Origin: an uncultured Anaerolineaceae bacterium
GTDB taxonomy: Bacteria > Chloroflexota > Anaerolineae > Anaerolineales > Anaerolineaceae
Direction of reading: 5' to 3'
Assembly: GCA_964507335.1 (NCBI GenBank)
Contig: CAZDPK010000003.1
Location: forward strand, 1,262 to 65,261
Length of the DNA: 64,000 nucleotides
Part shown: one piece after another, positions 1 to 64,000 of the stretch
Position numbering within the stretch: position 1 is the first letter of the stretch
How the letters are laid out: every line of letters starts with the position of its first letter
Program-made: the position numbers and the translations under genes
The notes under the pieces: model-generated
Databases searched by the model: none
What the model was told of the DNA's origin: nothing
What the model saw: the letters and a program-made list of their open reading frames with translations, nothing else

Positions 1-219
1 TCGGGGATTTTTCAGACCGGCATATTCGCGGATGGTATCCTGTGATTCCTGGCGGGCATCGTGAATAAAGCCGCAGGTATTGACTAAAACGAATTCAGCT
101 TGTTCAGGTGATTCTGAATAAGTCAGCCCTTCTGCTTCCAATAACTGCGCCAGGACGTTGGAATCAACCAGATTTTTAGCACAGCCCAGGCTGATGAGAT
201 GAAATGTGTTTTTTTTCAT
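1..219 (-). CDS. rimO: Radical-SAM methylthiotransferase, N-terminal part (RimO-like); 3' part lies outside the window
   Basis: The reverse complement from ATG at 219-217 reads [31 protein letters not shown]...[19 protein letters not shown](A/P)KN..DS and NTCGFI are MTTase N-domain signatures of RimO type. Confidence 0.65.
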
Positions 220-226
220 TAAGTTC

Positions 227-1501
227 CTATGGGTTTTCGTCGGTACCAAGTAACGACAATTCTGTCATGCCTTCTATTGTGAAGAGAAGCCGGGCAGGGG
301 TGCCAAGCTTATCTGAGATTGGATCGACTGAACGCTGATTGAAGATGATCTCGATTGCGGATACGTTACCTGTTTGCAGTTCGATTTGGTCTTCACCGGT
401 ATAAGTCAAAACATTGCCTGCCAGCTGTCTGCCCTGGAAGATCACATCACCATCCGAGGTGACTCTCAACCAAACATTTTGGCGGATGAGGATTACGATT
501 TCAAGATTCGAATCATTTTCAGAGGCAGCATAAAAAGGCGTTGGAGTGGGGAGAATCTGTGCGGCTGGTTCTTCCATCGTTGGTGTGATCTGTGTGGCAA
601 TTGTGGTTGGTTCAGAAAGCAAAATCTCAGCCACGGCAGGTAACGTGCCGGTGACTTCGGGCTCCTCTTGCAAGAAAGTCATACGGGAGATACCCCAGAT
701 TAGGAAAGCCAGAATTCCAAGGATCATCAGGCTGCCAAAAAATAGATCTAGTGTAAAAAAACGCTTGAGATTTACTACAAACGGCGGAAGAATCCTGGGG
801 GTTTTTTTGGTCCGAGTTTTGGTGTTGCTTTTTTCGAGCCTGCGTTTCTGGATCGCATCTGCATAACGGATCATGACCCCAGCCACATCCAGGTTCAAGA
901 AACGGGCGTAGGACTGTAAGTGACCTTTGAATTGCATCGGGTTTATAAAAGCCTCCAGATCACCACGTTCGATGCTTCGAAGTTGATCTTTAGGGATATG
1001 GATTTCTTCTTCAATGACATCCCAGCTGATGTTTAGGTACCGACGGCGAGCCGCCAACTCACGTCCGATTGACATCAATGCCTCAATAGATTCGGTAAAT
1101 TCCTCGCTTGGAGAAATTGGCACAGGTTTTTCACTCATATCATCGGATTCGTTTTGAGGGATTGCTTCAGCTGGAGGAGAGGACTTGGAAGTCAGAATAA
1201 AACTGTTTCTAATTTTCTTCTCTTTTGGGACAACCTGTTTTTCCTCTGAAACCTCTGGTTTAATCTCTGGTAATGCTATCTCGACCGGTAACTCGTCTGC
1301 AGGCTCCTCTTTTAACCCTAAAAAGTCGGCATAAAGCTTCAGAAAGCCCTTGGTTTGTGTGGATGAACTAAGCTCAGAATATTCCTCATCTTCCAGGTCC
1401 TGCAAGATGGCCAAGCGGATATGAGTTGCAGTAGCAACCTGTTCAAGTGAAATGTTACGTTCCAGCCGAATTTTTTTGAGTTGAGAACCTGAATAATTCA
1501 T
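227..1501 (-). CDS. RodZ-like membrane protein with two tandem HTH (XRE/HTH_25) modules, one TM helix and a DUF4115-like C-terminus
   Basis: First HTH is [30 protein letters not shown]; second is [33 protein letters not shown] helix is [18 protein letters not shown]. The C-terminal beta-rich region ([15 protein letters not shown]...) is typical of RodZ. Confidence 0.7.
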
Positions 1502-1515
1502 GATGATGATTCTAA

Positions 1516-1550
1516 CAAAAAAATAGCCTGCTGAATTAACTCAGCAGGCT
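1516..1550 (-). terminator. Rho-independent terminator after rplI
   Basis: Perfect 10-bp stem agcctgctga / tcagcaggct (1525-1534 and 1541-1550) with a 6-nt loop, followed on the minus strand by a U-tract (A-run 1516-1523). Confidence 0.7.
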
Positions 1551-1574
1551 GCTACCCTTTTTTACTCCAGAATA

Positions 1575-2114
1575 CTATGCTTCAGGAGTCTCAGTCTCAG
1601 TCTCAGTAGTTTCGTCTTCGATCTCTTCGATTTCGACAAATACTTCTTCAACTGCCGGCACGAAGACTTCACCTTCACGATGAATGACAACCCGGACTTC
1701 AGGAACCAGGTCGAGTGTCAGGTTGACCGGGATCATGTATTCACCCAGGTTACGGATTGGCTCAGTGACCAGTTGGTTTCGCTCGAGTTCGATGCCTTTA
1801 TCTGCTTTAATGCGATCAGCGATAGCTTGAGCAGAAACAGAACCGTAGAGTTTGCCAGTTTCGCCGGCTTTGACCGGGAAAAAGAGCTCCAGCTTGGCAA
1901 GCACATCGGCAACACTTTTCAATTCGACATTGAGTGCGGCGCGGCGTTCGGTGGCTCGTTTGCCAATCGCTTCAGCGACCTTGGATGAACTTTCGGTAGC
2001 GGGGATTGCTAAACCTTGGGGGATGAGGTAGTTGCGGCCATAACCATTGGCGACTTTTTTGATATCGCCGGCACGACCAAGTTTGTAAACGTCCTTAATA
2101 AGTAAAACTTTCAT
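1575..2114 (-). CDS. rplI: 50S ribosomal protein L9 with an acidic C-terminal tail
   Basis: MKVLLIKDVYKLGRAGDIKKVANGYGRNYLIPQGLA is the canonical L9 N-terminus. I start at the ATG at 2114 rather than at the ORF-track start of 2165. Confidence 0.93.
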   Translation of the reverse strand: MKVLLIKDVYKLGRAGDIKKVANGYGRNYLIPQGLAIPATESSSKVAEAIGKRATERRAALNVELKSVADVLAKLELFFPVKAGETGKLYGSVSAQAIADRIKADKGIELERNQLVTEPIRNLGEYMIPVNLTLDLVPEVRVVIHREGEVFVPAVEEVFVEIEEIEDETTETETETPEA

Positions 2115-2599
2115 TTCTAGCCCTTTCTGTGCTAAGTGATTTTTTGTGGATGAAGGGTACAACATCCAAGCCGCTCAATATTACCATAAATTGCAATTTG
2201 CAAGAGCGAATACAATAAACTGTCCAGACTCCTTTCCGAAATTAGAGTCTCTCCATATGAATCAATCTTGTAGGCGTCTTACGGTCAAATCAGTGCTCGG
2301 CTAGGATGCCGTCATGATCACCGGCTGCTTCGTCCAGGAGATCTTTGCGTTCATTCGATTAAGATCCTTCGCTTTGATCATGATGATATAAGATCCACTC
2401 CCTTCAATTGCCTTCTTTCAATGCGCTGGAGGAAGGTGGTTTGTTTGTTCTTTCAAGTCAAAAGCCAACGCGCCACTGCTGTTCCCGAAGGTCTCCTGAC
2501 TGAACGTAAACGGTTACATCATGCGGTTTTTCTCACCGCTGATGGGCTCCATCAGGTATACTTAACTTGTTAACCATTAACCTAATTTTGAGGAGAGGT

Positions 2600-4255
2600 A
2601 TGACAGACCTAACACAATTTGATCAATGGCAGGAGAAATGCTACGATCCCGCCGTCAAGCGTTTCCCAGAACGAAAAGAGCAGTTCAAAACTTCATCCAA
2701 TATCCCTGTTCCAGCGGTTGTCCCACCTGAGAAAATTAACCCGGAGCAATTCGAAGAACTCGGTCTTCCCGGCATGTACCCTTACACTCGCGGTGTTCAA
2801 CCGACCATGTACCGCGGACGTCTGTGGACCATGCGCCAATATGCTGGTTTCTCCAGCGCGGAAGAATCGAACAAACGCTACCGATTCCTGCTTGAGCAGG
2901 GACAAACAGGTTTGAGCGTCGCTTTCGATCTGCCGACTCAGATCGGCTATGATGCGGACGACCCGATTGCGCTGGGTGAAGTGGGTAAGGTGGGTGTCTC
3001 TATTTCCTCAATTGAGGACATGGAAACCCTCTTCAACCTGATCCCACTTGACAAGGTCTCTACAAGCATGACCATTAATGCGCCAGCTGCTGTACTGCTG
3101 GCAATGTATATTGCTGTAGCGAAAAAACAAGGTGTTTCAGCAGCAGCGCTACGCGGTACGATCCAGAACGACATCCTGAAAGAGTATATTGCTCGCGGGA
3201 CGTATATCTTCCCCCCTAAACCCAGCATGCGCCTCATTACGGATATCTTCCAATATTGCAGACAGGAAGTACCCAACTGGAACACGATCAGTATCTCTGG
3301 ATATCACATCCGCGAAGCCGGCTCAACGGCTGTGCAGGAAGTTGCGTTTACCCTGGCAAACGCCATTGCCTACATCGATGCAGCCATCAAGGCGGGCATG
3401 GATGTGGACGAATTTGCCGACCAACTGTCTTTCTTCTTTAATGCCCACAACAACTTCCTGGAAGAGGTTGCCAAATTTAGAGCAGCTCGTCGGCTCTATG
3501 CCAAAATCATGCGAGAACGTTTTGGTGCCAGGAAAAACAAATCGGAACTTCTGCGTTTCCACACCCAAACGGCGGGATCAACATTGACTGCACAGCAACC
3601 TGAAAACAACGTCGTCAGAGTGACTCTGCAAGCCCTGGCAGCTGTTTTGGGGGGAACCCAATCGCTGCATACCAACAGCATGGACGAAGCACTGTGGTTA
3701 CCAACGGAAAAATCGGTGCAGGTAGCGCTGCGTACTCAGCAAATAATTGGATATGAATCCGGTGTTGCTGATTCCGTTGATCCTTTGGCTGGTTCTTATC
3801 TGGTGGAATACCTGACCGATGAGATAGAGAATCAAGCCATTGAATACATTGAGAAAATCGATGCGTTCGGTGGGGCACTGGCAGCCATTGAAAATGGCTT
3901 TATTCAAAACGAAATCCAGGAAGCCGCCTACCAGGCGCAGCGCAACCTGGAAAGCCTGGAGGATATCGTGGTTGGTGTCAACAAATTCCAGGTTAAAGAA
4001 GAAATATCGCTGGAATCACTGAGAATTGATCCCAAGATCGAACAGGACCAGCGCGAACGTCTGGCTGCACTGCGTGCTTCCCGCGATCCACAGATGGTTA
4101 ATGCTTTGTTGGACAAACTTGAGCGAACCGCCAACAGCGATGCCAATCTGATGCCGGTGATTATTGAATGTGTGGAAAACAAACTCACTTTGGGTGAGAT
4201 CTGCAATCGTTTGAGAAAAGTTTGGGGTGAATACGTTGCCCCCAATTTTCTCTAA
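2600..4255 (+). CDS. Methylmalonyl-CoA mutase family, catalytic (substrate-binding TIM barrel) subunit; no B12-binding domain
   Basis: [62 protein letters not shown] is the MCM alpha signature. The length stops before the Rossmann-like cobalamin domain. RBS aggagagg precedes the ATG at 2600. Confidence 0.9.
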
Positions 4256-4275
4256 GAAACATCAATAGGAGAGAG

Positions 4276-4683
4276 ATGGCAAAAATTACCAAAGTGAACC
4301 ATGTGGCGATCGTTGTAAAAGATATCGAGGAATCGCTAAAGTTTTGGGAAGAAAGCCTGGGTCTGACCCTCGACCACATTGAAGTAGTTCCTTCCCAGAA
4401 TTCCCGGGTCGCTTTCATCCCCGTTGGTGAAAGCGAGGTCGAGCTGGTGCAGCCCACCAGCGCAGAGACCGGTCTGGCTGCCTACTTGGAAAAAAGGGGC
4501 GAGGGTATGCATCACCTCTGCATGGAAGTGGATGATATTGACGCGAAGTTGGCAGAACTCAAAGAAAAAGGCGTACGCCTGATCAATGAGACCCCCGAAG
4601 TTTTGCCTGGTCGTAAGATGGCATTTATCCATCCTAAAGCCGGAAATGGTGTGTTGATCGAACTTTACCAACTGACTGACTAA
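4276..4683 (+). CDS. mce: Methylmalonyl-CoA epimerase (VOC/glyoxalase fold)
   Basis: 135 aa with VNHVAIVVKDIEESLKFW...GMHHLCMEVDDID...FIHPKAGNGVLIELYQ, directly downstream of the mutase. Confidence 0.85.
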   Translation: MAKITKVNHVAIVVKDIEESLKFWEESLGLTLDHIEVVPSQNSRVAFIPVGESEVELVQPTSAETGLAAYLEKRGEGMHHLCMEVDDIDAKLAELKEKGVRLINETPEVLPGRKMAFIHPKAGNGVLIELYQLTD

Positions 4684-4709
4684 GCTCACCAAGCCACAAG
4701 GAGGCAAAA

Positions 4710-6050
4710 ATGATCATTAGGAACGGAAACATTGTCACATGGAGTGAACCTAACCAGATCTTGGAGGGGCAAGAAATTCTGGTCCAGGGTGGAATCATAA
4801 AGTCGATTGAGCCAGAAGGTCAGTTGACAGCAAAGTATCCAGAGGAAGAGGTATTGGATGCGCATGGTCAGTTGATCATGCCCGGTAATATCTGTGCACA
4901 TACTCACTTTTATGGCGCTTTTTCGCGCGGAATGGCAATTCCTGGTGAGCCGGCGATCAATTTCCAGCAAATCCTCGAAAAATTGTGGTGGAAATTGGAC
5001 AAAGCATTGGATGAAGAGGGCACCCGCTATTCTGCTTTGACACTGCTGATTGACGCCATCAAATACGGCACTACCACCGTCATAGACCACCATGCTTCGC
5101 CAAACTTCATCGATGGCTCGCTGGACATCGTTTACGATGCAGTCAAACAAACAGGATTGCGCTCTGCCTTATGTTATGAAGTAACTGACCGAGATGGCGA
5201 AGAACGTGCTTTAGCTGGTATCAGGGAAAACAGCCGCTTCATCAGCCGCGTCCAGGCAGGGGAGATCGACCCGATGGTTAAAGCTCATTTTGGCTTACAT
5301 GCCAGTCTGACTGTTTCTGATGAGACCCTTGATAAATGTATCGAAGAAAACGACAACCGGGTTGGTTTTCACGTACACGCTGCCGAAGGGATTGTTGACC
5401 AGGAGGATTCGCTGGCAAAATATGGCAAGCGGGTTGTGGAACGTTTCTCGGACAAGAAGATTCTAAGTGACCGCAGTATTTTGGCACACGGAATTCACCT
5501 CTCGGACAACGAAATAAAGCTCCTCGCAAAAAGCCAAAGCTGGCTGACACACCAACCGCGTTCCAATATGAACAATGCGGTCGGCGTTGCAGCCGTAGAA
5601 AAACTGCTGGAGAGCGGCGTGAATTTGTGTTTGGGTAACGATGGCTTTTCAAATGCCATGTGGCAGGAGTGGTTCTTCACTTATCTGCTGCAAAAAGACC
5701 ATAAGGGCGACCCGAGAGCGATGAACGGCTATGATGTCATCAAAATCGCAGTTAACAATAATTCAAGACTTGCTACCCAAATCTGGGGAGGTCTGCGCGT
5801 AGGTGTAATTGAACCGGGAGCAGTGGCTGATATTATTTTCGTTGATTATCACCCAATCACACCCATGACCAGTGGCAATTTGCCCTGGCATATCCTGTTT
5901 GGCTTTCGGGATGGCATGGTCACGATGACCATGGCAAACGGTAAGGTTTTGATGAAAGACCGCAAGCTCCAGTTCCTGGATGAGGCGGAAATTGCTGCAA
6001 AATCACGCGAAGTTGCTGCCCAGACCTGGGCACGCGTCGCACAATTGTAA
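4710..6050 (+). CDS. ssnA: SsnA-like amidohydrolase (chlorohydrolase/deaminase superfamily)
   Basis: Metal motif HTHFYGAFSRG, plus KLWWKLDKALDEE, VIDHHASP, HVHAAE, HQPRSNMNN and GNDG. As I remember them, these match the SsnA family (TIGR03314-like). The YgfM/XdhD-like context downstream supports the call. Confidence 0.7.
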   Translation: MIIRNGNIVTWSEPNQILEGQEILVQGGIIKSIEPEGQLTAKYPEEEVLDAHGQLIMPGNICAHTHFYGAFSRGMAIPGEPAINFQQILEKLWWKLDKALDEEGTRYSALTLLIDAIKYGTTTVIDHHASPNFIDGSLDIVYDAVKQTGLRSALCYEVTDRDGEERALAGIRENSRFISRVQAGEIDPMVKAHFGLHASLTVSDETLDKCIEENDNRVGFHVHAAEGIVDQEDSLAKYGKRVVERFSDKKILSDRSILAHGIHLSDNEIKLLAKSQSWLTHQPRSNMNNAVGVAAVEKLLESGVNLCLGNDGFSNAMWQEWFFTYLLQKDHKGDPRAMNGYDVIKIAVNNNSRLATQIWGGLRVGVIEPGAVADIIFVDYHPITPMTSGNLPWHILFGFRDGMVTMTMANGKVLMKDRKLQFLDEAEIAAKSREVAAQTWARVAQL

Positions 6051-6060
6051 TGGAGAAAAG

Positions 6061-6720
6061 ATGAAATACACAATTGGAATTATTGGTGGAACGGGTAAAG
6101 AAGGTAGTGGACTGGCTTATCGCTGGGCGTTGGCTGGTCATAAGGTGATCATCGGATCGCGCCAGGAAGAAAAAGCTCTGGCTGCTGTTGATTCTCTGCT
6201 CGAAAAGATTGGTGATCAGGAAGTTGATCTTTCCGGTATGTCGAATGCTGAGGCTGTAAAAGGGTGTGAAATTGCCGTTTTAACCGTCCCATTTGCGGTC
6301 CATGCTTCCACCCTTGAAGGATTGAAGGAAGAATTGCAGGGAAAACTGATGATCGATGTTTGCGTTCCCCTTGTACCTCCAAAAGTCAGCAAGGTGCAGA
6401 TGCCCCCGGAAGGCAGCGCTGCATTGCAAGCCAAAGCGATCCTGGGACCCGATGTGCAGGTTGTGGATGCTTTCCAAACAATTGCTTTTGAACACCTTTT
6501 ATCAAATGAAGAGATTGAATGTGACGTTTTGGTAGCTGGTGGAAACAAGGAAGCCCGCGAAATCGTGATTAGTTTGGCGGAAGATATTGGTTTGAAAGCT
6601 TGGGATGCCGGTGTAATTGAGAACACAGTTGTGGTCGAAGGAATGACATCGATTTTGATTGGTCTCAATATGAAATACAAAGTTCCTTCCTCAGGGATTC
6701 GCATAACTGGTATCGAATGA
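6061..6720 (+). CDS. npdG: NADPH-dependent F420 reductase (F420H2:NADP+ oxidoreductase, NpdG family)
   Basis: MKYTIGIIGGTGKEGSGLAYRWALAGHKVIIGSRQEEKA is the NpdG N-terminus, and the length is about 220 aa. Start taken at ATG 6061. The stop overlaps the cofE start (ATGA). Confidence 0.85.
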   Translation: MKYTIGIIGGTGKEGSGLAYRWALAGHKVIIGSRQEEKALAAVDSLLEKIGDQEVDLSGMSNAEAVKGCEIAVLTVPFAVHASTLEGLKEELQGKLMIDVCVPLVPPKVSKVQMPPEGSAALQAKAILGPDVQVVDAFQTIAFEHLLSNEEIECDVLVAGGNKEAREIVISLAEDIGLKAWDAGVIENTVVVEGMTSILIGLNMKYKVPSSGIRITGIE

Positions 6721-7496
6721 GCCAACCCAAACGACTCACACTCAGTGCAGTTGCTGGAATTCCACTCATCCATGAAGGTGACGATCTGGCAGAGATCATT
6801 TTTCAAGCGGCAATGGACTGTGACCTGACCTTTGAGGACGATGATGTATTGGTATTGGCGCAAAAAATAGTCTCTAAGGCGGAAGGTCGTCTGGTCAACC
6901 TGAGCAGTGTCACTCCTTCAGTTGAAGCAGTGGAATTGTCGACCTTTTTGGATAAACGACCTGAACTGGTGGAGTTGATTCTCAGGGAAAGTTCAGAGGT
7001 CCTTCGCACCCGGCCTGGCACAATCATCGTTCAACACAAAGCTGGCTTTGTGTGCGCAAATGCCGGCATCGATCATTCCAATGTCAAGGGACCTTGGGGT
7101 GAGGAAAACGATTGGGTATTGCTTTTGCCAGAGGATTCGGATCAATCTGCTGGGCGTATTCGAAAGCAGCTTGAAGAAAAAACAGGTAAACGGCTTGCGG
7201 TTCTAATTATTGATTCTCACGGGCGAGCCTGGCGAAATGGGGTTGTGGGTACAGCTATCGGTTTATCGGGGATGCCAGGCTTGGTGGACATGCGCGGAAC
7301 GGAAGATATGAACGGCTACAAGATGCGGGTGACGACAATTGCAGCAGCCGACGAGCTCGGTGCCGCAGCCTCCTTGCTAATGGGGCAGACCAGTGAAGGA
7401 ACGCCAGTGGTGCATGCGCGGGGTTTCCCGTATCCACTGCGTGAAGGTTGTGTGGCTGAATTGATCCGCGACAAGGAAAAAGACTTGTTCAGATGA
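6717..7496 (+). CDS. cofE: Coenzyme F420-0:L-glutamate ligase, single-domain (archaeal-type CofE, no nitroreductase-like C-domain)
   Basis: LAQKIVSKAEGRLV, ANAGIDHSNV and IIDSHGRAWRNGVVGTAIG. The protein is only 259 aa. Confidence 0.9.
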   Translation: MSQPKRLTLSAVAGIPLIHEGDDLAEIIFQAAMDCDLTFEDDDVLVLAQKIVSKAEGRLVNLSSVTPSVEAVELSTFLDKRPELVELILRESSEVLRTRPGTIIVQHKAGFVCANAGIDHSNVKGPWGEENDWVLLLPEDSDQSAGRIRKQLEEKTGKRLAVLIIDSHGRAWRNGVVGTAIGLSGMPGLVDMRGTEDMNGYKMRVTTIAAADELGAAASLLMGQTSEGTPVVHARGFPYPLREGCVAELIRDKEKDLFR

Positions 7497-8467
7497 GCGA
7501 ATTCACTTTTCCTCAATTTTCTACACTCAAAGTAGCTGTGCTGGCAGGAGGTGTTGGTGGGGCGAAACTGGTGCTTGGTCTGGACCGTGTGCTTTCCCCT
7601 GGAAGCCTGAGTGCCATTGTCAATACAGGAGACGATTTCACCCATTTTGGTCTGAAAATATGCCCGGATATTGATTCCGTCTGCTACTCACTGGCTGGCT
7701 TGGCGAACAAAAGCTACGGTTGGGGACTGGAAGGGGAAACCTGGAATGTTGCTGATGCGCTGGAAACCCTGGGGGCACCAACCTGGTTTCAACTGGGCGA
7801 TCGTGACCTGGCTACCCATCTCGAGCGCACACGCCAGTTAGGGCAGGGTAAAAAGCTTAACCAGATTGTGGCTGAATTTTGCGCAAACTGGGGTATTTTA
7901 AGCCACATTCTTCCTATGAGCGATGATGATGCACCGACCCTGATCGAGACCAAATCGGGAGCGATCTTACCTTTCCAGGATTATCTGGTCAAGGAGAAGG
8001 CACAGCCTGAAGTCAACCGAATCCTTCTGCATGGTGGGCTTGAGCCAACACTTCTGCCAGAGGCCCTGTTATCCATCAAGGAGGCAGACCTGGTTGTGAT
8101 AGCGCCATCTAATCCATGGGTAAGTATTGATCCAATTTTGGGATTGAGCGGTGTAAGAGAGGCATTGGAAACTAAGTATGTTGTGGCTGTGTCTCCAATA
8201 ATCCAGGGCAAAGCTATCAAGGGTCCGGCAGCGAAGATGTTTAACGAACTGGGCATCCAACCCTCCAGCCTGGCTGTTTTGAAACACTACTCGGATTTGC
8301 TTGATCTGTTTGTTTATGATGCCAGCGAAAAGCCAATTTCTTCAGCCGACATTCCAGAAGGTATAGAGACTATTCAACTTCAAACTATTATGTCCGATGA
8401 AGCAGATAAGGTTCAACTTGCCAGAGGCATCCTCGAGCATTTTACTGCCATGTATGGAGCCAGATGA
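7493..8467 (+). CDS. cofD: 2-phospho-L-lactate (or EPPG) transferase CofD/FbiA
   Basis: KVAVLAGGVGGAKLVLGL...VNTGDDF...APSNPWVSIDPIL. ATGA overlaps on both sides. Confidence 0.9.
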   Translation: MSEFTFPQFSTLKVAVLAGGVGGAKLVLGLDRVLSPGSLSAIVNTGDDFTHFGLKICPDIDSVCYSLAGLANKSYGWGLEGETWNVADALETLGAPTWFQLGDRDLATHLERTRQLGQGKKLNQIVAEFCANWGILSHILPMSDDDAPTLIETKSGAILPFQDYLVKEKAQPEVNRILLHGGLEPTLLPEALLSIKEADLVVIAPSNPWVSIDPILGLSGVREALETKYVVAVSPIIQGKAIKGPAAKMFNELGIQPSSLAVLKHYSDLLDLFVYDASEKPISSADIPEGIETIQLQTIMSDEADKVQLARGILEHFTAMYGAR

Positions 8468-9087
8468 CCTCGTGGGCAGTGCTTCCCGTTAAACCGCTGA
8501 GCAAGGGGAAGTCACGTTTGCATGGCTGCTTGAATGCTGAAGAAGTTTACTCGCTCAATCGCTGCTTTTTTGAAGAAACCTATCAGAAACTTAATGGCAG
8601 CAATGAAATAGACCGAATTCTGGTCGTGAGTCAGGATGAGGACGTGTTGAAATTTACGCGCCGTTTGGGCGGGGTAGCTTTGAAAGAAAACAAGCAAAGC
8701 AGCCTCAATGAAGCAGTGTCGCAAGCGCTCGCCTTTATTTTGGAAAACGACCCCGGCATGGTATTAATTGTGCCTGCCGATTTGCCTTGGATGACCGTAG
8801 AGGACCTGTCCGGGTTAATGAAGCTGCGCCAGAAAAAAGAATTTATGGTCATTGTTCCCGATCAAGATCAGCGGGGAACAAATGCGATCCTCCTCAGTCA
8901 GCCAGGCTTGCTCACTCCAAAATTTGGACGACAATCTTTTCAAAAACATGCCCAACAAGCAGCCAATCGATCCGTACAATTGGTCGTTTGGTTAAACAAA
9001 AACATCCAAAGGGACCTAGATACCCCTCAGGATTTGATATTCTATAATAAAATCAAGTTCAATCCAATCCATATATTTTCTGAGTAG
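8464..9087 (+). CDS. cofC: Guanylyltransferase CofC/FbiD of F420 biosynthesis
   Basis: WAVLPVKPLSKGKSRL...VSQDEDV...IVPADLPW...DQDQRGTNAIL, about 207 aa, MobA-like fold. Confidence 0.85.
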   Translation: MTSWAVLPVKPLSKGKSRLHGCLNAEEVYSLNRCFFEETYQKLNGSNEIDRILVVSQDEDVLKFTRRLGGVALKENKQSSLNEAVSQALAFILENDPGMVLIVPADLPWMTVEDLSGLMKLRQKKEFMVIVPDQDQRGTNAILLSQPGLLTPKFGRQSFQKHAQQAANRSVQLVVWLNKNIQRDLDTPQDLIFYNKIKFNPIHIFSE

Positions 9088-9102
9088 AAAGGACTTCTCA
9101 CT

Positions 9103-10104
9103 ATGTTCGAAAAAGTTGCTCTATACCTCCAGGACTCCCACGATTTACGCGATGGTCTTGAAATTGTGAAATACGCTGAAGAAAAAGGCTTCGATTCTGT
9201 TTGGCAGGCTGAAAGCCGGCTTGTCCGCGATGCAATCGTGCCGATGGCAGCTTATGCTGCAGTAACCGAAAAAATCAAGGTCGGTTCAGCGGTTATCAAT
9301 AACTGGACCCGTAATATTGGTCTGTTAGCTTCAACCTTCCTGACCATGGACGATCTTGCACCAAACCGGATTATTTGTGGCATCGGTGCCTGGTGGGATC
9401 CGTTGGCAAAAAATGTGGGCATTAACCGCACCAAACCATTGAAAGCGATGGAAGAAACTATTACCATCTTACGCAGGCTTCTGAATATGGAGAATGTTAC
9501 TTTCGAAGGTGAATTTGTCCAAGTTCACGGTATTGAACTGGACGTTGTTCACGGTCGTCGTGAACCCCGTAATGTTCCCATCTATATTGGCGCAACCGGC
9601 GGCAAGATGATTGAAATGACAGGGCGAATCGCCGATGGTATCGTCATGAACTATTGTGTGCCGGTGGAATACAACGACTATGCTCTGGAACAGCTTGACA
9701 AAGGCTTGAAACAAGCCGGGCGCAAAATGGAAGAATTTGACCGTCCGCAATTGGTGGTCTGCTCTGTGGACGAAGACCATGACAAGGCGATTGACACGAC
9801 CCGGGAATTGCTCACTCAATACCTGGCACAGCAACCTCACATCGCCCAGGCTTCTGGCGTTTCCATGGATATCGTTGAAAGTATCCAGGCGATTTTAGGC
9901 TGGCCAGCCACTCATGAGCAGATTCAGGCTGCCAAACATTTGGTTCCCGACGATTTGATCCACCGTATCACTGCCAGCGGCACGCCGGCTGAAGCCCGCG
10001 CTAAAGTGCAGGAATACATTGACCACGGTTGTACCTGTCCGATTCTGTATGGAGTCGGCGGAAATACCAAGCTTCTGATCGATACATTTGCTAAAGAGAG
10101 TTAA
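9103..10104 (+). CDS. LLM-class (luciferase-like, Mer-like) F420-dependent oxidoreductase
   Basis: 333 aa with [18 protein letters not shown]...[23 protein letters not shown]...[19 protein letters not shown]. Typical LLM/Mer family layout, adjacent to the cof genes. Confidence 0.8.
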
Positions 10105-10568
10105 TGGAAAAATTGCCTGGTAGCAAAGGCTGCTATGTTTGCGGGAGAGAAAACCCGATCTCCTTGAAACTGGAGTTTTTCGTGAATGAAAACGGAGATG
10201 TTATCTCTGAATTCAGTTTTGCTGAAAACTATGCCGGCTTTCCGGGGATGGTCCATGGCGGCAACATTGTGGCAGTTCTTGACGAAACAGCAGGCAGAGC
10301 GCTTACCACCGACGACCCGAATATTTTTATGGTCACAAGCGAATTGAAAGTAAAGTACATCAAACCTGTGCCGACCGACACTCCCCTGGTTGTGATTGGA
10401 AAGTTAGTGAAAAAACGCGGAAGATTGGCGGTCGGACACAGTGAAATACAGACGAAAGATGGTGTTGTTCTGGCAACCTGCGAAGCATTTTTTGTAGAGG
10501 TTACCGAAGAATTAACCCAAGGAGGAGACCTGGAAGAATCCGGGTGGAAGGTGTATCCAGATGACTGA
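10104..10568 (+). CDS. PaaI/4HBT-type hotdog-fold thioesterase with an N-terminal CxxC knuckle
   Basis: CYVCGRENPISLKL...GMVHGGNIVAVLDETAGRA. Its start shares one nucleotide with the upstream stop (TAATG). Confidence 0.8.
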   Translation: MEKLPGSKGCYVCGRENPISLKLEFFVNENGDVISEFSFAENYAGFPGMVHGGNIVAVLDETAGRALTTDDPNIFMVTSELKVKYIKPVPTDTPLVVIGKLVKKRGRLAVGHSEIQTKDGVVLATCEAFFVEVTEELTQGGDLEESGWKVYPDD

Positions 10569-11337
10569 AAAAACAATGCAATACATTCGACCTGTTTCCC
10601 TGGAGGAAGCATTGCTCTTGAAACAAGAATATGGCGACAGGGCAAAATTTCTGCTTGGAGGCGATTTCCGACCCAGGTTGGAGGATAACCTGGAGTTATT
10701 GATCGACCTGCAAGATGCCGGGCTGGACGGGATTGAATGGAACGAAAACGGGATGCAAATTGGTGGGCTGGCTACGCTGAAATCTTTGGAGGAAAACCTT
10801 GAACTACTTGATTTCAGTGAAGCCCTCAGCAATGAGTATGGATTGAATGTACGCAATACCCTCAGCCTTAGCAACTTTTTGGCTCAAACAAACGGGCGTT
10901 CTCCAGTTTTATGTTGTTTGCTCGCGCTCAATGCCAAAGTTGTTTTGCTAAAGAGGGCAGAGGAAATTTTCCTGGCAACGTTTTTACAAGAAAAAATCCA
11001 GGATGATCACGTGATTGAAATTCGAATTCCCAATCCGACTAACCTTGCCTTTGAAAGCGTAGGCAGAAGCCCTAAAGATCTACCGATTGTGTGTGTTGCT
11101 GCAGCAAAATCAGCGGACGGAGCGATCCACGTTGCTGTTGGAGGCAGCGTCGAAGTAAAACCCGGATTCATAATGCAAAACTATGACGATGATGGGTTGA
11201 CTGAGGTCAAAGCTGTTTTAGCAGACGCAGAAGATGAATGGGCTAGTGCAGAGTACCGGCAGGAGGTGGGGGCAGTGCTGCTTTCAAGAACCTTGCAAAA
11301 ACTGCACCTTCAGACAGGATGCCAGGAGGCGAAATGA
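10561..11337 (+). CDS. YgfM-like / CoxM-like flavoprotein subunit of a molybdenum hydroxylase; FAD motifs are degenerate
   Basis: 258 aa with overall CoxM/XdhB architecture (YIRPVSLEEALLL..., C-terminal SAEYRQEVGAVLLSRTL). However, GGDF replaces AGGTDL and LSLSNF replaces GT(I/V)GGN. Confidence 0.7.
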   Translation: MTEKTMQYIRPVSLEEALLLKQEYGDRAKFLLGGDFRPRLEDNLELLIDLQDAGLDGIEWNENGMQIGGLATLKSLEENLELLDFSEALSNEYGLNVRNTLSLSNFLAQTNGRSPVLCCLLALNAKVVLLKRAEEIFLATFLQEKIQDDHVIEIRIPNPTNLAFESVGRSPKDLPIVCVAAAKSADGAIHVAVGGSVEVKPGFIMQNYDDDGLTEVKAVLADAEDEWASAEYRQEVGAVLLSRTLQKLHLQTGCQEAK

Positions 11338-14246
11338 ACTTAACCCTTTTCATTAATCAAAAGGAATACCAAGTTGATATCAGACCAGACGAGAAGCTGC
11401 TCGGTGTTCTGCGCCAGCTTGGCTTCCTGGGCGCAAAATCAGGCGGATGCGTAAAAGGCGAGTGCGGCGCTTGTACGGTTCTAATGGATGGTAATCCAAT
11501 CAACAGCTGCATGTTTTTAGCCGTTCAAGCCCAAGGGCATAAAATCGAAACCATTGAATGCGCTGGTCAGCATCCTCAGCAGGGTTGGAAGAAGACCGAC
11601 GGATATTCCATCCTGCAGCAGGCATTTATCGAAAGTGGTTCGGTACAGTGCGGTTACTGTACGCCAGCGATGATCCTTTCTGCCAAAGCCTTGCTGGATA
11701 AGAATCCTGACCCAACTGAAGCCGAGGTTCGTGATGCCTTATCTGGTGTGCTATGCCGATGTACTGCTTACGTGAAACCGGTTCAGGCTGTTTTAGCTGC
11801 GGCTGAAAGAATCCGTTCACTTGCGAGTTTTGATAGTGTCTCAACTGACATTTCAGCTTACGAACCCGAAATTTTCACACTGGATCAGCGTGAAGGTACT
11901 GTTACGATTGGCAAGTCGGAAATTAAAGTCGACGCTGCCAAATTGGTCCAGGGAAAACCAGCCTTCACTGCCGATTGGCAGCTACCTGACATGTTGTATG
12001 CCAAAGTTTTGGCTTCACCCTATGCCCACGCACGTATTAAAAGCATCGACGCCAGCCAGGCAAGAGCTCTGGAAGGCGTGGCAGCGGTGTTAACCTGGGA
12101 AGACCTTCCACGAGTGGTTCACTCTACGGCTGGTCAGTCAGACCCCATTCCAGGCCCGCTGGATATGTTCTCATTGGATAACAAAGTCCGTTTTGTTGGC
12201 GATCGTGTGGCTATGGTGGCTGCGGAAACCCTGGAGATCGCTGAAAAAGCGCTCAGTCTGATCAAGGTCGATTACGAAGAACTGCCTCCCATTATCGACG
12301 TACGTGAGGCGATGAAACCAGGATCGCCGGTGATTCACGATGAAATTGAATATGTCAATTTTGCTGATTCAGACCCAACCATAAACCTGGCAGCCAAGAT
12401 CCGCATTGATATCAACAATGTTGATAAAGGATTTGCCGAAGCTGATCGGATTTTTGAAGAAGAATACTGGGTTCCCAAAGTTCAGCAAGCCCACATCGAA
12501 CCCCATGTAACCCTGACCTGGTGGGATGAGGACGACCGTCTGGTGGTTCGCACCAGCACTCAGGTGCCCTTCCATGTGCGCCGCATGATCGCGCCGGTGA
12601 TTGGCTTGCCAGTCAAACGCATACGGGTGATCAAACCACGTATTGGTGGTGGTTTTGGCAACAAACAGGAAGTCCTGGTCGAGGACGTAGCCGCCCATCT
12701 GACGATTGCGACTGGAAGACCGGTGCTCTACGAGATGACACGTGAAGAAGAATTTATTGCCTCCCGTTCCAGGCACCCAATGCACATTCGCATGAAGACG
12801 GGTGTGAAAAACGACGGCACCATGACAGCTAATGAAATGTATGCCCTTTCTGATACGGGCGCTTATGGCTGCCACGCTCTTACAGTGACCGGCAATACTG
12901 GTCAAAAATCTATGGGTCTGTACGTGGGTGACGGTGAGTATCGCCAGAAACCAAATATCCGTTTTTACGCAGACATCGTCTACACCAACACACCTCCTTC
13001 TGGTGCCTACCGGGGTTATGGTGTGCCGCAAGGTTATTGGCCTCTTGATCGTCATCTTGAGACAATAGCAAGGGAACTTGGACTGGACCCAATTGAGTTT
13101 CGCCTAAAAAATGCCTTAAGACCAGGTGAGTTCCAACCGTTCAGTACCGCTTGGAATGAAGGGCGCGAACCTGTACCCGAAATCGTGACTACGGTTGGGT
13201 TGGAAGAATGCGTCCGACAGGGTAAGGCTGCCATAGGTTGGGACGAAAAGTTCAAAAACGAAGCCTGGCATTTGGTTGCAGGTAAACCGCACTTGCGTCG
13301 TGGCATTGGTGTCGCGACGGTTATGCAAGGTACGGCAATCCCATACCTGGATATGGGTGGTGCACACATCAAGATCAACGATGACGGCAGCTTCAATTTG
13401 ATGGTTGGCGCTACCGACCTTGGCACAGGCAGTGATACAGCCTTAGCACAAATTGCTGCAGAAGTGTTGGGCGTCAAGGTTGACGATATGATCGTTACCT
13501 CCTCTGACACAGACACAACGCCATTTGATGTCGGTGCTTATGCTTCGTCCACAACATACATCTCTGGAACTGCAGTCATGCGAGCAGCAGAAAAAGTTGC
13601 TGAGCAGGTGAAAGACCGGGCAGCTATCATTTTTGCTGACCGTGGATACGAATATGCCTCTCAAGACATCATCTTGCGCGATAACCATGCCCTTGCACCC
13701 AACGGAGAGCGTGTCAGCATGGCAGAAATCGCCTTGGATTCACTGCATTGGCGTAAGCAGGAGCAGATCATGGCGAGTGCTTCTTACGTTTCCCCAAATT
13801 CCCCACCTCCTTTTGCAGCACAGTTTGCAACAGTTTTGGTCGACATTGAAACAGGACAAGTTACGGTCGAGGATTTGATAATGGCGGTCGATTCCGGTGT
13901 GATCATCAACCCGATTTCGGCTTCCGGGCAGATTGAAGGCGGTATTGCCCAGGCGTTAGGTTATGGCGTATGCGAAGAGATGGTCTATGATGCCGACGGT
14001 CAGCCTCGGGAAAAAGACCTGGTTGATTATCACATTTTCAGAGCCGATGAAATGCCAAAAATCCGCTCACTTTTTGTACAAACCTACGAAGAGACCGGTC
14101 CTTTCGGTGCTAAAGCTGTGGCTGAGATTCCGCTTGATGGAGCTGCTCCGGCAATTGGTAATGCCGTGGTGGATGCCTGTGGGGCGAGCATTTTGGACAA
14201 TCCTGTTACCCCTGAAAAGATTTGGCGAGCCTTAAATAAGAAATGA
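11334..14246 (+). CDS. xdhD: XdhD-like molybdenum hydroxylase: N-terminal [2Fe-2S] module fused to the molybdopterin-binding subunit
   Basis: GGCVKGECGACTVLMDG, QCGYCTPAMI and LCRCTAY are the two 2Fe-2S clusters. These are followed by the a/b-hammerhead and Moco domains (IGGGFGNKQE, GAYRGYGVPQG, FGAKAVAEIP). About 970 aa. ATGA overlap with the upstream gene. Confidence 0.85.
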   Translation: MNLTLFINQKEYQVDIRPDEKLLGVLRQLGFLGAKSGGCVKGECGACTVLMDGNPINSCMFLAVQAQGHKIETIECAGQHPQQGWKKTDGYSILQQAFIESGSVQCGYCTPAMILSAKALLDKNPDPTEAEVRDALSGVLCRCTAYVKPVQAVLAAAERIRSLASFDSVSTDISAYEPEIFTLDQREGTVTIGKSEIKVDAAKLVQGKPAFTADWQLPDMLYAKVLASPYAHARIKSIDASQARALEGVAAVLTWEDLPRVVHSTAGQSDPIPGPLDMFSLDNKVRFVGDRVAMVAAETLEIAEKALSLIKVDYEELPPIIDVREAMKPGSPVIHDEIEYVNFADSDPTINLAAKIRIDINNVDKGFAEADRIFEEEYWVPKVQQAHIEPHVTLTWWDEDDRLVVRTSTQVPFHVRRMIAPVIGLPVKRIRVIKPRIGGGFGNKQEVLVEDVAAHLTIATGRPVLYEMTREEEFIASRSRHPMHIRMKTGVKNDGTMTANEMYALSDTGAYGCHALTVTGNTGQKSMGLYVGDGEYRQKPNIRFYADIVYTNTPPSGAYRGYGVPQGYWPLDRHLETIARELGLDPIEFRLKNALRPGEFQPFSTAWNEGREPVPEIVTTVGLEECVRQGKAAIGWDEKFKNEAWHLVAGKPHLRRGIGVATVMQGTAIPYLDMGGAHIKINDDGSFNLMVGATDLGTGSDTALAQIAAEVLGVKVDDMIVTSSDTDTTPFDVGAYASSTTYISGTAVMRAAEKVAEQVKDRAAIIFADRGYEYASQDIILRDNHALAPNGERVSMAEIALDSLHWRKQEQIMASASYVSPNSPPPFAAQFATVLVDIETGQVTVEDLIMAVDSGVIINPISASGQIEGGIAQALGYGVCEEMVYDADGQPREKDLVDYHIFRADEMPKIRSLFVQTYEETGPFGAKAVAEIPLDGAAPAIGNAVVDACGASILDNPVTPEKIWRALNKK

Positions 14247-14253
14247 GCTGTTA

Positions 14254-15627
14254 ATGGAAAAAGGAATATATCAGAAGAAATCGTCCGATCGAATTTACGT
14301 AACAGGTCACATCAACCCTGATACTGACTCCATTGCATCAGCGATTGGTTACGCCTGGCTGCTTAATGAACGAGATGGGGAACCGACAGTGGCAAGTCGG
14401 GCTGGTGCGATAAACATGCAAACTCTGTTCGTGCTAAAGACTCTCGCGATCGAACCGCCTGTGCTCCTTACCGATGCCAGCCCTCGCTTTGATTCGGTTA
14501 TGCGGCGGTTGGATGTGGTTTCGCCAGAAAAATCACTTAATGAGGCCTGGACAATCCTCTCAAGAACCGGTGGCATTGCGCCGGTCGTAAACGACGATGG
14601 CACACCTTATGGCATGGTCACTGGCAGCAGCATGTTCGATTTCTTACGAAAAATTATTGGACCGCATCCCAAATTTCGAGATATGACCATCTCAGAGATG
14701 CTGGATATCCAGTGCCGGGAAGCTGCCACGCGCAATATTCCGAAATTCCAACCCCAGACCCGAATCAAAGATGTTATAAACCGTCTGCTTCGGCAGGAGT
14801 TCAACGAGTACTGGGTAGTGGATGAAAACAATCGTTATTTGGGCATAACCCGTCAGCGCGACATCGTCAACCCCCCACGAATCAAGGTAATTTTGGTCGA
14901 TCATAACGAACCTCAGCAATCGATTGCCTCTTTGGAAGAGAGCGAATTGCTTGAAATCCTTGATCATCATCGGCTCGGTAACCAATCTACGCACAATCCA
15001 ATTAAATTTACGGTAGATATTGTTGGCAGCACCTCAACCCTGGTATCTGAACAGATTTCTGAAGCTGGTTTGAGCGCGCCGCCAAATGTCGCCGGATTAT
15101 TGCTGGCAGGCTTGCTTTCCGATACGCTTATCCTGTCCTCACCGACAACTACTGCACGAGACAAGGCCATTGCCAACGTACTTGCTCGCTGGGCGTTTGT
15201 TCCTGGTTCGCCTCTGGAAAACGAAAACATCCAGAGCTGGGGTGAAAGCATCATCCATGCTGGCGCTGGATTGTTAACGCAGGAGCCGGATGTGATCGTC
15301 AGGACGGATATGAAGGTCTACGAAAACGGCGGATTTAAGTTTGCAGTCGCCCAGGTTGAAACTACCGATTTGTACCAGATTGGTGAATATGTTGATCCAT
15401 TAAGGAAGGCGTTGGTCGGTCTGAATAAGGAACAAGGGCTCGATTTTGCCGGTCTGATGGTAACTGATGTGGTTGAGGGTTCCAGTCGGTTGGTTTTTGT
15501 GGATGCCCCACCGGCTTTGGACGAATTACCTTACGAACCCCTGCCCGATGGAACGGTTTTAGCGGATGGCGTTGTTTCTCGCAAGAAGCAGTTGTTGCCG
15601 ATCATTTTATCTTTACTTGAGGTGTAA
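14254..15627 (+). CDS. CBS-domain-containing family II (DHH/DHHA2) inorganic pyrophosphatase
   Basis: YVTGHINPDTDSIASAIGYAWL, a CBS pair inserted at about aa 70-200, then ILVDHNE, ILDHHRLG and a DHHA2-like C-terminus. Confidence 0.8.
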   Translation: MEKGIYQKKSSDRIYVTGHINPDTDSIASAIGYAWLLNERDGEPTVASRAGAINMQTLFVLKTLAIEPPVLLTDASPRFDSVMRRLDVVSPEKSLNEAWTILSRTGGIAPVVNDDGTPYGMVTGSSMFDFLRKIIGPHPKFRDMTISEMLDIQCREAATRNIPKFQPQTRIKDVINRLLRQEFNEYWVVDENNRYLGITRQRDIVNPPRIKVILVDHNEPQQSIASLEESELLEILDHHRLGNQSTHNPIKFTVDIVGSTSTLVSEQISEAGLSAPPNVAGLLLAGLLSDTLILSSPTTTARDKAIANVLARWAFVPGSPLENENIQSWGESIIHAGAGLLTQEPDVIVRTDMKVYENGGFKFAVAQVETTDLYQIGEYVDPLRKALVGLNKEQGLDFAGLMVTDVVEGSSRLVFVDAPPALDELPYEPLPDGTVLADGVVSRKKQLLPIILSLLEV

Positions 15628-16394
15628 TGAAGGAACTATACGAAAAATTGTACGAAGCAACCAAGTCAGGACAACCAGTATGTCTGTGTATAGTAATTGA
15701 AACCAAGGGTGCCGTTCCGCGGCATGCAGGCAGCAAGATGCTGGTCTATCCGAATGGGCTGACATTTGGCTCAGTTGGTGGTGGGCAAGTTGAGAATGAG
15801 ACTGTGGAAGCTGCTTTTCGAGCCTTGAAAACGGGCCAACCGGAGATTGTTCGTTACACGCTTGACCCGAAACAACAAAATGCAGTCGGAGTATGCGGCG
15901 GTGATGTGACGGTGTATGTAGAACCTCAGTCTGTCCGCCCGATTTTGTTGATCCTGGGTGCGGGTCATGTTGGACGTTCGATGGCGAAATTTGCCCAGCT
16001 GCTTGATTTCAGGGTGATTGTATCTGATGACCGGGCTGATCTTTGCACCAGTGAACAGATCCCTGGCGATGTCGAGTTTCTGCCAATCCCGATGCAAGAA
16101 ATTCCAGCCTATGTTGACATCAATGAGCAGGTCTACATCGTGGGTGTCACCCGCGGTAGCGACGTAGATATTATAGGTTTGCCAGCAATTCTGCAGCACA
16201 CACCGGCATACATCGGGCTGATTGGCTCGTTGAAGCGTTGGGGTACCACCAAAAAAGCCCTACTTGAGCAAGGTATCGCCAGGGAAAAAATCGAACTGAT
16301 CAAATCACCAATTGGAATTGACATCGAAGCCGAAACACCGGATGAGATTGCTATCAGCATTTTGGCTGAGGTTATCCAGGCCCGGAATAGTTAA
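15627..16394 (+). CDS. xdhC: XdhC/CoxI-family molybdenum-hydroxylase maturation factor
   Basis: XdhC_CoxI N-domain (CLCIVIETKGAVPRHAGSKMLV...GSVGGGQVE) followed by a Rossmann part (LILGAGHVGRSMAKFA). Confidence 0.85.
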   Translation: MKELYEKLYEATKSGQPVCLCIVIETKGAVPRHAGSKMLVYPNGLTFGSVGGGQVENETVEAAFRALKTGQPEIVRYTLDPKQQNAVGVCGGDVTVYVEPQSVRPILLILGAGHVGRSMAKFAQLLDFRVIVSDDRADLCTSEQIPGDVEFLPIPMQEIPAYVDINEQVYIVGVTRGSDVDIIGLPAILQHTPAYIGLIGSLKRWGTTKKALLEQGIAREKIELIKSPIGIDIEAETPDEIAISILAEVIQARNS

Positions 16395-16414
16395 TTTACC
16401 TCCAGGAGGCACCT

Positions 16415-17827
16415 ATGTGGAAGAACTATCACATGCCAGAATCGGTTGAGCAGGTGATTGACCTGTTGAGCCGGGCAGGCAGCCAGACAAAGATCATCGC
16501 AGGAGGAACCGACCTGATGATCGAAATTCGGGATGGCAAATGGCCGGGCTTGGAGGATGTTATCGACATTACCAGAGTTCGTGGTCTTGACAGCATCTAC
16601 CAGGATGAAGAGGGTTTGGTACATATCCAGGCCAATGTGACTCATAATGATGTTCTCAAGTCAGATTTGATTCGTGAAACAGGGTCGCCTCTTTACCAGG
16701 CTTGTTACCGGGTTTCATCACCGCAATTGCGCAATCGCGCAACTGTGGTTGGTAACCTGGTGACCGCTTCTCCAGCCAATGACACAATTACCCCCTTGAT
16801 GGCAATGGATGCCAGCCTCGTGTTGGTCTCTGGCAGAGGAGAGAGACATGTACGATTGAACGAGTTTTACCTTGGTTTGCGAAAAAGTGTGAAACAACCT
16901 GATGAACTGGTTAGCGAGATTATCTTTCAACCGTTGGAAGCCACTCAAAAAGGCAGCTTCATCAAACAAGCACTGAGGAAAACCCAGGCAATTGCTACCT
17001 TGAATTGCTGCGTGCTGCTTGACATCCATGATGGCTTGATTGTGAATGCCGCTGTAACGATGGGTTCTGTGGCACCGACTGTCATCCATTCGATTGCAGC
17101 TGAAGAGTTCCTACATGGCAAAAGTTTGAGTGCAGAGACAGCCAGAAGAGCTTCTGAATTAGCAGCTCTCGATACAAGGACAATCAGCGATCTGCGAGGT
17201 GGTGCCGATTATCGCAAGTACATGATGCAGGTGATCGTTGAAGATGCCCTAAAGGAACTGATTGATAATCGACAGGATCTAAAAGTTCCTGAAAATCCTG
17301 TCACCTTGAGCCAGGGGGCAGGCTGGCAAGCCGTTCCAGATGGAACATGGGACCAGGAGCATATCTCGACTACCATCAATGGACAACCCATGCAATTTGG
17401 GGGAGAAATTAAGGGTACCCTTCTAAATTTCGTTCGGGAGCGTGTAGGTTATAGTGGACCAAAGCCTGGTTGTGAGGAAGGCGAGTGTGGAGCCTGCACA
17501 ATGTACCTGGATGGCAAGGCTGTGGTCAGCTGCCTGGTGCCTGCTCCGAGAGCGCATATGGCGACTATCACAACCGTTGAGGGTCTGGCAGATGAAGGTC
17601 AACTTCACCCGGTTCAACAACAGTTTATCAAGCATGGTGCGGTGCAATGCGGCTACTGTACCCCTGGTTTTGTGATGGCAGCTGCAAAATTAATGGAAGA
17701 AAAACCTCATCCAACGGAAGAAGAAATCAAGGATGGGATCTCAGGCAACTTGTGTCGGTGTACTGGCTATTACAAAATTATTCAAGCAATCGAAGCAGCT
17801 TGCCAGGATGACGGAGGTGCGCAATGA
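16415..17827 (+). CDS. Molybdenum hydroxylase electron-transfer subunit: FAD-binding (CoxM-like) domain fused N-terminal to a [2Fe-2S] (CoxS-like) domain
   Basis: Canonical IIAGGTDLM and RNRATVVGNL FAD motifs. C-terminal part has GCEEGECGACTMYLDG, QCGYCTPGFV and LCRCTGY. Confidence 0.88.
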   Translation: MWKNYHMPESVEQVIDLLSRAGSQTKIIAGGTDLMIEIRDGKWPGLEDVIDITRVRGLDSIYQDEEGLVHIQANVTHNDVLKSDLIRETGSPLYQACYRVSSPQLRNRATVVGNLVTASPANDTITPLMAMDASLVLVSGRGERHVRLNEFYLGLRKSVKQPDELVSEIIFQPLEATQKGSFIKQALRKTQAIATLNCCVLLDIHDGLIVNAAVTMGSVAPTVIHSIAAEEFLHGKSLSAETARRASELAALDTRTISDLRGGADYRKYMMQVIVEDALKELIDNRQDLKVPENPVTLSQGAGWQAVPDGTWDQEHISTTINGQPMQFGGEIKGTLLNFVRERVGYSGPKPGCEEGECGACTMYLDGKAVVSCLVPAPRAHMATITTVEGLADEGQLHPVQQQFIKHGAVQCGYCTPGFVMAAAKLMEEKPHPTEEEIKDGISGNLCRCTGYYKIIQAIEAACQDDGGAQ

Positions 17828-20067
17828 ACGAAGTCGGAAAATCAACCACCCGTATTGACGCTCTGGCAAAAGTGAGCGGAAAAGCAAAGTATCCGGGCGA
17901 CTTCACTTTTGCAGATCAATTGACCATGAAAGTCTTGTTTTCAGAGCGGGCGCACGCACGAATTCTATCCATAGATAGTTCAGCAGCTGAAGCTTTGGAC
18001 GGTGTTGTCCTTGTGCTTACAGCCCGGGATGTTCCTGTTAACGAGTATGGTCTGATCATGAATGACCAGCCTGTACTTTGCGGACCAGGCTCGAGCAAAG
18101 AAGGGTCAGATGTCGTCCGTTTTCACGGAGACCAGGTCGCATTGGTGATTGCAGAGAGCCCCGAAATTGCCACGAAGGCACTTTCCCTGATCAAAGTTGA
18201 GTACCAGGAGCTTCCCATCGTAAAAACATTGGGAGAGGCACTCAAAGAGGGCGCAACTATTTTGCACCCCGCACGAACTTCGAATATCTTCCACCACAAC
18301 GTAGTCAGGTTAGGCAATGTAGAGGAGGCTTTCAAATCTTGTGATTTGATCATCGAGGGCGAGTATCAGACACCTATCCAGGAGCATGCTTATCTTCAGC
18401 CTGAAGCCGGAATAGCCTATCTCGATGAAGAAGAAAGGATTACTGTCGTGGTTGGCGGGCAATGGACCCACGAAGATCAGGAGCAGATTGCGCATTCACT
18501 TGCGCTGCCGCTTGAGAAGATCAGGGTCATTTATCCGGCAATAGGCGGTGCATTCGGCGGCAGAGAAGACATGTCCATCCAAATTATTCTAGGATTGGCT
18601 GTACTGCGATTGCATGAAAAAGGCATTGACCGACCAGTGAAAATTGTCTGGTCACGGGAAGAATCAATGTTGGGGCATGCCAAGCGTCATGCCTATACAA
18701 TGAAAGCCAAGTGGGGAGCTACGAATGATGGCAAGATCCTGGCTGCTCAGTGTGAGATCTGGGCGAATGGCGGGGCTTATGCTTATACCTCTACCAAGGT
18801 GCTGGGGAATGCCACGCTTTTGGCAAGTGGACCTTACGAGATTCCAAACATAGCGACTGATGCTTATGCAGTTTATACCAACGATATTCCTGGCGGAGCT
18901 TTCCGTGGTTTTGGTGGTCCACAGGCAGCTTTTATGGCTGAGATGCAGATGGATAAGCTGGCAGATGCCTTGAAGATGGACCCAGTTGAACTGCGGATGC
19001 GCAATCTTTTCAAAGAAGGCTCCATCATCTCTATGGGTTCGGTTATTCCCGAAGGAGTAACAATCCGCCAGGTGACCGAGCGCTGCGCACTGGAAGCAGG
19101 TTGGAAGAAGACAGAAACAGGGTGGCAAAGACCGCTTGTACCTGCATCAGACAATCCGGACATCAAGTCGGCCTGGAGTTTGGTCTGCGGATTTAAGAAT
19201 GTTGGCTTTTCCTACGGTGCCCCTGAAAACTGTGGGGCGACCATTGTGTTGGAAGGCGACCAGGAGATCGAAATTGCCAGGCTCTACCATGCTGGCGCAG
19301 AGGTGGGGCAGGGTTCTCACACGATTTTCGCTCAAATTGCTGCTGAGGCTTTGGGGCTTTCGTTGGCTAAGATTCAAACTTTTTACTCAGACACGGCTAC
19401 ATCTCTCAATGCCGGCAGTGTATCTGCATCACGCATGACACATATGGGTGGCAATTCCATTATTGGAGCTGCGAAACTAGCTTTGGAGAAATGGGCTGAA
19501 GGCAATCGACCAGCGATTGGTTCACATGTTTATCGACCGCCGAAGACGACCCCGATGGATCAGGTGGATGGGCATTGTTACCCGAACTTTACCTATGGTT
19601 ACGTTGCCCAGGCTTTCCTGGTTGATGTCGATACTCGCAGCGGGAATGTTCAGCTCCGAGAGGTGATCAGCGTGGATGACGTAGGTAAGGCGATCAACCC
19701 GCAATTGGTGGAAGGACAAATAGAAGGCGCTGTTGTTCAGGCTGCTGGTTATTCTCTTATGGAGAATTGGAAAAAGAAAGATACCAAAGCCTTGACGGAT
19801 CGCCTTTCAAGATATCTCATTCCAACGGTGAAAGACATTCCTTTAAAAACGCGGAGTGTGATAATGGAGTTAGCAGATCCCATCGGTCCTTATGGTGCCA
19901 GAGGTGTGGGCGAGATGCCCTATCTGCCTTTTGCAGCTGGTGTGCTGGAGGCTGTCTACCAGGCTATAGGCGTGCGGTTCGATCGTTTCCCGCTCACCGA
20001 TGAGACCGTTTTGCGTGGTTTAGGAAAATTGCCTGCGCAAGATGTCGGTTTCTGGGATTACGAGTAA
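17824..20067 (+). CDS. Molybdopterin-binding large subunit of a xanthine dehydrogenase/aldehyde oxidase family enzyme
   Basis: 747 aa with IGGAFGGRED, GGAFRGFGGPQAAF and ARGVGEMPYLP (catalytic Glu motif). ATGA overlap with the upstream subunit. Confidence 0.9.
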   Translation: MNEVGKSTTRIDALAKVSGKAKYPGDFTFADQLTMKVLFSERAHARILSIDSSAAEALDGVVLVLTARDVPVNEYGLIMNDQPVLCGPGSSKEGSDVVRFHGDQVALVIAESPEIATKALSLIKVEYQELPIVKTLGEALKEGATILHPARTSNIFHHNVVRLGNVEEAFKSCDLIIEGEYQTPIQEHAYLQPEAGIAYLDEEERITVVVGGQWTHEDQEQIAHSLALPLEKIRVIYPAIGGAFGGREDMSIQIILGLAVLRLHEKGIDRPVKIVWSREESMLGHAKRHAYTMKAKWGATNDGKILAAQCEIWANGGAYAYTSTKVLGNATLLASGPYEIPNIATDAYAVYTNDIPGGAFRGFGGPQAAFMAEMQMDKLADALKMDPVELRMRNLFKEGSIISMGSVIPEGVTIRQVTERCALEAGWKKTETGWQRPLVPASDNPDIKSAWSLVCGFKNVGFSYGAPENCGATIVLEGDQEIEIARLYHAGAEVGQGSHTIFAQIAAEALGLSLAKIQTFYSDTATSLNAGSVSASRMTHMGGNSIIGAAKLALEKWAEGNRPAIGSHVYRPPKTTPMDQVDGHCYPNFTYGYVAQAFLVDVDTRSGNVQLREVISVDDVGKAINPQLVEGQIEGAVVQAAGYSLMENWKKKDTKALTDRLSRYLIPTVKDIPLKTRSVIMELADPIGPYGARGVGEMPYLPFAAGVLEAVYQAIGVRFDRFPLTDETVLRGLGKLPAQDVGFWDYE

Positions 20068-20665
20068 GGAATTGAAAGAACATCAAGTCGCCGGGGTTAT
20101 CCTGGCTGCAGGTCAGGCGAGCCGTTTTGGCAAAATCAAACAGCTCTTGCCATGGCGAGACAAGAATTTGATCAATACCGTTGTTGAAACTGCCTTGTTG
20201 GCGGGTCTTAACCCAATCATAGTTGTCTTGGGTGCTGATGCCGAGGAAATTCGAGCGACTATCAATGAAGATATTGTTCAAGTGATCATCAATCCGGATT
20301 GGGACAAAGGGCAAAGCACCTCTCTTAGGGCTGGCATTTCTGTAATGCCACAATCTGTTGATGGGATCGTCTTTTTGCTCTGTGACCAGCCTCATCAATC
20401 CGTGAATTTGGTAAGTGCTGTTGTTGAAAAAGGCTTGAGAAGTGGAAAAGTAGTTACACCGATCATTGATGACCGGCGGGCAAATCCGGTTTACTTTCCA
20501 GCCTTTTGTATTCCTTTGTTCGAGAAACTGGAAGGGGATGCTGGCGGAAGGCAGATTATTTCGGATTGTCCGAATACCACGATGCTCTGGTTGGATGCCT
20601 GGATGGCGAAGGATATCGATACACCGGAGGATTACCGAGAACTTCGCGAGCATTTTGGATTGTGA
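20042..20665 (+). CDS. mocA: MobA-like nucleotidyltransferase, probably molybdenum cofactor cytidylyltransferase (MocA/YgfJ type)
   Basis: GVILAAGQASRFGKIKQLLPW...IVVLGA...DKGQSTSLRAG...LCDQP. The start is uncertain; ATG 20042 overlaps the upstream gene by 26 nt. Confidence 0.8.
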   Translation: MSVSGITSKELKEHQVAGVILAAGQASRFGKIKQLLPWRDKNLINTVVETALLAGLNPIIVVLGADAEEIRATINEDIVQVIINPDWDKGQSTSLRAGISVMPQSVDGIVFLLCDQPHQSVNLVSAVVEKGLRSGKVVTPIIDDRRANPVYFPAFCIPLFEKLEGDAGGRQIISDCPNTTMLWLDAWMAKDIDTPEDYRELREHFGL

Positions 20666-20835
20666 GTAGGTCAACCTGATCTTTTCACTCAGAATGAGCT
20701 TAAGAATTTTCTTGAATTGGTTGCTTTGATTCTTCGTGATGCAAGCTCAGGATGACAGATCGAAAAACACTGTACCACCGAAGGTAGGTACGCAAATTGC
20801 ACGCTAAAGTATAATAGAACCAACTTGGAAAACTA

Positions 20836-20975
20836 AGCGCCTGACCTGCCAACGCAGGTGACGAGGTGGGAGGTTTCTTCCTGCGAGGGAAGACTAACCA
20901 TGGCAACATGGAAAAATCGATAGATCGGCGGATGCCTCCAGGGTAATACCCTTTTTCCATGATACAAAAGGAAAA
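20836..20975 (+). promoter_or_regulatory. glmS ribozyme (GlcN6P-dependent self-cleaving riboswitch) in the glmS 5' UTR
   Basis: A/GCGCCUGACCUGCCAACGCAGGUGACGAGGUGGGAGG ... AUCGAUAGAUCGGCGGAUGCCUCC matches the conserved glmS core strings (AGCGCC, GACGAGG.GGAGG, UCGGCGGAUGCCUCC). Predicted cleavage is between A20836 and G20837. It lies 15 nt or more upstream of the glmS ATG. Confidence 0.88.
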
Positions 20976-20989
20976 TTTGAGGAGCACTT

Positions 20990-22831
20990 ATGTGTGGAAT
21001 TGTTGCTTACATTGGCGGGCAGGATGCCACGCCAATAGTCGTTGAGGGTTTGCGTAAGCTTGAATACCGCGGCTATGACTCTGCCGGCATTGCGATTCTT
21101 GAGGATGGAAAAATTGAGATCCGAAGGGTGGCAGGCAAGGTCGAGTATTTGGAAAAACTGGTTAAAAAAAGTCCGGTCCAGGGATCCACTGGTATTGGTC
21201 ACACCCGTTGGGCTACGCATGGCGCGCCCAGTGAGCTTAACGCTCATCCTCACCTTGGTATGGCAGGCAGGATTGTCATCGTCCATAACGGGATTGTTGA
21301 GAATTACCTCTCGTTAAAAGAAGAATTGATAGCTGAAGGGGTGGACTTCAAGTCTGAAACGGATACCGAAACCATTGCCCACCTGATAGAAATTTTTTAC
21401 AACGACACCGGAGATCTTGCCAGCGCTGTCCAAAAAACGCTCAAAATGATCAAAGGCGCCCATGGTCTGGTTGTTATGTCAACTGTTGAGCCCGAAAAGT
21501 TGATCACTGCCCGATTGGGCAATGCCGGTGGTGTGGCTATCGGCGTTGGCGATAATGAGATGTATATTGCCAGCGATATTCCCGCTATCATGAGTCACAC
21601 CCGCAAGATCGTCTTCCTGGAATCCGGACAGTTTGCGATTGTCAGACGTGATGGCTTTGCTATCCAGGACCTGGAGGGAAACCCAGTTAAGGCTGAGATT
21701 CAGAACATCCCCTGGGATCCGATTGCTGCAGAAAAGGGAAAATACCGACATTTCATGCAGAAAGAAATCCATGAACAGGTCCGATCCCTGTCTGATACGC
21801 TTAGCGGCAGAGTTGATTATGAAAATTACCGAATCGTGCTTCCAAGTCTGAATTTGACAGAAGAAAAAGCCATGAAGATCAAAAAGATTTTCATTACCGC
21901 TTGTGGCACAGCTGCGTACGCAGGGATGGTTGGAAAGTACCTGATTGAGCACATTGCCCGTATTCCGGTCGAGTTGATGGTTGCCTCCGAATTTCGCTAT
22001 TGTGACCCCATTTTGGAATCTGGAACGGTTGTTTTGGCAATATCTCAGTCAGGTGAGACAGCTGACACATTGGCGGCAATGGAGGAAGCACACAAAAAAG
22101 GGGCAGAATTATGGTCGATTGTTAATGCCATTGGATCTCAGGCTATGCGCGTAGCCGATGGATGTATCTCCATGCAGGTAGGACCTGAGATTGGTGTAGC
22201 TTCGACCAAAGCGTTTACCGCCCCAATCCTCGATCTATACATGATCGCTGTTTACCTGGCAGATCTGCGCGGTACGATTGACCAGCAAAGACGACTGGAG
22301 CTGGTCAAAGATTTATTGACAGTTCCGTCGCTGGTCGAATTGGCACTGGATCAAGAAAAGAAGATTAAGGAGATAGCTAACCGTTACAAAGATATCAAAG
22401 GAGCATTGTACATTGGGCGGGGAGTGAACATGCCGATTGCCTATGAAGGCGCTTTGAAGTTGAAAGAGATTTCCTATATTCATGCTGAAGGTTACCCAGC
22501 TGGTGAAATGAAACACGGACCCATTGCCCTGGTGGATGAAAACCTTCCGGTCATCGTCATTGCAACTCAGGATCCTTGGTATGACAAAATGATCAGTCAG
22601 ATTGAACAGGCAAAAGCACGCAGTGGCAAGGTTTTGGCGGTGGCAACCGAAGGTGACGAGCTGATTCCAACGATTGCCGATGATATCTTCTGGATTCCCA
22701 AGTCTCCCTGGCTTTTGAGCCCGGCTGTGACGATTATCCCGCTTCAACTGTTCGCTTATCATATCGCGGCTATTCACGGACTGGATGTGGACCAGCCAAG
22801 AAACCTGGCGAAGTCAGTCACGGTGGAGTAA
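20990..22831 (+). CDS. glmS: Glutamine--fructose-6-phosphate aminotransferase
   Basis: The MCGIVAYIGG N-terminal nucleophile, two SIS domains, and the C-terminal NLAKSVTVE. Confidence 0.97.
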   Translation: MCGIVAYIGGQDATPIVVEGLRKLEYRGYDSAGIAILEDGKIEIRRVAGKVEYLEKLVKKSPVQGSTGIGHTRWATHGAPSELNAHPHLGMAGRIVIVHNGIVENYLSLKEELIAEGVDFKSETDTETIAHLIEIFYNDTGDLASAVQKTLKMIKGAHGLVVMSTVEPEKLITARLGNAGGVAIGVGDNEMYIASDIPAIMSHTRKIVFLESGQFAIVRRDGFAIQDLEGNPVKAEIQNIPWDPIAAEKGKYRHFMQKEIHEQVRSLSDTLSGRVDYENYRIVLPSLNLTEEKAMKIKKIFITACGTAAYAGMVGKYLIEHIARIPVELMVASEFRYCDPILESGTVVLAISQSGETADTLAAMEEAHKKGAELWSIVNAIGSQAMRVADGCISMQVGPEIGVASTKAFTAPILDLYMIAVYLADLRGTIDQQRRLELVKDLLTVPSLVELALDQEKKIKEIANRYKDIKGALYIGRGVNMPIAYEGALKLKEISYIHAEGYPAGEMKHGPIALVDENLPVIVIATQDPWYDKMISQIEQAKARSGKVLAVATEGDELIPTIADDIFWIPKSPWLLSPAVTIIPLQLFAYHIAAIHGLDVDQPRNLAKSVTVE

Positions 22832-23023
22832 ATTTTTTATTCTGAACGTTGCTTATCTGTCGATTTGACCGGAGTGAAGTATCTTGCCTCCAATATGTTG
22901 AGATGCTTCACTTCAATTAGCGTGGCAAAAAATTTATATTGCATACATTAACAGGCTTCTAACTTGAAAAATGACGGCTCTCACCGTAGAATAAACCCCA
23001 ACAAATACAAGCAGGAGAAAACA

Positions 23024-24076
23024 TTGATAACTAAAGAACAAGTACTGAACGCCCTGAGCCATGTTATGGATCCGGATTTACACCGTGACCTGGTGAGCTT
23101 AAACATGATAAAGGATATCAATATTCAAGATGAGAAAGTCAGTTTCTCCATTGAATTAACCACACCCAGTTGTCCCTTAAAGTCAAAAATTGAAGCAGAC
23201 GCACGTAGAGCAGTTCTGACCATGACTGATGCAAAAGAAGTTGACATCAACATGACTTCAAAAGTGAGCCAATCTAAAACTTTGGATCTTTCCGGCAATT
23301 GTTTCAAGCATGTCATCGCCGTTGGTTCTGGCAAAGGCGGCGTCGGAAAAAGCACGGTTTCGTTAAACATTGCATTAGCTCTTGTCAGAGATGGTGCCAA
23401 GGTAGGCTTGCTCGATGCAGATATTTATGGACCCAATATCCCACGAATGCTTGGACTCGACAGGCTTCCAGAGTCAAATGATGGGAAAAAGGTCAAGCCG
23501 GCGGAAGTCTTCGGACTTAAGGTCGTTTCAATCGGTTTCCTTGTACAGTCTGGTCAACCACTAATTTGGCGGGGACCAATGCTCCATTCAGCTATCCAGC
23601 AATTCATCACCGATTTTGACTGGGGAGATCTTGACTACCTGGTGGTCGATCTGCCGCCAGGAACAGGCGATGTTCAGTTATCTTTGACTCAATCGATGCC
23701 CATTAGTGGCGCTGTGATCGTGACCACTCCGCAACAAGTTGCGGTTGATGACGCCTGGCGGGCAGTCAACATGTTTGAAAAGTTGGAGACGCCCCTGTTC
23801 GGAATTGTGGAAAACATGGCTTTTCTCGAAATGCCCGATGGCAGCCATCAGTACATTTTTGGTGAAAAAGGTGGAGAGCATTTGGCAAACCAGGTTGGTG
23901 CACGCTTTTTGGGCAGAATCCAGCTTGATCCGAAAATTGGGATTGGTGGAGATATCGGCAGCCCGATAGTGATGCAGGAACCGCTTAGTCCAGCTGGAGA
24001 AGCATTGGTCTCGATCGCCCGAAACATTGCAGCGGAGGCGAGCAAAGAGGCTTACCGGAAGAATCAAGCAGGATGA
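23024..24076 (+). CDS. Mrp/NBP35/ApbC-family Fe-S cluster carrier ATPase
   Basis: DUF59-like N-terminus (ITKEQVLNALSHVMDPDL) and the deviant Walker A GSGKGGVGKST. I prefer the TTG at 23024 (AGGAG 6 nt upstream) to the ORF-track TTG at 22964. Confidence 0.88.
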   Translation: MITKEQVLNALSHVMDPDLHRDLVSLNMIKDINIQDEKVSFSIELTTPSCPLKSKIEADARRAVLTMTDAKEVDINMTSKVSQSKTLDLSGNCFKHVIAVGSGKGGVGKSTVSLNIALALVRDGAKVGLLDADIYGPNIPRMLGLDRLPESNDGKKVKPAEVFGLKVVSIGFLVQSGQPLIWRGPMLHSAIQQFITDFDWGDLDYLVVDLPPGTGDVQLSLTQSMPISGAVIVTTPQQVAVDDAWRAVNMFEKLETPLFGIVENMAFLEMPDGSHQYIFGEKGGEHLANQVGARFLGRIQLDPKIGIGGDIGSPIVMQEPLSPAGEALVSIARNIAAEASKEAYRKNQAG

Positions 24077-24090
24077 TATAATAATTGATT

Positions 24091-25245
24091 ATGTCTGAAC
24101 AAAAACTCATTGGAGTGCAATTTAAGCCTGTGGGAAAGTCTTACCATTTCCTCTTACCAGAGGAGATAGACATCCAACCAGGCGAATATGTCATTGTGAA
24201 CACTGCACGTGGTAAACAGATCGGAAAAGTTACAAGCTCAGAGATCAAAACCCCAGAACACGATCAGGATGTTCAAATTGTCGAACGCAAGGCAACCCCA
24301 CGAGACCTGATTCTCAGGGACATGATCAAAGAAAAAGAAACTGAAGCCGTAGAGAAGACACGTGAGTTCCTGAGAAAGCCGGAATATGATGGCGTCAAAG
24401 CACTGGATGCTGAATACTCTTTTGATTCTACGCGATTAACGCTCTTTCTTACCTATGAAGACGTCCCGAATTTTAATATGCGCACCTTCATCCGCGAAGC
24501 TGCACCGATGTTTCCGGATACCAGACTGGAGATCCGCCAGGTGGGTCCCAGGGATATGGCAAAAGAGGTCTCTGGTTTAGGCGCCTGTGGTATCGAAAAA
24601 CGCTGCTGCTCACGTTTCCTGACTGAGTTCAGTTCGATTTCGATTCGAATGGCAAAATCTCAAAACGTTTCCTTGACCCCGTCCGAAATTACAGGAATTT
24701 GCGGTCGTCTACGTTGCTGCCTGGCCTACGAACATGATGTTTACGAGGAAGCACGCAAACTTCTTCCAAAGGTAAAGAAGACCATTCAAACACCTTTGGG
24801 TGAGGGTAAGGTTAATCAGGTTCTGCCGATGAGCGATTCTGTACTTGTTTATATCCCTGATGTGGGTGTTCGAGAAATCACGCGAGCTGAGCTGGAATCG
24901 GGCAAAATGGAAGAGAAGAAGCCGGTCTCTCGAACAAGTGAGTCTGAAGGCTCGTCTTTTAGTGATGATATTGAAATGGTGCGTTTTGACAACATCGGTC
25001 GCTCACCAAGAAGTGAAGAGCGAAATTCAGGATTCAAAAGAGACAAGTCGAGAACAGCCAAAGAACGATCTCCTCAAGTCCAAACCAAAGATCAATCAAC
25101 GGTTACAGCTGACAACGAAAATGCAAATCCCGAATCTCAAAAGAACAAAAGCTCAAATCGCTCAAATTCACGGCGCAACCGAAGAGGACCAAGAAACAAC
25201 AAAAGAGTGAAAGAACATGGTAATACAAACAATCCATCCAGTTAA
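24091..25245 (+). CDS. PSP1-domain protein (RicT/YaaT-like) with a long Ser/Arg/Lys/Asn-rich C-terminal tail
   Basis: GVQFKPVGKSYHF...GACGIEKRCCSRFL...CGRLRCCLAYE is the PSP1/RicT cysteine pattern. The last 110 aa or so are low complexity. Confidence 0.8.
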   Translation: MSEQKLIGVQFKPVGKSYHFLLPEEIDIQPGEYVIVNTARGKQIGKVTSSEIKTPEHDQDVQIVERKATPRDLILRDMIKEKETEAVEKTREFLRKPEYDGVKALDAEYSFDSTRLTLFLTYEDVPNFNMRTFIREAAPMFPDTRLEIRQVGPRDMAKEVSGLGACGIEKRCCSRFLTEFSSISIRMAKSQNVSLTPSEITGICGRLRCCLAYEHDVYEEARKLLPKVKKTIQTPLGEGKVNQVLPMSDSVLVYIPDVGVREITRAELESGKMEEKKPVSRTSESEGSSFSDDIEMVRFDNIGRSPRSEERNSGFKRDKSRTAKERSPQVQTKDQSTVTADNENANPESQKNKSSNRSNSRRNRRGPRNNKRVKEHGNTNNPSS

Positions 25246-25267
25246 ATTTGTTGACTGGGCCGAGACC

Positions 25268-25954
25268 ATGAATATCCTGGTCGTCCTTGCTCATCCGGAT
25301 GACCCGGAATTTTTTATGGGCGGAACGATTGCCATGTGGAGCAAGCTGGGACATAAAATCAGTTATCTGCTGCTAACAAAAGGCGAGAGGGGTGTGAGCG
25401 AGCAATATCCTGAAGGTGAACAACTTAAAGCTGTACGCAAAATTGAGCAGCGTAATGCAGCGCACGTTTTAGGGGTGGATGTGGTTGATTTCCTCGAGCA
25501 TCCCGACGGAATGCTGGAAGTCAACCTTCAGAATCGCCGCCAGCTGGTAGCTGAAATTCGCAAGAGACAGCCTGACATCGTGGTGAGCAGCGACCCACAG
25601 ACCTTTTTTCACACTCATTACATCAACCATCCTGATCATCGAGCTGCGGGTTTATTGACCATGGAAGCTGTGTTCCCGGCAGCAGGTAACCCCGGCTTTT
25701 TCCCTGAACAAATTGAACAAGGTCTGAAACCCACTCAAATCAGGGAATTATGGATGAGTCTTACGGTGGATCCAAATCTTACACTGGATGTTTCAGAGTA
25801 CTGGCAAATACGTCTGGAAGCACTTAAAAAACACGTTTCTCAAATTGGCGATCCGGAATCTTTCGTTCAAAAATGGAATCAACGGCGCCAAGAAGCAACC
25901 GAGAGCGATAGCGACTATTATGAACATTTCAGACGTGTTATCTTGAGAGTCTGA
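25268..25954 (+). CDS. PIG-L/LmbE-family N-acetylglucosaminyl deacetylase
   Basis: MNILVVLAHPDDPEFFMGGTIA, plus HPDH and DHR motifs. Start taken at ATG 25268. Confidence 0.82.
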   Translation: MNILVVLAHPDDPEFFMGGTIAMWSKLGHKISYLLLTKGERGVSEQYPEGEQLKAVRKIEQRNAAHVLGVDVVDFLEHPDGMLEVNLQNRRQLVAEIRKRQPDIVVSSDPQTFFHTHYINHPDHRAAGLLTMEAVFPAAGNPGFFPEQIEQGLKPTQIRELWMSLTVDPNLTLDVSEYWQIRLEALKKHVSQIGDPESFVQKWNQRRQEATESDSDYYEHFRRVILRV

Positions 25955-27123
25955 TGAACCTAATCGAGTTGGCTGAAAGCCATTTTCCCCAAACACAGGC
26001 TGACAGGCGACATCTCCATCGCAATCCTGAGCTTGCATTTGAGGAATTCAAAACCGCTGAATTTGTCTCCTCCAGGCTGCAAGAACTTGGATTTACAGTA
26101 AAAAGCGGCATTGCGGGAACGGGATTGGTTGCCAGCTTTGATACTGGAAAAGCCGGACCGTCTGTTCTTTTCCGATTCGACATGGACGCATTACCAGTGC
26201 ACGAAGAAAATGAAGTCGATTACTGCTCACAAGTAACTGGAAAGATGCACGCTTGTGGTCACGATGGACATGTTGCTGTTGGTCTGACAATTGGATGGAT
26301 GATCAGCCAGATTCAGGATCAATTGACCGGTTCTTGTCACCTCCTGTTTCAGCCGGCTGAAGAGATTGGTCAGGGTGCAGTGCAAATGGTGAAGGAAGGC
26401 ATACTCAACGAGATCAAACCCGATTACGTTTTGGGTGTGCATCTTTGGAATGAAAAACCATTTGGCTGGTTGGGAATCACTGACGGAGCTTTTATGGCTG
26501 CCTCAGGGACGTTTGAAATCAATGTGATCGGCAAAGGTGGTCATGGCGGGCAGCCGCAAAACTGTATTGATCCAATTGTAGCCTCCGCTCAAGTCATCAA
26601 TCAGATCCAGACCATCATATCGCGCAACATTAACCCATTTGATTCAGCTGTGATCAGCGTCTGCAGCATTCACGGTGGAACCAGTTTCAATGTTATTCCT
26701 TCGAGAGTGGTCATGACCGGAACGATCCGTTACCTGACAGAAGGTACTTATGCGATCGTTAAGGACAGGCTGGAAGATATCTGTGACGATACTGCCAAAA
26801 CAATGGGCTGCCAGATTGAACTCAATCTCGAGACCCTCATTAACGCTACCTGTAATGATCCAGATGTCGCCAAGGTCGCCAGAGATGCCGTGTCCAAATT
26901 AGGAAGGCAAACTCAGGTGGATTCAACCTATCAAACCATGCTGTCTGAAGATGTGGGTGTATTCCTGGAGCAAGTTCCCGGTTGTTTTGTGTTGGTCGGC
27001 GCTGGTGAAAGTCCATATGGCAGCCCCTACCCGCATCACCATCCACGTTTCAATTTTGATGAACGGGCTATGTCGTTTTCGGCAGCTTTACTTTTACAAA
27101 CTTGTCTGGATTTGGCAAGGTAA
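25954..27123 (+). CDS. M20D-family amidohydrolase (N-acyl-amino-acid amidohydrolase / hippuricase-like)
   Basis: RRHLHRNPELAFEEFKT, MHACGHDGH, FQPAEE and GKGGHGGQP. The start overlaps the upstream stop (TGATG). Confidence 0.85.
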   Translation: MNLIELAESHFPQTQADRRHLHRNPELAFEEFKTAEFVSSRLQELGFTVKSGIAGTGLVASFDTGKAGPSVLFRFDMDALPVHEENEVDYCSQVTGKMHACGHDGHVAVGLTIGWMISQIQDQLTGSCHLLFQPAEEIGQGAVQMVKEGILNEIKPDYVLGVHLWNEKPFGWLGITDGAFMAASGTFEINVIGKGGHGGQPQNCIDPIVASAQVINQIQTIISRNINPFDSAVISVCSIHGGTSFNVIPSRVVMTGTIRYLTEGTYAIVKDRLEDICDDTAKTMGCQIELNLETLINATCNDPDVAKVARDAVSKLGRQTQVDSTYQTMLSEDVGVFLEQVPGCFVLVGAGESPYGSPYPHHHPRFNFDERAMSFSAALLLQTCLDLAR

Positions 27124-27132
27124 AATTACTCC

Positions 27133-27855
27133 ATGAGTGACGAGACCGAAAAGTTTCCAATTTCTTCCCATCTTGAAGAATTAAGACAGACATTGCTCTG
27201 GTCCCTGTTGGGGCTGATTGCCGGAGTGATTGTTGCAGTGTTCTTTGTCAATCCTATCCTGAATTTTCTGACCCAACCGATTGGCGGTCTTCAAAACTTA
27301 CAAGCAATTGAAGTGACTGAGACCATGTCTGTCTATATGCGAGTCGCCTTGTTGGGTGGTTTGATCATCGCGCTGCCATGGATCATTTTTCAAGCACTGC
27401 GGTTTGTGGGCAAAGGACTGAAACCGTCAGAACGAAAGGGTATTTACATCGCACTTCCATTTGCGGTTTTACTGTTTCTAACTGGTGTCGGGTTTGCTTT
27501 CTACGTTATGCTGCCGGCATCGCTTGGATTCTTCCAGGAGATTCTGGATGTCACCACCAGTATCCGTTTAAAATCCTATATTGGTTTTACAACCAACATT
27601 TTGTTTTGGATTGGAGTCAGTTTTCAGTTGCCTTTGGTATTTTTTGTGTTAACAAAAATTGGGATCGTGAATCCAAAGTTACTGATCAAAGGCTGGCGGG
27701 TGGCAATTGTGGTCATCGCGATTTTGGCAGCTGTAATTACACCGACGGGCGATCCGATCAATATGTTAATTTTCATGTTACCGCTTTTTGTATTATATTT
27801 GTTAAGCATTTTACTCTCCGCTTTAGCCAGTAAACCGGCAAAAACGGAGCAATAA
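27133..27855 (+). CDS. tatC: Twin-arginine translocase subunit TatC
   Basis: HLEELRQTLLWSLL followed by six predicted TM segments; 240 aa. Confidence 0.9.
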   Translation: MSDETEKFPISSHLEELRQTLLWSLLGLIAGVIVAVFFVNPILNFLTQPIGGLQNLQAIEVTETMSVYMRVALLGGLIIALPWIIFQALRFVGKGLKPSERKGIYIALPFAVLLFLTGVGFAFYVMLPASLGFFQEILDVTTSIRLKSYIGFTTNILFWIGVSFQLPLVFFVLTKIGIVNPKLLIKGWRVAIVVIAILAAVITPTGDPINMLIFMLPLFVLYLLSILLSALASKPAKTEQ

Positions 27856-27864
27856 GGAGTTGAT

Positions 27865-28062
27865 ATGGGTAGTTTGCAACCACTTGAGATACTGTTAATC
27901 GTTGGGATTTTGCTGTTGATTTTTGGAGTTGGAAGGATTTCAAAAATTGGTGGAGAGCTTGGTTCAGGCATTAAAGCCTTCAAAGATGGCTTGAGTGGCA
28001 AAAACCAATCGGATAAACCAGAAGAAGAAGTAAAAGACAGCGAAGAAAAACCGCAGGACTAA
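27865..28062 (+). CDS. tatA: Twin-arginine translocase subunit TatA/E
   Basis: 65 aa with a TM helix and an amphipathic helix: ILLIVGILLLIFGVGRISKIGGELGSGIKAFK. Confidence 0.88.
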   Translation: MGSLQPLEILLIVGILLLIFGVGRISKIGGELGSGIKAFKDGLSGKNQSDKPEEEVKDSEEKPQD

Positions 28063-28065
28063 GCA

Positions 28066-28407
28066 ATGGAATTTCTGAATTTAGGCTGGTTGGAAATAGC
28101 CTTAATTTTAGTAATGGCGTTTATCGTTCTCGGTCCAGGAAAGATGGTGAAAACTGGTCGCGATCTGGGCAGTTGGATTCGGAAAATGAGCCGTGACCAA
28201 CTATTCAGAGATGTCATCCAGACAACCGACGAGATTCGCCGTTACCCCCGCAAGATCTTTGATGAGAGCCTGCTGGATCTACCACCGCACATCAAACAAC
28301 AAGAACAAGAAGCGTCCGAGTTGGAGAACCACCCGGACGCCTCAGCTCATCAGCAAGAAATTAACGCGGTAGATACGTCTTCATCAACCCACTCCCAACT
28401 TCCTTAA
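28066..28407 (+). CDS. TatA/TatB-family protein (TatB-like)
   Basis: LEIALILVMAFIVLGPGKMVKTGRDLGSWIRKM followed by a longer polar tail. Confidence 0.75.
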   Translation: MEFLNLGWLEIALILVMAFIVLGPGKMVKTGRDLGSWIRKMSRDQLFRDVIQTTDEIRRYPRKIFDESLLDLPPHIKQQEQEASELENHPDASAHQQEINAVDTSSSTHSQLP

Positions 28408-30852
28408 GTTAATCATCATTGTCTCAAAAGCATTGTCAATATCCTCTGCTGGCTTACTTGAGCTGGCGGGTACCAGGCTTTCATAGATCGCCAGAAGCTG
28501 GCTCTTGGTGAAGGTGTGTGCGATATCAAACATGCTAAGAGGGTTGACCATAAGTTCGGGCAGCCTGCGCATGAACTGCTGTTTCACGATCGATGGCAAT
28601 TTTGCCTTCTGGATCAATCTTTGTATACGCTCAATAGGGCTGTTTTCGTATCGGTAGAGCATAATCCCATCCAGAACGATCTCCAATTTTGAGGTGTTGG
28701 GGGAGAATAAAGCTTCCACACTAAGAGTCTTCAGTTTACTGTTATAGTGGCTTTGGACTGGCGTTGGTTTTCCATCCAAATAAGCGCTGAGATTGGTGGG
28801 TTCACTCACGTTATGGATGTCAAATTGCCAGGTTCTACCTTCGGGCAGCCGATTGACAAAGTTACCTCTTGATGCTTCTTTTGTAAGATGCAGTGAACCC
28901 TGGTCAAATGTATGGGTGATCAATGTATTGCAAAACTCACCATCCAGATAAGCCTGACTTTCGCCGTTGTCTTCATAAAGATCGAATTCACCGGCTAAAC
29001 CGGCATACACTTTAACCTTGAAACTCGCGGGCAGGTTAACACCGTTGGCGACTGGATCTGCATTGAGAGGTATGATAGCTCCATCGCGAACAAATACGGG
29101 GATGTCACCCTGCTCGCAATACAAGCTGTACCAGAAACCACCCTGATAAGTTTCGTTTGTGAAAAAGTTGGTCCAGTTGCCTTCGGGAAGCCAGACAGTT
29201 TTTCGGGCAAAACCGGTCATCAGATCGGTGGGGCTGGTGACAGGCGCTACCAAGATAGTCTGACTGAAGGTGTATTGACGCGGGCAAGTGTAGGCTTCCT
29301 CTTTTTCCGACCAGGAATAGTACATCGGCAGGACCAGGGGTTCCCCTGTCCGGGCATTTCGTTCGTTGGCAGTGTAGATGAAGGGTATCAGTTGATGCCG
29401 CAGTTGCATCGCAAAACGGGTGTGCTGGAATATATCCAAACCACAACTCCAGGGAAGACGGTCTATAAACTCATTGTTCGTCGAATGCAGCCTGAAGATT
29501 GGGCTGAACACGCCATACTGTACCCAACGCATGTAAAGTTCTGGATCTTCAACCCCTTCGCAATGCCCGCCAATATCGTGGCTCCACCAGCCATAGGCGA
29601 CGTTCGAAGCGGTTGCTGTCATTTCGGGTTGAAAGGCGAGAGTGGACCAGTCGACAACAGTATCACCTGAAAAGCCGATCGGATAACGTTGTCCACCTAA
29701 CCCAGGCCAACGAGAGAAGATAAATGGGCGTTTTTCGGTTGTTTTACCTTGATCGTAGAAATGGAGGTGGTTGAGCCAGAAGAGTGGGTCCAAACCAGCA
29801 ATTTTCGAGCGGCTACCTTGCTGCCAATCCAACCACCAGAAATCGACACCCTGCTCTTCGAGAGGGTGGTGGAGGACTTCAAAGTAAGCCTGGGCGAACT
29901 GAGGATCTGCAATTTCAAAGGGAATGGGTTGTCCTGAAGCAGGGTCGACCCCCATGCGCGTAGCCATTTCCGAGTACTGGTCTTCATGATTGTGGATACC
30001 TTCGGCAGGGTGAAGGTTTAGGGCGGTTACGAGATTTTTTTTGTGAAGATCGGCGATAAACCCCTCTGGATCGGAAAAAAGCTCCCGGTTCCAGGAATAA
30101 CCGGTCCAGCCTGAAGAATCGTTGCCAGTTTTTGTTTTGTGCCAGTCCATATCAACAATACAGACAGACAGGGGAACTTGTTGAGACTGGAATTCATCCA
30201 TTAGTTTGATCAACTCATCCGAAGAATACGCCCAATATCGGCTCCACCAATTGCCTAATGCCCAACGTGGAAGGAGGTTGGGTTTACCTGAGACCAGTTG
30301 GTGATCCTGGATGGCTGCCAGGTAGTCTTGCGCGTAGCCATAAAAATACAGGTCCTTGTAAGCAATAGATTTTTCCCTTGGTTGCGGCCAAAGGTCTTTA
30401 TCGAGCATTAGGGTTTTGCTGTCGTCTACTATTGCCCATCCAGAGCGCGAAACGAGTCCATCTCCAAGTGGAACTGGTCCGCGGGTGCTGTCAAGCGTAC
30501 GGATAGTTCCACCCAGATTACTGTGATCCGTATCACCATAACGCCATTTTTGACCACTCTTCTTTATCTCGATCCAGAGATCTCGCCAATGAAAGCGGTT
30601 GTTTTCATAGAAATGCAGGACAAGTTCATCTGTCTCGATTTTCAGCCAACCGTCCGACCGGCTGACACAGAAATTTGGGACAGGTTGTTGACGATTCCAG
30701 TAAGTCAGACTGGCACGGTCATCAAAAAGACCCTCGGGGTCTAATTCCATTCGGATCAAACGACTGGTGAGGATCGTGAAACGAGCCTGATTGGAAAGAA
30801 CGATTGCCGTGGGTGAGGCAAGAGGCGTCAAAATAGGTGTAATTTTGCTCAT
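28384..30852 (-). CDS. Glycoside hydrolase family 31 (alpha-glucosidase/alpha-xylosidase type)
   Basis: LPRWALGNWWSRYWAYS, VCIVDMDWH (nucleophile region), VDFWWLDWQQG and GWWSHDIGGH; 822 aa. Confidence 0.88.
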   Translation of the reverse strand: MSKITPILTPLASPTAIVLSNQARFTILTSRLIRMELDPEGLFDDRASLTYWNRQQPVPNFCVSRSDGWLKIETDELVLHFYENNRFHWRDLWIEIKKSGQKWRYGDTDHSNLGGTIRTLDSTRGPVPLGDGLVSRSGWAIVDDSKTLMLDKDLWPQPREKSIAYKDLYFYGYAQDYLAAIQDHQLVSGKPNLLPRWALGNWWSRYWAYSSDELIKLMDEFQSQQVPLSVCIVDMDWHKTKTGNDSSGWTGYSWNRELFSDPEGFIADLHKKNLVTALNLHPAEGIHNHEDQYSEMATRMGVDPASGQPIPFEIADPQFAQAYFEVLHHPLEEQGVDFWWLDWQQGSRSKIAGLDPLFWLNHLHFYDQGKTTEKRPFIFSRWPGLGGQRYPIGFSGDTVVDWSTLAFQPEMTATASNVAYGWWSHDIGGHCEGVEDPELYMRWVQYGVFSPIFRLHSTNNEFIDRLPWSCGLDIFQHTRFAMQLRHQLIPFIYTANERNARTGEPLVLPMYYSWSEKEEAYTCPRQYTFSQTILVAPVTSPTDLMTGFARKTVWLPEGNWTNFFTNETYQGGFWYSLYCEQGDIPVFVRDGAIIPLNADPVANGVNLPASFKVKVYAGLAGEFDLYEDNGESQAYLDGEFCNTLITHTFDQGSLHLTKEASRGNFVNRLPEGRTWQFDIHNVSEPTNLSAYLDGKPTPVQSHYNSKLKTLSVEALFSPNTSKLEIVLDGIMLYRYENSPIERIQRLIQKAKLPSIVKQQFMRRLPELMVNPLSMFDIAHTFTKSQLLAIYESLVPASSSKPAEDIDNAFETMMINLRKLGVG

Positions 30853-30993
30853 GACAATTCCTTTGAATAGAGGTATAGAGATTTTACCGGAACATCAGAA
30901 AAATATCGACAATGTTCATCCGGATTACCTCAATAATCGCCTATTAATTGAATTCTCGATTAGAATCAGACAAAATCTCTTAAGGGAAGGTTT

Positions 30994-32331
30994 ATGGAAC
31001 ACTCTGAACTTCAATCCCCCAAAAAACAACCCAGTAAATTAAGAAACCTGTTTGCCCTGGCATCCGGCTATTTTGTCGATCAGGGTGAAGCACAGGCGAT
31101 GTCAATTTTCAGCCCGGTATTAAGACAGATCTGGAGTCTCAGCGTCGGGAATCTCTCCTGGATTACTTTTATACGAAGTCTGCTCCAGGCACTCAGTTCC
31201 CCATTTTGGGGTTATCTGGCGGACAAGTATTCACGAAAAAAGGTGCTCTTCTGGGGTACCGGGTTTTGGGGAATCTGGACGATTATTGTGGGACTTACCC
31301 AAAATTTCAACCAGCTGCTTCTCGTCCGCGTCATTTCAGGCATCGGTCTCGGCTGCTTGATGCCGGCGACATTCTCAATTATGGCTGATACCTTTGCCCC
31401 CAAGATTCGTGGCCGAATGCTTGGTTACCTGGAAGGGGTAGGAGTGCTTGGCATCATCATTTTTACCTTAGGATTAGGGCGGCTGGCTACTCCAGAGCTC
31501 TGGCGTTGGGGTTTTATTATCCTGGGTATCGCAAGCATCCTGTCAGGTATTACGATTTTGATATTCGTCAATGAGCCTGTACGCGGATCGTCCGAGCCGG
31601 AGATGAAAGATAAGCTCACCTATGAACAGGCACAACGATACAAGGTTCAATTTGAGGATCTAAGAAAAGTCTTAAGCATTCCCACCATTCGTGTCGCAAT
31701 TTTGCAAGGACTGGCAGGCTCCATGCCCTGGGTGATCATGGGCGCTTTCCTGATCTTGTGGTTGGTAGAAGAGCGAGGGCTGTCAACGCAACAAGCACCA
31801 CTTGTTTTTGGTATCATGTTGATCGGCACAGCCATAAGCAATGTTCTGGGGGGCTACCTTGGCGATTGGGCTAACCAGAAAAACCCGAAATATGGACGTA
31901 CGATCATCGGTCAACTTTCGGTCATATTTGGAATTCCGTTAACAATCATCCTGATCAGAGGCACTGACAACTGGAGCATCGTTCAGTTAACGGCTTTCTG
32001 TTTTTTCATAGGCTTGCTGATCAGTTGGCCTGGTAAAGGTGCCAAAGAGCCAATGATGGCGGCTGTGGTTCCTCCTGAACTGCGTTCAACTGCTTTTGCG
32101 ATGACCACCTTTGTCGAAAATGGTTTTGCGGCGATCGTTGCCCTGATTTTCGGGCTCATTGCAGATCGGATCGATTTGCCAACAGCAATTTTCTGGACAG
32201 TACCAATCCCGTGGATTTTTTGCGCGATCCTCTTCTCAGGTTTTTACTTTACTTACCCGAAAGACCATGAGAAACAGCGGCTTCTGTTGGAAGAGCGTGC
32301 CCTGGAATTAGGGATTAAGAACGGAGATTAA
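30994..32331 (+). CDS. MFS transporter
   Basis: 445 aa with about 12 hydrophobic segments. The loop 2-3 motif is GYLADKYSRKKVL. Confidence 0.85.
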   Translation: MEHSELQSPKKQPSKLRNLFALASGYFVDQGEAQAMSIFSPVLRQIWSLSVGNLSWITFIRSLLQALSSPFWGYLADKYSRKKVLFWGTGFWGIWTIIVGLTQNFNQLLLVRVISGIGLGCLMPATFSIMADTFAPKIRGRMLGYLEGVGVLGIIIFTLGLGRLATPELWRWGFIILGIASILSGITILIFVNEPVRGSSEPEMKDKLTYEQAQRYKVQFEDLRKVLSIPTIRVAILQGLAGSMPWVIMGAFLILWLVEERGLSTQQAPLVFGIMLIGTAISNVLGGYLGDWANQKNPKYGRTIIGQLSVIFGIPLTIILIRGTDNWSIVQLTAFCFFIGLLISWPGKGAKEPMMAAVVPPELRSTAFAMTTFVENGFAAIVALIFGLIADRIDLPTAIFWTVPIPWIFCAILFSGFYFTYPKDHEKQRLLLEERALELGIKNGD

Positions 32332-32480
32332 TTTATTATCTGACAGTAACGGTGGAGTGTGCGCTTTTTTGCATTCCACCGTTTAGATGAAGATGAAACA
32401 CAGGTTAGATATTTGTTGTTATTAAAGAAACCTCTCAAGCAAGTGCTCATCACTCGGTGTAAAAAAAGATTTGTATAGGA

Positions 32481-32518
32481 AGAAAAATAAAAGAAACTCC
32501 TCATTTGAAGAGTTTCTT
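32481..32518 (-). terminator. Rho-independent terminator downstream of tRNA-Asp
   Basis: Stem aagaaactc / gagtttctt (32491-32499 and 32510-32518), followed on the minus strand by a U-rich tract (uuuuauuuuucuu). Confidence 0.65.
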
Positions 32519-32522
32519 TGAG

Positions 32523-32596
32523 CGGGAGCGACGGGATTTGAACCCGCGGTCTCGGCCTTGACAGGGCCGCATGTTTGACCACTACACCACGCCCCC
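32523..32596 (-). tRNA. tRNA-Asp (anticodon GTC)
   Basis: Hand-folded cloverleaf. Acceptor GGGGGCG/CGCTCCC, D-arm GTGT/ACAT, anticodon stem CGGCC/GGCCG with loop CTGTCAA, T-arm GCGGG-TTCAAAT-CCCGT. 74 nt, CCA not encoded. Confidence 0.9.
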
Positions 32597-32766
32597 ACAG
32601 AACAAGAAGTTTATCACGCCGGTTTTGATACGTCAAGGAAAAATCGTACAAAATCCCGAATTTCTTTAGACAATTTTAATGTGTTGCTGAATTGAATAGA
32701 CAGCAAATGACGATTTGTTCAATAAGACCGACGTTTCTAAAAGCCAGAAGATTTGTTCAGAAAATG

Positions 32767-32802
32767 GAAAAAAAGAACGGCAGATCAATGACTTGCCGTT
32801 CT
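32767..32802 (-). terminator. Rho-independent terminator after the ytxH-like gene
   Basis: Stem agaacggca / tgccgttct (32774-32782 and 32794-32802), followed on the minus strand by UUUUUUU (A-run 32767-32773). Confidence 0.7.
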
Positions 32803-32819
32803 ATAACCTGAGCTATGTC

Positions 32820-33161
32820 TTAAATTGCTCCAGCTACGTCCTCTGCTGCGTCTTTCACTTCATCTACAACATCTTCTGTCCCAGTCTTTGCTGTGTGGAC
32901 AAGTTTCTGGGCTTTATCTTTTGTTACTTTCGCGACTTCATCAGCCTTTCGGATTGCATCCTGGTAGGCTACTTCTGCGCGTCGTTTGGTTTCTTCGTAG
33001 GATTCCGCACTTTTGTCTTTCAGTTCAATTGCTTTCTCTTTGATGACCTGGCGGGTTTCTTCGCCGGTCTGGGGAGCTAAAAGCAAAGAGGCAATGGCGC
33101 CAGCAAGTGCGCCTACGGTAAAACCCATTACAAATGATCCAAAGTTACTTTCGTCTGACAT
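32820..33161 (-). CDS. YtxH-domain (general-stress-like) protein
   Basis: The N-terminal helix GFTVGALAGAIASLLLAPQTGEETR is the YtxH signature. The rest is charged coiled-coil-like Lys/Glu/Ala sequence. Confidence 0.8.
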   Translation of the reverse strand: MSDESNFGSFVMGFTVGALAGAIASLLLAPQTGEETRQVIKEKAIELKDKSAESYEETKRRAEVAYQDAIRKADEVAKVTKDKAQKLVHTAKTGTEDVVDEVKDAAEDVAGAI

Positions 33162-33183
33162 TTTTTCTCCTATTGTCTATTAA

Positions 33184-33630
33184 TTACTTTTTGAAACGAA
33201 ACATTTCGGCAATTTTCTTAACACTTGCCAGAGATTCGTTGAGTTTGATAACTGGTTCTGTGAGGTTATCGCTCATGAACCTAACGGTCCCTTTCAACGT
33301 GTTGACGGTATCGCTGGTTGAGTGAATGATCGGCCTGATTTCATTCTTGAGCAAATTAGTCAAGTCTGCCAATTGAACGATTAACACAACCAGGGCAACA
33401 CCAATGATAAACATCATCAAAGCCATCAGGATGATGAAAATATCCCTAACTATCGAAACGGTACCCGCATCCGAGAAAGCCAAAAGCACGATCCCGGCGA
33501 TGATAGCTAACAGAACAATTACAACAATCACAATTGCGATCGTGGCTTTCTTGTCGTCTGTCTTAGGAGTTCCTTCCAATTCGGATGGTGCGGTTGTTGT
33601 CAAATTTTTCTGGGTCGGTTCTTCAGTCAT
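33184..33630 (-). CDS. DUF948-like membrane protein (YtxG-like)
   Basis: Two TM helices, then LADLTNLLKNEIRPIIHSTSDTVNTLKGTV. Pairing with YtxH mirrors the Bacillus ytxG-ytxH pair, as I recall it. Confidence 0.55.
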   Translation of the reverse strand: MTEEPTQKNLTTTAPSELEGTPKTDDKKATIAIVIVVIVLLAIIAGIVLLAFSDAGTVSIVRDIFIILMALMMFIIGVALVVLIVQLADLTNLLKNEIRPIIHSTSDTVNTLKGTVRFMSDNLTEPVIKLNESLASVKKIAEMFRFKK

Positions 33631-33690
33631 GTTAACCTCAATAATAATTATATACCAGTATAACTGGCAATTATTATCAATGTATAAACA

Positions 33691-34467
33691 CTAAAGCTCG
33701 TCAATTTGAATTTCTGCTTCGTCAGTTTCGAATAATTCTTGCTCAGGGATCAGAGTGATATCACCAAAATTGACACCTTGCTCAGTAGTGACAAGCCTCT
33801 GTTTCACTAATTCCAGGATCGCCAAGAAGACAACGATTGCTTGCAGGCGGTCATGGCTTCCACCCATGATCTCTGAAAAGCTGGCTTTTTGGTCAGCACG
33901 CAGGATGTGAAGAATTTCCTCCACCTTTTTTTTGAGGGTAATTTTTGGAATACTGATAAGTGCGCCATTTTGCAGCACTGGCTGCTGGCTGGCAAGGTTT
34001 TCAAGTGCAAGAATCAGATCGTCAATGCTTACACCGCTTAAATCAAGCTGGACATTGACAGGATAAGTACGCGGGATATGCAAATGACTGCGCATATCTT
34101 GATTCATACGTTTGGTCAGCCATTCGGTCGTCTTTTTGATCTCCCGGTAGATGATCAGTTGCCTGGCAAGCGTTTCGCCGAGATCTTCTTCTTCCTCGCT
34201 CCTTACTGGAGGTCTGGGTAAAAGGGCTTCTGATTTTATCTGGACCAGCTTGGCAGCAATGATCACAAATTCTGAAAGATAATCTGGTTCAGCATTGCTG
34301 TTTTCTTCAATAAATGCCAAAAATTGGTCGGTTACCTGGGCGAGCGCGAGTTTGCTGATATCCAGTTCAGCCTTCTGGATCAGATCCAGCAACAAATCCA
34401 GCGGTCCTGAATAGACCTCAGTATTGATCTCATAAGAATCGGATTGGTGCAACCATAGTTTTGCCAT
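33691..34467 (-). CDS. scpA: Segregation and condensation protein A
   Basis: YSGPLDLLLDLIQKAELDISKLALAQVTDQFLAFI; 258 aa. Confidence 0.9.
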   Translation of the reverse strand: MAKLWLHQSDSYEINTEVYSGPLDLLLDLIQKAELDISKLALAQVTDQFLAFIEENSNAEPDYLSEFVIIAAKLVQIKSEALLPRPPVRSEEEEDLGETLARQLIIYREIKKTTEWLTKRMNQDMRSHLHIPRTYPVNVQLDLSGVSIDDLILALENLASQQPVLQNGALISIPKITLKKKVEEILHILRADQKASFSEIMGGSHDRLQAIVVFLAILELVKQRLVTTEQGVNFGDITLIPEQELFETDEAEIQIDEL

Positions 34468-34540
34468 ACGCCAATTATAGCCGAGCCGAGGTAAAGTTTG
34501 GGTCTATTGCTAGTATACTTACTTCATTATTGAGGTTGCG

Positions 34541-35626
34541 ATGGCGAAATTTGTGTGCGTTGATTGTGGTCAGGATTATCCGGCAGAGGGTCTGCCTTAT
34601 GTTTGCCCATATTGTGGAGGCATCTTTACGCTTACTGAACTAACTTACGATCCAAAGAAAAAAAATACGTTTCCAGGACTTTGGGCTTACAAAAATTTGA
34701 TGGGAGTCAGTCAAAACCCAGTATGTTACCTCGGAGAAGGCCAGACTTCCCTGGTAGAACGGCAGCACAATGGCATCAGATTTTTTGCAAAATTGGAAAG
34801 CCTTAACCCCAGTGGATCCTTTAAAGACCGCAATTCTGCAATTGTGTCGAGCAGTTTGATTATCAGAGGAATTCAAAATGTGGTCGAAGATTCCTCCGGA
34901 AACGCCGGCGCATCGTTGGCACTCTATACGGCTGCTTTCGGTTTAAAAGGGCAGATTTTTGTGCCTGCCGGAACCACAGGACCCAAGCTGGACCAGATCA
35001 TCGCCAGCGGTGCCAGTGTTGAGGCTATTCCAGGTCCCAGGGAGAATGCCCACCAGGCTGCTCTGGCAGAGCTTGAAAAGGGAGAGAGCTTCTATGCCAG
35101 TCATGCTATGCTGCCTTTTGGGCTGGCTGCGTATGCCACAATTGCTTTTGAAATTTATGAACAACTGGGTAAACTGCCAGATGCAGTGTATTGTCCAATT
35201 GGACATGGCTCGCTATTTTTCGGAATTTTGCTTGGTTTCAAGGCAATCTGTAAACATCTCGGGCAAGCAACCAGACCTAAAATGATTGGAGTACAACCTG
35301 AGCGTTGCGCACCGCTTGTCTCAGCCTGGAAAGACCAGCCATTTTTACCCGGAGGTCTTCCAAGCCTGGCGGAAGGAACCATGGTCACTAACCCAGTAAG
35401 AGGTAAAGAAATTCTTGATGAACTGGCAGCAGGGTATGATGATCTGCTGGAGATCCCTGAAGAGGATATTGAGCCTGCCCGAATAGAGCTCGCAAGAATG
35501 GGTGTATATGTTGAACCAACCTCTGCTATGGTGTATGCGGGATTAAAAATGAAGTCAATTTCTAGCACTGGAATGAATGTTTTGGTTTTTAGCGGTAATG
35601 GGCTAAAATATAGAAAAAACATGTAA
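34541..35626 (+). CDS. Fold-type II PLP enzyme, threonine synthase-like, with an N-terminal zinc ribbon
   Basis: CVDCG...CPYCGG ribbon, the SLNPSGSFKDR PLP-lysine motif, and SSGNAGASLA. Confidence 0.7.
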   Translation: MAKFVCVDCGQDYPAEGLPYVCPYCGGIFTLTELTYDPKKKNTFPGLWAYKNLMGVSQNPVCYLGEGQTSLVERQHNGIRFFAKLESLNPSGSFKDRNSAIVSSSLIIRGIQNVVEDSSGNAGASLALYTAAFGLKGQIFVPAGTTGPKLDQIIASGASVEAIPGPRENAHQAALAELEKGESFYASHAMLPFGLAAYATIAFEIYEQLGKLPDAVYCPIGHGSLFFGILLGFKAICKHLGQATRPKMIGVQPERCAPLVSAWKDQPFLPGGLPSLAEGTMVTNPVRGKEILDELAAGYDDLLEIPEEDIEPARIELARMGVYVEPTSAMVYAGLKMKSISSTGMNVLVFSGNGLKYRKNM

Positions 35627-35703
35627 AAAAGAAACTGCAGATTCGTTTGATATCGGTCGCCAAGAGGATGCTGAACGAATAGGCGGTTCAACAGGGAGTA
35701 GTC

Positions 35704-36408
35704 ATGATTGAACCAGAGGCGTTGGCGAAATTAAGGGAGCATTTACCCGAGAATTTCAATAATATTTTTATGCTTACAAGGGCTTTGTCCCACCGTTCTT
35801 ATTTGAATGAAAACAGGGAAGTGTTAGAGGATAACGAACGCCTTGAGTTTTTGGGCGACTCCATCCTTAGCTTTATCGTTGCAGAATGGCTCTACAATAA
35901 CTTTCCAGAAAAAGATGAAGGTTTCCTGACAAAAGTACGAGCTGCACTGGTGCACACCCAACAGCTTTCTTCTTTTGCACGGCGGATCGAGCTTGGTCCA
36001 GCTTTGTTGGTGGGACGGGGTGAAGCCAATGCAGGAGGTCGAAACCGCGATGCAATTTTGTGTGATGCGTTCGAAGCACTCATCGCAGCTATTTACCTGG
36101 ATTGTGGACTGCAGACTGTCAAGGAATTTATCATTCCTCTGCTCGAGTCGGAATCAGAAGAGATTCTCCGCTCCCACTCAGAGGAGGATGTTAAAAGCAG
36201 ATTGCAGGAATGGGCTCAGGCACAGGGTTTTCCTGCCCCTGGCTACGTTCTTGTGGATGAATATGGACCAGACCACGATAAACGTTTTGTCGTGGTTGCA
36301 ATGATCAATAACAATAAAATTGCCCAGGGCAGAGGATCTTCAAAACAACTTGCAGAGAAGAACGCTGCGCAAAACAGCATCAAAAAATTGGGAATTAACT
36401 CGCTATGA
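35704..36408 (+). CDS. rnc: Ribonuclease III
   Basis: NERLEFLGDSIL catalytic motif and a C-terminal dsRBD (GPDHDKRF...GSSKQLAEKNAA). Confidence 0.95.
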   Translation: MIEPEALAKLREHLPENFNNIFMLTRALSHRSYLNENREVLEDNERLEFLGDSILSFIVAEWLYNNFPEKDEGFLTKVRAALVHTQQLSSFARRIELGPALLVGRGEANAGGRNRDAILCDAFEALIAAIYLDCGLQTVKEFIIPLLESESEEILRSHSEEDVKSRLQEWAQAQGFPAPGYVLVDEYGPDHDKRFVVVAMINNNKIAQGRGSSKQLAEKNAAQNSIKKLGINSL

Positions 36409-39400
36409 ACAAGTCAAATTTTGCCGGCTTAGATTTACAGGGTTACAAAACCTTTGCAAGAGAGACCAACCTGGTTTTCCCCTCCAGGATCACAGCGATT
36501 GTTGGACCAAATGGATCGGGCAAATCAAATGTTGCAGATTCGATTCGTTGGGTTTTAGGTGAACAATCTTACTCCCTGTTGAGAGCCAAGAAAACCGAAG
36601 ATATGATCTATTCCGGTTCTGACAATCGCGCTCGTGCTGGTATGGCGGCTGTCTCGATCAAATTCGATAATATGGACAAGTGGCTGCCTATCGACTACTC
36701 GGAAGTGGTGCTGACCCGCCGTGCTTATCGCGATGGCAAGAATGAATACCTGATTAATAACCAGAGGGTTCGTCTGAAAGATTTCAACGAATTGCTTGGC
36801 AAGACTGGTTTGAGTGACCGCACCTACACTATCATCGGACAGGGTTTGGTCGATTCTGCACTCTCTATTCGTCCGGATGAACGCAGCAAGCTTTTTGAAG
36901 AGGCAGCTGGTATCGGTTTGTATCAAAGTCGAAAAGAAGAGGCTCTGCGTCGTTTGGAGACAACAGAACGCAACCTCGAAAGAGCTCTGGATATTATTGC
37001 AGAAATTAAACCCCGAGTGCGTAGTCTCGAAAAACAAGCTGCTAAGGTAGGTGAGTATAAGACCGTCCAGGATGCGCTTAAGCAGAACCTGCGTGAGTGG
37101 TATGGCTACCACTGGTTCAAAGCACTCAAGGAAGTCAACCAGACACAGCAACTGCTCAACGCTTCCGAGCTCGAGCGGCAATCAACCCGCAAGAGCTTCG
37201 AAAAAGAGCAGGCTGAAGTTAGTACCTTGCGATCGGATATTGAAACTCAGCGGAATAAAGTCAACTCTTTGATGAATGAACTTCGCGATCTTCGCGATCA
37301 GCTACAGCGTGATAATCAGAATCTGGCAATTTTGGATGAAAGAAAAAACGCTGCAGAAAAAGCCAGGATGCAGGTTGCAAATGACCTGGCAAACTTGGAA
37401 GAAGTTATTCGGGCTGCTGAAGATAATTCTCGAACCCGACGGCTGGATGAAAACAAGGTCCGTGAAGAATTGGAGACCGTTCAGAAACAATTTGAGATTC
37501 TGAGCGTGTCCAGGGCAAAAATCCTTGAACAGGAAGCCAACCTGCAAAAGCAGGAAGCCAGTTTGCGGGAGGCTCAAATTGAGGTTGAAAAGGAAGCGGT
37601 TGTTATACGCTCGCGAAAGCAAGAGATGACAGAGCGCATGCAAACATTGCAGTCGAGCCAGGCATCCATCCAGACAAATATAAACGAGCTTGACAACGAA
37701 AAAGTCAAGTTGGACACTGTCATCAGTCAATTGACCCAAAAGATACAGTTGGCAGAGGAGGAACTGCTCGATCTGAAAAAGGAGACCAACCAGGTTGTCG
37801 AAGAACGCACAAAAATCGCGAAGGAGTTGGATTCTTATCAGCAGAGCAGTCATAAACTTGATTTGGATAAAAACCGGGTAAAGAACCGACTGGAGCTGTT
37901 AAAACAAAGTCGTGAAAGCCTGGCAGGGTTCTCTGACGGTGCCAAGAGTTTGCTGAAATCCAGCCGGGAGAAGAAACTTCGCAGTGAGTTGACCGATCTC
38001 GCTACTCATATTGAAGTCCCAGAAGAATATGAAACTGCCATCAGCGCGGCTCTGGGTGAAGCTGTGGATGTACTCGTCATTAAAGATGGGACCCTGGGCT
38101 CGAAACTGGTAGAAGAATTTTCAGTGAGCCTTCAGGATCGGGTTGCTGTTTTAAGCCATGATTCTGTTTCAAAAAATGTAGTTGCAAAAGATCTGATAGA
38201 AGGATTGATTGTAGCCAGCCAGGTTGTAAAAACTGAACCAACCCTTCGCGCCGTGGTGGACTTATTATTGGACGATTTTGTCATAACTGATGATATCAAG
38301 GCTGCATTTACCGGTCGCGAGAATCATCCTGATCTGAACTTTGTTACGTTGGCTGGTGAAGTATTACTGAAAAATGGGATTGCCATCATTGGTAAGGCAA
38401 ACCAGAGCAGTAAAGTGAGTTACACCCGTATGGTCAAGGAACTGACCAACGAACTCGATGAGGTGGTCTCTTCTGCTGAAAAAATCACAAAAGTTATCGA
38501 ACAATTAACCGCGAAACTCAAATCAGCCGAAGACAAGATCAGCTCAAACCAACGCCAGCAAGAGAAAAAACAAAACTCCCGGGACAACCTGGTTAAAGAA
38601 ATGCAGGCAGCCAGCCTTGCTCTCGAAAAGAATCGGAATAGAGTCGGTTGGATCGAACGTCAGAGAAATGAAAACCAGACGTTGCAAGATGGAATTGAGC
38701 AAAACCTAGAAAAACTCATCCAATTAGAGCAGGAAAATCAACAGAGAGTAGACACGCTGCAATCCCAGCACAAAGAATTACGACAAAAACGTGCAGAGTT
38801 TCAACCCCAGGATATCGAAAATCAGTATCGCTACCTTGAAACTGAAAAGCAGATGCTTACGCAATCACTAAGTCACCTGCAGGAAACGCAAATGTCTGAA
38901 AACAGGCGTCTTGAAGCAGACAGAGTTCGAAAAGACAGTTTCCAGGCACGCATCAATGAACAAGTTGCCACGTTGAGTGACCTGGACAAACAGATTGCAA
39001 CCTTAATTGAAAGCATAGAGCGCGATCAGGAGCAGATAAGCAGTTTACAAACCAGCTCACTTGATCCGGAGCTCGAAACTCTGCGGGAACTCGAAAAACA
39101 AAGTCGCCAGTATACGGAAGCTGAATCGGGGAACCAGCTAACTTTGACGGAAAAAGACCGCCAGGTGATTCACTACCAATTGGAATTAGCTCATCAACAA
39201 GAACGGCTCGAAAACCTGAAAACCCGTATCGATGACGATTTCAGTCTAATTGAGATGGAATATCGGAAAGAATACACCCAATCGGTACCTTTACCATTTC
39301 CTGACCTGGTCATTGACACTTTGCCTGAGATTGCCGAGGTTCCTGAGACGCTTGCGGAAACAATCAAACAATTAAAAGTCCAGATTCGACGGATTGGTAC

Positions 39401-40010
39401 TGTCAACATGGAAGCTGATCAGGAATATCAGGAAGTAAAGGCACGTCATGACAGCCTGACAACCCAAGTCGCTGACCTGACAGCTGCTTTGTTGGATATA
39501 GAGCAAATGATCAAAGAGCTTGACAAGGTAATGAGATCGGAATTTTTAAAGACCTTTAATGCTGTCAGCACCGAATTCACGCACATGTTCTCGCGACTAT
39601 TTAATGGCGGCTCAGCCAAGCTTCTTTTAGGAGACGAGGATTCTCCGATTGATGGAGGCATTGAGATCGAAGCCAGACTTCCAGGAAAAAGGGAACAAGG
39701 TTTGGTGCTGCTCTCAGGCGGTGAACGCAGTCTGACGGCGGTGGCATTGGTTTTTGCACTACTCAAAGTCTCTCCGACGCCATTTTGTGTGCTCGACGAG
39801 GTGGATGCAATGCTTGATGAATCCAATGTTGGTCGCTTTATTGAACTGCTAAAGGATCTATCCAGCGAAACCCAATTCATTCTCATCACTCATAACCGCA
39901 ACACAGTTTCTGCAGCAGATGTGATTTATGGCGTGACAATGGGTAAAGATTCTGCCAGCCAGGTGATCAGCCTGCGTCTTGATGAGGTGGATGAAAGCTT
40001 TGTGAGATAA
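36405..40010 (+). CDS. smc: Chromosome segregation protein SMC
   Basis: Walker A GPNGSGKSN, long coiled coils with a central hinge, the LSGGE signature (LLSGGERSL) and Walker B CVLDEVDAMLD. 1201 aa. ATGA overlap with rnc. Confidence 0.96.
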   Translation: MNKSNFAGLDLQGYKTFARETNLVFPSRITAIVGPNGSGKSNVADSIRWVLGEQSYSLLRAKKTEDMIYSGSDNRARAGMAAVSIKFDNMDKWLPIDYSEVVLTRRAYRDGKNEYLINNQRVRLKDFNELLGKTGLSDRTYTIIGQGLVDSALSIRPDERSKLFEEAAGIGLYQSRKEEALRRLETTERNLERALDIIAEIKPRVRSLEKQAAKVGEYKTVQDALKQNLREWYGYHWFKALKEVNQTQQLLNASELERQSTRKSFEKEQAEVSTLRSDIETQRNKVNSLMNELRDLRDQLQRDNQNLAILDERKNAAEKARMQVANDLANLEEVIRAAEDNSRTRRLDENKVREELETVQKQFEILSVSRAKILEQEANLQKQEASLREAQIEVEKEAVVIRSRKQEMTERMQTLQSSQASIQTNINELDNEKVKLDTVISQLTQKIQLAEEELLDLKKETNQVVEERTKIAKELDSYQQSSHKLDLDKNRVKNRLELLKQSRESLAGFSDGAKSLLKSSREKKLRSELTDLATHIEVPEEYETAISAALGEAVDVLVIKDGTLGSKLVEEFSVSLQDRVAVLSHDSVSKNVVAKDLIEGLIVASQVVKTEPTLRAVVDLLLDDFVITDDIKAAFTGRENHPDLNFVTLAGEVLLKNGIAIIGKANQSSKVSYTRMVKELTNELDEVVSSAEKITKVIEQLTAKLKSAEDKISSNQRQQEKKQNSRDNLVKEMQAASLALEKNRNRVGWIERQRNENQTLQDGIEQNLEKLIQLEQENQQRVDTLQSQHKELRQKRAEFQPQDIENQYRYLETEKQMLTQSLSHLQETQMSENRRLEADRVRKDSFQARINEQVATLSDLDKQIATLIESIERDQEQISSLQTSSLDPELETLRELEKQSRQYTEAESGNQLTLTEKDRQVIHYQLELAHQQERLENLKTRIDDDFSLIEMEYRKEYTQSVPLPFPDLVIDTLPEIAEVPETLAETIKQLKVQIRRIGTVNMEADQEYQEVKARHDSLTTQVADLTAALLDIEQMIKELDKVMRSEFLKTFNAVSTEFTHMFSRLFNGGSAKLLLGDEDSPIDGGIEIEARLPGKREQGLVLLSGGERSLTAVALVFALLKVSPTPFCVLDEVDAMLDESNVGRFIELLKDLSSETQFILITHNRNTVSAADVIYGVTMGKDSASQVISLRLDEVDESFVR

Positions 40011-40115
40011 AAAGAAATCTGCCATTCTGAGAGAGTCAAAGAATCATTTCTTCCCCGGGAAATCTTTAACCAAACCTTCCTGAACGAGCAGTAATAGAAA
40101 AATAAATTAAACAAA

Positions 40116-40140
40116 ATACACCGGCGATTTGCCGGTGTAT
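40116..40140. terminator. Bidirectional Rho-independent terminator between convergent smc and the PPIase gene
   Basis: Perfect 10-bp stem atacaccggc / gccggtgtat with loop gattt. It is flanked by an A-run upstream and T-rich sequence downstream. Confidence 0.75.
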
Positions 40141-40163
40141 TTAATTAAGCTTGGTCGTCCAGG

Positions 40164-41531
40164 TTAATTACCCTCAGTGTTAGGGCTTATAACGTAATTG
40201 TATAAATCATCAGGGACGGCAGGGACCTCTGGAGCAAACTCAGTCCAAACATCCTCGATCACGATATCGTCACGAGAAGTACGAATTTCCTCAAGCCAAT
40301 TTGAGAAGAAATTCTGCTTGATTTGAGTAAACTTAGCGCTGGTAACCGGATTGGTTGCCTTGGTCACAAGTTGAATCAGATGCCAGCCAAATTGAGACTG
40401 TACCGGATCACTGATTTGTCCATCCTCATTCAAAGCAAAAGCACCGGCTAGGAAGTCAGGATCGTAGCTGTCGTCGGGTCCGATCCAACCTAAATCACCA
40501 CCATTGTTTTTGTTGGATTCGTCAGTTGAAAATTCAATTGCGAGAGCAAGCCAATCTTCACCAGCATCAAGTTTTGCTTTTACTTCGTTAGCAACTTCTT
40601 CACTATCTACCAGAATGTGGCGTACCCACACCTGCTCTTCGACAGGTTCCAGGTCCTTAGTTACGTCTTCTAACAGTTTGTCACGCAATAGACCGTTGTA
40701 GAGGATCTCTTCGATGTCGCTCCTGGTGATACCATAGATCGAAAGTGAATCGATATAATCTTTTACTTCCTTGTTAAATAAACGCTCAGTAAAAGGTGTG
40801 GGTGTCGGAGGATCGGTCGGAACAGCAGTTGCGGTCGGTTCGGGTCCATCAGTTGGTTGAACAGTCGCTGTAGCTGGAACTTCGGTTGGAAACCCTTCAG
40901 GTAATTCCGTTGCTGTTGGAACCCAGCCTTCCGGAGTTTCGGTAGGGGTGGCCGAAGGTTCAGGCGTATCGGTTGGGTTGATCAGCGCAAATTGTGAAGC
41001 TGACCAGGTTGGGGTATAAACCGGGGTAGATGTTATCGTTGGCGTGTAGGTACCTTCGGGGTAGAAACGGAATTGCTCACGTATCTCCCGTTCAAGATCT
41101 TCATCGCTAACAACGACATTACGCTTTGCAGCTTCTTCCCGAATCAGGACTTCGTCAACTAATTGGTTCAATACATTCTCGCCAACGATGGTCGGATCCT
41201 TCATTTGGAGCAGCAAGGAAAGTGCATATTGTTTTCCCGTTTCGCCAAAATAGTTGACATATTGGGTTGCCTGGTTCAGCATATTCATACGTGAATAGGT
41301 TGTGCTGCTTCGGAACTCGCCAGCTTTGATTTCAGTTTCGCCCACACGGGCAACTGTGACGTTGGGTTTAATGATATAACGGTCAACCAAAACATAACCC
41401 AGTAAGACCAAAACCAATGCCAAAATCACAATGGTCACGGTTACTGCGGCTTTGACCTGCTTTTCTTCTTGTTGCTTTCTTGCCAGATGTTTTTTGGTCA
41501 CCTTATGAGGCGTTTGTGGTTTTGTAGCCAT
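40164..41531 (-). CDS. Membrane-anchored parvulin-type peptidyl-prolyl isomerase (SurA/PrsA-like) with a Pro/Thr-rich insert
   Basis: N-terminal TM helix (AAVTVTIVILALVLVLLGYVLV), a SurA_N-like region and a PpiC domain (VRHILVDSEE...GGDLGWI...FGWHLIQ). Confidence 0.85.
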   Translation of the reverse strand: MATKPQTPHKVTKKHLARKQQEEKQVKAAVTVTIVILALVLVLLGYVLVDRYIIKPNVTVARVGETEIKAGEFRSSTTYSRMNMLNQATQYVNYFGETGKQYALSLLLQMKDPTIVGENVLNQLVDEVLIREEAAKRNVVVSDEDLEREIREQFRFYPEGTYTPTITSTPVYTPTWSASQFALINPTDTPEPSATPTETPEGWVPTATELPEGFPTEVPATATVQPTDGPEPTATAVPTDPPTPTPFTERLFNKEVKDYIDSLSIYGITRSDIEEILYNGLLRDKLLEDVTKDLEPVEEQVWVRHILVDSEEVANEVKAKLDAGEDWLALAIEFSTDESNKNNGGDLGWIGPDDSYDPDFLAGAFALNEDGQISDPVQSQFGWHLIQLVTKATNPVTSAKFTQIKQNFFSNWLEEIRTSRDDIVIEDVWTEFAPEVPAVPDDLYNYVISPNTEGN

Positions 41532-41553
41532 ATCAACTCTTTCTCAATGGTAA

Positions 41554-41883
41554 CTAATTATTGTTTTCTACCCAGAAATCACCTTCGAAAGGAAGTAAGG
41601 CGATATGTCGGGCGTTCTTAATAGCCTTCGCGACTTCTCGCTGATGTCTGGCGCAAGTACCAGTCTGGCGGCGGGGTCGGATCTTACCAGTTTCATTGAT
41701 AAACCGGCCTAACAATTCCACATTTTTGTAATCAATAGCCAGTTTCTTGTCACTGCAGAACTGGCAGAATTTGGGTCGGGATACGAAACGGCGGTTGCGG
41801 TTGGCTCCGCCTTCGCGGCGATCATTACCGCGGTCGTTGCGATCATTTCGATCGCCTCGGTCATTGGATCTATATTCAGTCAT
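41554..41883 (-). CDS. rpsR: 30S ribosomal protein S18 with an Arg/Asp/Asn-rich N-terminal extension
   Basis: [60 protein letters not shown]. Confidence 0.93.
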
Positions 41884-41895
41884 TCTTCCTCCAGA

Positions 41896-42180
41896 TTAAT
41901 CAATGCGAACTACGCTAGAGCGTAAGATTTGTTCATTGAAGCCAATTGTGCGCTTGAGTGCGGCAACTTCTTCAGGCTTGTAGTCAAAATTGACCAGAAC
42001 ATAATAGCCTTCGTTCGTTTTGCGAATGGGATAAGCCAGTTTGCGTTTTCCCCAACGTTCGGTCTTGGCGATTTCGCCTTGATTATTCTTGATAAGGGTT
42101 TCGATGTTTTCGACAGCAGCGTCCAGCGTTGCTTCGTCCAGGTCTGCCTGGAGAATAAATATAAGTTCGTATTTATGCAT
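41896..42180 (-). CDS. rpsF: 30S ribosomal protein S6
   Basis: MHKYELIFILQADLDE...ERWGKRKLAYPI. Start taken at ATG 42180 (RBS GGAAAGGAG) rather than at the ORF-track start of 42261. Confidence 0.92.
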   Translation of the reverse strand: MHKYELIFILQADLDEATLDAAVENIETLIKNNQGEIAKTERWGKRKLAYPIRKTNEGYYVLVNFDYKPEEVAALKRTIGFNEQILRSSVVRID

Positions 42181-42429
42181 ACTTCGAGGCTCCTTTCCTC
42201 GGGTTTGCTCCTGCTGATGCCGTAGGCGGGCAGGAGTGGAAGGTTTTAATTTTCGGCTCAAGCCGAATTTAACAGAGCAAGTTTATCACAAACGGGAAAT
42301 CTTGCAAGGAATTTCGAATTTCGCCAAATTAGTTGATAGTCGCAGAAAAAAAAGCAAGTAATCAAATTGTAAACTGTCATGGTGGATTTTGCTTCCACCA
42401 TGACGATTGGATGAACCTTTTTTCAAAGG

Positions 42430-42810
42430 CTAGTCATTGTCCTTATCTCTTCTGCTCGATTTGTCATTTGCAAACAACATGGTAGCGATACTGACAATCA
42501 GGGAGCCCAGGAAAGCCGCCAACCAACTATCCACAGTGTATCCAGCTCCGAACCATGCTTGAGAGATGTTGGACGAAAGCATAAACATAGCTGCATTCAA
42601 AACCAGGCTGAAAAGCCCAAGCGTCAGGATGATCAACCCACACGAAAGTGTTTTGAGAATGGGTAATAGAATCGCATTGAGCAAGGCAAGAACGGCTGCC
42701 ATGATCGCATAAGCTGCCCATCCACCACCAGTTACCTGAATACCGGGAACGAGCCAGGCAGCAACAAATACTGCCAGCATGATAACAATCCATCTTTTAA
42801 GTAAATTCAT
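42430..42810 (-). CDS. Small four-TM membrane protein, Phage_holin_4_2/DUF360 (YvlD-like) family
   Basis: MNLLKRWIVIMLAVFVAAWLVPGIQV...LNAILLPILKTLSCGLIILTLGLFSLVLNA. Start taken at ATG 42810. Confidence 0.6.
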   Translation of the reverse strand: MNLLKRWIVIMLAVFVAAWLVPGIQVTGGGWAAYAIMAAVLALLNAILLPILKTLSCGLIILTLGLFSLVLNAAMFMLSSNISQAWFGAGYTVDSWLAAFLGSLIVSIATMLFANDKSSRRDKDND

Positions 42811-43006
42811 AATGTTCCTTTCTACTATGGTTTTATTATCACCCAAATTTTGATTGTGGGCAGTATATTATCTAAGGTTGTTGCTGTACTTGTTTCTTTA
42901 TTCTGCAAAGTAGAAACTTATGTCACAGGCAACCCAATGGGTGAACTCTAAGATCAAAATTATTCGCATGTCACCTTGGAATGACAACTAAGAGATAAAA
43001 ATAAAG

Positions 43007-43079
43007 TACCCCCGGTGCGATTCGAACGCACAACCAACAGCTTAGAAGGCTGGTGCTCTGTCCATTGAGCTACGGGGGC
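43007..43079 (-). tRNA. tRNA-Arg (anticodon TCT)
   Basis: Hand-folded cloverleaf. Acceptor GCCCCCG/CGGGGGT, D-arm GCTC/GAGC, anticodon loop CTTCTAA, T-arm GTGCG-TTCGAAT-CGCAC. 73 nt, CCA not encoded. Confidence 0.88.
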
Positions 43080-43111
43080 AAGGTGGTTGATTATACTATC
43101 AACAAAAAAGA

Positions 43112-43534
43112 TCAGACAGGGCGGATTCCCTTATAAACTCGTGTTGAACCAATCGTGCTCAGAATTGTCATCGCAGGTTTTCGTGTGATTTCAGCAAGTT
43201 CATCAGAATTCATAGGCTGATTGTCTTTGCTGAGAAATACCTTGAAAATGGAATCGACCAGTGGGGAATTGGCTGTAATAAAATCTTCCTGACGGGCACA
43301 ATGGGTGATCAATGTGTAAATGAGGGCGTCGCCTTTGGTGACTTCACCGGTGTTGGGATCTACCAAATCCAGCAAGGCTTCATCGTCGATTTGTGCAAAT
43401 GCTTCCCTATGCTCCGGACATAAAAAAGTTAATAAAGAGCTACGCCAATTGCGATCCTGAGATTTCCACCAATCAAAATCAATGCGAAATTTTGTACTCC
43501 TGTTCGGTTTCATCAAACTGGATTTATTTAGCAT
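43112..43534 (-). CDS. Hypothetical protein, 140 aa
   Basis: Long ORF with coding-like composition, 9 nt downstream of the 529-aa ORF. I recognise no family motif. Confidence 0.6.
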   Translation of the reverse strand: MLNKSSLMKPNRSTKFRIDFDWWKSQDRNWRSSLLTFLCPEHREAFAQIDDEALLDLVDPNTGEVTKGDALIYTLITHCARQEDFITANSPLVDSIFKVFLSKDNQPMNSDELAEITRKPAMTILSTIGSTRVYKGIRPV

Positions 43535-43542
43535 TGATCCTC

Positions 43543-45132
43543 CTATACTTTCTCAGTGATATGGTAGTAGTGGTCCCCTACATGGAAGAATTCTTCACTC
43601 GAACGTAACACGTTGAGCAGATCCATCGGTGCCACCCGGCGAATCACGTTCATTGCGGCGTATAAATCCACAAAGTGGACATGTCGCTGGTTGTTTAACT
43701 TTGACAATTCTGCCATCATCCGCATGATATCAGTTTTTAAAACAGGTGTCTTTGATTGGCGGTTCTTCCATACTTCGTCCAATCCGTTAACATCCGTGAT
43801 GGCAATTGCCATGCGTTCGTTAAAGCCAGCTGAGATTGGCTGCCTGAGTAGTGCAAATACCAACCCGCCATCAGCGCCAACAAGCACTGTTTTAATCCAT
43901 TCCTTGTTTGATCGTTTTTTCTGTGGCTGGATTTTCATCACACCCGGGTTAGCTGTTCGTGAAATTTCGATGATACTGCCGGGGATCAGGTTCTTTTCTT
44001 CGTACCAATCGCGCAGCCCAATCACATAATTATGGTCACGCACAATCCAAGCCGATATTGGCTGCTGGGTTTGTTCGTCAATGAAGGCTACTTTGATTGT
44101 GTGGGATTCGAGGGCAGAAGGCAAGACCTGGTTTGTCAGTGGTGTTACGGGCAGGCTGCCAGCCCGCCAATGTGGATATGTCAGAGTTATCGAGATTTTA
44201 TCAGTCGATTCAGCGTCATTAATATCTTCAGCGGAGAAAGAGAGTTCATCATCCAACTCGTCAAGAAGTTGGTATGTGATGTCATCCAGATCATTTGAGA
44301 CGAGCGATAGTCCTTCAGAGCGAAGAAAAACTGGTGTTTCCAGAACTTCAGCTGGCTCAAGCCGGCGAAGGAACCAGGAGAACTGACCGGTTGTACCGAC
44401 TTCATCAAAACGAGGATCTTCCTGGAGGGCGTAATTCAGGGAAAACTCGAGCAGTTTCTGGTTTTCGTCACTTTCTGTGAGTTCAAGCTGCTGCATCAAC
44501 TCCTGAATATTGATTGGACCGCCTGACATGGAGTCGAGGATTGCCTCGGCAATATTAAGGTGCCCAGTACCCAAATCGATCAGGAGCGAACGAGGAAACC
44601 ATTTGTCACCAATTCGGATGAGATCATTTTGTTCTTCGAGGGCGGTTCGCAGGGAGGTGATGATGCTGCGCCCCTGCAGTTTCATGATCGATTCTACGCT
44701 CTGTTCTTCATCAGGTGTGCTCTGATAATTTTTTTGATTGAGCGGATGATCTCCTAAGCCAGCGGCAAACTCATTCGTGGTACCATCTTCAAACTCGACC
44801 TGCATCACCTGGAAGGTTCCTAAGCCTGGGTTATCCCCGTCGCGTATTGCCATAACGACACCAGAAGCGCCATCTAATTCAGGGAAATTCAGTTTGTCAC
44901 CAGGTTGGTAAATATCCTTTGGGAAGTAAGTTAAACCAGCCTTGGCTTTACGAGAAGCCTCTTCTGATGCAAGCACTTCCAGACGGTGGTTGATCAGAAC
45001 CCGGCTGAGATTATTTATAGAGAGAGGTTCTTCCGTTTCGAATAAATAATTGGTAAGATATTGAAGGTCTTCTGGACAAATCTCAAACTTTTCCCAATAG
45101 TTTAGTTTCTTTTTGTTGGGTAAAACGGTCAT
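43543..45132 (-). CDS. Hypothetical protein, 529 aa, acidic and soluble
   Basis: Long uninterrupted ORF with no TM segment, no Walker A and no nuclease or peptidase motif that I can see. Confidence 0.65.
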   Translation of the reverse strand: MTVLPNKKKLNYWEKFEICPEDLQYLTNYLFETEEPLSINNLSRVLINHRLEVLASEEASRKAKAGLTYFPKDIYQPGDKLNFPELDGASGVVMAIRDGDNPGLGTFQVMQVEFEDGTTNEFAAGLGDHPLNQKNYQSTPDEEQSVESIMKLQGRSIITSLRTALEEQNDLIRIGDKWFPRSLLIDLGTGHLNIAEAILDSMSGGPINIQELMQQLELTESDENQKLLEFSLNYALQEDPRFDEVGTTGQFSWFLRRLEPAEVLETPVFLRSEGLSLVSNDLDDITYQLLDELDDELSFSAEDINDAESTDKISITLTYPHWRAGSLPVTPLTNQVLPSALESHTIKVAFIDEQTQQPISAWIVRDHNYVIGLRDWYEEKNLIPGSIIEISRTANPGVMKIQPQKKRSNKEWIKTVLVGADGGLVFALLRQPISAGFNERMAIAITDVNGLDEVWKNRQSKTPVLKTDIMRMMAELSKLNNQRHVHFVDLYAAMNVIRRVAPMDLLNVLRSSEEFFHVGDHYYHITEKV

Positions 45133-45197
45133 AAAATCCTCTTAGAAATCAAGTATTATTAGATTATACATTAAATAAACAGAGAGACAATCAAAAG

Positions 45198-46169
45198 ATG
45201 AGTTCAGACATAAATAAAATCAGTGCTTTGGGTTGGGATAATTGCTTTTCAATAAAAAGTGGACCAGTTGAGGTTATTGCGACAGCCAATATCGGTCCTC
45301 GAATTGTGTTTTTTGGATTGGCTGGGGGGCAAAATCTACTAAAGATTTTCGAAGGACAGGCTGGCAGGACTGGTGATGAGACCTATCTTTTTTACGGTGG
45401 TCATAGAGTCTGGGCTGCTCCGGAAGACCCTATCCTGACATATTTTCCTGATAACGACTCTGTGAATGTATCTTTCGATGAAGAAAACGGCTTTCTGACC
45501 TTTACCAGATTGGCGGATGGGAGTCATCTTGAACGACGACTTTCAATGCGCGTAGCCACTGATGGCAATATGGACAGGCGTGGTGATGCGGAATTTTCAA
45601 TTGAAGAGGTTGGATTCTTGGGGTCCTTTATCGTCAAAAACGAAATCATCAATCGAAGTAAGCTGCCAATTAAAACTGCTTCCTGGGGAATTACTTCCTT
45701 GATCCCAGGGGGTGTTGGCTTTATGCCTTTAGATCGGCAGACACCACCTGAAAAACGCCTTCAAGCTCAATTTAGCGTCAATCTTTGGCCATATTCCTGT
45801 CTGAGTAATCCTTCTTACCAGTGGAAAGAAGAATGGCTCAAAATCGATCAAACCAAAACAGTTGACAAACAAAAGATAGGTACCTGGAACGAGCACCCCT
45901 GGCTGGCGTACCGTTTGGGAGAGATGTTGGTTGTTATCCAGATGTTGGGAACCCAAAAAGAACAAGTTTACTATCCTGATTTAGGCAGCAATAGTGAAAT
46001 CTATTTTGATCCCGACATGCTGGAACTGGAATTTTTGAGTGCATGGCAAACCCTGGGTACAAACGAATCTGTTTCTCACGAAGAATTATGGAGTCTGATC
46101 AGGCTTCCTGGCGATATCGATGATGTTAGCGCGATTTACGACTATGTATATCCAATAATCAAACAGTAA
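45198..46169 (+). CDS. Hypothetical protein, possibly a mutarotase-like beta-sandwich (DUF4380-like)
   Basis: 323 aa, beta-rich. FYGGHRVWAAPE resembles the G-H-R-x-W-x-x-PE motif I associate with DUF4380 and aldose-epimerase-like proteins. This is a weak recollection. Confidence 0.45.
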   Translation: MSSDINKISALGWDNCFSIKSGPVEVIATANIGPRIVFFGLAGGQNLLKIFEGQAGRTGDETYLFYGGHRVWAAPEDPILTYFPDNDSVNVSFDEENGFLTFTRLADGSHLERRLSMRVATDGNMDRRGDAEFSIEEVGFLGSFIVKNEIINRSKLPIKTASWGITSLIPGGVGFMPLDRQTPPEKRLQAQFSVNLWPYSCLSNPSYQWKEEWLKIDQTKTVDKQKIGTWNEHPWLAYRLGEMLVVIQMLGTQKEQVYYPDLGSNSEIYFDPDMLELEFLSAWQTLGTNESVSHEELWSLIRLPGDIDDVSAIYDYVYPIIKQ

Positions 46170-46333
46170 TCGTCCAGAAGATCGTCATTGCATACTTTTT
46201 TACGAATTGATCTTCATTTGACAATCATTGAAAACTGTTATTTACCTAGAACTCTGACAGTGAGTCCGAAGTATTCCTCAAGTGAGTAACAGGTCTGACG
46301 ATAACAAAAAATATTCACAGAATTGAAAGAACG

Positions 46334-46365
46334 AAAAGGCGATCCCGACTATTGGACCGCCTTTT
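46334..46365. terminator. Bidirectional terminator hairpin between convergent genes
   Basis: aaaaggcg(a)tcc ... gga(c)cgcctttt is a GC-rich stem flanked by an A-run and a T-run. Confidence 0.6.
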
Positions 46366-46393
46366 GTGACTATGTGTTCCTTTGGAGCAGTAA

Positions 46394-46753
46394 TCAGATA
46401 AAGTAAGCTATAAAGAATCCGATCAACAGACCCATCCCTGAGATGGTGACAAGCGTAAAGGCCTGAGTTCTGAAAAAATTCCGTTTGCCAACTTTGTTCA
46501 TCATGGTCACGCCTTTTTGCAGCTCAGGCGAATAATGTTTTACTTCAAGGCGTACGGTGGGTTGATAACTCAGTTGTTCCATGGCTGAAGCGTTAAACAT
46601 GATTTGCTCAACTGGTCTGGCTTGTTTTGCCGAAAAGATGCGCTGGGTATCGAAAGACAGCCGGACTTGCTTGTCGGGTTCTGCCTGTTTGCGAAGTTTT
46701 TTGCGCCTTTTCTCGGTCTTCAAACCATCCATTGGGAAGCTAGTGGCGGTCAT
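46394..46753 (-). CDS. Hypothetical tail-anchored membrane protein, 119 aa, last gene of the ftsZ operon
   Basis: Basic N-terminus (KTEKRRKKLRKQ) and a single C-terminal TM helix (AFTLVTISGMGLLIGFFIAYFI). It starts 12 nt after the preceding stop. Confidence 0.6.
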   Translation of the reverse strand: MTATSFPMDGLKTEKRRKKLRKQAEPDKQVRLSFDTQRIFSAKQARPVEQIMFNASAMEQLSYQPTVRLEVKHYSPELQKGVTMMNKVGKRNFFRTQAFTLVTISGMGLLIGFFIAYFI

Positions 46754-46765
46754 GTTTACTCCTGG

Positions 46766-46987
46766 TTATCCTCTTGAAGAAGACATCTTAGTGATATTGC
46801 CTTCTTCGTCCGCTACCACGCGGATAGTTTGTGAGATTGATTTCCCATTTGGCAAGTCATCGCTAAAACTATATTGAAGTAAATAGCTGCCGGGTGACAG
46901 CGTACTGACTTTTGGATTTTTGCCAGCCAGTTTTGGATGCTTATTAACAACTTTTTCTGTTACCTTACGTATTGCTTCTGCTTTCAT
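46766..46987 (-). CDS. Hypothetical small protein, 73 aa, immediately downstream of ftsZ
   Basis: The ORF starts 10 nt after the ftsZ stop. No family recognised. Confidence 0.5.
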   Translation of the reverse strand: MKAEAIRKVTEKVVNKHPKLAGKNPKVSTLSPGSYLLQYSFSDDLPNGKSISQTIRVVADEEGNITKMSSSRG

Positions 46988-46997
46988 ACTACCTGCT

Positions 46998-48167
46998 TTA
47001 CTTCTTCACTCTACGGCGCAAAAATGCCGGCACAGAGAGGTTATCTCTGGTGTCTACCTGAGGGTATTGTTCGAGACCAATCTCGTTGTTTACTTTTGGC
47101 TCTTCTGCGACTTGCTTAGTTTCAGTTTCAACGGGATGAGGTTCTGCGACCTGATTTTGAGCCAATCCTTTGAAACTGTCAGGCTGAAAATTTGCTTTTG
47201 GTGCACCGATTCCAGTGACGATCAAAATTAACTGGACACGATCTTCCATTCTTGGATCCGTAATGATTCCGGGGATGATATCTGCATGCCCACCGGTTGC
47301 ATTCTGTAAGGTTTTTAGTGCATCGGTCACATCACGGAAGGACATATCTTCGCTTCCGGTGAAGTTTGCGATTATTCCGGAGGAAGAAAAGAGATCGATG
47401 TCATCCAGCAATGGATGGTGAAGCGCTTTTTCAATCGCCTGGTGGACTTTGTTGGGTCCACTGCCGGTACCAATGGACATCAGAGCTCCACCACCGCGGG
47501 TCATGATGTTCTTGATATGAGAAAAGTCAACATTGATCAAACCGGTTTCTGTTACCAGTTCAGAAATACCCTGCACACCTTGTCTCAGCACGTCATCTGC
47601 CAATGTGAAAGCCATTTCCAGCGGAAGATCCCTGGGTGCTACCTCAAGCAATTTGTCGTTAGGAATGACAATGAGCGTATCGGTATATTCTTTCAGTTTT
47701 TCAATGCCTGTGTTAGCATTGCTTTGCCGACGACCGAGCTCGAAGGAGAAGGGTTTCGTGACAATTCCAACGGTGACCGCCCCGCATGCTTTGGCAACTT
47801 TGGCTGCAATCGGGATAGAGCCTGTTCCTGTTCCTCCGCCCATGCCGGCAGTCAAGAAGACCATATCGGCACCCTGAAGAATGTTTGCAAGCTCCTTGGT
47901 GCTTTCTTCTGCTGCTGATTCACCAACCGTGGGCAACCCTCCAGCACCCAACCCACGGGTCAGTTTTGGACCCAGTTGGATTTTGTTGGGCGCAAGGTTG
48001 ATAGCCAACGCTTGGGCATCGGTGTTGGCTGCCACAAATGTGACACCCTGCATACCGCCTTCAATCATACGATTGACTGCGTTGGAACCACCACCACCCA
48101 TTCCAATCACTACAATTTTTGGGACGGTGGGGGAAATATGACTCGAGTTTGCGTAAGTTGGGACCAT
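46998..48167 (-). CDS. ftsZ: Cell division protein FtsZ
   Basis: GMGGGGSNAVNRM, the tubulin signature GGGTGTGS, and the C-terminal peptide DNLSVPAFLRRR. Confidence 0.97.
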   Translation of the reverse strand: MVPTYANSSHISPTVPKIVVIGMGGGGSNAVNRMIEGGMQGVTFVAANTDAQALAINLAPNKIQLGPKLTRGLGAGGLPTVGESAAEESTKELANILQGADMVFLTAGMGGGTGTGSIPIAAKVAKACGAVTVGIVTKPFSFELGRRQSNANTGIEKLKEYTDTLIVIPNDKLLEVAPRDLPLEMAFTLADDVLRQGVQGISELVTETGLINVDFSHIKNIMTRGGGALMSIGTGSGPNKVHQAIEKALHHPLLDDIDLFSSSGIIANFTGSEDMSFRDVTDALKTLQNATGGHADIIPGIITDPRMEDRVQLILIVTGIGAPKANFQPDSFKGLAQNQVAEPHPVETETKQVAEEPKVNNEIGLEQYPQVDTRDNLSVPAFLRRRVKK

Positions 48168-48184
48168 GTTTTCTCTCCTTCGAT

Positions 48185-49459
48185 TTAAGCCGGAACCCCG
48201 ATGCTATTGATGATCTGCTCATCGATCAGGCAGCCTGCTTCACGTAAAATATTTATGTCATGCCCGCTAAAAGCACCGTTTTCATTCCATACAGTCACTT
48301 TGCGTGCGTTGGTTGCTTCAATCAAGGAAAAACCAATCGTCGGGCGGGAATCGCGAATTATGGGTCGTATTCGATCCAAGGTGTTTTCAGGGATCCCCCA
48401 TTCGTATGATGGCAGTAAGAGGTAATGGTCGATAGGGTAAATCCAGGATGCCAATCGATCAGAAACAGCATACTCGAGGGTTTGCTTACGCGTGTGTTCC
48501 AGCTTTTCTTTATAGGCTGGAATCGCAGCCACCTTCGGTTTTCCACTTACGTCAAAGAAGGCGGTTGTGCCATCCTGGCTTTCTTCGCTGGAACTGAGAA
48601 TCCAAAATAAACAGCCAAGGATGTTGTTTTTCTGGTCAGCAACCCGTCCTGCTTCTTCTGAAGGGCTTAGGGCGAAATCGATCAGTTGTTCAAAAGTGAC
48701 CTTTGGGTCCAAAACACTACTGCGGATATCTGAACTACCAAAATAGAACAGGAACATCTTCGGGTCAACCCCCAAAATGCTATTGATAAGATCGGCATAC
48801 CATTGCCAGGTATTAAAACCGATGTGATCTTCTTCACCAATTTCACTCTTGGAATAGGGACGGGAAACTTTCCAATTGCGCTTTCCGCCTGCTCCCCAAC
48901 TAAGAGGATGGTTGAAAGTCTGTGAGCTAACCGCAATATGCAGATTTGAAACGAAGTCGAGGGAACGGCGCTGCTTAGCAAGAGTTAGAACCTTCTTCAG
49001 AAAAGAAAGATCCCAATAATCTCCCCCTGGCTGCAATGGGGGAAATACAGGAATCAGACCCTGTTGCTCTGCAGCTCGAACAAATGGCAGATAGCGGTCC
49101 AGAAAACGTTCAACCAGGTCACCCTGCGACCAGGTGTCGTGAAGCCAGCTGGATTTCATATTGGGTCTGTCGAAGAAAACGACATACTTTACGCCCCATT
49201 TGGCATAAGAACTGAGAAGGATGCGCAAATCTTCAGCACGGACCTCTGAATTGACAGCAAAATCGAAATGGATGATCGGTTGTACGCCTGAATCGATCAA
49301 ACCGGAAATAAACTCCTCTGGAATCGCATAAGAGGGGCTTGCTTTCAATACCAGCCAGCCTGACTGTAATGATTCCAATTCTGGTTTCCACAACGCCAGA
49401 TCTCTGGTCTGGTAATGGTTCAAGTCTTGAAAATAGTGAAAGCCAATTTTCTTTTCCAT
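48185..49459 (-). CDS. Hypothetical protein, 424 aa, first gene of the ftsZ operon (possibly a TIM-barrel-like N-terminal half)
   Basis: Long ORF ending 17 nt before the ftsZ start. The alternating beta/alpha-like pattern (VQPIIHFDF, VKYVVFFDRPN, LIPVFPPLQPGG) is suggestive only. Confidence 0.6.
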   Translation of the reverse strand: MEKKIGFHYFQDLNHYQTRDLALWKPELESLQSGWLVLKASPSYAIPEEFISGLIDSGVQPIIHFDFAVNSEVRAEDLRILLSSYAKWGVKYVVFFDRPNMKSSWLHDTWSQGDLVERFLDRYLPFVRAAEQQGLIPVFPPLQPGGDYWDLSFLKKVLTLAKQRRSLDFVSNLHIAVSSQTFNHPLSWGAGGKRNWKVSRPYSKSEIGEEDHIGFNTWQWYADLINSILGVDPKMFLFYFGSSDIRSSVLDPKVTFEQLIDFALSPSEEAGRVADQKNNILGCLFWILSSSEESQDGTTAFFDVSGKPKVAAIPAYKEKLEHTRKQTLEYAVSDRLASWIYPIDHYLLLPSYEWGIPENTLDRIRPIIRDSRPTIGFSLIEATNARKVTVWNENGAFSGHDINILREAGCLIDEQIINSIGVPA

Positions 49460-49539
49460 AACTCCAATCGTCCACCTTTCTTACCACATAATTAAGTGCA
49501 AGTAGTATGCCAAGTTCCTGATCTGATATAATTGCCGAC

Positions 49540-50445
49540 ATGATTTTGGTCACTGGCAGCACTGGTTTCATTGGGAAAAAGTTCATTCAAAAATTGGAGG
49601 ATCATTCCTTTGATTATCGATTGCTTCTATCGCCCGGTTCTGTTAGCGGCGGCTTGCCAAAAGGAAAGAAATACGATCTCATCTTAAGTTCGATGGATGA
49701 CAGCGGCAGCTTGCGTTCAGCTTTCAACCAGGTGGATACGGTCTTTCATCTTGCCGGTGTAGAGCAAGATGGACTAAAGGCAGACTTGAGGCAATTTGAG
49801 ATTCGAAACCTTGAAACCTTAACTGAAATTGCCAGAAAAGCCGGCGTCCAACGGTTTTATTACATCAGCCATCTGGGAGCTGATAAAAACTCAGCCTATG
49901 GTCTCCTAAAAGCCAAAGGGCTTGGCGAAGAAGTGGTCAGAAAGTCAGGCTTGCCATACATCATCTTTCGCAGTAGTTGGCTTTTTGGTGAGGGCGATCA
50001 TTTTACAGAGTCGATTGCTCGGTTAATCAAAAAGTTTGCTGGTTTTTTCTTTCTGCCAGGAGAAGGGCAGGTTTTGCTTCAACCACTTTGGATCGACGAT
50101 TTTGTTACTGCGATGCTTTGGTCTATGGATATACCCGAAACACTTAATCAGATCATTGAGATTGGCGGTCCAGAACAGTTGACCTACCGTGATATCGCGC
50201 AGTTAGTCGGGCAGGCGCTGGGTAAGAATCCGAAGTTCTTGAGTATCTCACCTGTCCAATACAGTTTTTTTACCCAAATGATAGAAAACAACATGAAAAA
50301 CCCTCCAATCAATGTATACTGGATGGACTACCTGGCTGAAAATAGAACTACTACCCTGGACAGTATGTCAAGGATGTTTGAAATCAATCCAGCCAGGATG
50401 AAATTAAAACTTGCGCACCTCAAAGGAAAACAACGCTCTTTATGA
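49540..50445 (+). CDS. NAD(P)H-binding atypical SDR (NmrA/NDUFA9-like)
   Basis: MILVTGSTGFIGKKF Rossmann motif; 301 aa. Confidence 0.8.
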   Translation: MILVTGSTGFIGKKFIQKLEDHSFDYRLLLSPGSVSGGLPKGKKYDLILSSMDDSGSLRSAFNQVDTVFHLAGVEQDGLKADLRQFEIRNLETLTEIARKAGVQRFYYISHLGADKNSAYGLLKAKGLGEEVVRKSGLPYIIFRSSWLFGEGDHFTESIARLIKKFAGFFFLPGEGQVLLQPLWIDDFVTAMLWSMDIPETLNQIIEIGGPEQLTYRDIAQLVGQALGKNPKFLSISPVQYSFFTQMIENNMKNPPINVYWMDYLAENRTTTLDSMSRMFEINPARMKLKLAHLKGKQRSL

Positions 50446-51824
50446 ACCTATGTATTCACGGTCACTTCTACCAACCACCACGCGAAGATCCCATCTCGAA
50501 CTATATCCCCTCAGAAGTCGGTGCAGAACCTTTTAATAACTGGAATGAAAAAATCCTGTCGGAATGCTATGAGCCAAATGCCCTGGCAGGTAATTTTGGC
50601 AAGATCAGCTTTAATATTGGTCCAACATTGTTTCGCTGGATGTGGGAATATAGACCAGAAATTGCGCGAATGATTGTTGACCAAGAGCGAGCAAATTTTG
50701 AGAAATTTGGGGTTGGAAATGGCATGGCACAAAGTTGTCACCATACCATCCTTCCTTTGGCTACCCCCGAAGACAGGTTCACGCAGGTCTATTGGGGCAT
50801 CTATGATTTCGAATATCGTTTTGGTCACAAACCAGAAGGTATCTGGCTGCCAGAGGCTGGAGCAGACATGGATACCTTGTGTGTATTATCTGATTTGGGT
50901 CTGAAATTCACCATCCTGGCACCTTGGCAAGTTCGATCGGTGGATGGTCGACCAGGTCCTTACCTGGTAGATCTTCCAGGAGGACGGGAACCAATTATCG
51001 TCTTTCCGTATCAGCGGGAGCTGAGCACGATGGTCAGTTTTATTCCGAATAGTACTCAAAATGGCGACCATTTCCTCTACATTGCTCGTGAAAAACTGGC
51101 AAATGATCAGTCTGGGCTCAACATTATTGCCAGCGATGGTGAACTCTATGGACATCATCAAAAATTCCGCGACCTTTTTCTTAATTACGTTGTCAATTCA
51201 GGCGAGTCTCAACCCGATCTTAACTGGACATATCCGGGGAAGTGGCTGCTGGAAAATGAGGTGACTGCCAAGGCAATGTTGGTTTCACCCTCTTCTTGGT
51301 CATGCTTCCATGGTGTGGATCGTTGGAAGAAGGAATGCACCTGTACCCCTGGAGCAGACTGGAAAGGACCATTATATCTTTCATTAACGAAGATCGCTGG
51401 CTGGCTAGACCAGTCTTTTGTGCGCTTCATGTCAGGGTTTGTGACGGACCCTTGGCGGTTCCGCAACAAATACATCAAGGTCTTCAACGGTCAACAAACA
51501 CTCTCCGATCTACTTACAGAAGAAGGCGCGACCAATTTCACAATGGCTGACCTGGAAAAGATTAACACGCTGATGCGGGCTCAGATTAAACGTCAGCGCA
51601 TGTTCTCTTCTTGTGGTTGGTTCCACCAGGAATTTCACCGCATTGAACCTCAAAACAACATTGCTTACGCAGCCATGGCTGTTTGGTTGACCGACCTGGT
51701 CACTGGTGACCATATTGATCCGGAAGTAATCGAATCTCTGGTGAATGTAAGGGATAAAAAATCAGGTCTGAGAGCCGACAGTGTCTTCACTCAGACCTTG
51801 ATTAGAGCCAAAAACGAGACTTAA
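50442..51824 (+). CDS. Glycoside hydrolase family 57 protein (DUF3536-type)
   Basis: HGHFYQPPRE (GH57 region I), GIWLPEAG (nucleophile Glu region) and SDGELYGHH (acid/base Asp region). ATGA overlap with the SDR gene. Confidence 0.82.
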   Translation: MNLCIHGHFYQPPREDPISNYIPSEVGAEPFNNWNEKILSECYEPNALAGNFGKISFNIGPTLFRWMWEYRPEIARMIVDQERANFEKFGVGNGMAQSCHHTILPLATPEDRFTQVYWGIYDFEYRFGHKPEGIWLPEAGADMDTLCVLSDLGLKFTILAPWQVRSVDGRPGPYLVDLPGGREPIIVFPYQRELSTMVSFIPNSTQNGDHFLYIAREKLANDQSGLNIIASDGELYGHHQKFRDLFLNYVVNSGESQPDLNWTYPGKWLLENEVTAKAMLVSPSSWSCFHGVDRWKKECTCTPGADWKGPLYLSLTKIAGWLDQSFVRFMSGFVTDPWRFRNKYIKVFNGQQTLSDLLTEEGATNFTMADLEKINTLMRAQIKRQRMFSSCGWFHQEFHRIEPQNNIAYAAMAVWLTDLVTGDHIDPEVIESLVNVRDKKSGLRADSVFTQTLIRAKNET

Positions 51825-54800
51825 TCCTGTTCAAGCAGATCAAGCATCTTATCCAGTTGGTATTCTGATTTTTCTTCAGCATCACTGATTTCGGTGAATA
51901 GCCGTTCTTGCTTCAGGATTGATTCCAAAGTCTCGGAGGGGTCTGCATCCTGATCAATTGCAAGCGTAAGGAGCCTGACAGCACGTTGATACCAAAGCAG
52001 GTTTTCAAAATGCTCTTTGTTGAACCAGCGAATGCCATTATACTCGTTGACTTCCAGGTAGTTTGTCACCGCAGGATCGGCAACCCATTTTTCAAGCAGT
52101 GATTTAGCGCTTTCTTCGGCGTCTATGATCTGCAGGTCAGTAATAAGCGCTTGGATTGCCTGGATGGATTTCCAGGATTCGTACTCTGAAAAGCCTAACT
52201 GACCCAAGGTCTGTTTGAGCAGGTTTGCCACCGGTTTTCGTTGGGCGATTTCACGGTTTAAGCCCTGAGCTTCTGCCTGATCACCTGGACCGGCAAGATT
52301 GCTTAAAAATGCCCAACTCATTAAGACATATTGTCTGCGTGGGTCGTTTTCAAGCTGTTCGCTTAGATTTTCATAAGCTTTGCGCGTAGTCACCATGGCG
52401 GATAGGCCTAATTGTCCATTCAGCTTTTCAGGATCAGAAAGAGTGATGACCAATTCCTTGGCTCGCTTATTCGCTAGTTCAAGGTCAATCGCGTTTTCCT
52501 GAGATTGTCCTGCTTTCAACAGGTAACCCAGTGTCTCATCCAGGAGGTTAGCGGAGATTTTGTTCTCGCCATCTTGTAGCAGAGGTTTACTTAAGCCTTT
52601 CAAGGTTTGGGGATTGATTGCTGCACGAAGAGGTTGCAGAAGAGGCGTATGGATGATTTCTTCCAATGCTCCACCGAGGTCGGCGATACCCTGACCATTG
52701 TACGTCTCGTACAAAGAGGTAAATTGAGGTCCGTTTACAACCTGAAAATCTAGCAAAACCTGATGACCATACGATTGCAAATCGAAATGCATACCGCGTT
52801 CGCGAATTTCACCAAGCTTTCGCAGGAACCACAATCTTGAATTGTTGTCTCTAAAAAGCACAAGATCGTCGTTGTTGCCCTGTAGTTGCAGAGCATTGGC
52901 AAGCTCGCTTTGGTGTAATTGACCTTCATTCCCATCTTTCACAAGATAAGGAGCGGATTGCTTAATCCAGCCAGAGCTCTCGCCGAAGCGGTTGTTGTAG
53001 ACTACCAAGGCGGCGTGTCCCTGGAAATAATTGCTGTATGCAAAAACGTTCTCGTCAACAAGGCCACCATCGTTCCAAAAATCGTAAAGGCGGAAGTTTT
53101 CCACTTCAGCAAAGACCTTACGCCGATGGAGAAGTGGGAAGATGGTTGACGTGTGGTGATCAACCAACCCCTGGTCGGGAGTTTCGTCCCAATAGGGGCG
53201 GTAATATTCCATACCGTACTTTTCTGAATAGCCTTCAACTTGTCCATGACCAAACATTGGCAAGCCCGGCATGGTCGAAAGCAGCGTGCAAATGCCGAAA
53301 TATTTGTCACCCTTTCCGAATTGCTCAACAGCCGTCTTTTCATCCGGATTGTTCATAAAATTCACGTAGCGTTTGAGAATCTGGGGATCGTACACCAGCG
53401 TGTTTTTGATCAGCAATCGGTATTTCTCGTTTTCTTCGTTACGGAGCATGTGCATGAATGCGCTGTTGTAGACCCTGTGCATGCCCAACGTGCGCACGAA
53501 ATAACCTTCCATTAACCAGAATGCTTCAGCCAAAAGGAGCGTATCCGGCACTTCTGCAGCAACCCTATCCACAACCTCACGCCAGAATTCCTCTGGCATG
53601 ACCTGATCGAAAGATTCTTTTGTCATGGCATAATCGGCACGAGAGGGGATGTCTCCGCCGCTGCCCGGCTGCGGGAACCACAGGCGCTGGTAATGTTTTT
53701 TGGTTAGCGTCATGGCTGCATCGAAGCGGATGATGGGGAATTTTCGAGCAACATCCAGAATGGTTTGGATGACAGACTCACGAACTACAGGGTCCAGATA
53801 ATTTAGTTGGGCGGTATCATTCCAGGGCATGCTAGTGCCGTCATTGCCGTGGTAGATAAAACGCGTTCGACCTGTGTTGTGGTCGTAATGTTTGAAAACT
53901 ACAGCGGCATCGGTGCGGGAATAATAATGATCTTCCAGATTAACGCTGATGCCAGGACGTTTGGAGAGGTCCGGACTGTTGAATTGGTAAGCTGGGAAGG
54001 GCGGTTGATCCGACTGGATGAACCAATCCGGGTGATCATAGACCCAGTCCGAATCAATCGCCATATGATTTGGGACCATATCGCTGGCAAGCTTGATTCC
54101 GCGTTCACCGCAGCGTCTTGAGAGATTGTCATAAGCTTCGTCGCCACCCAAACGGGAAGCAATCTGGTAGCGTGCCAGAGAATAGGCAGAAGCAACCGCG
54201 TCAGGGTTGCCTGTCATCTGCTTGATCTCGCGTGAAGCGTCACTGCGTTCCCACAAGCCGATCAGCCACAGACCAGTAAAGCCCCATTGAGCCAGTTGAT
54301 CAAGTGTTTCATCCGGTACCTGGTCCAACCGGTCGATTGGGCGCTGGAACTCGCGGGAAAGTTGATTTAACCAAACGAATGTATTTTTTGCCATCATCAC
54401 TACTCGAGGCATCCAGTCGCTATCCTGGCTAAAGTTTTCAATTTCGGTTAATTTACTACCCCAGGGATCAAATTGATAATCAGGCACATAAGTTTCTGCT
54501 TTGGAGAAATCAGGTCCGGCAGTGAAAAACATTGCGCGGGCTTTAGCTTCTTCGCTGAATAAGTCCAGGCTGCCAAGTAAGCGCTGCAAAAAATCACCCA
54601 GATAGGCACTCCAGTTTTGGCGAATAAAATCCAACTGACCAGTAAGCGAGTCTGGCGATTGTAAGGCTGGTGTGCGGAGCATGGTTATCAGATCCTGATT
54701 GTCGGGACCAAAGGGAGGTTGGGCTTTGAAAAAAGTTTGGATGCTATCCAAAAGAGGAGCATATTCAGTATTGGAATAGAGCGGACGGTCATCAAATATT

Positions 54801-55291
54801 TCGCGATAACGCATAGCGGCAGGGTTCACATTTGTAAGCCAGGTCATCAATAATTCTTCCACGGTGACATCGTAGTTATTGACTCCTTTGTCGGAACCTT
54901 TCAAGTATTCCTGGAGAGATTGTCCACCTTTATAAACAGCCGTGGGAGGGAATTGTTGATTGAATTTAATAAGTGTTTCGATCGCTTTTTCGCGACCCAG
55001 ACGTTCAATCAGGTAACGCGCCAGGGCGGTCTGAATGCTACGACCATGGGTGTTATAGTATTCCTCAACAACCTGATGGAATATCTCGTCGATCAATCCC
55101 AAAGCGTTGATATCAGCCGGCGAAGCAAGCGTATCAAGGTCGTTGGTATCAGCTCGTAACTGGTTGATTTTATGAGCAAACTCGCGGGAGGCGTGAAAAT
55201 TGGCAAAAATTACGTTACCATTTTTTGAGAATAAAACCTCATCAAATTGATACTTGTCGCGTGCTTCTTTAGTGACGTGAAATTCCTTCAT
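51821..55291 (-). CDS. Large (1156 aa) alpha-amylase-family (GH13-like) protein
   Basis: GFTGLWLIGLWERS, DMVPNH, IIRFDAAMTL, LLLAEAFW and NFMNNPDE correspond to GH13 conserved regions I-IV. It has long N- and C-terminal extensions. Confidence 0.8.
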   Translation of the reverse strand: MKEFHVTKEARDKYQFDEVLFSKNGNVIFANFHASREFAHKINQLRADTNDLDTLASPADINALGLIDEIFHQVVEEYYNTHGRSIQTALARYLIERLGREKAIETLIKFNQQFPPTAVYKGGQSLQEYLKGSDKGVNNYDVTVEELLMTWLTNVNPAAMRYREIFDDRPLYSNTEYAPLLDSIQTFFKAQPPFGPDNQDLITMLRTPALQSPDSLTGQLDFIRQNWSAYLGDFLQRLLGSLDLFSEEAKARAMFFTAGPDFSKAETYVPDYQFDPWGSKLTEIENFSQDSDWMPRVVMMAKNTFVWLNQLSREFQRPIDRLDQVPDETLDQLAQWGFTGLWLIGLWERSDASREIKQMTGNPDAVASAYSLARYQIASRLGGDEAYDNLSRRCGERGIKLASDMVPNHMAIDSDWVYDHPDWFIQSDQPPFPAYQFNSPDLSKRPGISVNLEDHYYSRTDAAVVFKHYDHNTGRTRFIYHGNDGTSMPWNDTAQLNYLDPVVRESVIQTILDVARKFPIIRFDAAMTLTKKHYQRLWFPQPGSGGDIPSRADYAMTKESFDQVMPEEFWREVVDRVAAEVPDTLLLAEAFWLMEGYFVRTLGMHRVYNSAFMHMLRNEENEKYRLLIKNTLVYDPQILKRYVNFMNNPDEKTAVEQFGKGDKYFGICTLLSTMPGLPMFGHGQVEGYSEKYGMEYYRPYWDETPDQGLVDHHTSTIFPLLHRRKVFAEVENFRLYDFWNDGGLVDENVFAYSNYFQGHAALVVYNNRFGESSGWIKQSAPYLVKDGNEGQLHQSELANALQLQGNNDDLVLFRDNNSRLWFLRKLGEIRERGMHFDLQSYGHQVLLDFQVVNGPQFTSLYETYNGQGIADLGGALEEIIHTPLLQPLRAAINPQTLKGLSKPLLQDGENKISANLLDETLGYLLKAGQSQENAIDLELANKRAKELVITLSDPEKLNGQLGLSAMVTTRKAYENLSEQLENDPRRQYVLMSWAFLSNLAGPGDQAEAQGLNREIAQRKPVANLLKQTLGQLGFSEYESWKSIQAIQALITDLQIIDAEESAKSLLEKWVADPAVTNYLEVNEYNGIRWFNKEHFENLLWYQRAVRLLTLAIDQDADPSETLESILKQERLFTEISDAEEKSEYQLDKMLDLLEQD

Positions 55292-55343
55292 GGTCCCTCG
55301 CTTGATAAGATATTAAATTGCCTGGATAAACAAGTAAATTGTA

Positions 55344-56492
55344 TCACTCTGCTTGCAAGATATGCGTGACGATATTTGAACCAGAGCCCCCAATGTTTTG
55401 GGTCAGCGCGTATTTAGGCCGTTTTACCTGGGTTGCGCCAGCGCGGTTCTGTAATTGCAGCGTTGCTTCCACCAATTGGTAAATGCCGGTTGCTCCGACA
55501 GGATGCCCACGAGCTTTCAGCCCTCCCAGGGTCGCCACAGGGATGTCGCTGTCAAACTTGATTTTGTCTTCAATGGCTAGTTTGGGTCCCTCACCAGGTT
55601 CGCAGAAACCGGCTGCTTCCAGGGAAAGCGCTGCCATGATCGAAAATGCGTCGTGATATTCAAACAGACCCATATCGGCAGGTGTTAAACCAGCTTGAGC
55701 ATAAGCAGCTTTAGTGGAGGTCTCAGCTGCAGTCAGGCGCGTGCCTACTTTTCGGTTTTGCAGTGAAAGCGTATCGGTCATTGAGGAAGATGCGATTATG
55801 GAAACGTTTTTTCGCGAGTTACGGATTGGATGGGCGGATAAAACAATGGCTGCAGCACCATCTGAAACCGGGGAGGCGTCCATCAGGTTGATCGGGTCTG
55901 CAATCATTGGTGATTTACCGAAGGCTTCTTTGCTGATCGCCTGCCTAAAACGAGCATTTGGATTGTGCACTGCGTTGGCGTGGGCATTGATGGAAAAATT
56001 GGAAAAATCAGCGTGTTCCCAGCCATATTCGTACATGTATCGGCGCATCAGGAGAGCGTTGAGTCCTACGAAGGATAAGCCAAAATCTGACTCTAACTCT
56101 GCGTCTGCAGCGGTGGCAAGGCTGCCGGTAATTTCATCACCCGGTGAATCGGTCATCTTTTCTGCGCCAATTACCAGGGCACTTTCCAACTCGCCACTGG
56201 CGATTGCCATGAGAGCCATGCGAAAAGCAGCGGAACCGGAGCTGCAGGCAGTTTCAATGGAGATAGCAGGTTTGTGGTGAAAACCGAGCCAGTCTGCCAA
56301 CAGGGTTGCCAGCTGTGCCTGGCGATTGGCAGTGATCGCCATCATATTGCCCACGAAGAGGGCGTCCGGATAGCCGATACCGGCATCATTCATTGCCATT
56401 ATGCCAGCGTCACCGGCTAACTCTTTCAGGGATTTATCCCAACTTTCGGAAACCGGCGTCTGCCCAATCCCTGCGATGTAAACTTTATTCAT
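55344..56492 (-). CDS. Thiolase-domain protein (SCP-x / archaeal-type acetyl-CoA C-acyltransferase-like)
   Basis: IAGIGQTPV, the active-site Cys region ETACSSGSAAFR, and C-terminal GHPVGATG and NIGGSG. Confidence 0.85.
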   Translation of the reverse strand: MNKVYIAGIGQTPVSESWDKSLKELAGDAGIMAMNDAGIGYPDALFVGNMMAITANRQAQLATLLADWLGFHHKPAISIETACSSGSAAFRMALMAIASGELESALVIGAEKMTDSPGDEITGSLATAADAELESDFGLSFVGLNALLMRRYMYEYGWEHADFSNFSINAHANAVHNPNARFRQAISKEAFGKSPMIADPINLMDASPVSDGAAAIVLSAHPIRNSRKNVSIIASSSMTDTLSLQNRKVGTRLTAAETSTKAAYAQAGLTPADMGLFEYHDAFSIMAALSLEAAGFCEPGEGPKLAIEDKIKFDSDIPVATLGGLKARGHPVGATGIYQLVEATLQLQNRAGATQVKRPKYALTQNIGGSGSNIVTHILQAE

Positions 56493-56687
56493 ACAACCTC
56501 TATCTGTTCATACGGCTGGATTTCACAGCCAGCCGCCACCTTTTGTCTATCTAACCTATGTTGGACGGAGCCTGCCCTCTTCATAAGGCTAGGTCTTGTT
56601 CGAGCTTCTTTTTTTTATTCAATTACAATATTGTAAGCAAAAATGCTCGCGAAAACTATCAAAAACGATACAAAAGAGGATTTTGAG

Positions 56688-57323
56688 ATGGATTACATTG
56701 ATATTACAGTCGGGATCAGAAACGGTATGCTTGTCTGGCCAGGGGATGAGCCGGTGCGAATTGGGTGGGAAAGCCGGATCGCAGATGGGGCTATGTCCAA
56801 TGTCAGTTCCATTCAGATTGGCGCGCATGTCGGCACTCATATCGATTTACCTCTGCATTTTATTGACGGCGCAGCTAACCTGGACGACTTGGATTTATCT
56901 CTTTTGATAGGTCCGGTAACCGTTGTTGAAGTCCCAGAAGAAAAAAACAGAATCGATGCGGATTTTCTTGAATCTCTGGACTTAAAGGATGTTACCAGGT
57001 TACTCTTTAAGACTTCTAATAGCAAGTTGTGGAATAACCCATCAGATTCTTTTTTTACTGAATATGTGGCAGTTGAAAGCGGTGCTGCTCAGTGGTTGGT
57101 TGAACGTGGCTGTAAACTGGTTGGGATTGACTATCTTTCAATAGCTCCTTATGACGATTCAACCACGCCACATGAAATTCTTCTTTCAAATAATGTTGTA
57201 ATTATTGAGACACTTGATCTTCGACATGTTCAGCCTGGAGAATATGAGTTGCTCTGTTTACCGCTTAAGCTTCTCTCTCGAGAAGCGGCACCGGTTCGGG
57301 CCATCCTAAAGCGAACCCAATAA
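56688..57323 (+). CDS. Cyclase-family protein (arylformamidase / kynurenine formamidase-like)
   Basis: The IGAHVGTHIDLPLHF metal motif and GIDYLSI. Start taken at ATG 56688 with RBS aaagagga. Confidence 0.82.
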   Translation: MDYIDITVGIRNGMLVWPGDEPVRIGWESRIADGAMSNVSSIQIGAHVGTHIDLPLHFIDGAANLDDLDLSLLIGPVTVVEVPEEKNRIDADFLESLDLKDVTRLLFKTSNSKLWNNPSDSFFTEYVAVESGAAQWLVERGCKLVGIDYLSIAPYDDSTTPHEILLSNNVVIIETLDLRHVQPGEYELLCLPLKLLSREAAPVRAILKRTQ

Positions 57324-57469
57324 ATTACCTAGCATTGCGCGTAGCCACAAATTTTATTCGGCTCGTCGATTTTTTTTAGTTTTAGATTGTTGCATAAATT
57401 TCTGGAAACGAAAAAACAAATGGAGCTTGATGTCCTTTTTCCATCGAATGAATACCTGTGGGCAAACGC

Positions 57470-58246
57470 TTACTCGATAACAGGCATGGTCAACAGGTGG
57501 AAGGCAAGGGTTTCGAGGTCGCGTGCTTTTTTGCTGGCACCGAGATCTTCGAGTATTTCATCAATATGGGCTTTGATGACAGTGTCGTTTTCAAGAATGC
57601 TGTGGAAGTTCTGATTTTCGTCCAAAAGCTCACTCAAACCGAGATGATCGTACAGCTCACTGACAACACCATAGCTCCATTGATCCGAAATTTTCAACTC
57701 ATCCGCCAGATCACGCCGTCCGATAGAGAAGATTATGGCCAGCCTGGCAATTTCGCTTTGTCTTTCGGTGAGCCCAGGGTAATGCTTGGATCGCAGAACG
57801 AGCCGATCTTTTGGCACCGTAAAGTTAGCCTCCCAGGCATCTTCCATGCCTCGTGGTGTAAAAACCGACTTTCCTTCAGTTGCAAACGTGATCGCCCAGC
57901 CCAATGAAGTCTCGATTTCTTTTTTGTAAAGCAAACCGGCTATGACAGAATCTGGAAGGTACTTAAAGAAATCAGGTTTTTGGTTTCGGCACAGTCCAAT
58001 TACTTTCAGATCATGACTGGCGTTCTCAATATCAATACCCGCCTGTTTTAAGTCGCTGGCACTGTCGATATCCATGACGATACCATCACACATAAGATAT
58101 TGCTGACTGAGGAATTCCGACAACTCAGCCGGGCTGGTTAATTCCGCCACAACCCGAGTACGCCAATCGCGGACCACCAGCAAGGATATCCAGTCCAGAA
58201 CATAAGCATCTTCACTATACAAAGCAATGAGAATATCTTGTTTCAA
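57470..58246 (-). CDS. Response-regulator-like protein with a divergent LuxR/GerE-type HTH
   Basis: Receiver-like N-terminus (ILIALYSEDAY, CDGIVMDIDS, KVIGLC, AGLLYKKE). C-terminal part is LTERQSEIARLAIIFSIGRRDLADELKISDQWSYGVVSELYDHLG. I prefer the TTG at 58246, preceded by GGAGGT, to the ORF-track start of 58264. Confidence 0.6.
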   Translation of the reverse strand: MKQDILIALYSEDAYVLDWISLLVVRDWRTRVVAELTSPAELSEFLSQQYLMCDGIVMDIDSASDLKQAGIDIENASHDLKVIGLCRNQKPDFFKYLPDSVIAGLLYKKEIETSLGWAITFATEGKSVFTPRGMEDAWEANFTVPKDRLVLRSKHYPGLTERQSEIARLAIIFSIGRRDLADELKISDQWSYGVVSELYDHLGLSELLDENQNFHSILENDTVIKAHIDEILEDLGASKKARDLETLAFHLLTMPVIE

Positions 58247-58314
58247 AAGTGCACCTCCACACAAGAATTGCTGAATTATAATATTATCATTCCAAATGCT
58301 AACGAGGAGATAAG

Positions 58315-59286
58315 ATGAACAAAAGTATTGCTGTTTTGACTAGTGGAGGGGATGCTCCTGGTATGAATGCGGCTATTCGAGCCGTTGTGCGAACAGGAAT
58401 CAAGAACGGGTGGGATGTATACGGCGTTCGTAACGGTTACCAGGGTTTGATCAATGGTCAATTCGAGCGTATGACAACTCGCGATGTCGGTGGAATTTTG
58501 CAGCGGGGCGGCACCATTTTAGGAAGTGCTCGTTGTGCAGAATTTACCACAGTCGAAGGCCGAGCCCTTGCAATTCGAAATCTTAACCAAAGAGGAGTGG
58601 AAGCGCTGGTTGTGATTGGCGGTAATGGTTCTCAGACTGGTGCCTATGAACTGAACAAAATGGGCTTTCCTGTGGTAGGAGTTGCTTCTACGATAGATAA
58701 CGACCTCGTTGGCACAGAGATTACCATTGGCGTTGATACCGCCTTGAATATTGCGCTGGAAGCGATCGACCGCCTGAAAGTGACTGCTACATCGCATCAA
58801 AGGGCTTTTATTCTCGAAGTCATGGGACGAAAGTGTGGTTATCTGGCATTAGCCGCTGGATTGGCTGGCGGTGCGGAAGCAATTACTCTGCCAGAACGAG
58901 AAACCGATCCGGAAGAAATCGCAGAAACACTGAGCAAGGCGTATGAACACGGCAAAAACCACGCATTGATCGTTGCTGCAGAAGGAGCTGACTACAACGC
59001 TGCCAAATTGACGGAGTTTTTTAAAGAACACAGAGACCGACTGGGCTTCAGTGTTCGATCAACCATTCTCGGTCATGTTCAACGGGGTGGCGAGCCAGGT
59101 GCGGCTGACAGGATTTTGGCTTCAAGGTTGGGTTGTGGCGCAGTGCAGGCAATTACAAGAGGAGAGTACGGCGTTTTGGTGGGGCTTAATCAAAACAAAG
59201 TCACGACTACTCCTTACGAGGAAATAGTTGGCAAAACGAGAGAGCTCGATGAAGGTCTTTTTGAGCTTGCAAGACTTTTGGACTAA
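58315..59286 (+). CDS. pfkA: ATP-dependent 6-phosphofructokinase
   Basis: IAVLTSGGDAPGMNAAIRAVVR, IGGNGS, TIDNDL and MGRKCGYLA. Confidence 0.95.
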   Translation: MNKSIAVLTSGGDAPGMNAAIRAVVRTGIKNGWDVYGVRNGYQGLINGQFERMTTRDVGGILQRGGTILGSARCAEFTTVEGRALAIRNLNQRGVEALVVIGGNGSQTGAYELNKMGFPVVGVASTIDNDLVGTEITIGVDTALNIALEAIDRLKVTATSHQRAFILEVMGRKCGYLALAAGLAGGAEAITLPERETDPEEIAETLSKAYEHGKNHALIVAAEGADYNAAKLTEFFKEHRDRLGFSVRSTILGHVQRGGEPGAADRILASRLGCGAVQAITRGEYGVLVGLNQNKVTTTPYEEIVGKTRELDEGLFELARLLD

Positions 59287-59310
59287 TCCTTGAGTCATTA
59301 CCAGTACAAA

Positions 59311-59350
59311 ATGAAAACGACCTTTATGTAGAGATCGTTTTCATTTTTAA
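59311..59350 (+). terminator. Rho-independent terminator after pfkA
   Basis: 10-bp stem atgaaaacga / tcgttttcat (59311-59320 and 59335-59344), followed by tttt. Confidence 0.7.
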
Positions 59351-59463
59351 TTCAAACTAATCGTTGGTTTGTTAATGTCTTTCTTTAATGAGAAGGTGGA
59401 ATTGGCTATGCTGCTTGGTTGAGCCCAAAACAGGTCAGAAGCGGAACACAGCCTAAGAAATTG

Positions 59464-60541
59464 TTAGCGCATCCGTAAATAGGCTTCGATGAAGCTGTCC
59501 AGGTTTCCGTCCAACACAGATTGGGTGTTACCTGTTTCATAATCAGTGCGGTGGTCTTTGACCATTTGGTAGGGATGGAGCACATATGACCTGATCTGGC
59601 TGCCCCATTCCACCTTCTTGAACTCGCCTTTTAGATCCGAAATCTCATCTTCATGTGCCTGCTGTTGAAGTTCAAATAGTCTTGAACGCAGCACTTTTAA
59701 GGCAGATTCTCGGTTTTGGGTCTGGGAACGCTCATTCTGGCAGGTTACTACCAACCCTGAAGCGATGTGGATGATCCGCACAGCAGTCATATTCTTCTGT
59801 ACATTTTGTCCGCCTGCGCCAGAGGATTTGTAAACTTCAATCTCAATATCCTCGGGACGGATAACGATGTCTTCGTTGCCTTCGATTTCCGGCAAAACTT
59901 CGACTAAGGCAAAAGAGGTATGGCGGCGATGGGCAGCATCAAAGGGAGAAAGCCTTACCAGCCTATGTACGCCTTTTTCTGCCTTGAGATAGCCGTAAGC
60001 CAGCTCACCTGTCACTGAAATGGTGACTGACTTGATGCCAGCTTCTTCGCCCATGGTTCGGTCCAAAACTTCAGTCTTATATCCGTTGTTCTCAGCCCAG
60101 CGCAGATACATGCGCTCGAGCATTCCAGCCCAGTCCTGGGAATCAGTGCCACCTGCACCGGCATGAATTGCCAACAGGGCGTTACCATGGTCATAGCGAC
60201 CGGAAAGCAGCAGGCTGATTTCTTTTTTCGCCATCAGTTCTTCGAGATCATCCACGTGCTGGTCTATCTCTTCGGTCAGGCTGCCATCATCGAGCTCCCA
60301 TAAGGCAGATAGCCCTTGAACCTGGTTCTGCAGTTCGGTCCATTCACCAATCTGGTCATCCAGGTAGGCGATACGTTTCATGACAGACTGAGCGGTAGTA
60401 GGATCATCCCAGAAGCCGGTCTCTTCACTTCGTTTGTGTAATTTTGATAATTCCTCAGCTTTTTCAGCTAAGTCAAAGATGCTCCAAAAGAGAATTGAAT
60501 TGATCTTCCAAAGACTTGATACGGTCGGTCAGTTCGGCCAT
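59464..60541 (-). CDS. prfB: Peptide chain release factor 2, expressed through a programmed +1 frameshift
   Basis: Frame 0 from ATG 60541 reads MAELTDRIKSLEDQFNSLLEHL, then TGA. After a +1 shift at CTT TGA C the reading continues DLAEKAEELSKLHKRSEETGFWDDPTTAQSVMKRIAYL into the 305-aa track ORF, which carries the SPF and GGQ motifs. Confidence 0.93.
60472..60485 (-). other. RF2 +1 frameshift site with an internal Shine-Dalgarno-like element
   Basis: The minus strand reads GGAG CAT CTT TGA C. This is the same architecture as the E. coli site GGGGG UAU CUU UGA C. Confidence 0.9.
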
Positions 60542-60542
60542 G

Positions 60543-61463
60543 CTAAATTCCTTCATTTTTGGTAAAGATGCTATCTATAAAAGAGTTTTTGTCGAAAACC
60601 TGCAGATCTTCAATTTTCTCACCTAAACCAGCGTAAATCACTGGCAGTCCAAGCTGATCTTTAATAGCGAAGACCATGCCACCTTTGGCGGAAGTGTCCA
60701 ATTTTGCCAATATCGCACCGTTCAGATTCACAGCTTTGCCAAATGCTTCCGCTTGGTTAAGCGCGTTTTGGCCGGTGGTCGTATCAATTACGATCCAGGA
60801 GTAATGCGGTGCACCTGGTAGAGCTTTTTCAGCTACTCGATAGACCTTTTTAATCTCTTCCATCAGGTTGTAACGAGTGTGCAAACGTCCAGCTGTATCA
60901 ATCAGAACAATATCAATATCGCGGGCAACGGCAGCACGGATTCCGTCAAAGGTCACTGCACCAGGATCGCTGTTTTGTTGACCGGTGATAATAGGAACGC
61001 CCACGCGTTCTGCCCAGATCTCAAGCTGGTCAGCAGCGGCTGCTCGGTAGGTGTCAGCACCAACCAGGAGGACGGACTTCCCCATGTTCTTGTAGCGGGC
61101 AGCCAGTTTACCGATTGAGGTTGTTTTACCTGAGCCATTCACCCCTGCAACCATGATCACGGTAGGTTTCTGAGAAAAATCCGGTTCCACCGCCTCAAAT
61201 AACAGTTTGGAAAGTTCATCTTTCAGCAGGGACTCCAATTGCGAAGTCCGGGTAAGCCCAAGTTCATCTGTTTTTTCGATGGCTGTGTCAACCAGATCGA
61301 GTGTAGTCTGAACGCCAACATCAGCCTGAATGAGCAATTCTTCCAGGTTATCAAAAGTATCATCGTCGATCTCGGTGGCACCAAATAACGTGGCAATCTT
61401 GCCAAAAGTGGTTTCACGAGTTTTTTGAAGGCTATCACGCCATTTCTTGAATAAGTTGTCCAT
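60543..61463 (-). CDS. ftsY: Signal recognition particle receptor FtsY (NG domain only)
   Basis: GVNGSGKTTSIGKLA, DTAGRL, and AKLDTSAKGG with GLGEKIEDL. Its stop lies 1 nt before the prfB start. Confidence 0.95.
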   Translation of the reverse strand: MDNLFKKWRDSLQKTRETTFGKIATLFGATEIDDDTFDNLEELLIQADVGVQTTLDLVDTAIEKTDELGLTRTSQLESLLKDELSKLLFEAVEPDFSQKPTVIMVAGVNGSGKTTSIGKLAARYKNMGKSVLLVGADTYRAAAADQLEIWAERVGVPIITGQQNSDPGAVTFDGIRAAVARDIDIVLIDTAGRLHTRYNLMEEIKKVYRVAEKALPGAPHYSWIVIDTTTGQNALNQAEAFGKAVNLNGAILAKLDTSAKGGMVFAIKDQLGLPVIYAGLGEKIEDLQVFDKNSFIDSIFTKNEGI

Positions 61464-61478
61464 AGACTCTGGATTATA

Positions 61479-62522
61479 TCATTCGGATTGTTGGGATTGC
61501 GCCAGCTGACCACAGCCGGCATTGATTTCAATACCGCGCCGCATTCGGATTGAACAAGGTATGCCATAATCCTTCAGTATCTTCGCAAACGCGTTCACCC
61601 TTTCCTGGCCTGACCCAGGCATTGGGTATTCCTTGCTGGGATTTAACGCGATCAAATTTACATGGCAGAGCATCCCTCTGATCAAACTGATCAGCTGCTT
61701 GGCTTGATTATCACTGTCATTCACGCCGTTTATCAAAGCGTACTCGAATGTGATCCTGCGACGGGTTCTATCGGTATATTCTGTACAGGCTGCTATCAAC
61801 GATTTGAGAGGATTCAACCGGTTTGCCGGCACAAGTTGTGAACGCAATTCGTTTTCAGGAGCGTGCAGGCTGACAGCGAGGTTGACCTGGGAATCGAGCT
61901 CGGTGAATTCTCTAAGTTTGGATATGATACCTACCGTGCTTATAGTAATGCGTCGGGCACCAAAATTGAATAATTCCGAACTCGTCAGGGTCTCAATTGT
62001 GCGCATCAAGGCAGGGTAGTTCAGAAAAGGTTCTCCCATCCCCATGAAGACAATGTTGGATAATTTTTCACCACTTTGCTCCAGCGTCCTCATTACGAAA
62101 AGAATTTGACCCAATATTTCGCCAGCACTGAGGTTACGTGTAAAGCCCATTTGACCCGTGGCGCAAAAAACACAACCCAACGGGCAACCAACCTGGGTGG
62201 AAACGCAGACCGTGTTGCGATCAGAATACTTCATCAGAACTGTTTCGATACGGCTGCCTCGCTGTACCTCAAACAAGTATTTGACGGTTTTCTTATCCCT
62301 GGAAACGATTGATTCCACGGAGACAATCGGATCGATCAGGAAGTTGGCTTCCAGTTCGACTTTGAGGGTATTGGGCAGGTTGCCGAACGCAGAAAAATCT
62401 CGATAATGATGTTTATAGATGCCTTCGAGTATCTGCTTGGTGCGAAAAGCAGGTTGATTCAGTTTTTTAAGCTCTTCAACCAACTCATCTTTATTCAGGT
62501 CGAGCAGGATTTGTTTATCCAT
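61479..62522 (-). CDS. rlmN: 23S rRNA/tRNA (adenine-C2)-methyltransferase RlmN (radical SAM)
   Basis: FRTKQILEGIYK, the CPLGCVFCATG radical-SAM cluster motif, and C-terminal GIEINAGCGQL. Confidence 0.92.
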   Translation of the reverse strand: MDKQILLDLNKDELVEELKKLNQPAFRTKQILEGIYKHHYRDFSAFGNLPNTLKVELEANFLIDPIVSVESIVSRDKKTVKYLFEVQRGSRIETVLMKYSDRNTVCVSTQVGCPLGCVFCATGQMGFTRNLSAGEILGQILFVMRTLEQSGEKLSNIVFMGMGEPFLNYPALMRTIETLTSSELFNFGARRITISTVGIISKLREFTELDSQVNLAVSLHAPENELRSQLVPANRLNPLKSLIAACTEYTDRTRRRITFEYALINGVNDSDNQAKQLISLIRGMLCHVNLIALNPSKEYPMPGSGQERVNAFAKILKDYGIPCSIRMRRGIEINAGCGQLAQSQQSE

Positions 62523-63312
62523 TGATTAATGCCGCCAAATTTTCTACGATGATATCAGGTTTCGGTTCCCAGGTTGCCAGGTCCAGAAGCGTGTTTACAC
62601 CAGAAAGAACAAGAGCTGAGTGGAAACCTCCATTATACGCACCGAGGATATCGGTTGAGAGGCGGTCGCCGACGCAAAGAACTTCAGTGGGTGTTAGCCC
62701 CATAACCTTCATCGCCTGGATGTATAAACTGGAAGAGGGTTTCCCAATCACTAAAGGCTCTTTGCCAGAGGCTGTCTGAACTGCCGCAACCATGGTACCA
62801 GCACCAGGAATCATCCCGGCGGGGGTTGGGTAGGTAGCGTCGGTATTGGTAGCAATAAATTCAGCTCCAGAACGGATTTGCTTTGCGGCAAAGGTGATCT
62901 TTTCGTAAGTCAAAGCCGGGTCAAGACCCACAATAACCAGATCGGCTTGCCTTTGTTCACCTTCCAACAACAGGTCAAAACCTCTTCTTCGTGCGTCCTT
63001 TTTCAAAGAGTCAGAGCCAACGATAAAGACCACTTTTTTTTCTGGAAAATTGGATTGTAAATAGTGAAAAGTCGCAACAGCACTGGTAAGTATCTGTTCT
63101 GCCTTAACCTGGACCCCAAAACCAGCCAATTTTTCCACATATTCCTGGATAGTCTTGGTGGCGTTGTTTGTTGCCAATACAAAATCGAGCCCAAGATCAC
63201 GAATTTGTGAAAAAATTTCGGATAGATTGCCAATTGGTTCGGTATCATGCCAAAGAACCCCATCCATATCGAGGATGAGGCCTTTGAGCATAGGGAAATG
63301 ATCTTTGATCAT
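62515..63312 (-). CDS. HAD-IIA family phosphatase (NagD-like)
   Basis: LILDMDGVLW (DxD nucleophile), ATNNATKT and VGDRLSTDI. Confidence 0.85.
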   Translation of the reverse strand: MIKDHFPMLKGLILDMDGVLWHDTEPIGNLSEIFSQIRDLGLDFVLATNNATKTIQEYVEKLAGFGVQVKAEQILTSAVATFHYLQSNFPEKKVVFIVGSDSLKKDARRRGFDLLLEGEQRQADLVIVGLDPALTYEKITFAAKQIRSGAEFIATNTDATYPTPAGMIPGAGTMVAAVQTASGKEPLVIGKPSSSLYIQAMKVMGLTPTEVLCVGDRLSTDILGAYNGGFHSALVLSGVNTLLDLATWEPKPDIIVENLAALING

Positions 63313-63314
63313 TT

Positions 63315-63926
63315 CTACTTTTGTGGGGGTGTTAAAACTTTGTCGATCAACCCATACTTTAATGCCTGTTCCGCGGTCATATAGAAATCGCGGTCAGTAT
63401 CTTTTTGAATTACATCCAAAGGTTGACCTGTTACGTCTGCAAAGAAATTATTCAAATCTGATTTGAGGCGAAGGATTTCTTTTGCCATAATCTCAATATC
63501 CGAGGCTTGTCCTTCGGTACCGCCCAAGGGTTGGTGCAGGTGAATTGTCGCGTGTGGCAAGGCATAGCGCTGACCTTTGGTGCCACCGGCAAGCAAAACA
63601 GTGCCAAAACTGGCGGTTACACCAACCGCCACTGTGCTAATCGGGTTAGGGATCATTTGCATCGTATCCAGGATAGCCAGACCGGCATAAATTGAGCCAC
63701 CAGGAGAGTTGATGTACATTTGGATCGACTTATCCGGGTCAATTTGGCTTAGGTAAAGAAGCTGAGCAACAATAACATTCGCGACCTGGTCGTTAATGGC
63801 TGAGCCAACGAAAACGATACGTTCCTTGAGCAGTAAAGAGTAAATATCATACGCACGATCACCGTTAGCGGTTCGTTCTACCACCATGGGAATCACTGAT
63901 TGAAAATCATTGTTTTGCATATTCAT
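63315..63926 (-). CDS. clpP: ATP-dependent Clp protease proteolytic subunit
   Basis: [15 protein letters not shown], with catalytic Ser in GVTASFGT and His in IHLHQP; 203 aa. Confidence 0.95.
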
Positions 63927-63969
63927 GTCCTTTCATACTGCAGTTTACCGGCAGATTATTAGAATATCG

Positions 63970-64000
63970 TTAGTCTTCAGCCACTTCTTCTGAAGGCTCT
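63970..64000 (-). CDS. 3' end of an upstream gene (possibly trigger factor, judged only by the usual tig-clpP order)
   Basis: The minus-strand frame reads ...EPSEEVAED followed by a stop (TAA at 63972-63970). Only 10 codons are visible. Confidence 0.3.
   Translation of the reverse strand, partial: EPSEEVAED

Follow-up and report, generated by a model that had tools for sequence, protein, structure and literature searches.

A composite 16-gene run in an Anaerolineaceae bacterium carries a candidate F420-dependent version of the reductive urate pathway

In the window, the 64-kb stretch of DNA analysed here, we found 16 intact open reading frames following one another on the forward strand from position 2600 to 20665 (Table 1). 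Neighbouring genes are joined by ATGA overlaps at 6717, 7493, 8464, 11334 and 17824, by TAATG junctions at 10104 and 15627, and by longer overlaps of 8 nt at 10561 and 26 nt at 20042. Read directly, the 11334 junction is GAAATGAACT, with the ATG at 11334-11336 and the TGA at 11335-11337. The other gaps measure 20, 26, 10, 15, 7 and 20 nt, at most 26 nt, where the 10-nt gap presumes the Fno start at 6061 that the gene caller picked. A 324-nt gap containing a TATAAT (20810-20815) and a glmS ribozyme (20825-20993) closes the run. Pfam and NCBIfam upheld the family labels of all 16 genes, and the strand, order, labels and overlaps given in the original prediction were all reproduced. The MCM N-terminal domain, the epimerase, SsnA, NpdG/Fno, CofE, CofD and CofC score above the curated NCBIfam cut-offs; the LLM, YgfM-like, XdhD-like, XdhC and MocA proteins are family matches, yet stay below the equivalog cut-offs.

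Table 1. Genes of the run and the leader motifs that precede them
Gene	Feature	Position	Strand	Profile matches or motifs
	Conserved leader motifs	2557..2582	+	-10-like TATACTTA 2557-2564; GTTAACCATTAACC 2569-2582
1	Methylmalonyl-CoA mutase (MCM), catalytic (N-terminal) chain only	2600..4255	+	PF01642 752 bits; TIGR00641 792 bits, above cut-off
2	Methylmalonyl-CoA epimerase	4276..4683	+	TIGR03081 139 bits (cut-off 115)
3	SsnA-family amidohydrolase	4710..6050	+	NF005540 532 bits (cut-off 444); TIGR03314 501 bits (cut-off 455.5)
4	Fno/NpdG, NADPH-dependent F420 reductase (F420H2 supply)	6061..6720	+	TIGR01915 203 bits (cut-off 150)
5	CofE, F420-0:gamma-glutamyl ligase	6717..7496	+	TIGR01916 258 bits (cut-off 181)
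6	CofD, 2-phospho-L-lactate transferase	7493..8467	+	TIGR01819 297 bits (cut-off 257)
7	CofC, F420-biosynthesis guanylyltransferase	8464..9087	+	TIGR03552 142 bits (cut-off 105)
8	Mer-like luciferase-family (LLM) F420-class oxidoreductase	9103..10104	+	PF00296 214 bits
9	Hotdog-fold (PaaI-like) thioesterase-family protein	10104..10568	+	PF03061 50 bits; TIGR00369 36.6 bits, equal to cut-off
10	Small FAD-binding subunit, YgfM-like	10561..11337	+	PF00941 49.5 bits; TIGR03312 72 bits, far below cut-off of 241.5
11	Fused 2Fe-2S and molybdopterin subunit, XdhD architecture	11334..14246	+	Fer2, Fer2_2, Ald_Xan_dh_C, MoCoBD_1/2
12	CBS-domain family II (DHH/DHHA2) inorganic pyrophosphatase	14254..15627	+	DHH, CBS, DHHA2; NF011443 321 bits (cut-off 335)
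13	XdhC-family Moco insertion/maturation factor	15627..16394	+	PF02625, PF13478
14	FAD and 2Fe-2S subunit, second Mo hydroxylase	16415..17827	+	FAD_binding_5, CO_deh_flav_C, Fer2_2
15	Molybdopterin subunit, second hydroxylase	17824..20067	+	Best NCBIfam pucD 513 bits (cut-off 784)
16	MocA-like molybdenum cofactor cytidylyltransferase	20042..20665	+	PF12804 114 bits; TIGR03310 141 bits (cut-off 186)

The run is a composite of four modules in succession, and the identities of its genes, their architecture, their conservation and the module borders were observed directly. Module A consists of the mutase and the epimerase, module B runs from SsnA through Fno, CofE, CofD and CofC to the LLM protein, module C comprises the hotdog, YgfM-like and XdhD-like proteins, and module D the CBS-pyrophosphatase, XdhC, the FAD/FeS subunit, the Mo subunit and MocA. 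In module B, gene 3 is 37% identical to E. coli SsnA in a full-length alignment. The top NCBIfam matches of gene 8 are all F420-class LLMs, none of them at cut-off. Among solved structures it comes closest to Mer (E 5.5e-39), followed by Fgd and Adf, with FMN-dependent LLMs much weaker. In module C, gene 10 and E. coli YgfM are reciprocal best hits (28.7% identity, 73 bits) and XdhB gives no match. The Mo domain of gene 11, taken by itself, and E. coli XdhD likewise find each other as best hits (535 bits, 39.8% identity), against 441 bits for XdhA. Gene 11 lies below all NCBIfam equivalog cut-offs; its nearest solved structure is the alpha subunit of 4-hydroxybenzoyl-CoA reductase, a reductive dehydroxylase.

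In module D, gene 13 matches the N-terminal half of E. coli YqeB at 32.5% identity, the FAD part of gene 14 is the reciprocal best hit of XdhB, and gene 15 pairs with XdhA. The best solved-structure match of gene 15 is the nicotinate dehydrogenase NdhL. It carries the motifs GGAFGGRE, AFRGFGGPQ and GEMP, which contain the equivalents of Glu802, Arg880 and Glu1261 of bovine XDH, the residues by which that enzyme binds and activates xanthine. Gene 15 is probably a xanthine/hypoxanthine dehydrogenase, a substrate assignment that the NdhL match makes less firm. The pyrophosphatase is tightly joined to its neighbours in relatives as well, with a median gap of 5.5 nt to the XdhD-like gene and of -1 nt to XdhC.

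A reductive urate (2,8-dioxopurine) pathway of E. coli and Clostridium was published in 2025 (PMC12507026; bioRxiv 10.1101/2025.04.24.650524), and the E. coli island comprises xdhABC, yqeB (XdhC family), mocA, ygfK, ssnA, ygfM and xdhD. The window has counterparts of every one of these genes but ygfK, whose position is taken by the Mer-like F420-class LLM, beside Fno and the genes for the F420 tail. The dioxopurine ring is reduced by YgfK with NADPH in E. coli and by UacX in C. difficile; YgfK activity was seen solely when coupled to SsnA, which Li et al. (2025) regard as the pathway's most dependable marker. With a probability of roughly 0.55, we propose that modules B and C form an F420-dependent upper half of this pathway and that module A is separate from it. 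We infer the substrates, the reaction directions and the use of F420 as hydride donor to the purine. The XdhD-like/YgfM-like molybdoenzyme, with gene 11 as the predicted urate 6-dehydroxylase, would strip the 6-hydroxyl of urate to yield 2,8-dioxopurine. Gene 8, a predicted F420H2:2,8-dioxopurine reductase in place of YgfK/UacX, would pass a hydride from F420H2 to the ring and dearomatise it, and SsnA, as the predicted ring-opening hydrolase, would cleave the reduced ring and pull the unfavourable reduction forward. Fno would regenerate F420H2 from NADPH, and CofC, CofD and CofE would add the F420 tail to Fo. The XDH-type enzyme of module D would channel hypoxanthine and xanthine to urate; the module would also provide Moco-cytosine-dinucleotide maturation, and its pyrophosphatase may clear the PPi that CofC and MocA set free. 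Since hypoxanthine/xanthine degradation in C. sporogenes requires both XDH and the urate-reducing DOPDH, the presence of two Mo hydroxylases in the run would be explained. The known urate pathway offers no role for the hotdog protein.

Could the same logic of dehydroxylation, F420H2 reduction and hydrolysis serve another substrate, such as a different oxopurine, a pterin or a pyridine like nicotinate? We consider this possible but doubtful. Homologs of HyuA, YgeW, YgeY, YgeX, YqeA and YgfK were found neither in the 64-kb window nor in the ±10-kb loci around the LLM gene of 80 Anaerolineales species, so none of the lower-pathway genes among them is linked, and the window has no homolog of a urate/xanthine permease. 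The Mo-enzyme subunits lie below all equivalog cut-offs, with nicotinate dehydrogenase and 4-hydroxybenzoyl-CoA reductase as the solved matches of genes 15 and 11, and Mer, the nearest characterised relative of the LLM protein, reduces a pterin derivative. Moreover, an outgroup LLM (45% identity) pairs by translational coupling with a related amidohydrolase of the TRZ/ATZ type that is not SsnA, a pairing that equally counts for the urate-pathway reading as another case of LLM-amidohydrolase coupling. Against another substrate, gene 3 exceeds the curated equivalog and subfamily cut-offs for SsnA, the top marker of the urate pathway, the reciprocal best hits of genes 10 and 11 are YgfM and XdhD and not XdhB and XdhA, gene 15 retains the three bovine XDH residues, and the complete parts list parallels the E. 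coli island. Two further comparisons count against the urate-pathway reading. The gut strains that have the known pathway all carry YqeB/YqeC and SelD; the YqeB-specific domain and YqeC are both absent from the window. Glu606 is the XdhD residue singled out by Li et al. (2025). This position does not discriminate between the two hydroxylases, since the aligned EG motif of gene 15 likewise contains a Glu, as does that of bovine XDH.

Is the run a mere neighbourhood, in which a general F420 biosynthesis operon and a general-purpose F420 enzyme happen to be neighbours of purine-catabolic and other genes in a compact genome that routinely strings unrelated genes into long co-directional runs? Close same-strand packing is usual in this genome: other runs of the window show intergenic distances of 8, -29, -1 and 9 nt, and of 15, -8 and 2 nt. 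Overlaps alone are thus insufficient; what places the run beyond chance is how long it is and that other species conserve it. At least 13 other Anaerolineaceae species share the complete 16-gene order, which therefore is no peculiarity of a single genome, as the original prediction had anticipated. Across all 80 species, the only segment conserved throughout is SsnA-Fno-CofE-CofD-CofC-LLM, which roughly 90% or more of the loci contain, with overlapping or near-overlapping junctions (Fno in 60/65, CofE in 63/68, CofD in 62/72 and CofC in 76/77 loci). The LLM is the best-conserved protein of the cluster, 75-96% identical in the 80 species, a degree of conservation for which the urate-pathway reading does not account. 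In 30 of 77 loci the hotdog gene separates the LLM gene from the YgfM-like gene, with overlapping junctions. In 13 of 47 full-length loci, the SsnA-F420-LLM genes occur without a nearby XDH-family Mo subunit, a point against the urate-pathway reading. Other Anaerolineales have plainly unrelated genes inside the cluster (M16 peptidase, DNA methylase, glycosyltransferases), so that being neighbours says less than usual about a common function in this taxonomic order, and the F420 block of relatives also carries a PPOX-class oxidoreductase and an FbiB-C-like nitroreductase; the MCM-epimerase pair and the pyrophosphatase, too, have no obvious connection to purines. However, SsnA lies directly upstream of the fno/F420 block in 60 of 64 loci over an order-level span, although its identity falls to 51-61%, and 6-8 species carry an additional bona fide SsnA (559 bits) immediately 5' of the LLM gene. 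The rearrangements observed in the close clade strike the module borders and none falls within SsnA-to-XdhC. Finally, the one absent enzyme of the known pathway is a reductase that transfers hydride, which is also the type of enzyme to which the LLM belongs. A mere neighbourhood thus appears improbable to us.

Module A behaves differently. The alignment of gene 1 to E. coli ScpA is confined to ScpA residues 53-546, and a B12-binding subunit or domain and ArgK/MeaB were found neither in the 64-kb window nor in the ±10-kb loci of relatives. The MCM-epimerase pair is joined to the cluster in 13 of 13 species of the closest clade, in one of nine in the next band and in none of 39 further out. It is inverted in one relative (L018), separated from SsnA by 1.6-4.4 kb of inserted genes in three others (L023, L026, L028) and followed by a canonical terminator in another (L024). 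We read module A as a propionyl-/succinyl-CoA module unrelated to the rest of the operon, a later add-on fused to its front in one Anaerolineaceae clade. In this clade the run is probably transcribed from one promoter 5' of the MCM gene. The leader motifs, about 40 nt 5' of the MCM ATG, are probably its promoter and operator, judging from an alignment of 13 species in which TATAC/ATT keeps a constant distance from the ATG, even in a relative with different upstream genes (L002); the 26-nt epimerase-SsnA gap of the window shows no signal comparable to TATACTTA. The view that the run lacks obvious internal signals was borne out: promoter-like sites number 22 against 21.3 +/- 4.9 in shuffled sequences and terminator-like sites 30 against 21.6 +/- 5.5, and those on the forward strand all fall within coding sequence. 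A single self-contained, undescribed 16-gene pathway that includes the B12 mutase, epimerase and thioesterase and ends in acyl-CoA rearrangement is very improbable, for although the genes are co-directional with short gaps, share their full order among species and a promoter-like motif ahead of MCM, and gene 11's nearest solved relative works on a CoA thioester, module A is separable and its mutase incomplete, the known route ends in pyruvate via diaminopropionate with no propionyl- or methylmalonyl-CoA, and the YgfM-like subunit, at 258 aa with a lone FAD_binding_5 domain, lacks the 4Fe-4S insert of the 4-hydroxybenzoyl-CoA reductase flavin subunit.

In summary, of the single catabolic unit first proposed for this run, the conserved SsnA-to-LLM core stands and module A falls away. 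The unit is not self-contained: the MCM-epimerase pair belongs to the closest clade only, the lower purine genes were not found in the window or the 80 loci, and the 64-kb window showed no Fo synthase. The joining of cofactor synthesis (the F420 tail and the cytidine dinucleotide form of Moco) to cofactor users is real and conserved. The composition had been thought to match no described pathway, but SsnA, YgfM-XdhD, XDH, the XdhC-family protein and MocA are parts of the urate pathway of 2025 (PMC12507026; bioRxiv 10.1101/2025.04.24.650524), and an F420-dependent yanthine reductase in Chloroflexota was already predicted in one sentence (Li et al. 2025). We thus regard the cluster not as a wholly undescribed composition but as a candidate F420 variant of a known pathway, predicted in the literature, in which F420H2 would take the place of NADPH in the reduction of the purine ring.

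As the original prediction had claimed, an ORF listing gave sixteen intact genes on the + strand from 2600 to 20665, and a script over every junction reproduced the overlaps, i.e. ATGA at 6717, 7493, 8464, 11334 and 17824, TAATG at 10104 and 15627, 8 nt at 10561 and 26 nt at 20042. The remaining gaps measure 20, 26, 10, 15, 7 and 20 nt, and Pfam and NCBIfam upheld the labels proposed for all 16 genes. In a consensus scan, promoter-like sites in the run were not enriched (22 versus 21.3 +/- 4.9 in shuffles) and terminator-like sites showed no excess (30 versus 21.6 +/- 5.5); the + strand hairpin candidates inside the run all fall within coding sequence. Other same-strand runs of the window are tightly packed too (gaps of 8, -29, -1 and 9 nt); such packing is ordinary here, and the overlaps are unremarkable by themselves. 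Upstream of the run, genes for ribosomal protein L9 and a RodZ-like protein lie on the opposite strand. The 324-nt gap downstream contains a TATAAT box and a glmS ribozyme, which was missed by a default Rfam scan since it scores 0.1 bit under the gathering score; glmS is therefore the first gene of another unit, with 20665 as the end of the run. No riboswitch or leader RNA was found upstream of the run, either at the Rfam gathering level over the window or at E <= 1 over 2100-2700. Elsewhere the window encodes housekeeping functions (GlmS, Mrp, TatC, SMC, RNase III, FtsZ, RF, FtsY, ClpP, glycosidases).

Features of the window and of loci of other species (L0xx), with cut-offs in brackets
Feature	Coordinates	Strand	Remark
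Hairpin, 15 pairs and T-rich tail	2406-2441	+	between L9 gene and conserved -10-like box, upstream of presumed transcript start
TATACTTA and GTTAACCATTAACC	2557-2582	+	upstream of mutase gene, conserved in 13 species
Gene 1, MCM catalytic domain			curated NCBIfam cut-off passed
Gene 2, methylmalonyl-CoA epimerase			curated cut-off passed
Gene 3, SsnA			curated cut-offs passed: NF005540 532 bits (444), TIGR03314 501.5 bits (455.5)
Gene 4, NpdG/Fno			curated cut-off passed
Genes 5-7, CofE, CofD, CofC			equivalog cut-offs passed
Gene 8, LLM			top matches all F420-class, no cut-off reached
Gene 9, hotdog protein			score equal to the TIGR00369 cut-off
Gene 10, YgfM-like			well under equivalog cut-off: TIGR03312 72 bits (241.5)
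Gene 11, XdhD-like			well under equivalog cut-off: TIGR03313 675 bits (1102)
Gene 13, XdhC			well under equivalog cut-off
Gene 16, MocA			well under equivalog cut-off: 141 bits (186)
CGACT, CGYC, CRC cysteine motifs	11334-11900		retained, compared with E. coli XdhD
TATAAT	20810-20815	+	just upstream of glmS ribozyme
glmS ribozyme, RF00234	20825-20993	+	36.9 bits (gathering score 37.0), E 2.5e-7
glmS gene	20990-22831		separate unit, marked by TATAAT and ribozyme
M20 peptidase	25954-27123		TIGR01891 amidohydrolase
PLP enzyme	34541-35626		threonine synthase
ORF, 529 aa	43543-45132	-	no Pfam match at E <= 0.01
ORF, 424 aa	48185-49459	-	no Pfam match at E <= 0.01
ORF, 264 aa	57470-58264	-	no Pfam match at E <= 0.01
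E. coli XdhD	L010:24317-27187		N-terminal '2Fe-2S' domain lacks most cysteine ligands in alignment
F420 block extras	L074:2565-3957		example
F420 block extras	L060:6758-8268		example
GltD/YgfT-like flavoprotein, then second SsnA	L074:5746-9552		example of insertion between cofC and LLM
YqeB-family gene	L039:19614-20420		example
Unrelated genes between YgfM-like and XdhD-like	L057:12902-15808
Unrelated genes between YgfM-like and XdhD-like	L060:12324-16522
Unrelated genes between YgfM-like and XdhD-like	L074:14735-17623

Is this gene order found in other genomes? We scanned one genome per GTDB species with LLM, the luciferase-family oxidoreductase, as anchor and took the best 80 loci of at least 600 matches, i.e. 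80 species, with a flank of +/-10 kb around the LLM match; all 16 proteins were then counted by tblastn, the denominator being the loci with enough flank. The full 16-gene order recurs in contigs from JGI, NCBI and ENA that carry an LLM of 89-91% identity, in two distinct upstream contexts. Across the best 80 Anaerolineales species a six-gene core is conserved, SsnA-Fno-CofE-CofD-CofC-LLM, with SsnA present in 60/64 loci, Fno in 60/65, CofE in 63/68, CofD in 62/72 and CofC in 76/77. The YgfM-like gene was found in 41 of 75 loci, the XdhD-like gene in 36 of 70, and any XDH-family Mo subunit within 10 kb in 34 of 47 full-length loci. The tightness of the core junctions is kept across relatives, with median gaps of -1 nt for Fno-CofE, -2 nt for CofD-CofC and 18 nt for CofC-LLM; further along, the medians are 4 nt (LLM-hotdog), -8 nt (hotdog-YgfM), 2 nt (YgfM-XdhD), 5.5 nt (XdhD-pyrophosphatase) and -1 nt (pyrophosphatase-XdhC). 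Close LLM homologs carry Anaerolineaceae or Chloroflexi names in public records, and the 80 loci are all labelled Anaerolineales or Chloroflexota except one MAG; this Bacteroidota-labelled contig (L075), with an LLM 76% identical to that of the window, is probably a misbinned Anaerolineales contig. Anaerolineales clusters also tolerate foreign gene insertions, so that co-location weighs less as evidence. The large ORFs inserted between the YgfM-like and XdhD-like genes of three species were considered as YgfK substitutes and rejected, being an M16 peptidase (PreP-type), a DNA methylase and PMT_2 glycosyltransferases.

The observation behind the original prediction was thus confirmed, and its interpretation held in part. 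The sixteen genes do not form one self-contained unit: the MCM-epimerase pair is limited to a clade and is inverted or separated in relatives. MCM was found in 13/13 species of the clade with at least 84% LLM identity, in 1/9 between 80 and 84% and in 0/39 below 80%. The pair is inverted in one species (L018), and the epimerase-SsnA junction is loose, with a median of 53 nt and 1.6-4.4 kb in three species (L023, L026, L028) that have their own TATAAT-type promoter ahead of SsnA. Another species (L024) carries a canonical terminator (CCAGGTTATTGCAACCTGG, then seven T) after the epimerase gene, and distant species with SsnA first show an extended -10 (TGnTAnAAT) ~45 nt upstream of SsnA. Neither the terminator nor the SsnA-promoter signals of the relatives were found in the 26-nt epimerase-SsnA gap of the window; here the pair probably shares a transcript with the other genes of the run. 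The TATACTTA box ~40 nt upstream of the MCM ATG is kept in 13/13 clade species, one of which has other upstream genes; together with GTTAACCATTAACC it may constitute a promoter plus operator for some regulator, and no regulator gene was found in the cluster. The mutase consists of the catalytic chain alone, matching ScpA residues 53-546, and neither a B12-binding domain nor MeaB/ArgK was found in the window or in the relatives' loci. Because of its evolutionary history and chemistry, the pair is a clade-specific add-on and a separate module, which cautions that in these genomes a long, tightly coupled run may combine modules that are unrelated.

The original prediction further knew of no described pathway with this composition, yet parts of the run match the reductive urate pathway described in two studies in 2025 (PMC12507026; bioRxiv 10.1101/2025.04.24.650524). 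In that pathway, urate loses its 6-hydroxyl to XdhD-YgfM, called DOPDH in Clostridium, and the resulting 2,8-dioxopurine ('yanthine') is dearomatised by YgfK or, in C. difficile, by UacX before SsnA opens the ring (PMC12507026; bioRxiv 10.1101/2025.04.24.650524); C. sporogenes depends on an additional, separate XDH for taking hypoxanthine and xanthine to urate. The E. coli island comprises xdhABC, yqeB (XdhC family), mocA, ygfK, ssnA, ygfM and xdhD, and tblastn of these proteins against the window found a counterpart for all but YgfK, at an identity of only 24-40%. With the clusters of E. coli and of C. sporogenes / C. difficile, the run has in common SsnA, a conventional enzyme of the XDH type as its second hydroxylase, a maturation factor of the XdhC family and MocA; its fused FeS-Mo subunit with a small separate FAD subunit is a putative counterpart of XdhD-YgfM. 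The proposed logic is likewise shared, namely oxidation to urate, C6 dehydroxylation, ring reduction and hydrolysis.

The window differs from these clusters in having the F420-class LLM, Fno and CofC/D/E instead of YgfK or UacX. No tblastn match to E. coli YgfK was found in the window or the best 80 loci, and no PydA/DHODH-type (UacX-like) family among the Pfam-scanned window proteins. The YqeB-specific domain, YqeC and a purine permease are also missing (no tblastn match of the E. coli island permeases in the window), while the hotdog protein, the CBS-pyrophosphatase and MCM-epimerase are added. The E. coli order is ygeW-ygeX-ygeY-hyuA-yqeA ... mocA-ygfK-ssnA-ygfM-xdhD, with xdhABC; HyuA, YgeW, YgeY, YgeX and YqeA have no homolog in the window (E <= 1e-3) or within +/-10 kb of LLM in the 80 species. 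The M20 peptidase and the PLP enzyme of the window were considered as a hidden YgeY and a hidden YgeX, respectively, and rejected by their family assignments and the lack of a tblastn match to the E. coli proteins. The window corresponds to a configuration already described by Li et al. 2025, who used SsnA (IPR017700 / TIGR03314) as cluster marker and reported, in Chloroflexota, SsnA neighbourhoods without YgfK or UacX and with a PF00296 'luciferase family' putative F420 enzyme. They proposed it as the yanthine reductase, in one sentence and a coloured network, without gene order or experiments, and we found nothing further on this variant in the literature searched. The Chloroflexota variant is thus flagged earlier, and its function here is predicted. 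What is new are the F420 genes between SsnA and LLM and the six-gene core over 80 species, the Mer-like character of LLM and its slow evolution, a lower pathway unlinked in 80 species and a clade-specific MCM pair.

LLM scores 214 bits against PF00296, and its 15 best NCBIfam matches are all F420-class. The closest solved relative is Mer (PDB 8qq8, 1z69, 1f07; E 5.5e-39 over ~300 residues), followed by Fgd and Adf, all of them F420 enzymes, with FMN LLMs at ~1e-6; these matches place LLM in the F420-using and not in the FMN branch. No cut-off of a named F420 LLM subfamily is reached, so that LLM constitutes a separate subfamily, a tight one whose next full-length relatives in a 50%-cluster search are just 41-48% identical. 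No other protein of the cluster is as conserved or evolves as slowly: LLM identities over the 80 best loci are 75-96%, compared with 51-87% (SsnA) and 26-70% (YgfM-like protein), a degree of conservation unusual for a catabolic reductase. Like Mer, it is a TIM-barrel LLM-family protein, and Mer passes the F420H2 hydride to a C-N centre on a fused N-heterocycle. Unlike Mer, it reaches only 183 bits on the Mer equivalog (cut-off 276), comes from a bacterial host with no methanopterin genes seen in the window and has an amidohydrolase rather than C1-pathway genes as genomic partner.

This partnership is recurrent. Full-length E. coli SsnA is 37% identical to the window SsnA, and in 6-8 species LLM is directly preceded by another bona fide SsnA (559 bits). 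In an outgroup with 45% LLM identity, the LLM gene shares stop/start overlaps with a gene for a related TRZ/ATZ-type amidohydrolase; most outgroup contigs are short, and the informative ones carry CofC before LLM (P0122) or the amidohydrolase after it (P0123). The conserved core, the second SsnA copies and the outgroup pair tie LLM, as judged from gene context, to an SsnA-type hydrolase. Since the YgfK reaction was detected only when pulled by SsnA (Li et al. 2025), pairing with SsnA is expected of an enzyme filling the YgfK slot. A GltD/YgfT-like Fe-S flavoprotein accompanies the second SsnA between cofC and LLM in L055, L072-L074, L078 and L086, and in L055 and L078 the inserted copy is the sole SsnA detected in the locus.

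With CofC, CofD, CofE and Fno in one block beside an F420-class LLM, the cofactor genes resemble the F420 operons (fno / cofC-cofD-cofE or fbiA-fbiB) found next to F420-dependent LLM or FDOR enzymes in Actinomycetota and Chloroflexota (PMC8498797). Here, in contrast, the block stands in a purine-catabolic context, always with SsnA first, and a part for F420 in purine catabolism is not named in the review passages searched (PMC8498797). The Pfam-scanned window proteins include no Fo synthase (CofG/CofH/FbiC), the sole radical-SAM protein being RlmN-like. More distant relatives add an FbiB-C-like nitroreductase and a PPOX-class oxidoreductase. Among distant Anaerolineales (L033-L090), the nitroreductase, similar to the FbiB C-terminus, lies between cofE and cofD in 25 species, a TIGR03618 PPOX-class F420 oxidoreductase is found in 16 and a 2H-phosphoesterase in 15; five other species have a small pyrophosphatase-like ORF in the block. 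The three extras have no tblastn match in the 64-kb window, and the window clade, which lacks the FbiB-C-like gene, may use a different F420 tail route.

For the two molybdenum hydroxylases, a comparison restricted to the Mo domain makes gene 11 and XdhD each other's best hit (535 bits, 39.8% identity; XdhA 441 bits); gene 10 and E. coli YgfM (73 bits) are likewise reciprocal best hits, and genes 14/15 pair with XdhB/XdhA. The fused FeS-Mo and separate FAD subunits of genes 11/10 reproduce the XdhD/YgfM architecture, with scores below the cut-offs. XdhD Glu606 was considered as a marker of urate reductase versus XDH and rejected, as gene 15 also has the EG motif, which bovine XDH bears as well; the segment is missing only from E. 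coli XdhA. Gene 15 contains GGAFGGRE, AFRGFGGPQ and GEMP, which we take to correspond to bovine Glu802, Arg880 and Glu1261. Gene 13 carries XdhC_CoxI and XdhC_C domains, and gene 16 an NTP_transf_3 domain with MocA as best NCBIfam match; both Moco maturation genes of the reductive urate cluster (MocA; XdhC/YqeB family) are hence represented. YqeB and YqeC are universal Se-cofactor markers in gut strains with the urate pathway. YqeC has no tblastn match in the window, and E. coli YqeB matches only via its XdhC-like N-terminal half. Nine more distant species (L026, L028, L030, L035, L036, L039, L041, L063, L067) have a YqeB-family protein encoded in the cluster, at its 3' end, with a TIGR03309 (selenium-dependent Moco maturation) score of 296 bits against a cut-off of 220; TIGR03309 is not in the window, nor is SelD among the scanned proteins of the window. 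Lineages may differ in their dependence on selenium.

Based on these correspondences, we propose that the XDH-type genes 14/15 would oxidise hypoxanthine and xanthine to urate, which genes 10/11 would reduce to 2,8-dioxopurine. LLM would then pass the F420H2 hydride to the purine ring and SsnA would hydrolyse the reduced ring, the substrates of all four steps being proposed by analogy. Fno would recharge F420 from NADPH, CofC, CofD and CofE would finish the cofactor, XdhC and MocA would mature Moco, and the CBS-pyrophosphatase may clear PPi from CofC and MocA. On a more far-reaching reading, LLM would be an F420H2:2,8-dioxopurine reductase and obligate partner of SsnA, and Anaerolineales would finish F420 largely for purine dearomatisation; with HyuA, YgeW, YgeY and YgeX unlinked in 80 species, a different, undescribed lower pathway would follow ring opening. 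The deazaflavin head group, for which no Fo synthase was seen in the window, could be taken up from co-living methanogens. We give this far-reaching reading a probability of roughly one in three.

We keep alive the alternative that the same logic acts on a different heterocycle, which shares the dehydroxylation, F420H2 reduction and hydrolysis steps with the purine reading. In its favour are the lower pathway unlinked in all 80 species, the window without Fo synthase, the 13/47 full-length loci without a nearby Mo enzyme and the unrelated genes inside the cluster in other species. The missing YqeB and YqeC markers, in spite of YqeB in 9 relatives, and a hotdog protein without known role in the pathway also fit it, as do the best solved-structure matches, i.e. 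nicotinate dehydrogenase for gene 15 and 4-hydroxybenzoyl-CoA reductase (1rm6) for gene 11. The latter identity would tie in the thioesterase and the mutase, and we rejected it as the principal reading because the match to XdhD is stronger (535 versus 366 bits) and the FAD subunit, a single domain of 258 aa, has no room for the 4Fe-4S insert that the flavin subunit of 4-hydroxybenzoyl-CoA reductase carries. Given that the irreducible conserved unit is SsnA, the F420 genes and LLM, we also considered SsnA or LLM as F420-biosynthetic enzymes and rejected both, as an SsnA-type amidohydrolase fits no known biosynthetic step and relatives with the FbiB-C-like reductase still retain LLM.

Match titles and sample names point to anaerobic digesters and sediments as the main sources of these Anaerolineaceae, habitats in which purines are released by nucleic-acid turnover. 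If LLM is the ring reductase, it would be the first F420-dependent enzyme of purine catabolism and would extend the use of F420 to central nitrogen-heterocycle catabolism, beyond methanogenesis, antibiotic synthesis and xenobiotic reduction. The LLM/SsnA pair would then also offer a candidate for the engineering of urate-degrading strains that is compact and oxygen-tolerant. To the anaerobic urate pathway, LLM would add a third, iron-sulfur-free solution for the hardest step, after the NAD(P)H/YgfK and ferredoxin/UacX routes.

Follow-up and report, generated by a model that had tools for sequence, protein, structure and literature searches.

An operon joining ssnA, F420 genes and two molybdenum enzymes

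Within the window, by which we mean the whole 64-kb stretch of DNA analysed, from a member of the Anaerolineae (Chloroflexota), positions 4710 to 20665 (roughly) form one translationally coupled operon. All of its genes lie on the + strand, and the spacing between consecutive genes ranges from an 8-nt overlap to a 20-nt gap (-8 to +20 nt). The SsnA-like, YgfM-like and XdhD-like reading frames that an earlier note had described are all present at their coordinates. The first (4710..6050) encodes a 446-residue amidohydrolase that passes both curated SsnA models (532.5 bits with NF005540, cut-off 444; 501.5 bits with TIGR03314, cut-off 455.5) and shares 37% identity with E. coli SsnA along its full length.

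Between ssnA and the YgfM-like gene lie npdG/fno, cofE, cofD, cofC, a Mer-like reductase gene and a hot-dog gene, all translationally coupled, so that an F420 module does fill this gap, as the earlier note had proposed. The NADPH:F420 oxidoreductase NpdG/Fno (6061..6720; TIGR01915, 202.6 over 149.8; Pfam F420_oxidored), predicted to regenerate F420H2, has its ATG start at 6061, 10 nt past the ssnA stop codon, and a GGAGA ribosome-binding site. The F420-0:L-glutamate ligase CofE (6717..7496; TIGR01916, 258.2 over 180.65), the 2-phospho-L-lactate transferase CofD (7493..8467; TIGR01819, 296.9 over 257.45) and CofC, the guanylyltransferase of F420 biosynthesis (8464..9087; TIGR03552, 141.6 over 105), also score above their cut-offs, and each of these genes overlaps its predecessor by 4 nt.

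The next gene (9103..10104) encodes a luciferase-like (LLM) oxidoreductase (Pfam Bac_luciferase, 214 bits). Its top NCBIfam matches are all F420-dependent LLM families, none reaching its cut-off (Mer, 183 against 276), and among solved structures Mer is closest (5.5e-39), with FGD and Adf also matched and FMN-dependent LLMs only at about 1e-6. Since only F420 enzymes appear among its best matches in NCBIfam and the PDB, we assign the LLM, on sequence criteria, to the F420 type. The hot-dog fold (4HBT/PaaI-like) protein that follows (10104..10568; Pfam 4HBT, 49.9 bits; TIGR00369, 36.6, exactly at the cut-off) went unmentioned in the earlier note, as did the set downstream of the XdhD-like gene (14254-20665), which comprises a CBS-DHH diphosphatase, XdhC, a second FAD/[2Fe-2S] and Moco enzyme, and MocA.

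The 258-residue YgfM-like small subunit (10561..11337) matches Pfam FAD_binding_5 only (49.5 bits) and aligns with E. coli YgfM from end to end at 29% identity. The 970-residue XdhD-like protein (11334..14246; longest reading frame from 11319) is a [2Fe-2S]x2-Moco fusion whose Pfam layout (Fer2/Fer2_2, Ald_Xan_dh_C, MoCoBD_1, MoCoBD_2) is that of XdhD; its full-length identity to E. coli XdhD is 37%, and its identity to XdhA is 34%. Scoring against curated families, which SsnA passes, turns out otherwise for this pair: the best NCBIfam match of the YgfM-like protein, TIGR03312, gives 72.2 bits, well short of 241.5, and the XdhD-like protein reaches 675 bits against 1101.9 for TIGR03313 and 690 against 780 for the XdhA model NF043082. 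Both are nevertheless reciprocal best matches of their E. coli namesakes; by sequence they are real homologues of YgfM and XdhD, though far below the family cut-offs, and the locus is homologous to the ssnA-ygfM-xdhD set of E. coli.

Downstream lies a CBS-domain DHH/DHHA2 protein (14254..15627; Pfam DHH, CBS, DHHA2; NF011443, 320.6, just below the cut-off of 335), probably a family II inorganic diphosphatase and conserved accessory gene. It is followed by an XdhC-family Moco insertion chaperone (15627..16394; Pfam XdhC_CoxI, XdhC_C). The second molybdenum hydroxylase consists of a fused FAD and [2Fe-2S]x2 subunit (16415..17827; FAD_binding_5, 138 bits; CO_deh_flav_C, Fer2_2) and a Moco subunit (17824..20067; best NCBIfam match pucD, 512.8 against 783.65). 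The latter carries canonical xanthine-dehydrogenase-type residues, namely a Glu after GGxFGxR/K (bovine E802-like), an Arg equivalent to R880 and the catalytic Glu, and the predicted activity of the enzyme is formation of urate from xanthine or hypoxanthine. A MocA-like molybdenum cofactor cytidylyltransferase (20042..20665; best match TIGR03310, 140.9 against 186.45) completes the operon.

Searches of the 64 kb (tblastn at E<=1e-3; Pfam scans of all ORFs >=150 aa) found no YgfK-, YgfT-, HyuA-, YgeW/X/Y-, YqeA- or YqeC-like gene. The lack of ygfK from the window thus stands; among the other markers named in the earlier note, yqeC gave no match in the window, and for yqeB the XdhC-family protein is homologous to the YqeB N-terminal half (32.5% identity to E. 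coli YqeB, 243 aa). The window lacks the lower urate pathway (HyuA, YgeW/UacY, YgeY, YgeX, YqeA), as do nearly all 20-kb relatives, and it also lacks FO synthase (cofG/cofH/fbiC). Gene identities, operon structure, gene-order conservation and the repeated association of LLM, amidohydrolase and molybdenum enzyme described below are directly established; all assignments of substrate and cofactor are inferred.

Conservation of the LLM-amidohydrolase linkage

Gene order was compared across 80 Anaerolineales species genomes, 57 of which have enough sequence upstream of the LLM to be counted. Upstream of the LLM, 53-54 of the 57 loci carry SsnA, NpdG and CofE; SsnA is kept with the F420/LLM block, at its head, in 53, and the exact order SsnA-NpdG-CofE-(CofD)-CofC-LLM recurs in 48. 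Because of this conservation, the arrangement is not due to chance. Other components vary more: about a third of the loci (17/53) lack the YgfM-like/XdhD-like pair in the cluster, the CBS-DHH gene is found in 30/53, and the hot-dog gene, which mostly co-occurs with the pair, follows the LLM in 20/53.

Conserved synteny need not mean shared function. The cofCDE-npdG-LLM block might simply be the Anaerolineales F420 biosynthesis locus with a housekeeping Mer-like enzyme, such as a C1/pterin reductase, that happens to neighbour purine genes. No gene of the cluster is as well conserved as the LLM, whose median identity is 80%, compared with 57% (SsnA) and 68% (XdhD-like protein); conservation so far above that of its supposed partners could reflect a housekeeping role. 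The frequent absence of the pair, the eight of 53 loci in which the 10 kb downstream of the LLM contain no molybdenum enzyme, and two lineages (L085, L091) that keep NpdG-CofE-CofD-CofC-LLM without an adjacent SsnA point the same way. Against this reading, SsnA heads the block almost throughout and directly adjoins the LLM in two rearranged loci, and even L085 and L091 carry XdhC or YqeC-type Moco maturation genes immediately after the LLM.

More distant relatives bear on the same question. Sister LLM clades (41-48% identity) adjoin amidohydrolases and XDH-family enzymes. Acidimicrobium ferrooxidans and other Acidimicrobiia have the order LLM-amidohydrolase-YgfM-like-XdhD-like fusion-SsnA-like-XdhC-YqeB-C-YqeC, and two further metagenomic lineages have the LLM beside a three-subunit XDH and an SsnA-like amidohydrolase, in one case also with a hydantoinase and NpdG. 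No cof genes lie near these LLM relatives, and npdG appears at the locus edge in one lineage only; the linkage of LLM, amidohydrolase and XDH is therefore not a mere consequence of an F420 biosynthesis operon. On balance we consider synteny without shared function quite unlikely.

The step probably served by F420

The published pathway of E. coli and Clostridium separates two reductive steps. XdhD-YgfM with NADH converts urate to 2,8-dioxopurine on its own, and YgfK and SsnA together convert 2,8-dioxopurine ("yanthine") to ureidomethyl-hydantoin, YgfK dearomatising the ring and SsnA opening it; YgfK activity is seen only if coupled to SsnA (PMC12507026; bioRxiv 10.1101/2025.04.24.650524). YgfK is a separate dearomatising enzyme and not the partner of the hydroxylase; the most likely user of F420 is therefore the LLM, standing in for YgfK, and not the molybdenum enzyme, and the non-homologous replacement is the LLM, not an electron-input module for XdhD. 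F420 is very probably a redox cofactor of the pathway, in line with the earlier note.

The same note had F420, in place of a YgfK-type NAD(P)H module, as redox partner of the pathway, and spoke of an F420-coupled member of the hydroxylase family. On this reading F420H2 would be the physiological electron donor of the XdhD-like molybdenum enzyme, via the YgfM-like subunit, which would make this an F420-coupled member of the xanthine oxidase family. The F420 genes do lie directly upstream of the pair. The second FAD motif of the YgfM-like protein, RN-x-[AS]T[ILV][GA]G, is degenerate (RNTLSLSNF) in the window and in about 18/47 orthologues, and this is the fastest-evolving gene of the cluster (median identity 34%), so that in this subclade the subunit may have ceased to act as a normal NADH:FAD module. 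Which donor serves clostridial XdhAC physiologically is not known (bioRxiv 10.1101/2025.04.24.650524).

Several observations nonetheless make this coupling very improbable. The E. coli enzyme runs on NADH (PMC12507026), and the FAD motif is intact in more distant YgfM-like orthologues. The F420/LLM block tracks SsnA; the cluster can do without the XdhD-like pair but not without the LLM and SsnA, and the F420 genes are already accounted for by the LLM. As an obligate two-electron hydride carrier, F420 can supply one-electron [2Fe-2S] clusters only through a flavin-containing mediator; when the cluster genes were scanned with Pfam and NCBIfam, no further F420-binding protein and no mediator of electron transfer from F420H2 to Fe-S came up.

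A predicted F420-dependent variant of urate degradation

We propose the following route. The FAD/[2Fe-2S] and Moco enzyme (16415-20067), matured by XdhC and MocA, would oxidise xanthine or hypoxanthine to urate, which the XdhD-like fusion and YgfM-like subunit (10561-14246) would convert to 2,8-dioxopurine by reductive dehydroxylation. The LLM, a candidate F420H2-dependent 2,8-dioxopurine (oxopurine) reductase, would then transfer hydride from F420H2 to 2,8-dioxopurine, the dearomatising step performed by YgfK in E. coli and UacX in Clostridioides. SsnA is predicted to open the ring of the reduced 2,8-dioxopurine, a hydrolysis that would pull the unfavourable reduction forward. NpdG/Fno would recharge F420 from NADPH, and CofC, CofD and CofE would build it from the deazaflavin head group FO.

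Features of the XdhD-like protein fit its predicted role as a urate reductase. The Glu equivalent to EcXdhD E606 and the XdhD-specific loop are kept in 42/42 orthologues, whereas XdhA has a deletion there; eight Fe-S cysteines are conserved; and the closest solved structure is the alpha subunit of 4-hydroxybenzoyl-CoA reductase, itself a reductive dehydroxylase. In contrast, the position equivalent to bovine R880 is Arg here and Gln in EcXdhD, which may indicate a substrate orientation differing from that of EcXdhD.

This residue also bears on whether the same enzyme set acts on another N-heterocycle (for instance a different oxopurine such as 8-oxoguanine or 6,8-dioxopurine, a pterin, or a pyridine or pyrimidine derivative), with the chemistry unchanged: dehydroxylation by the molybdenum enzyme, F420H2-dependent ring reduction, then ring opening by the amidohydrolase. 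The XdhD-like protein scores equally to XdhA besides missing the TIGR03313 cut-off, the lower urate pathway is lacking nearby, sister LLM clades also pair with non-SsnA amidohydrolases (chlorohydrolase/deaminase-like) and 8-oxoguanine deaminase, and Mer, the nearest characterised relative of the LLM, acts on a pterin. We nevertheless regard a different substrate as unlikely: SsnA lies above the SsnA equivalog cut-off, the E606-equivalent Glu and loop are conserved, and a canonical XDH in the same operon would supply urate.

Further points count against the urate reading itself. Besides the sub-threshold scores of the pair, the Arg and the missing lower pathway, these are the 80% conservation of the LLM, the eight loci without a molybdenum enzyme, the absence of FO synthase from the window, and a relative (L083) in which a PreT-PreA (DPD-like) reductase immediately precedes a bona fide SsnA and the LLM, so that a canonical-type reductase and the LLM coexist in one genome.

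The replacement by an F420-LLM in Chloroflexota was already noted, as a prediction, by Li et al. 2025 (PMC12507026), which weakens the earlier note's claim of newness; the locus is a predicted variant of a known pathway. Where the E. coli pathway relies on NAD(P)H-dependent YgfK to reduce the ring, the Anaerolineales locus instead encodes an F420-type LLM together with genes for F420 synthesis and recharging. With somewhat better than even confidence, we read it as encoding the upper steps of reductive anaerobic uric-acid/purine degradation in their Chloroflexota (Anaerolineales) form, in which F420 would be the hydride carrier for ring reduction.

Gene content and family membership of the operon

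The genes between about 2567 and 20665 of the window all lie on the plus strand, with spacings of -8 to +26 nt between neighbors. NCBIfam and Pfam scans assign them, in order, to methylmalonyl-CoA mutase plus epimerase (2567-4683), SsnA (4710-6050), the NADPH:F420 oxidoreductase NpdG/Fno (6061-6720), CofE (6717-7496), CofD (7493-8467), CofC (8464-9087), a luciferase-like oxidoreductase (LLM, 9103-10104), a hot-dog/4HBT protein (10104-10568), a YgfM-like subunit (10561-11337), an XdhD-like Fer2-Moco fusion (11334-14246), a CBS-DHH diphosphatase-like protein (14254-15627), XdhC (15627-16394), a fused FAD plus [2Fe-2S] subunit (16415-17827), a second Moco subunit (17824-20067), and MocA (20042-20665). 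ORF, NCBIfam and Pfam analyses agree with the coordinates and gene calls of the earlier note, which mentions neither the hot-dog gene nor the second group of hydroxylase genes. The nearest public relatives of the window proteins come from Anaerolineaceae MAGs at up to 93-96% identity; the exact XdhD-like sequence is not on record in public assemblies, its best relatives, also in Anaerolineaceae MAGs, being 93% identical.

The methylmalonyl-CoA mutase and epimerase were considered and rejected as part of the module, as they lie upstream in close relatives only and are gone from more distant genomes that keep the module. The hot-dog/4HBT gene overlaps both the LLM and YgfM-like genes and mostly co-occurs with the XdhD-like pair. 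The CBS-domain DHH/DHHA2 protein, encoded within the molybdenum enzyme cluster at 30 of the 53 related loci, is similar to a putative Mn-dependent inorganic diphosphatase, scores slightly below its family cut-off, and may clear pyrophosphate from the nucleotidyl transfers of MocA and CofC. No purine, xanthine, Moco or 8-oxoguanine riboswitch was found upstream of the operon in Rfam searches of the whole window at the gathering threshold and of 2100-4750 at E<=1. Apart from one chance sRNA match, these searches yielded only two tRNAs, tRNA-Asp(GTC) (32522-32596, minus strand) and tRNA-Arg(TCT) (43006-43079, minus strand), the sole Rfam/ARAGORN matches in the window. A promoter and terminator scan returned counts near chance expectation and does not define the operon ends. 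Elsewhere in the window, four ORFs have no Pfam match at E<=1e-5: 43543-45132 (minus, 529 aa), 45198-46169 (plus, 323 aa), 48185-49459 (minus, 424 aa; adjoining ftsZ at 46998-48167) and 57470-58264 (minus, 264 aa).

The earlier note had read SsnA and the YgfM-like and XdhD-like proteins as the E. coli ssnA-ygfM-xdhD set. SsnA belongs to its family by two models (NF005540, 532.5 bits against a cut-off of 444; TIGR03314, 501.5 against 455.5). For the YgfM-like protein TIGR03312 is the best family, yet the score is 72.2 bits against a cut-off of 241.5, and the XdhD-like protein falls below the thresholds of both TIGR03313 (675.1 bits, cut-off 1101.9) and the XdhA model NF043082 (690.1 bits, cut-off 780). 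By these scores the latter two are divergent relatives and, by curated thresholds, non-members. Identities to the E. coli K-12 proteins are 37% for SsnA, 29% for YgfM and 37% for XdhD (34% for XdhA).

Other features tie the pair to its E. coli counterparts. The YgfM-like protein (258 aa; FAD_binding_5, 49.5 bits) is encoded directly upstream of the Fer2-Moco fusion gene, which it overlaps by 4 nt, and E. coli YgfM, likewise about 260 aa, is arranged in the same way. The XdhD-like protein has the Pfam domain order of E. coli XdhD (EcXdhD), namely Fer2, Fer2_2, Ald_Xan_dh_C, MoCoBD_1 and MoCoBD_2, and scores 591 bits to EcXdhD against 441 to EcXdhA. The match is reciprocally best, since EcXdhD finds 11334-14246 with 551 bits and 17824-20067 with 221 bits. 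Finally, an equivalent of Glu606, in an active-site loop specific to XdhD and deleted in XdhA, aligns in the XdhD-like protein and in every one of its 42 Anaerolineales orthologs; in XdhD this residue is proposed to orient urate (Li et al., 2025, PMC12507026). Architecture, adjacency and the Glu606 marker are thus, judged from sequence, XdhD-like despite the failed cut-offs.

A luciferase-like oxidoreductase as the proposed substitute for YgfK

Published biochemistry changes the premise on which the locus had been interpreted. The E. coli XdhD-YgfM enzyme converts urate to 2,8-dioxopurine with NADH (PMC12507026; commentary PMC12990295; bioRxiv 10.1101/2025.04.24.650524). YgfK, an NAD(P)H-using FMN/FAD/Fe-S enzyme, then dearomatizes 2,8-dioxopurine (yanthine), an activity seen only with SsnA hydrolyzing the product (PMC12507026; bioRxiv 10.1101/2025.04.24.650524). 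YgfK is therefore the next enzyme of the pathway and not an electron-input module of the hydroxylase, as the earlier note had supposed. Its absence from the window, also claimed there, is borne out: tblastn with E. coli YgfK gives no match in the 64 kb, and Pfam finds no GltD/DPD-type protein among ORFs of at least 150 aa. The ring-opening activity of SsnA is established for the E. coli protein only (PMC12507026); for the window protein, opening of reduced 2,8-dioxopurine is predicted here. The candidate for the missing reductase is LLM.

LLM is a Bac_luciferase TIM-barrel protein (PF00296, 214 bits) whose best NCBIfam matches are all to F420-dependent families (Mer, F420_NP1902A, F420_Rv3093c and others), every one below cut-off. 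It lies outside the Mer equivalogs (TIGR03555, 172.2 bits against 348.7; NF002619, 183.1 against 276). Among solved structures it matches Mer at 5.5e-39, FGD at 1e-13 and Adf at 5e-12, with the FMN-dependent SsuD at 3e-06, and is in sequence closer to the F420-dependent than to the FMN-dependent members of the superfamily. In an exhaustive search of cluster representatives it forms a separate clade, the nearest full-length representatives being 41-48% identical. At E<=1e-30 this LLM clade counts 284 representatives. The closest characterized relative, Mer, the F420-dependent 5,10-methylene-tetrahydromethanopterin reductase (PDB 8QQ8, 1Z69, 1EZW, 1F07; aligned over ~300 aa), is a TIM-barrel enzyme that transfers hydride from F420H2 to a fused N-heterocycle, as proposed for LLM; LLM differs in its sub-cut-off Mer scores and in a bacterial, purine-catabolic context in place of methanogenic C1 metabolism.

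The four F420 genes beside LLM all exceed their equivalog cut-offs: Fno (TIGR01915, 202.6 against 149.8), CofE (TIGR01916, 258.2 against 180.65), CofD (TIGR01819, 296.9 against 257.45) and CofC (TIGR03552, 141.6 against 105). No FO synthase (CofG/CofH or FbiC) was found in the 64-kb window, where the sole radical-SAM ORF is RlmN-like (Pfam, ORFs of at least 150 aa). Between cofE and cofD, 13 Anaerolineales loci and two other lineages carry an additional gene of the nitroreductase family, whose product is similar to the C-terminal dehydro-F420-0 reductase domain of FbiB (for example L043:7187-7972, L054:7690-8418, L061:5392-6177, L083:2944-3693, L085:7765-8373 and L091:7807-8406; L-numbers denote individual genomic loci of relatives or comparison organisms). 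This gene is missing in the subclade of the window, where cofE ends at 7496 and cofD starts at 7493; its absence may mean that the F420 tail is made from another precursor or that the reductase gene lies at another locus.

We scanned species-representative genomes for LLM and mapped window and E. coli proteins onto the 80 loci obtained, all from Anaerolineales. Among the 57 loci with more than 5 kb before LLM, SsnA lies upstream in 53 and NpdG plus CofE in 54, and the exact order SsnA-NpdG-CofE-(CofD)-CofC-LLM is kept in 48; in the rearranged loci L061 and L083, SsnA is relocated directly upstream of LLM. Among the 53 loci with more than 9 kb after LLM, the XdhD-like enzyme follows in 36, the second Moco enzyme in 41, both in 32, the second enzyme alone in nine and neither in eight. 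These counts indicate that the constant core consists of SsnA, the F420 genes and LLM, to which the hydroxylases are variable additions. Median identity is highest for LLM at 80%, a value whose floor owes something to selection, the loci having been ranked by similarity to LLM; the medians for the XdhD-like, SsnA and YgfM-like proteins are 68%, 57% and 34%. In L083, from an Anaerolineales MAG, a PreT (GltD-like)-PreA (dihydropyrimidine-dehydrogenase-like) fusion (5501-8104) directly precedes SsnA (8108-9451; 558 bits, above 444), the pair being inserted between cofC and LLM, so that a canonical-type reductase can coexist with the F420 LLM.

Genomic contexts were further inspected for six LLM relatives at 41-48% identity. 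One clade belongs to the Acidimicrobiia (Actinomycetota), including Acidimicrobium ferrooxidans, with the gene order LLM, amidohydrolase, RidA/ABM, YgfM-like, Fer2-Moco fusion, SsnA-like, XdhC, YqeB C-terminal half and YqeC. The fusion there is 49% identical to the XdhD-like protein of the window, SsnA is the best-scoring family of the SsnA-like amidohydrolase at a score under cut-off, and no cof genes were found near the locus. Two more lineages encode LLM beside a three-subunit XDH and an amidohydrolase of SsnA type, and one of these also has NpdG, a PALP enzyme and a bona fide D-hydantoinase. Two others (L085 and L091) carry NpdG-CofE-nitroreductase-CofD-CofC-LLM, then an ~820-aa protein and XdhC or YqeC-type genes. 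This ~820-aa ORF (L085:11043-13508; L091:11002-13458) starts at the LLM stop codon, has no Pfam domain at E<=0.01, is followed by XdhC in L091 and lies near a YqeC-NTP_transferase fusion in L085; it may be an unrecognized partner enzyme. The sixth relative shows no association.

In five of six contexts the LLM clade is thus associated with F420 supply, XO-family enzymes or cyclic-amide hydrolases. This recurrence, our best argument for LLM as a putative catabolic N-heterocycle reductase rather than a bystander of an F420 biosynthesis operon, also speaks against mere synteny without shared function, which we consider quite unlikely. A role for LLM as a Mer-like methylene-folate reductase, for which no support was found in the literature, survives only within that alternative. 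The same chemistry acting on a different heterocycle is unlikely in our estimate, though it deserves a somewhat larger place than chance neighborhood. The linkage of LLM to cofC/D/E and fno, seen in 54 of 57 genomes and in the lineages of L085 and L091, supports its putative use of F420H2. We lean toward a model in which an F420H2-dependent LLM substitutes for YgfK in an anaerobic urate pathway.

Electron supply and maturation of the molybdenum enzymes

The XdhD-like protein retains the eight cysteines of both [2Fe-2S] motifs (compared over 11334-11850), and these are conserved in 41-42 of 42 orthologs. The first 170 residues of EcXdhD (L001:26317-29187) and of the Acidimicrobium protein (L092:13682-16615) are cysteine-free; Pfam still detects Fer2_2 in them, but such an 'Fe-S domain' cannot bind [2Fe-2S] clusters. 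In the YgfM-like protein of the window, FAD motif 1 (GG-T/S-x-L) reads LGGDF and FAD motif 2 ([AS]T[ILV][GA]G) reads LSLSNF, as against STIGGE in E. coli YgfM. Motif 2 is degenerate in about 18 of 47 YgfM-like orthologs and intact in distant Anaerolineales, E. coli and Acidimicrobium. The XdhD-like enzyme might draw its electrons from ferredoxin, or from NAD(P)H by way of a modified flavin site.

The earlier note had assigned this role to F420 itself. F420 is an obligate hydride carrier and needs a flavin-containing mediator to feed one-electron clusters, and no such mediator was found in Pfam and NCBIfam scans of the cluster genes. Given hydride-only chemistry and the lack of a mediator in these scans, nothing points to F420 for the XdhD-like enzyme, and we regard an F420-coupled molybdenum hydroxylase as very improbable. 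The fuller form of this proposal fares no better: both reductive steps would draw on the F420 pool, the YgfM-like subunit, which evolves fast and in this subclade lacks the canonical FAD motif 2, would bind a deazaflavin or dock Fno or LLM, the enzyme would be the first F420-linked member of the XO family, and the operon would be a self-contained 'cofactor plus clients' cassette, its FO perhaps scavenged from methanogen partners. What stands of F420 as a replacement for a YgfK-type module is that F420 is very likely a cofactor of the pathway variant, acting through LLM.

The second Moco subunit (17824-20067) carries residues characteristic of a purine-hydroxylating XDH: Glu after GGxFGxR/K, an Arg equivalent to bovine R880, and the catalytic Glu. 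The position after GGxFGxR/K is Gln in the XdhD-like protein, EcXdhD and EcXdhA; the R880-equivalent position is Arg in the XdhD-like protein and Gln in EcXdhD. Plausibly the two enzymes divide the work, the canonical XDH producing urate for reduction by the XdhD-like enzyme.

The nearest solved structure to the Moco part of the XdhD-like protein is the 4-hydroxybenzoyl-CoA reductase HcrABC (PDB 1RM6, E = 3.6e-108), an XO-family enzyme that, like XdhD, works in the reductive, dehydroxylating direction. HcrABC has a FAD/[4Fe-4S] beta subunit, whereas the window encodes an Fe-S-Moco fusion and a 258-aa subunit. The structural match and the 4HBT-fold neighbor suggested a 4-hydroxybenzoyl-CoA-type function, which is unlikely given the sub-threshold TIGR03194 score (543 against 995) and an SsnA/XDH context of purine and amidohydrolase genes, not benzoyl-CoA metabolism.

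Selenium-dependent molybdenum hydroxylases are marked by yqeB (TIGR03309), yqeC (TIGR03172) and selD (Haft & Self, 2008, PMC2276186). None of the three was found in the window (for SelD, Pfam over ORFs of at least 150 aa), which has only an XdhC of 255 aa similar to the YqeB N-terminal half. Both the C-terminal half of YqeB and YqeC occur in Acidimicrobium and in related Anaerolineales, in the latter at no fewer than 14 and five loci, respectively. YqeB-C homologs, with YqeC in some, follow the second Moco enzyme about 14-20 kb into L023, L026, L029, L034, L036, L040-L042, L046, L049, L050, L052, L053 and L070. In the window (20665-20990) and in the relatives nearest to it, glmS or mrp comes immediately after MocA, indicating that this subclade has lost or relocated the selenium-maturation genes.

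Relation to known pathways of anaerobic urate catabolism

Compared with E. coli ygfK-ssnA-ygfM-xdhD (Li et al., 2025, PMC12507026; Liu et al., 2025, bioRxiv 10.1101/2025.04.24.650524), the window shares the SsnA family, a YgfM-type gene overlapping an XdhD-type fusion, the equivalent of Glu606, and MocA with an XdhC/YqeB-type maturation gene nearby. It differs in having LLM, Fno and cofCDE between ssnA and the ygfM-like gene in place of YgfK, in its Fe-S cysteines, R880-equivalent residue and FAD motif 2, and in the missing HyuA, YgeW/X/Y, YqeA, YqeB-C, YqeC and transporters. Searches by tblastn with E. coli YgfT, HyuA, YgeW, YgeX, YgeY, YqeA, YqeC, UacT and GuaD gave zero matches in the 64 kb, and lower-pathway genes are also missing from nearly all relatives' 20-kb loci. 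Two candidates for such genes were dismissed: the M20 protein (25954-27123) proved to be a TIGR01891 amidohydrolase rather than YgeY, and the PALP enzyme (34541-35626) to be threonine-synthase-like rather than YgeX.

The variant of Clostridioides difficile and Clostridium sporogenes (UacX or YgfK with XdhAC; ferredoxin or unknown donor; selenium-dependent) follows the same pathway logic with an exchangeable reductase module. The clostridial reductase is a PydA/DHOD-type FMN enzyme and that of the window would be LLM; clostridial XdhAC lacks a YgfM subunit, and selD, yqeB and yqeC accompany the clostridial variant but not the window.

The idea of an F420-linked variant, taken as new in the earlier note, had been predicted in print before. 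In a similarity network of SsnA proteins, Li et al. (2025, PMC12507026) found Chloroflexota to lack YgfK and UacX and to carry a PF00296 'putative F420-dependent' enzyme in SsnA neighborhoods, predicted to reduce 2,8-dioxopurine with F420. The window is an instance of exactly that variant, and hence a predicted form of a known pathway rather than a new kind of system; we found no experiments on it in the literature. The published account consists of one sentence and a colored network. Features seen here that it leaves undescribed are that cofC/D/E and fno belong to the operon, that the gene order is fixed, that XdhD/YgfM may be present or absent, and that a second XDH and a sister clade in Acidimicrobiia exist.

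The value of the present analysis therefore lies in detailed anatomy and in the extension to Acidimicrobiia, including a cultured organism, and not in discovery of the concept. It adds the operon layout, a fixed cassette with SsnA, in about 50 species, of cofactor synthesis, cofactor recharging and client enzyme, evidence that clusters can lack the hydroxylase pair, and the pattern of Fe-S and FAD motifs. In the proposed mechanism F420 would act through LLM, as a functional replacement of YgfK, in a variant of the urate/purine pathway. A 2021 review of F420 lists no purine or xanthine role; if LLM is an F420H2-dependent 2,8-dioxopurine reductase, purine catabolism would gain its first F420-dependent enzyme. 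Packaging of the client enzyme with biosynthesis of the cofactor tail and with recharging makes an attractive portable cassette for testing and engineering. If the model is true, LLM would represent a third non-homologous answer, after YgfK and UacX, to the thermodynamically difficult dearomatization in anaerobic uricolysis, and would give F420 a concrete physiological job in anaerobic Chloroflexota.
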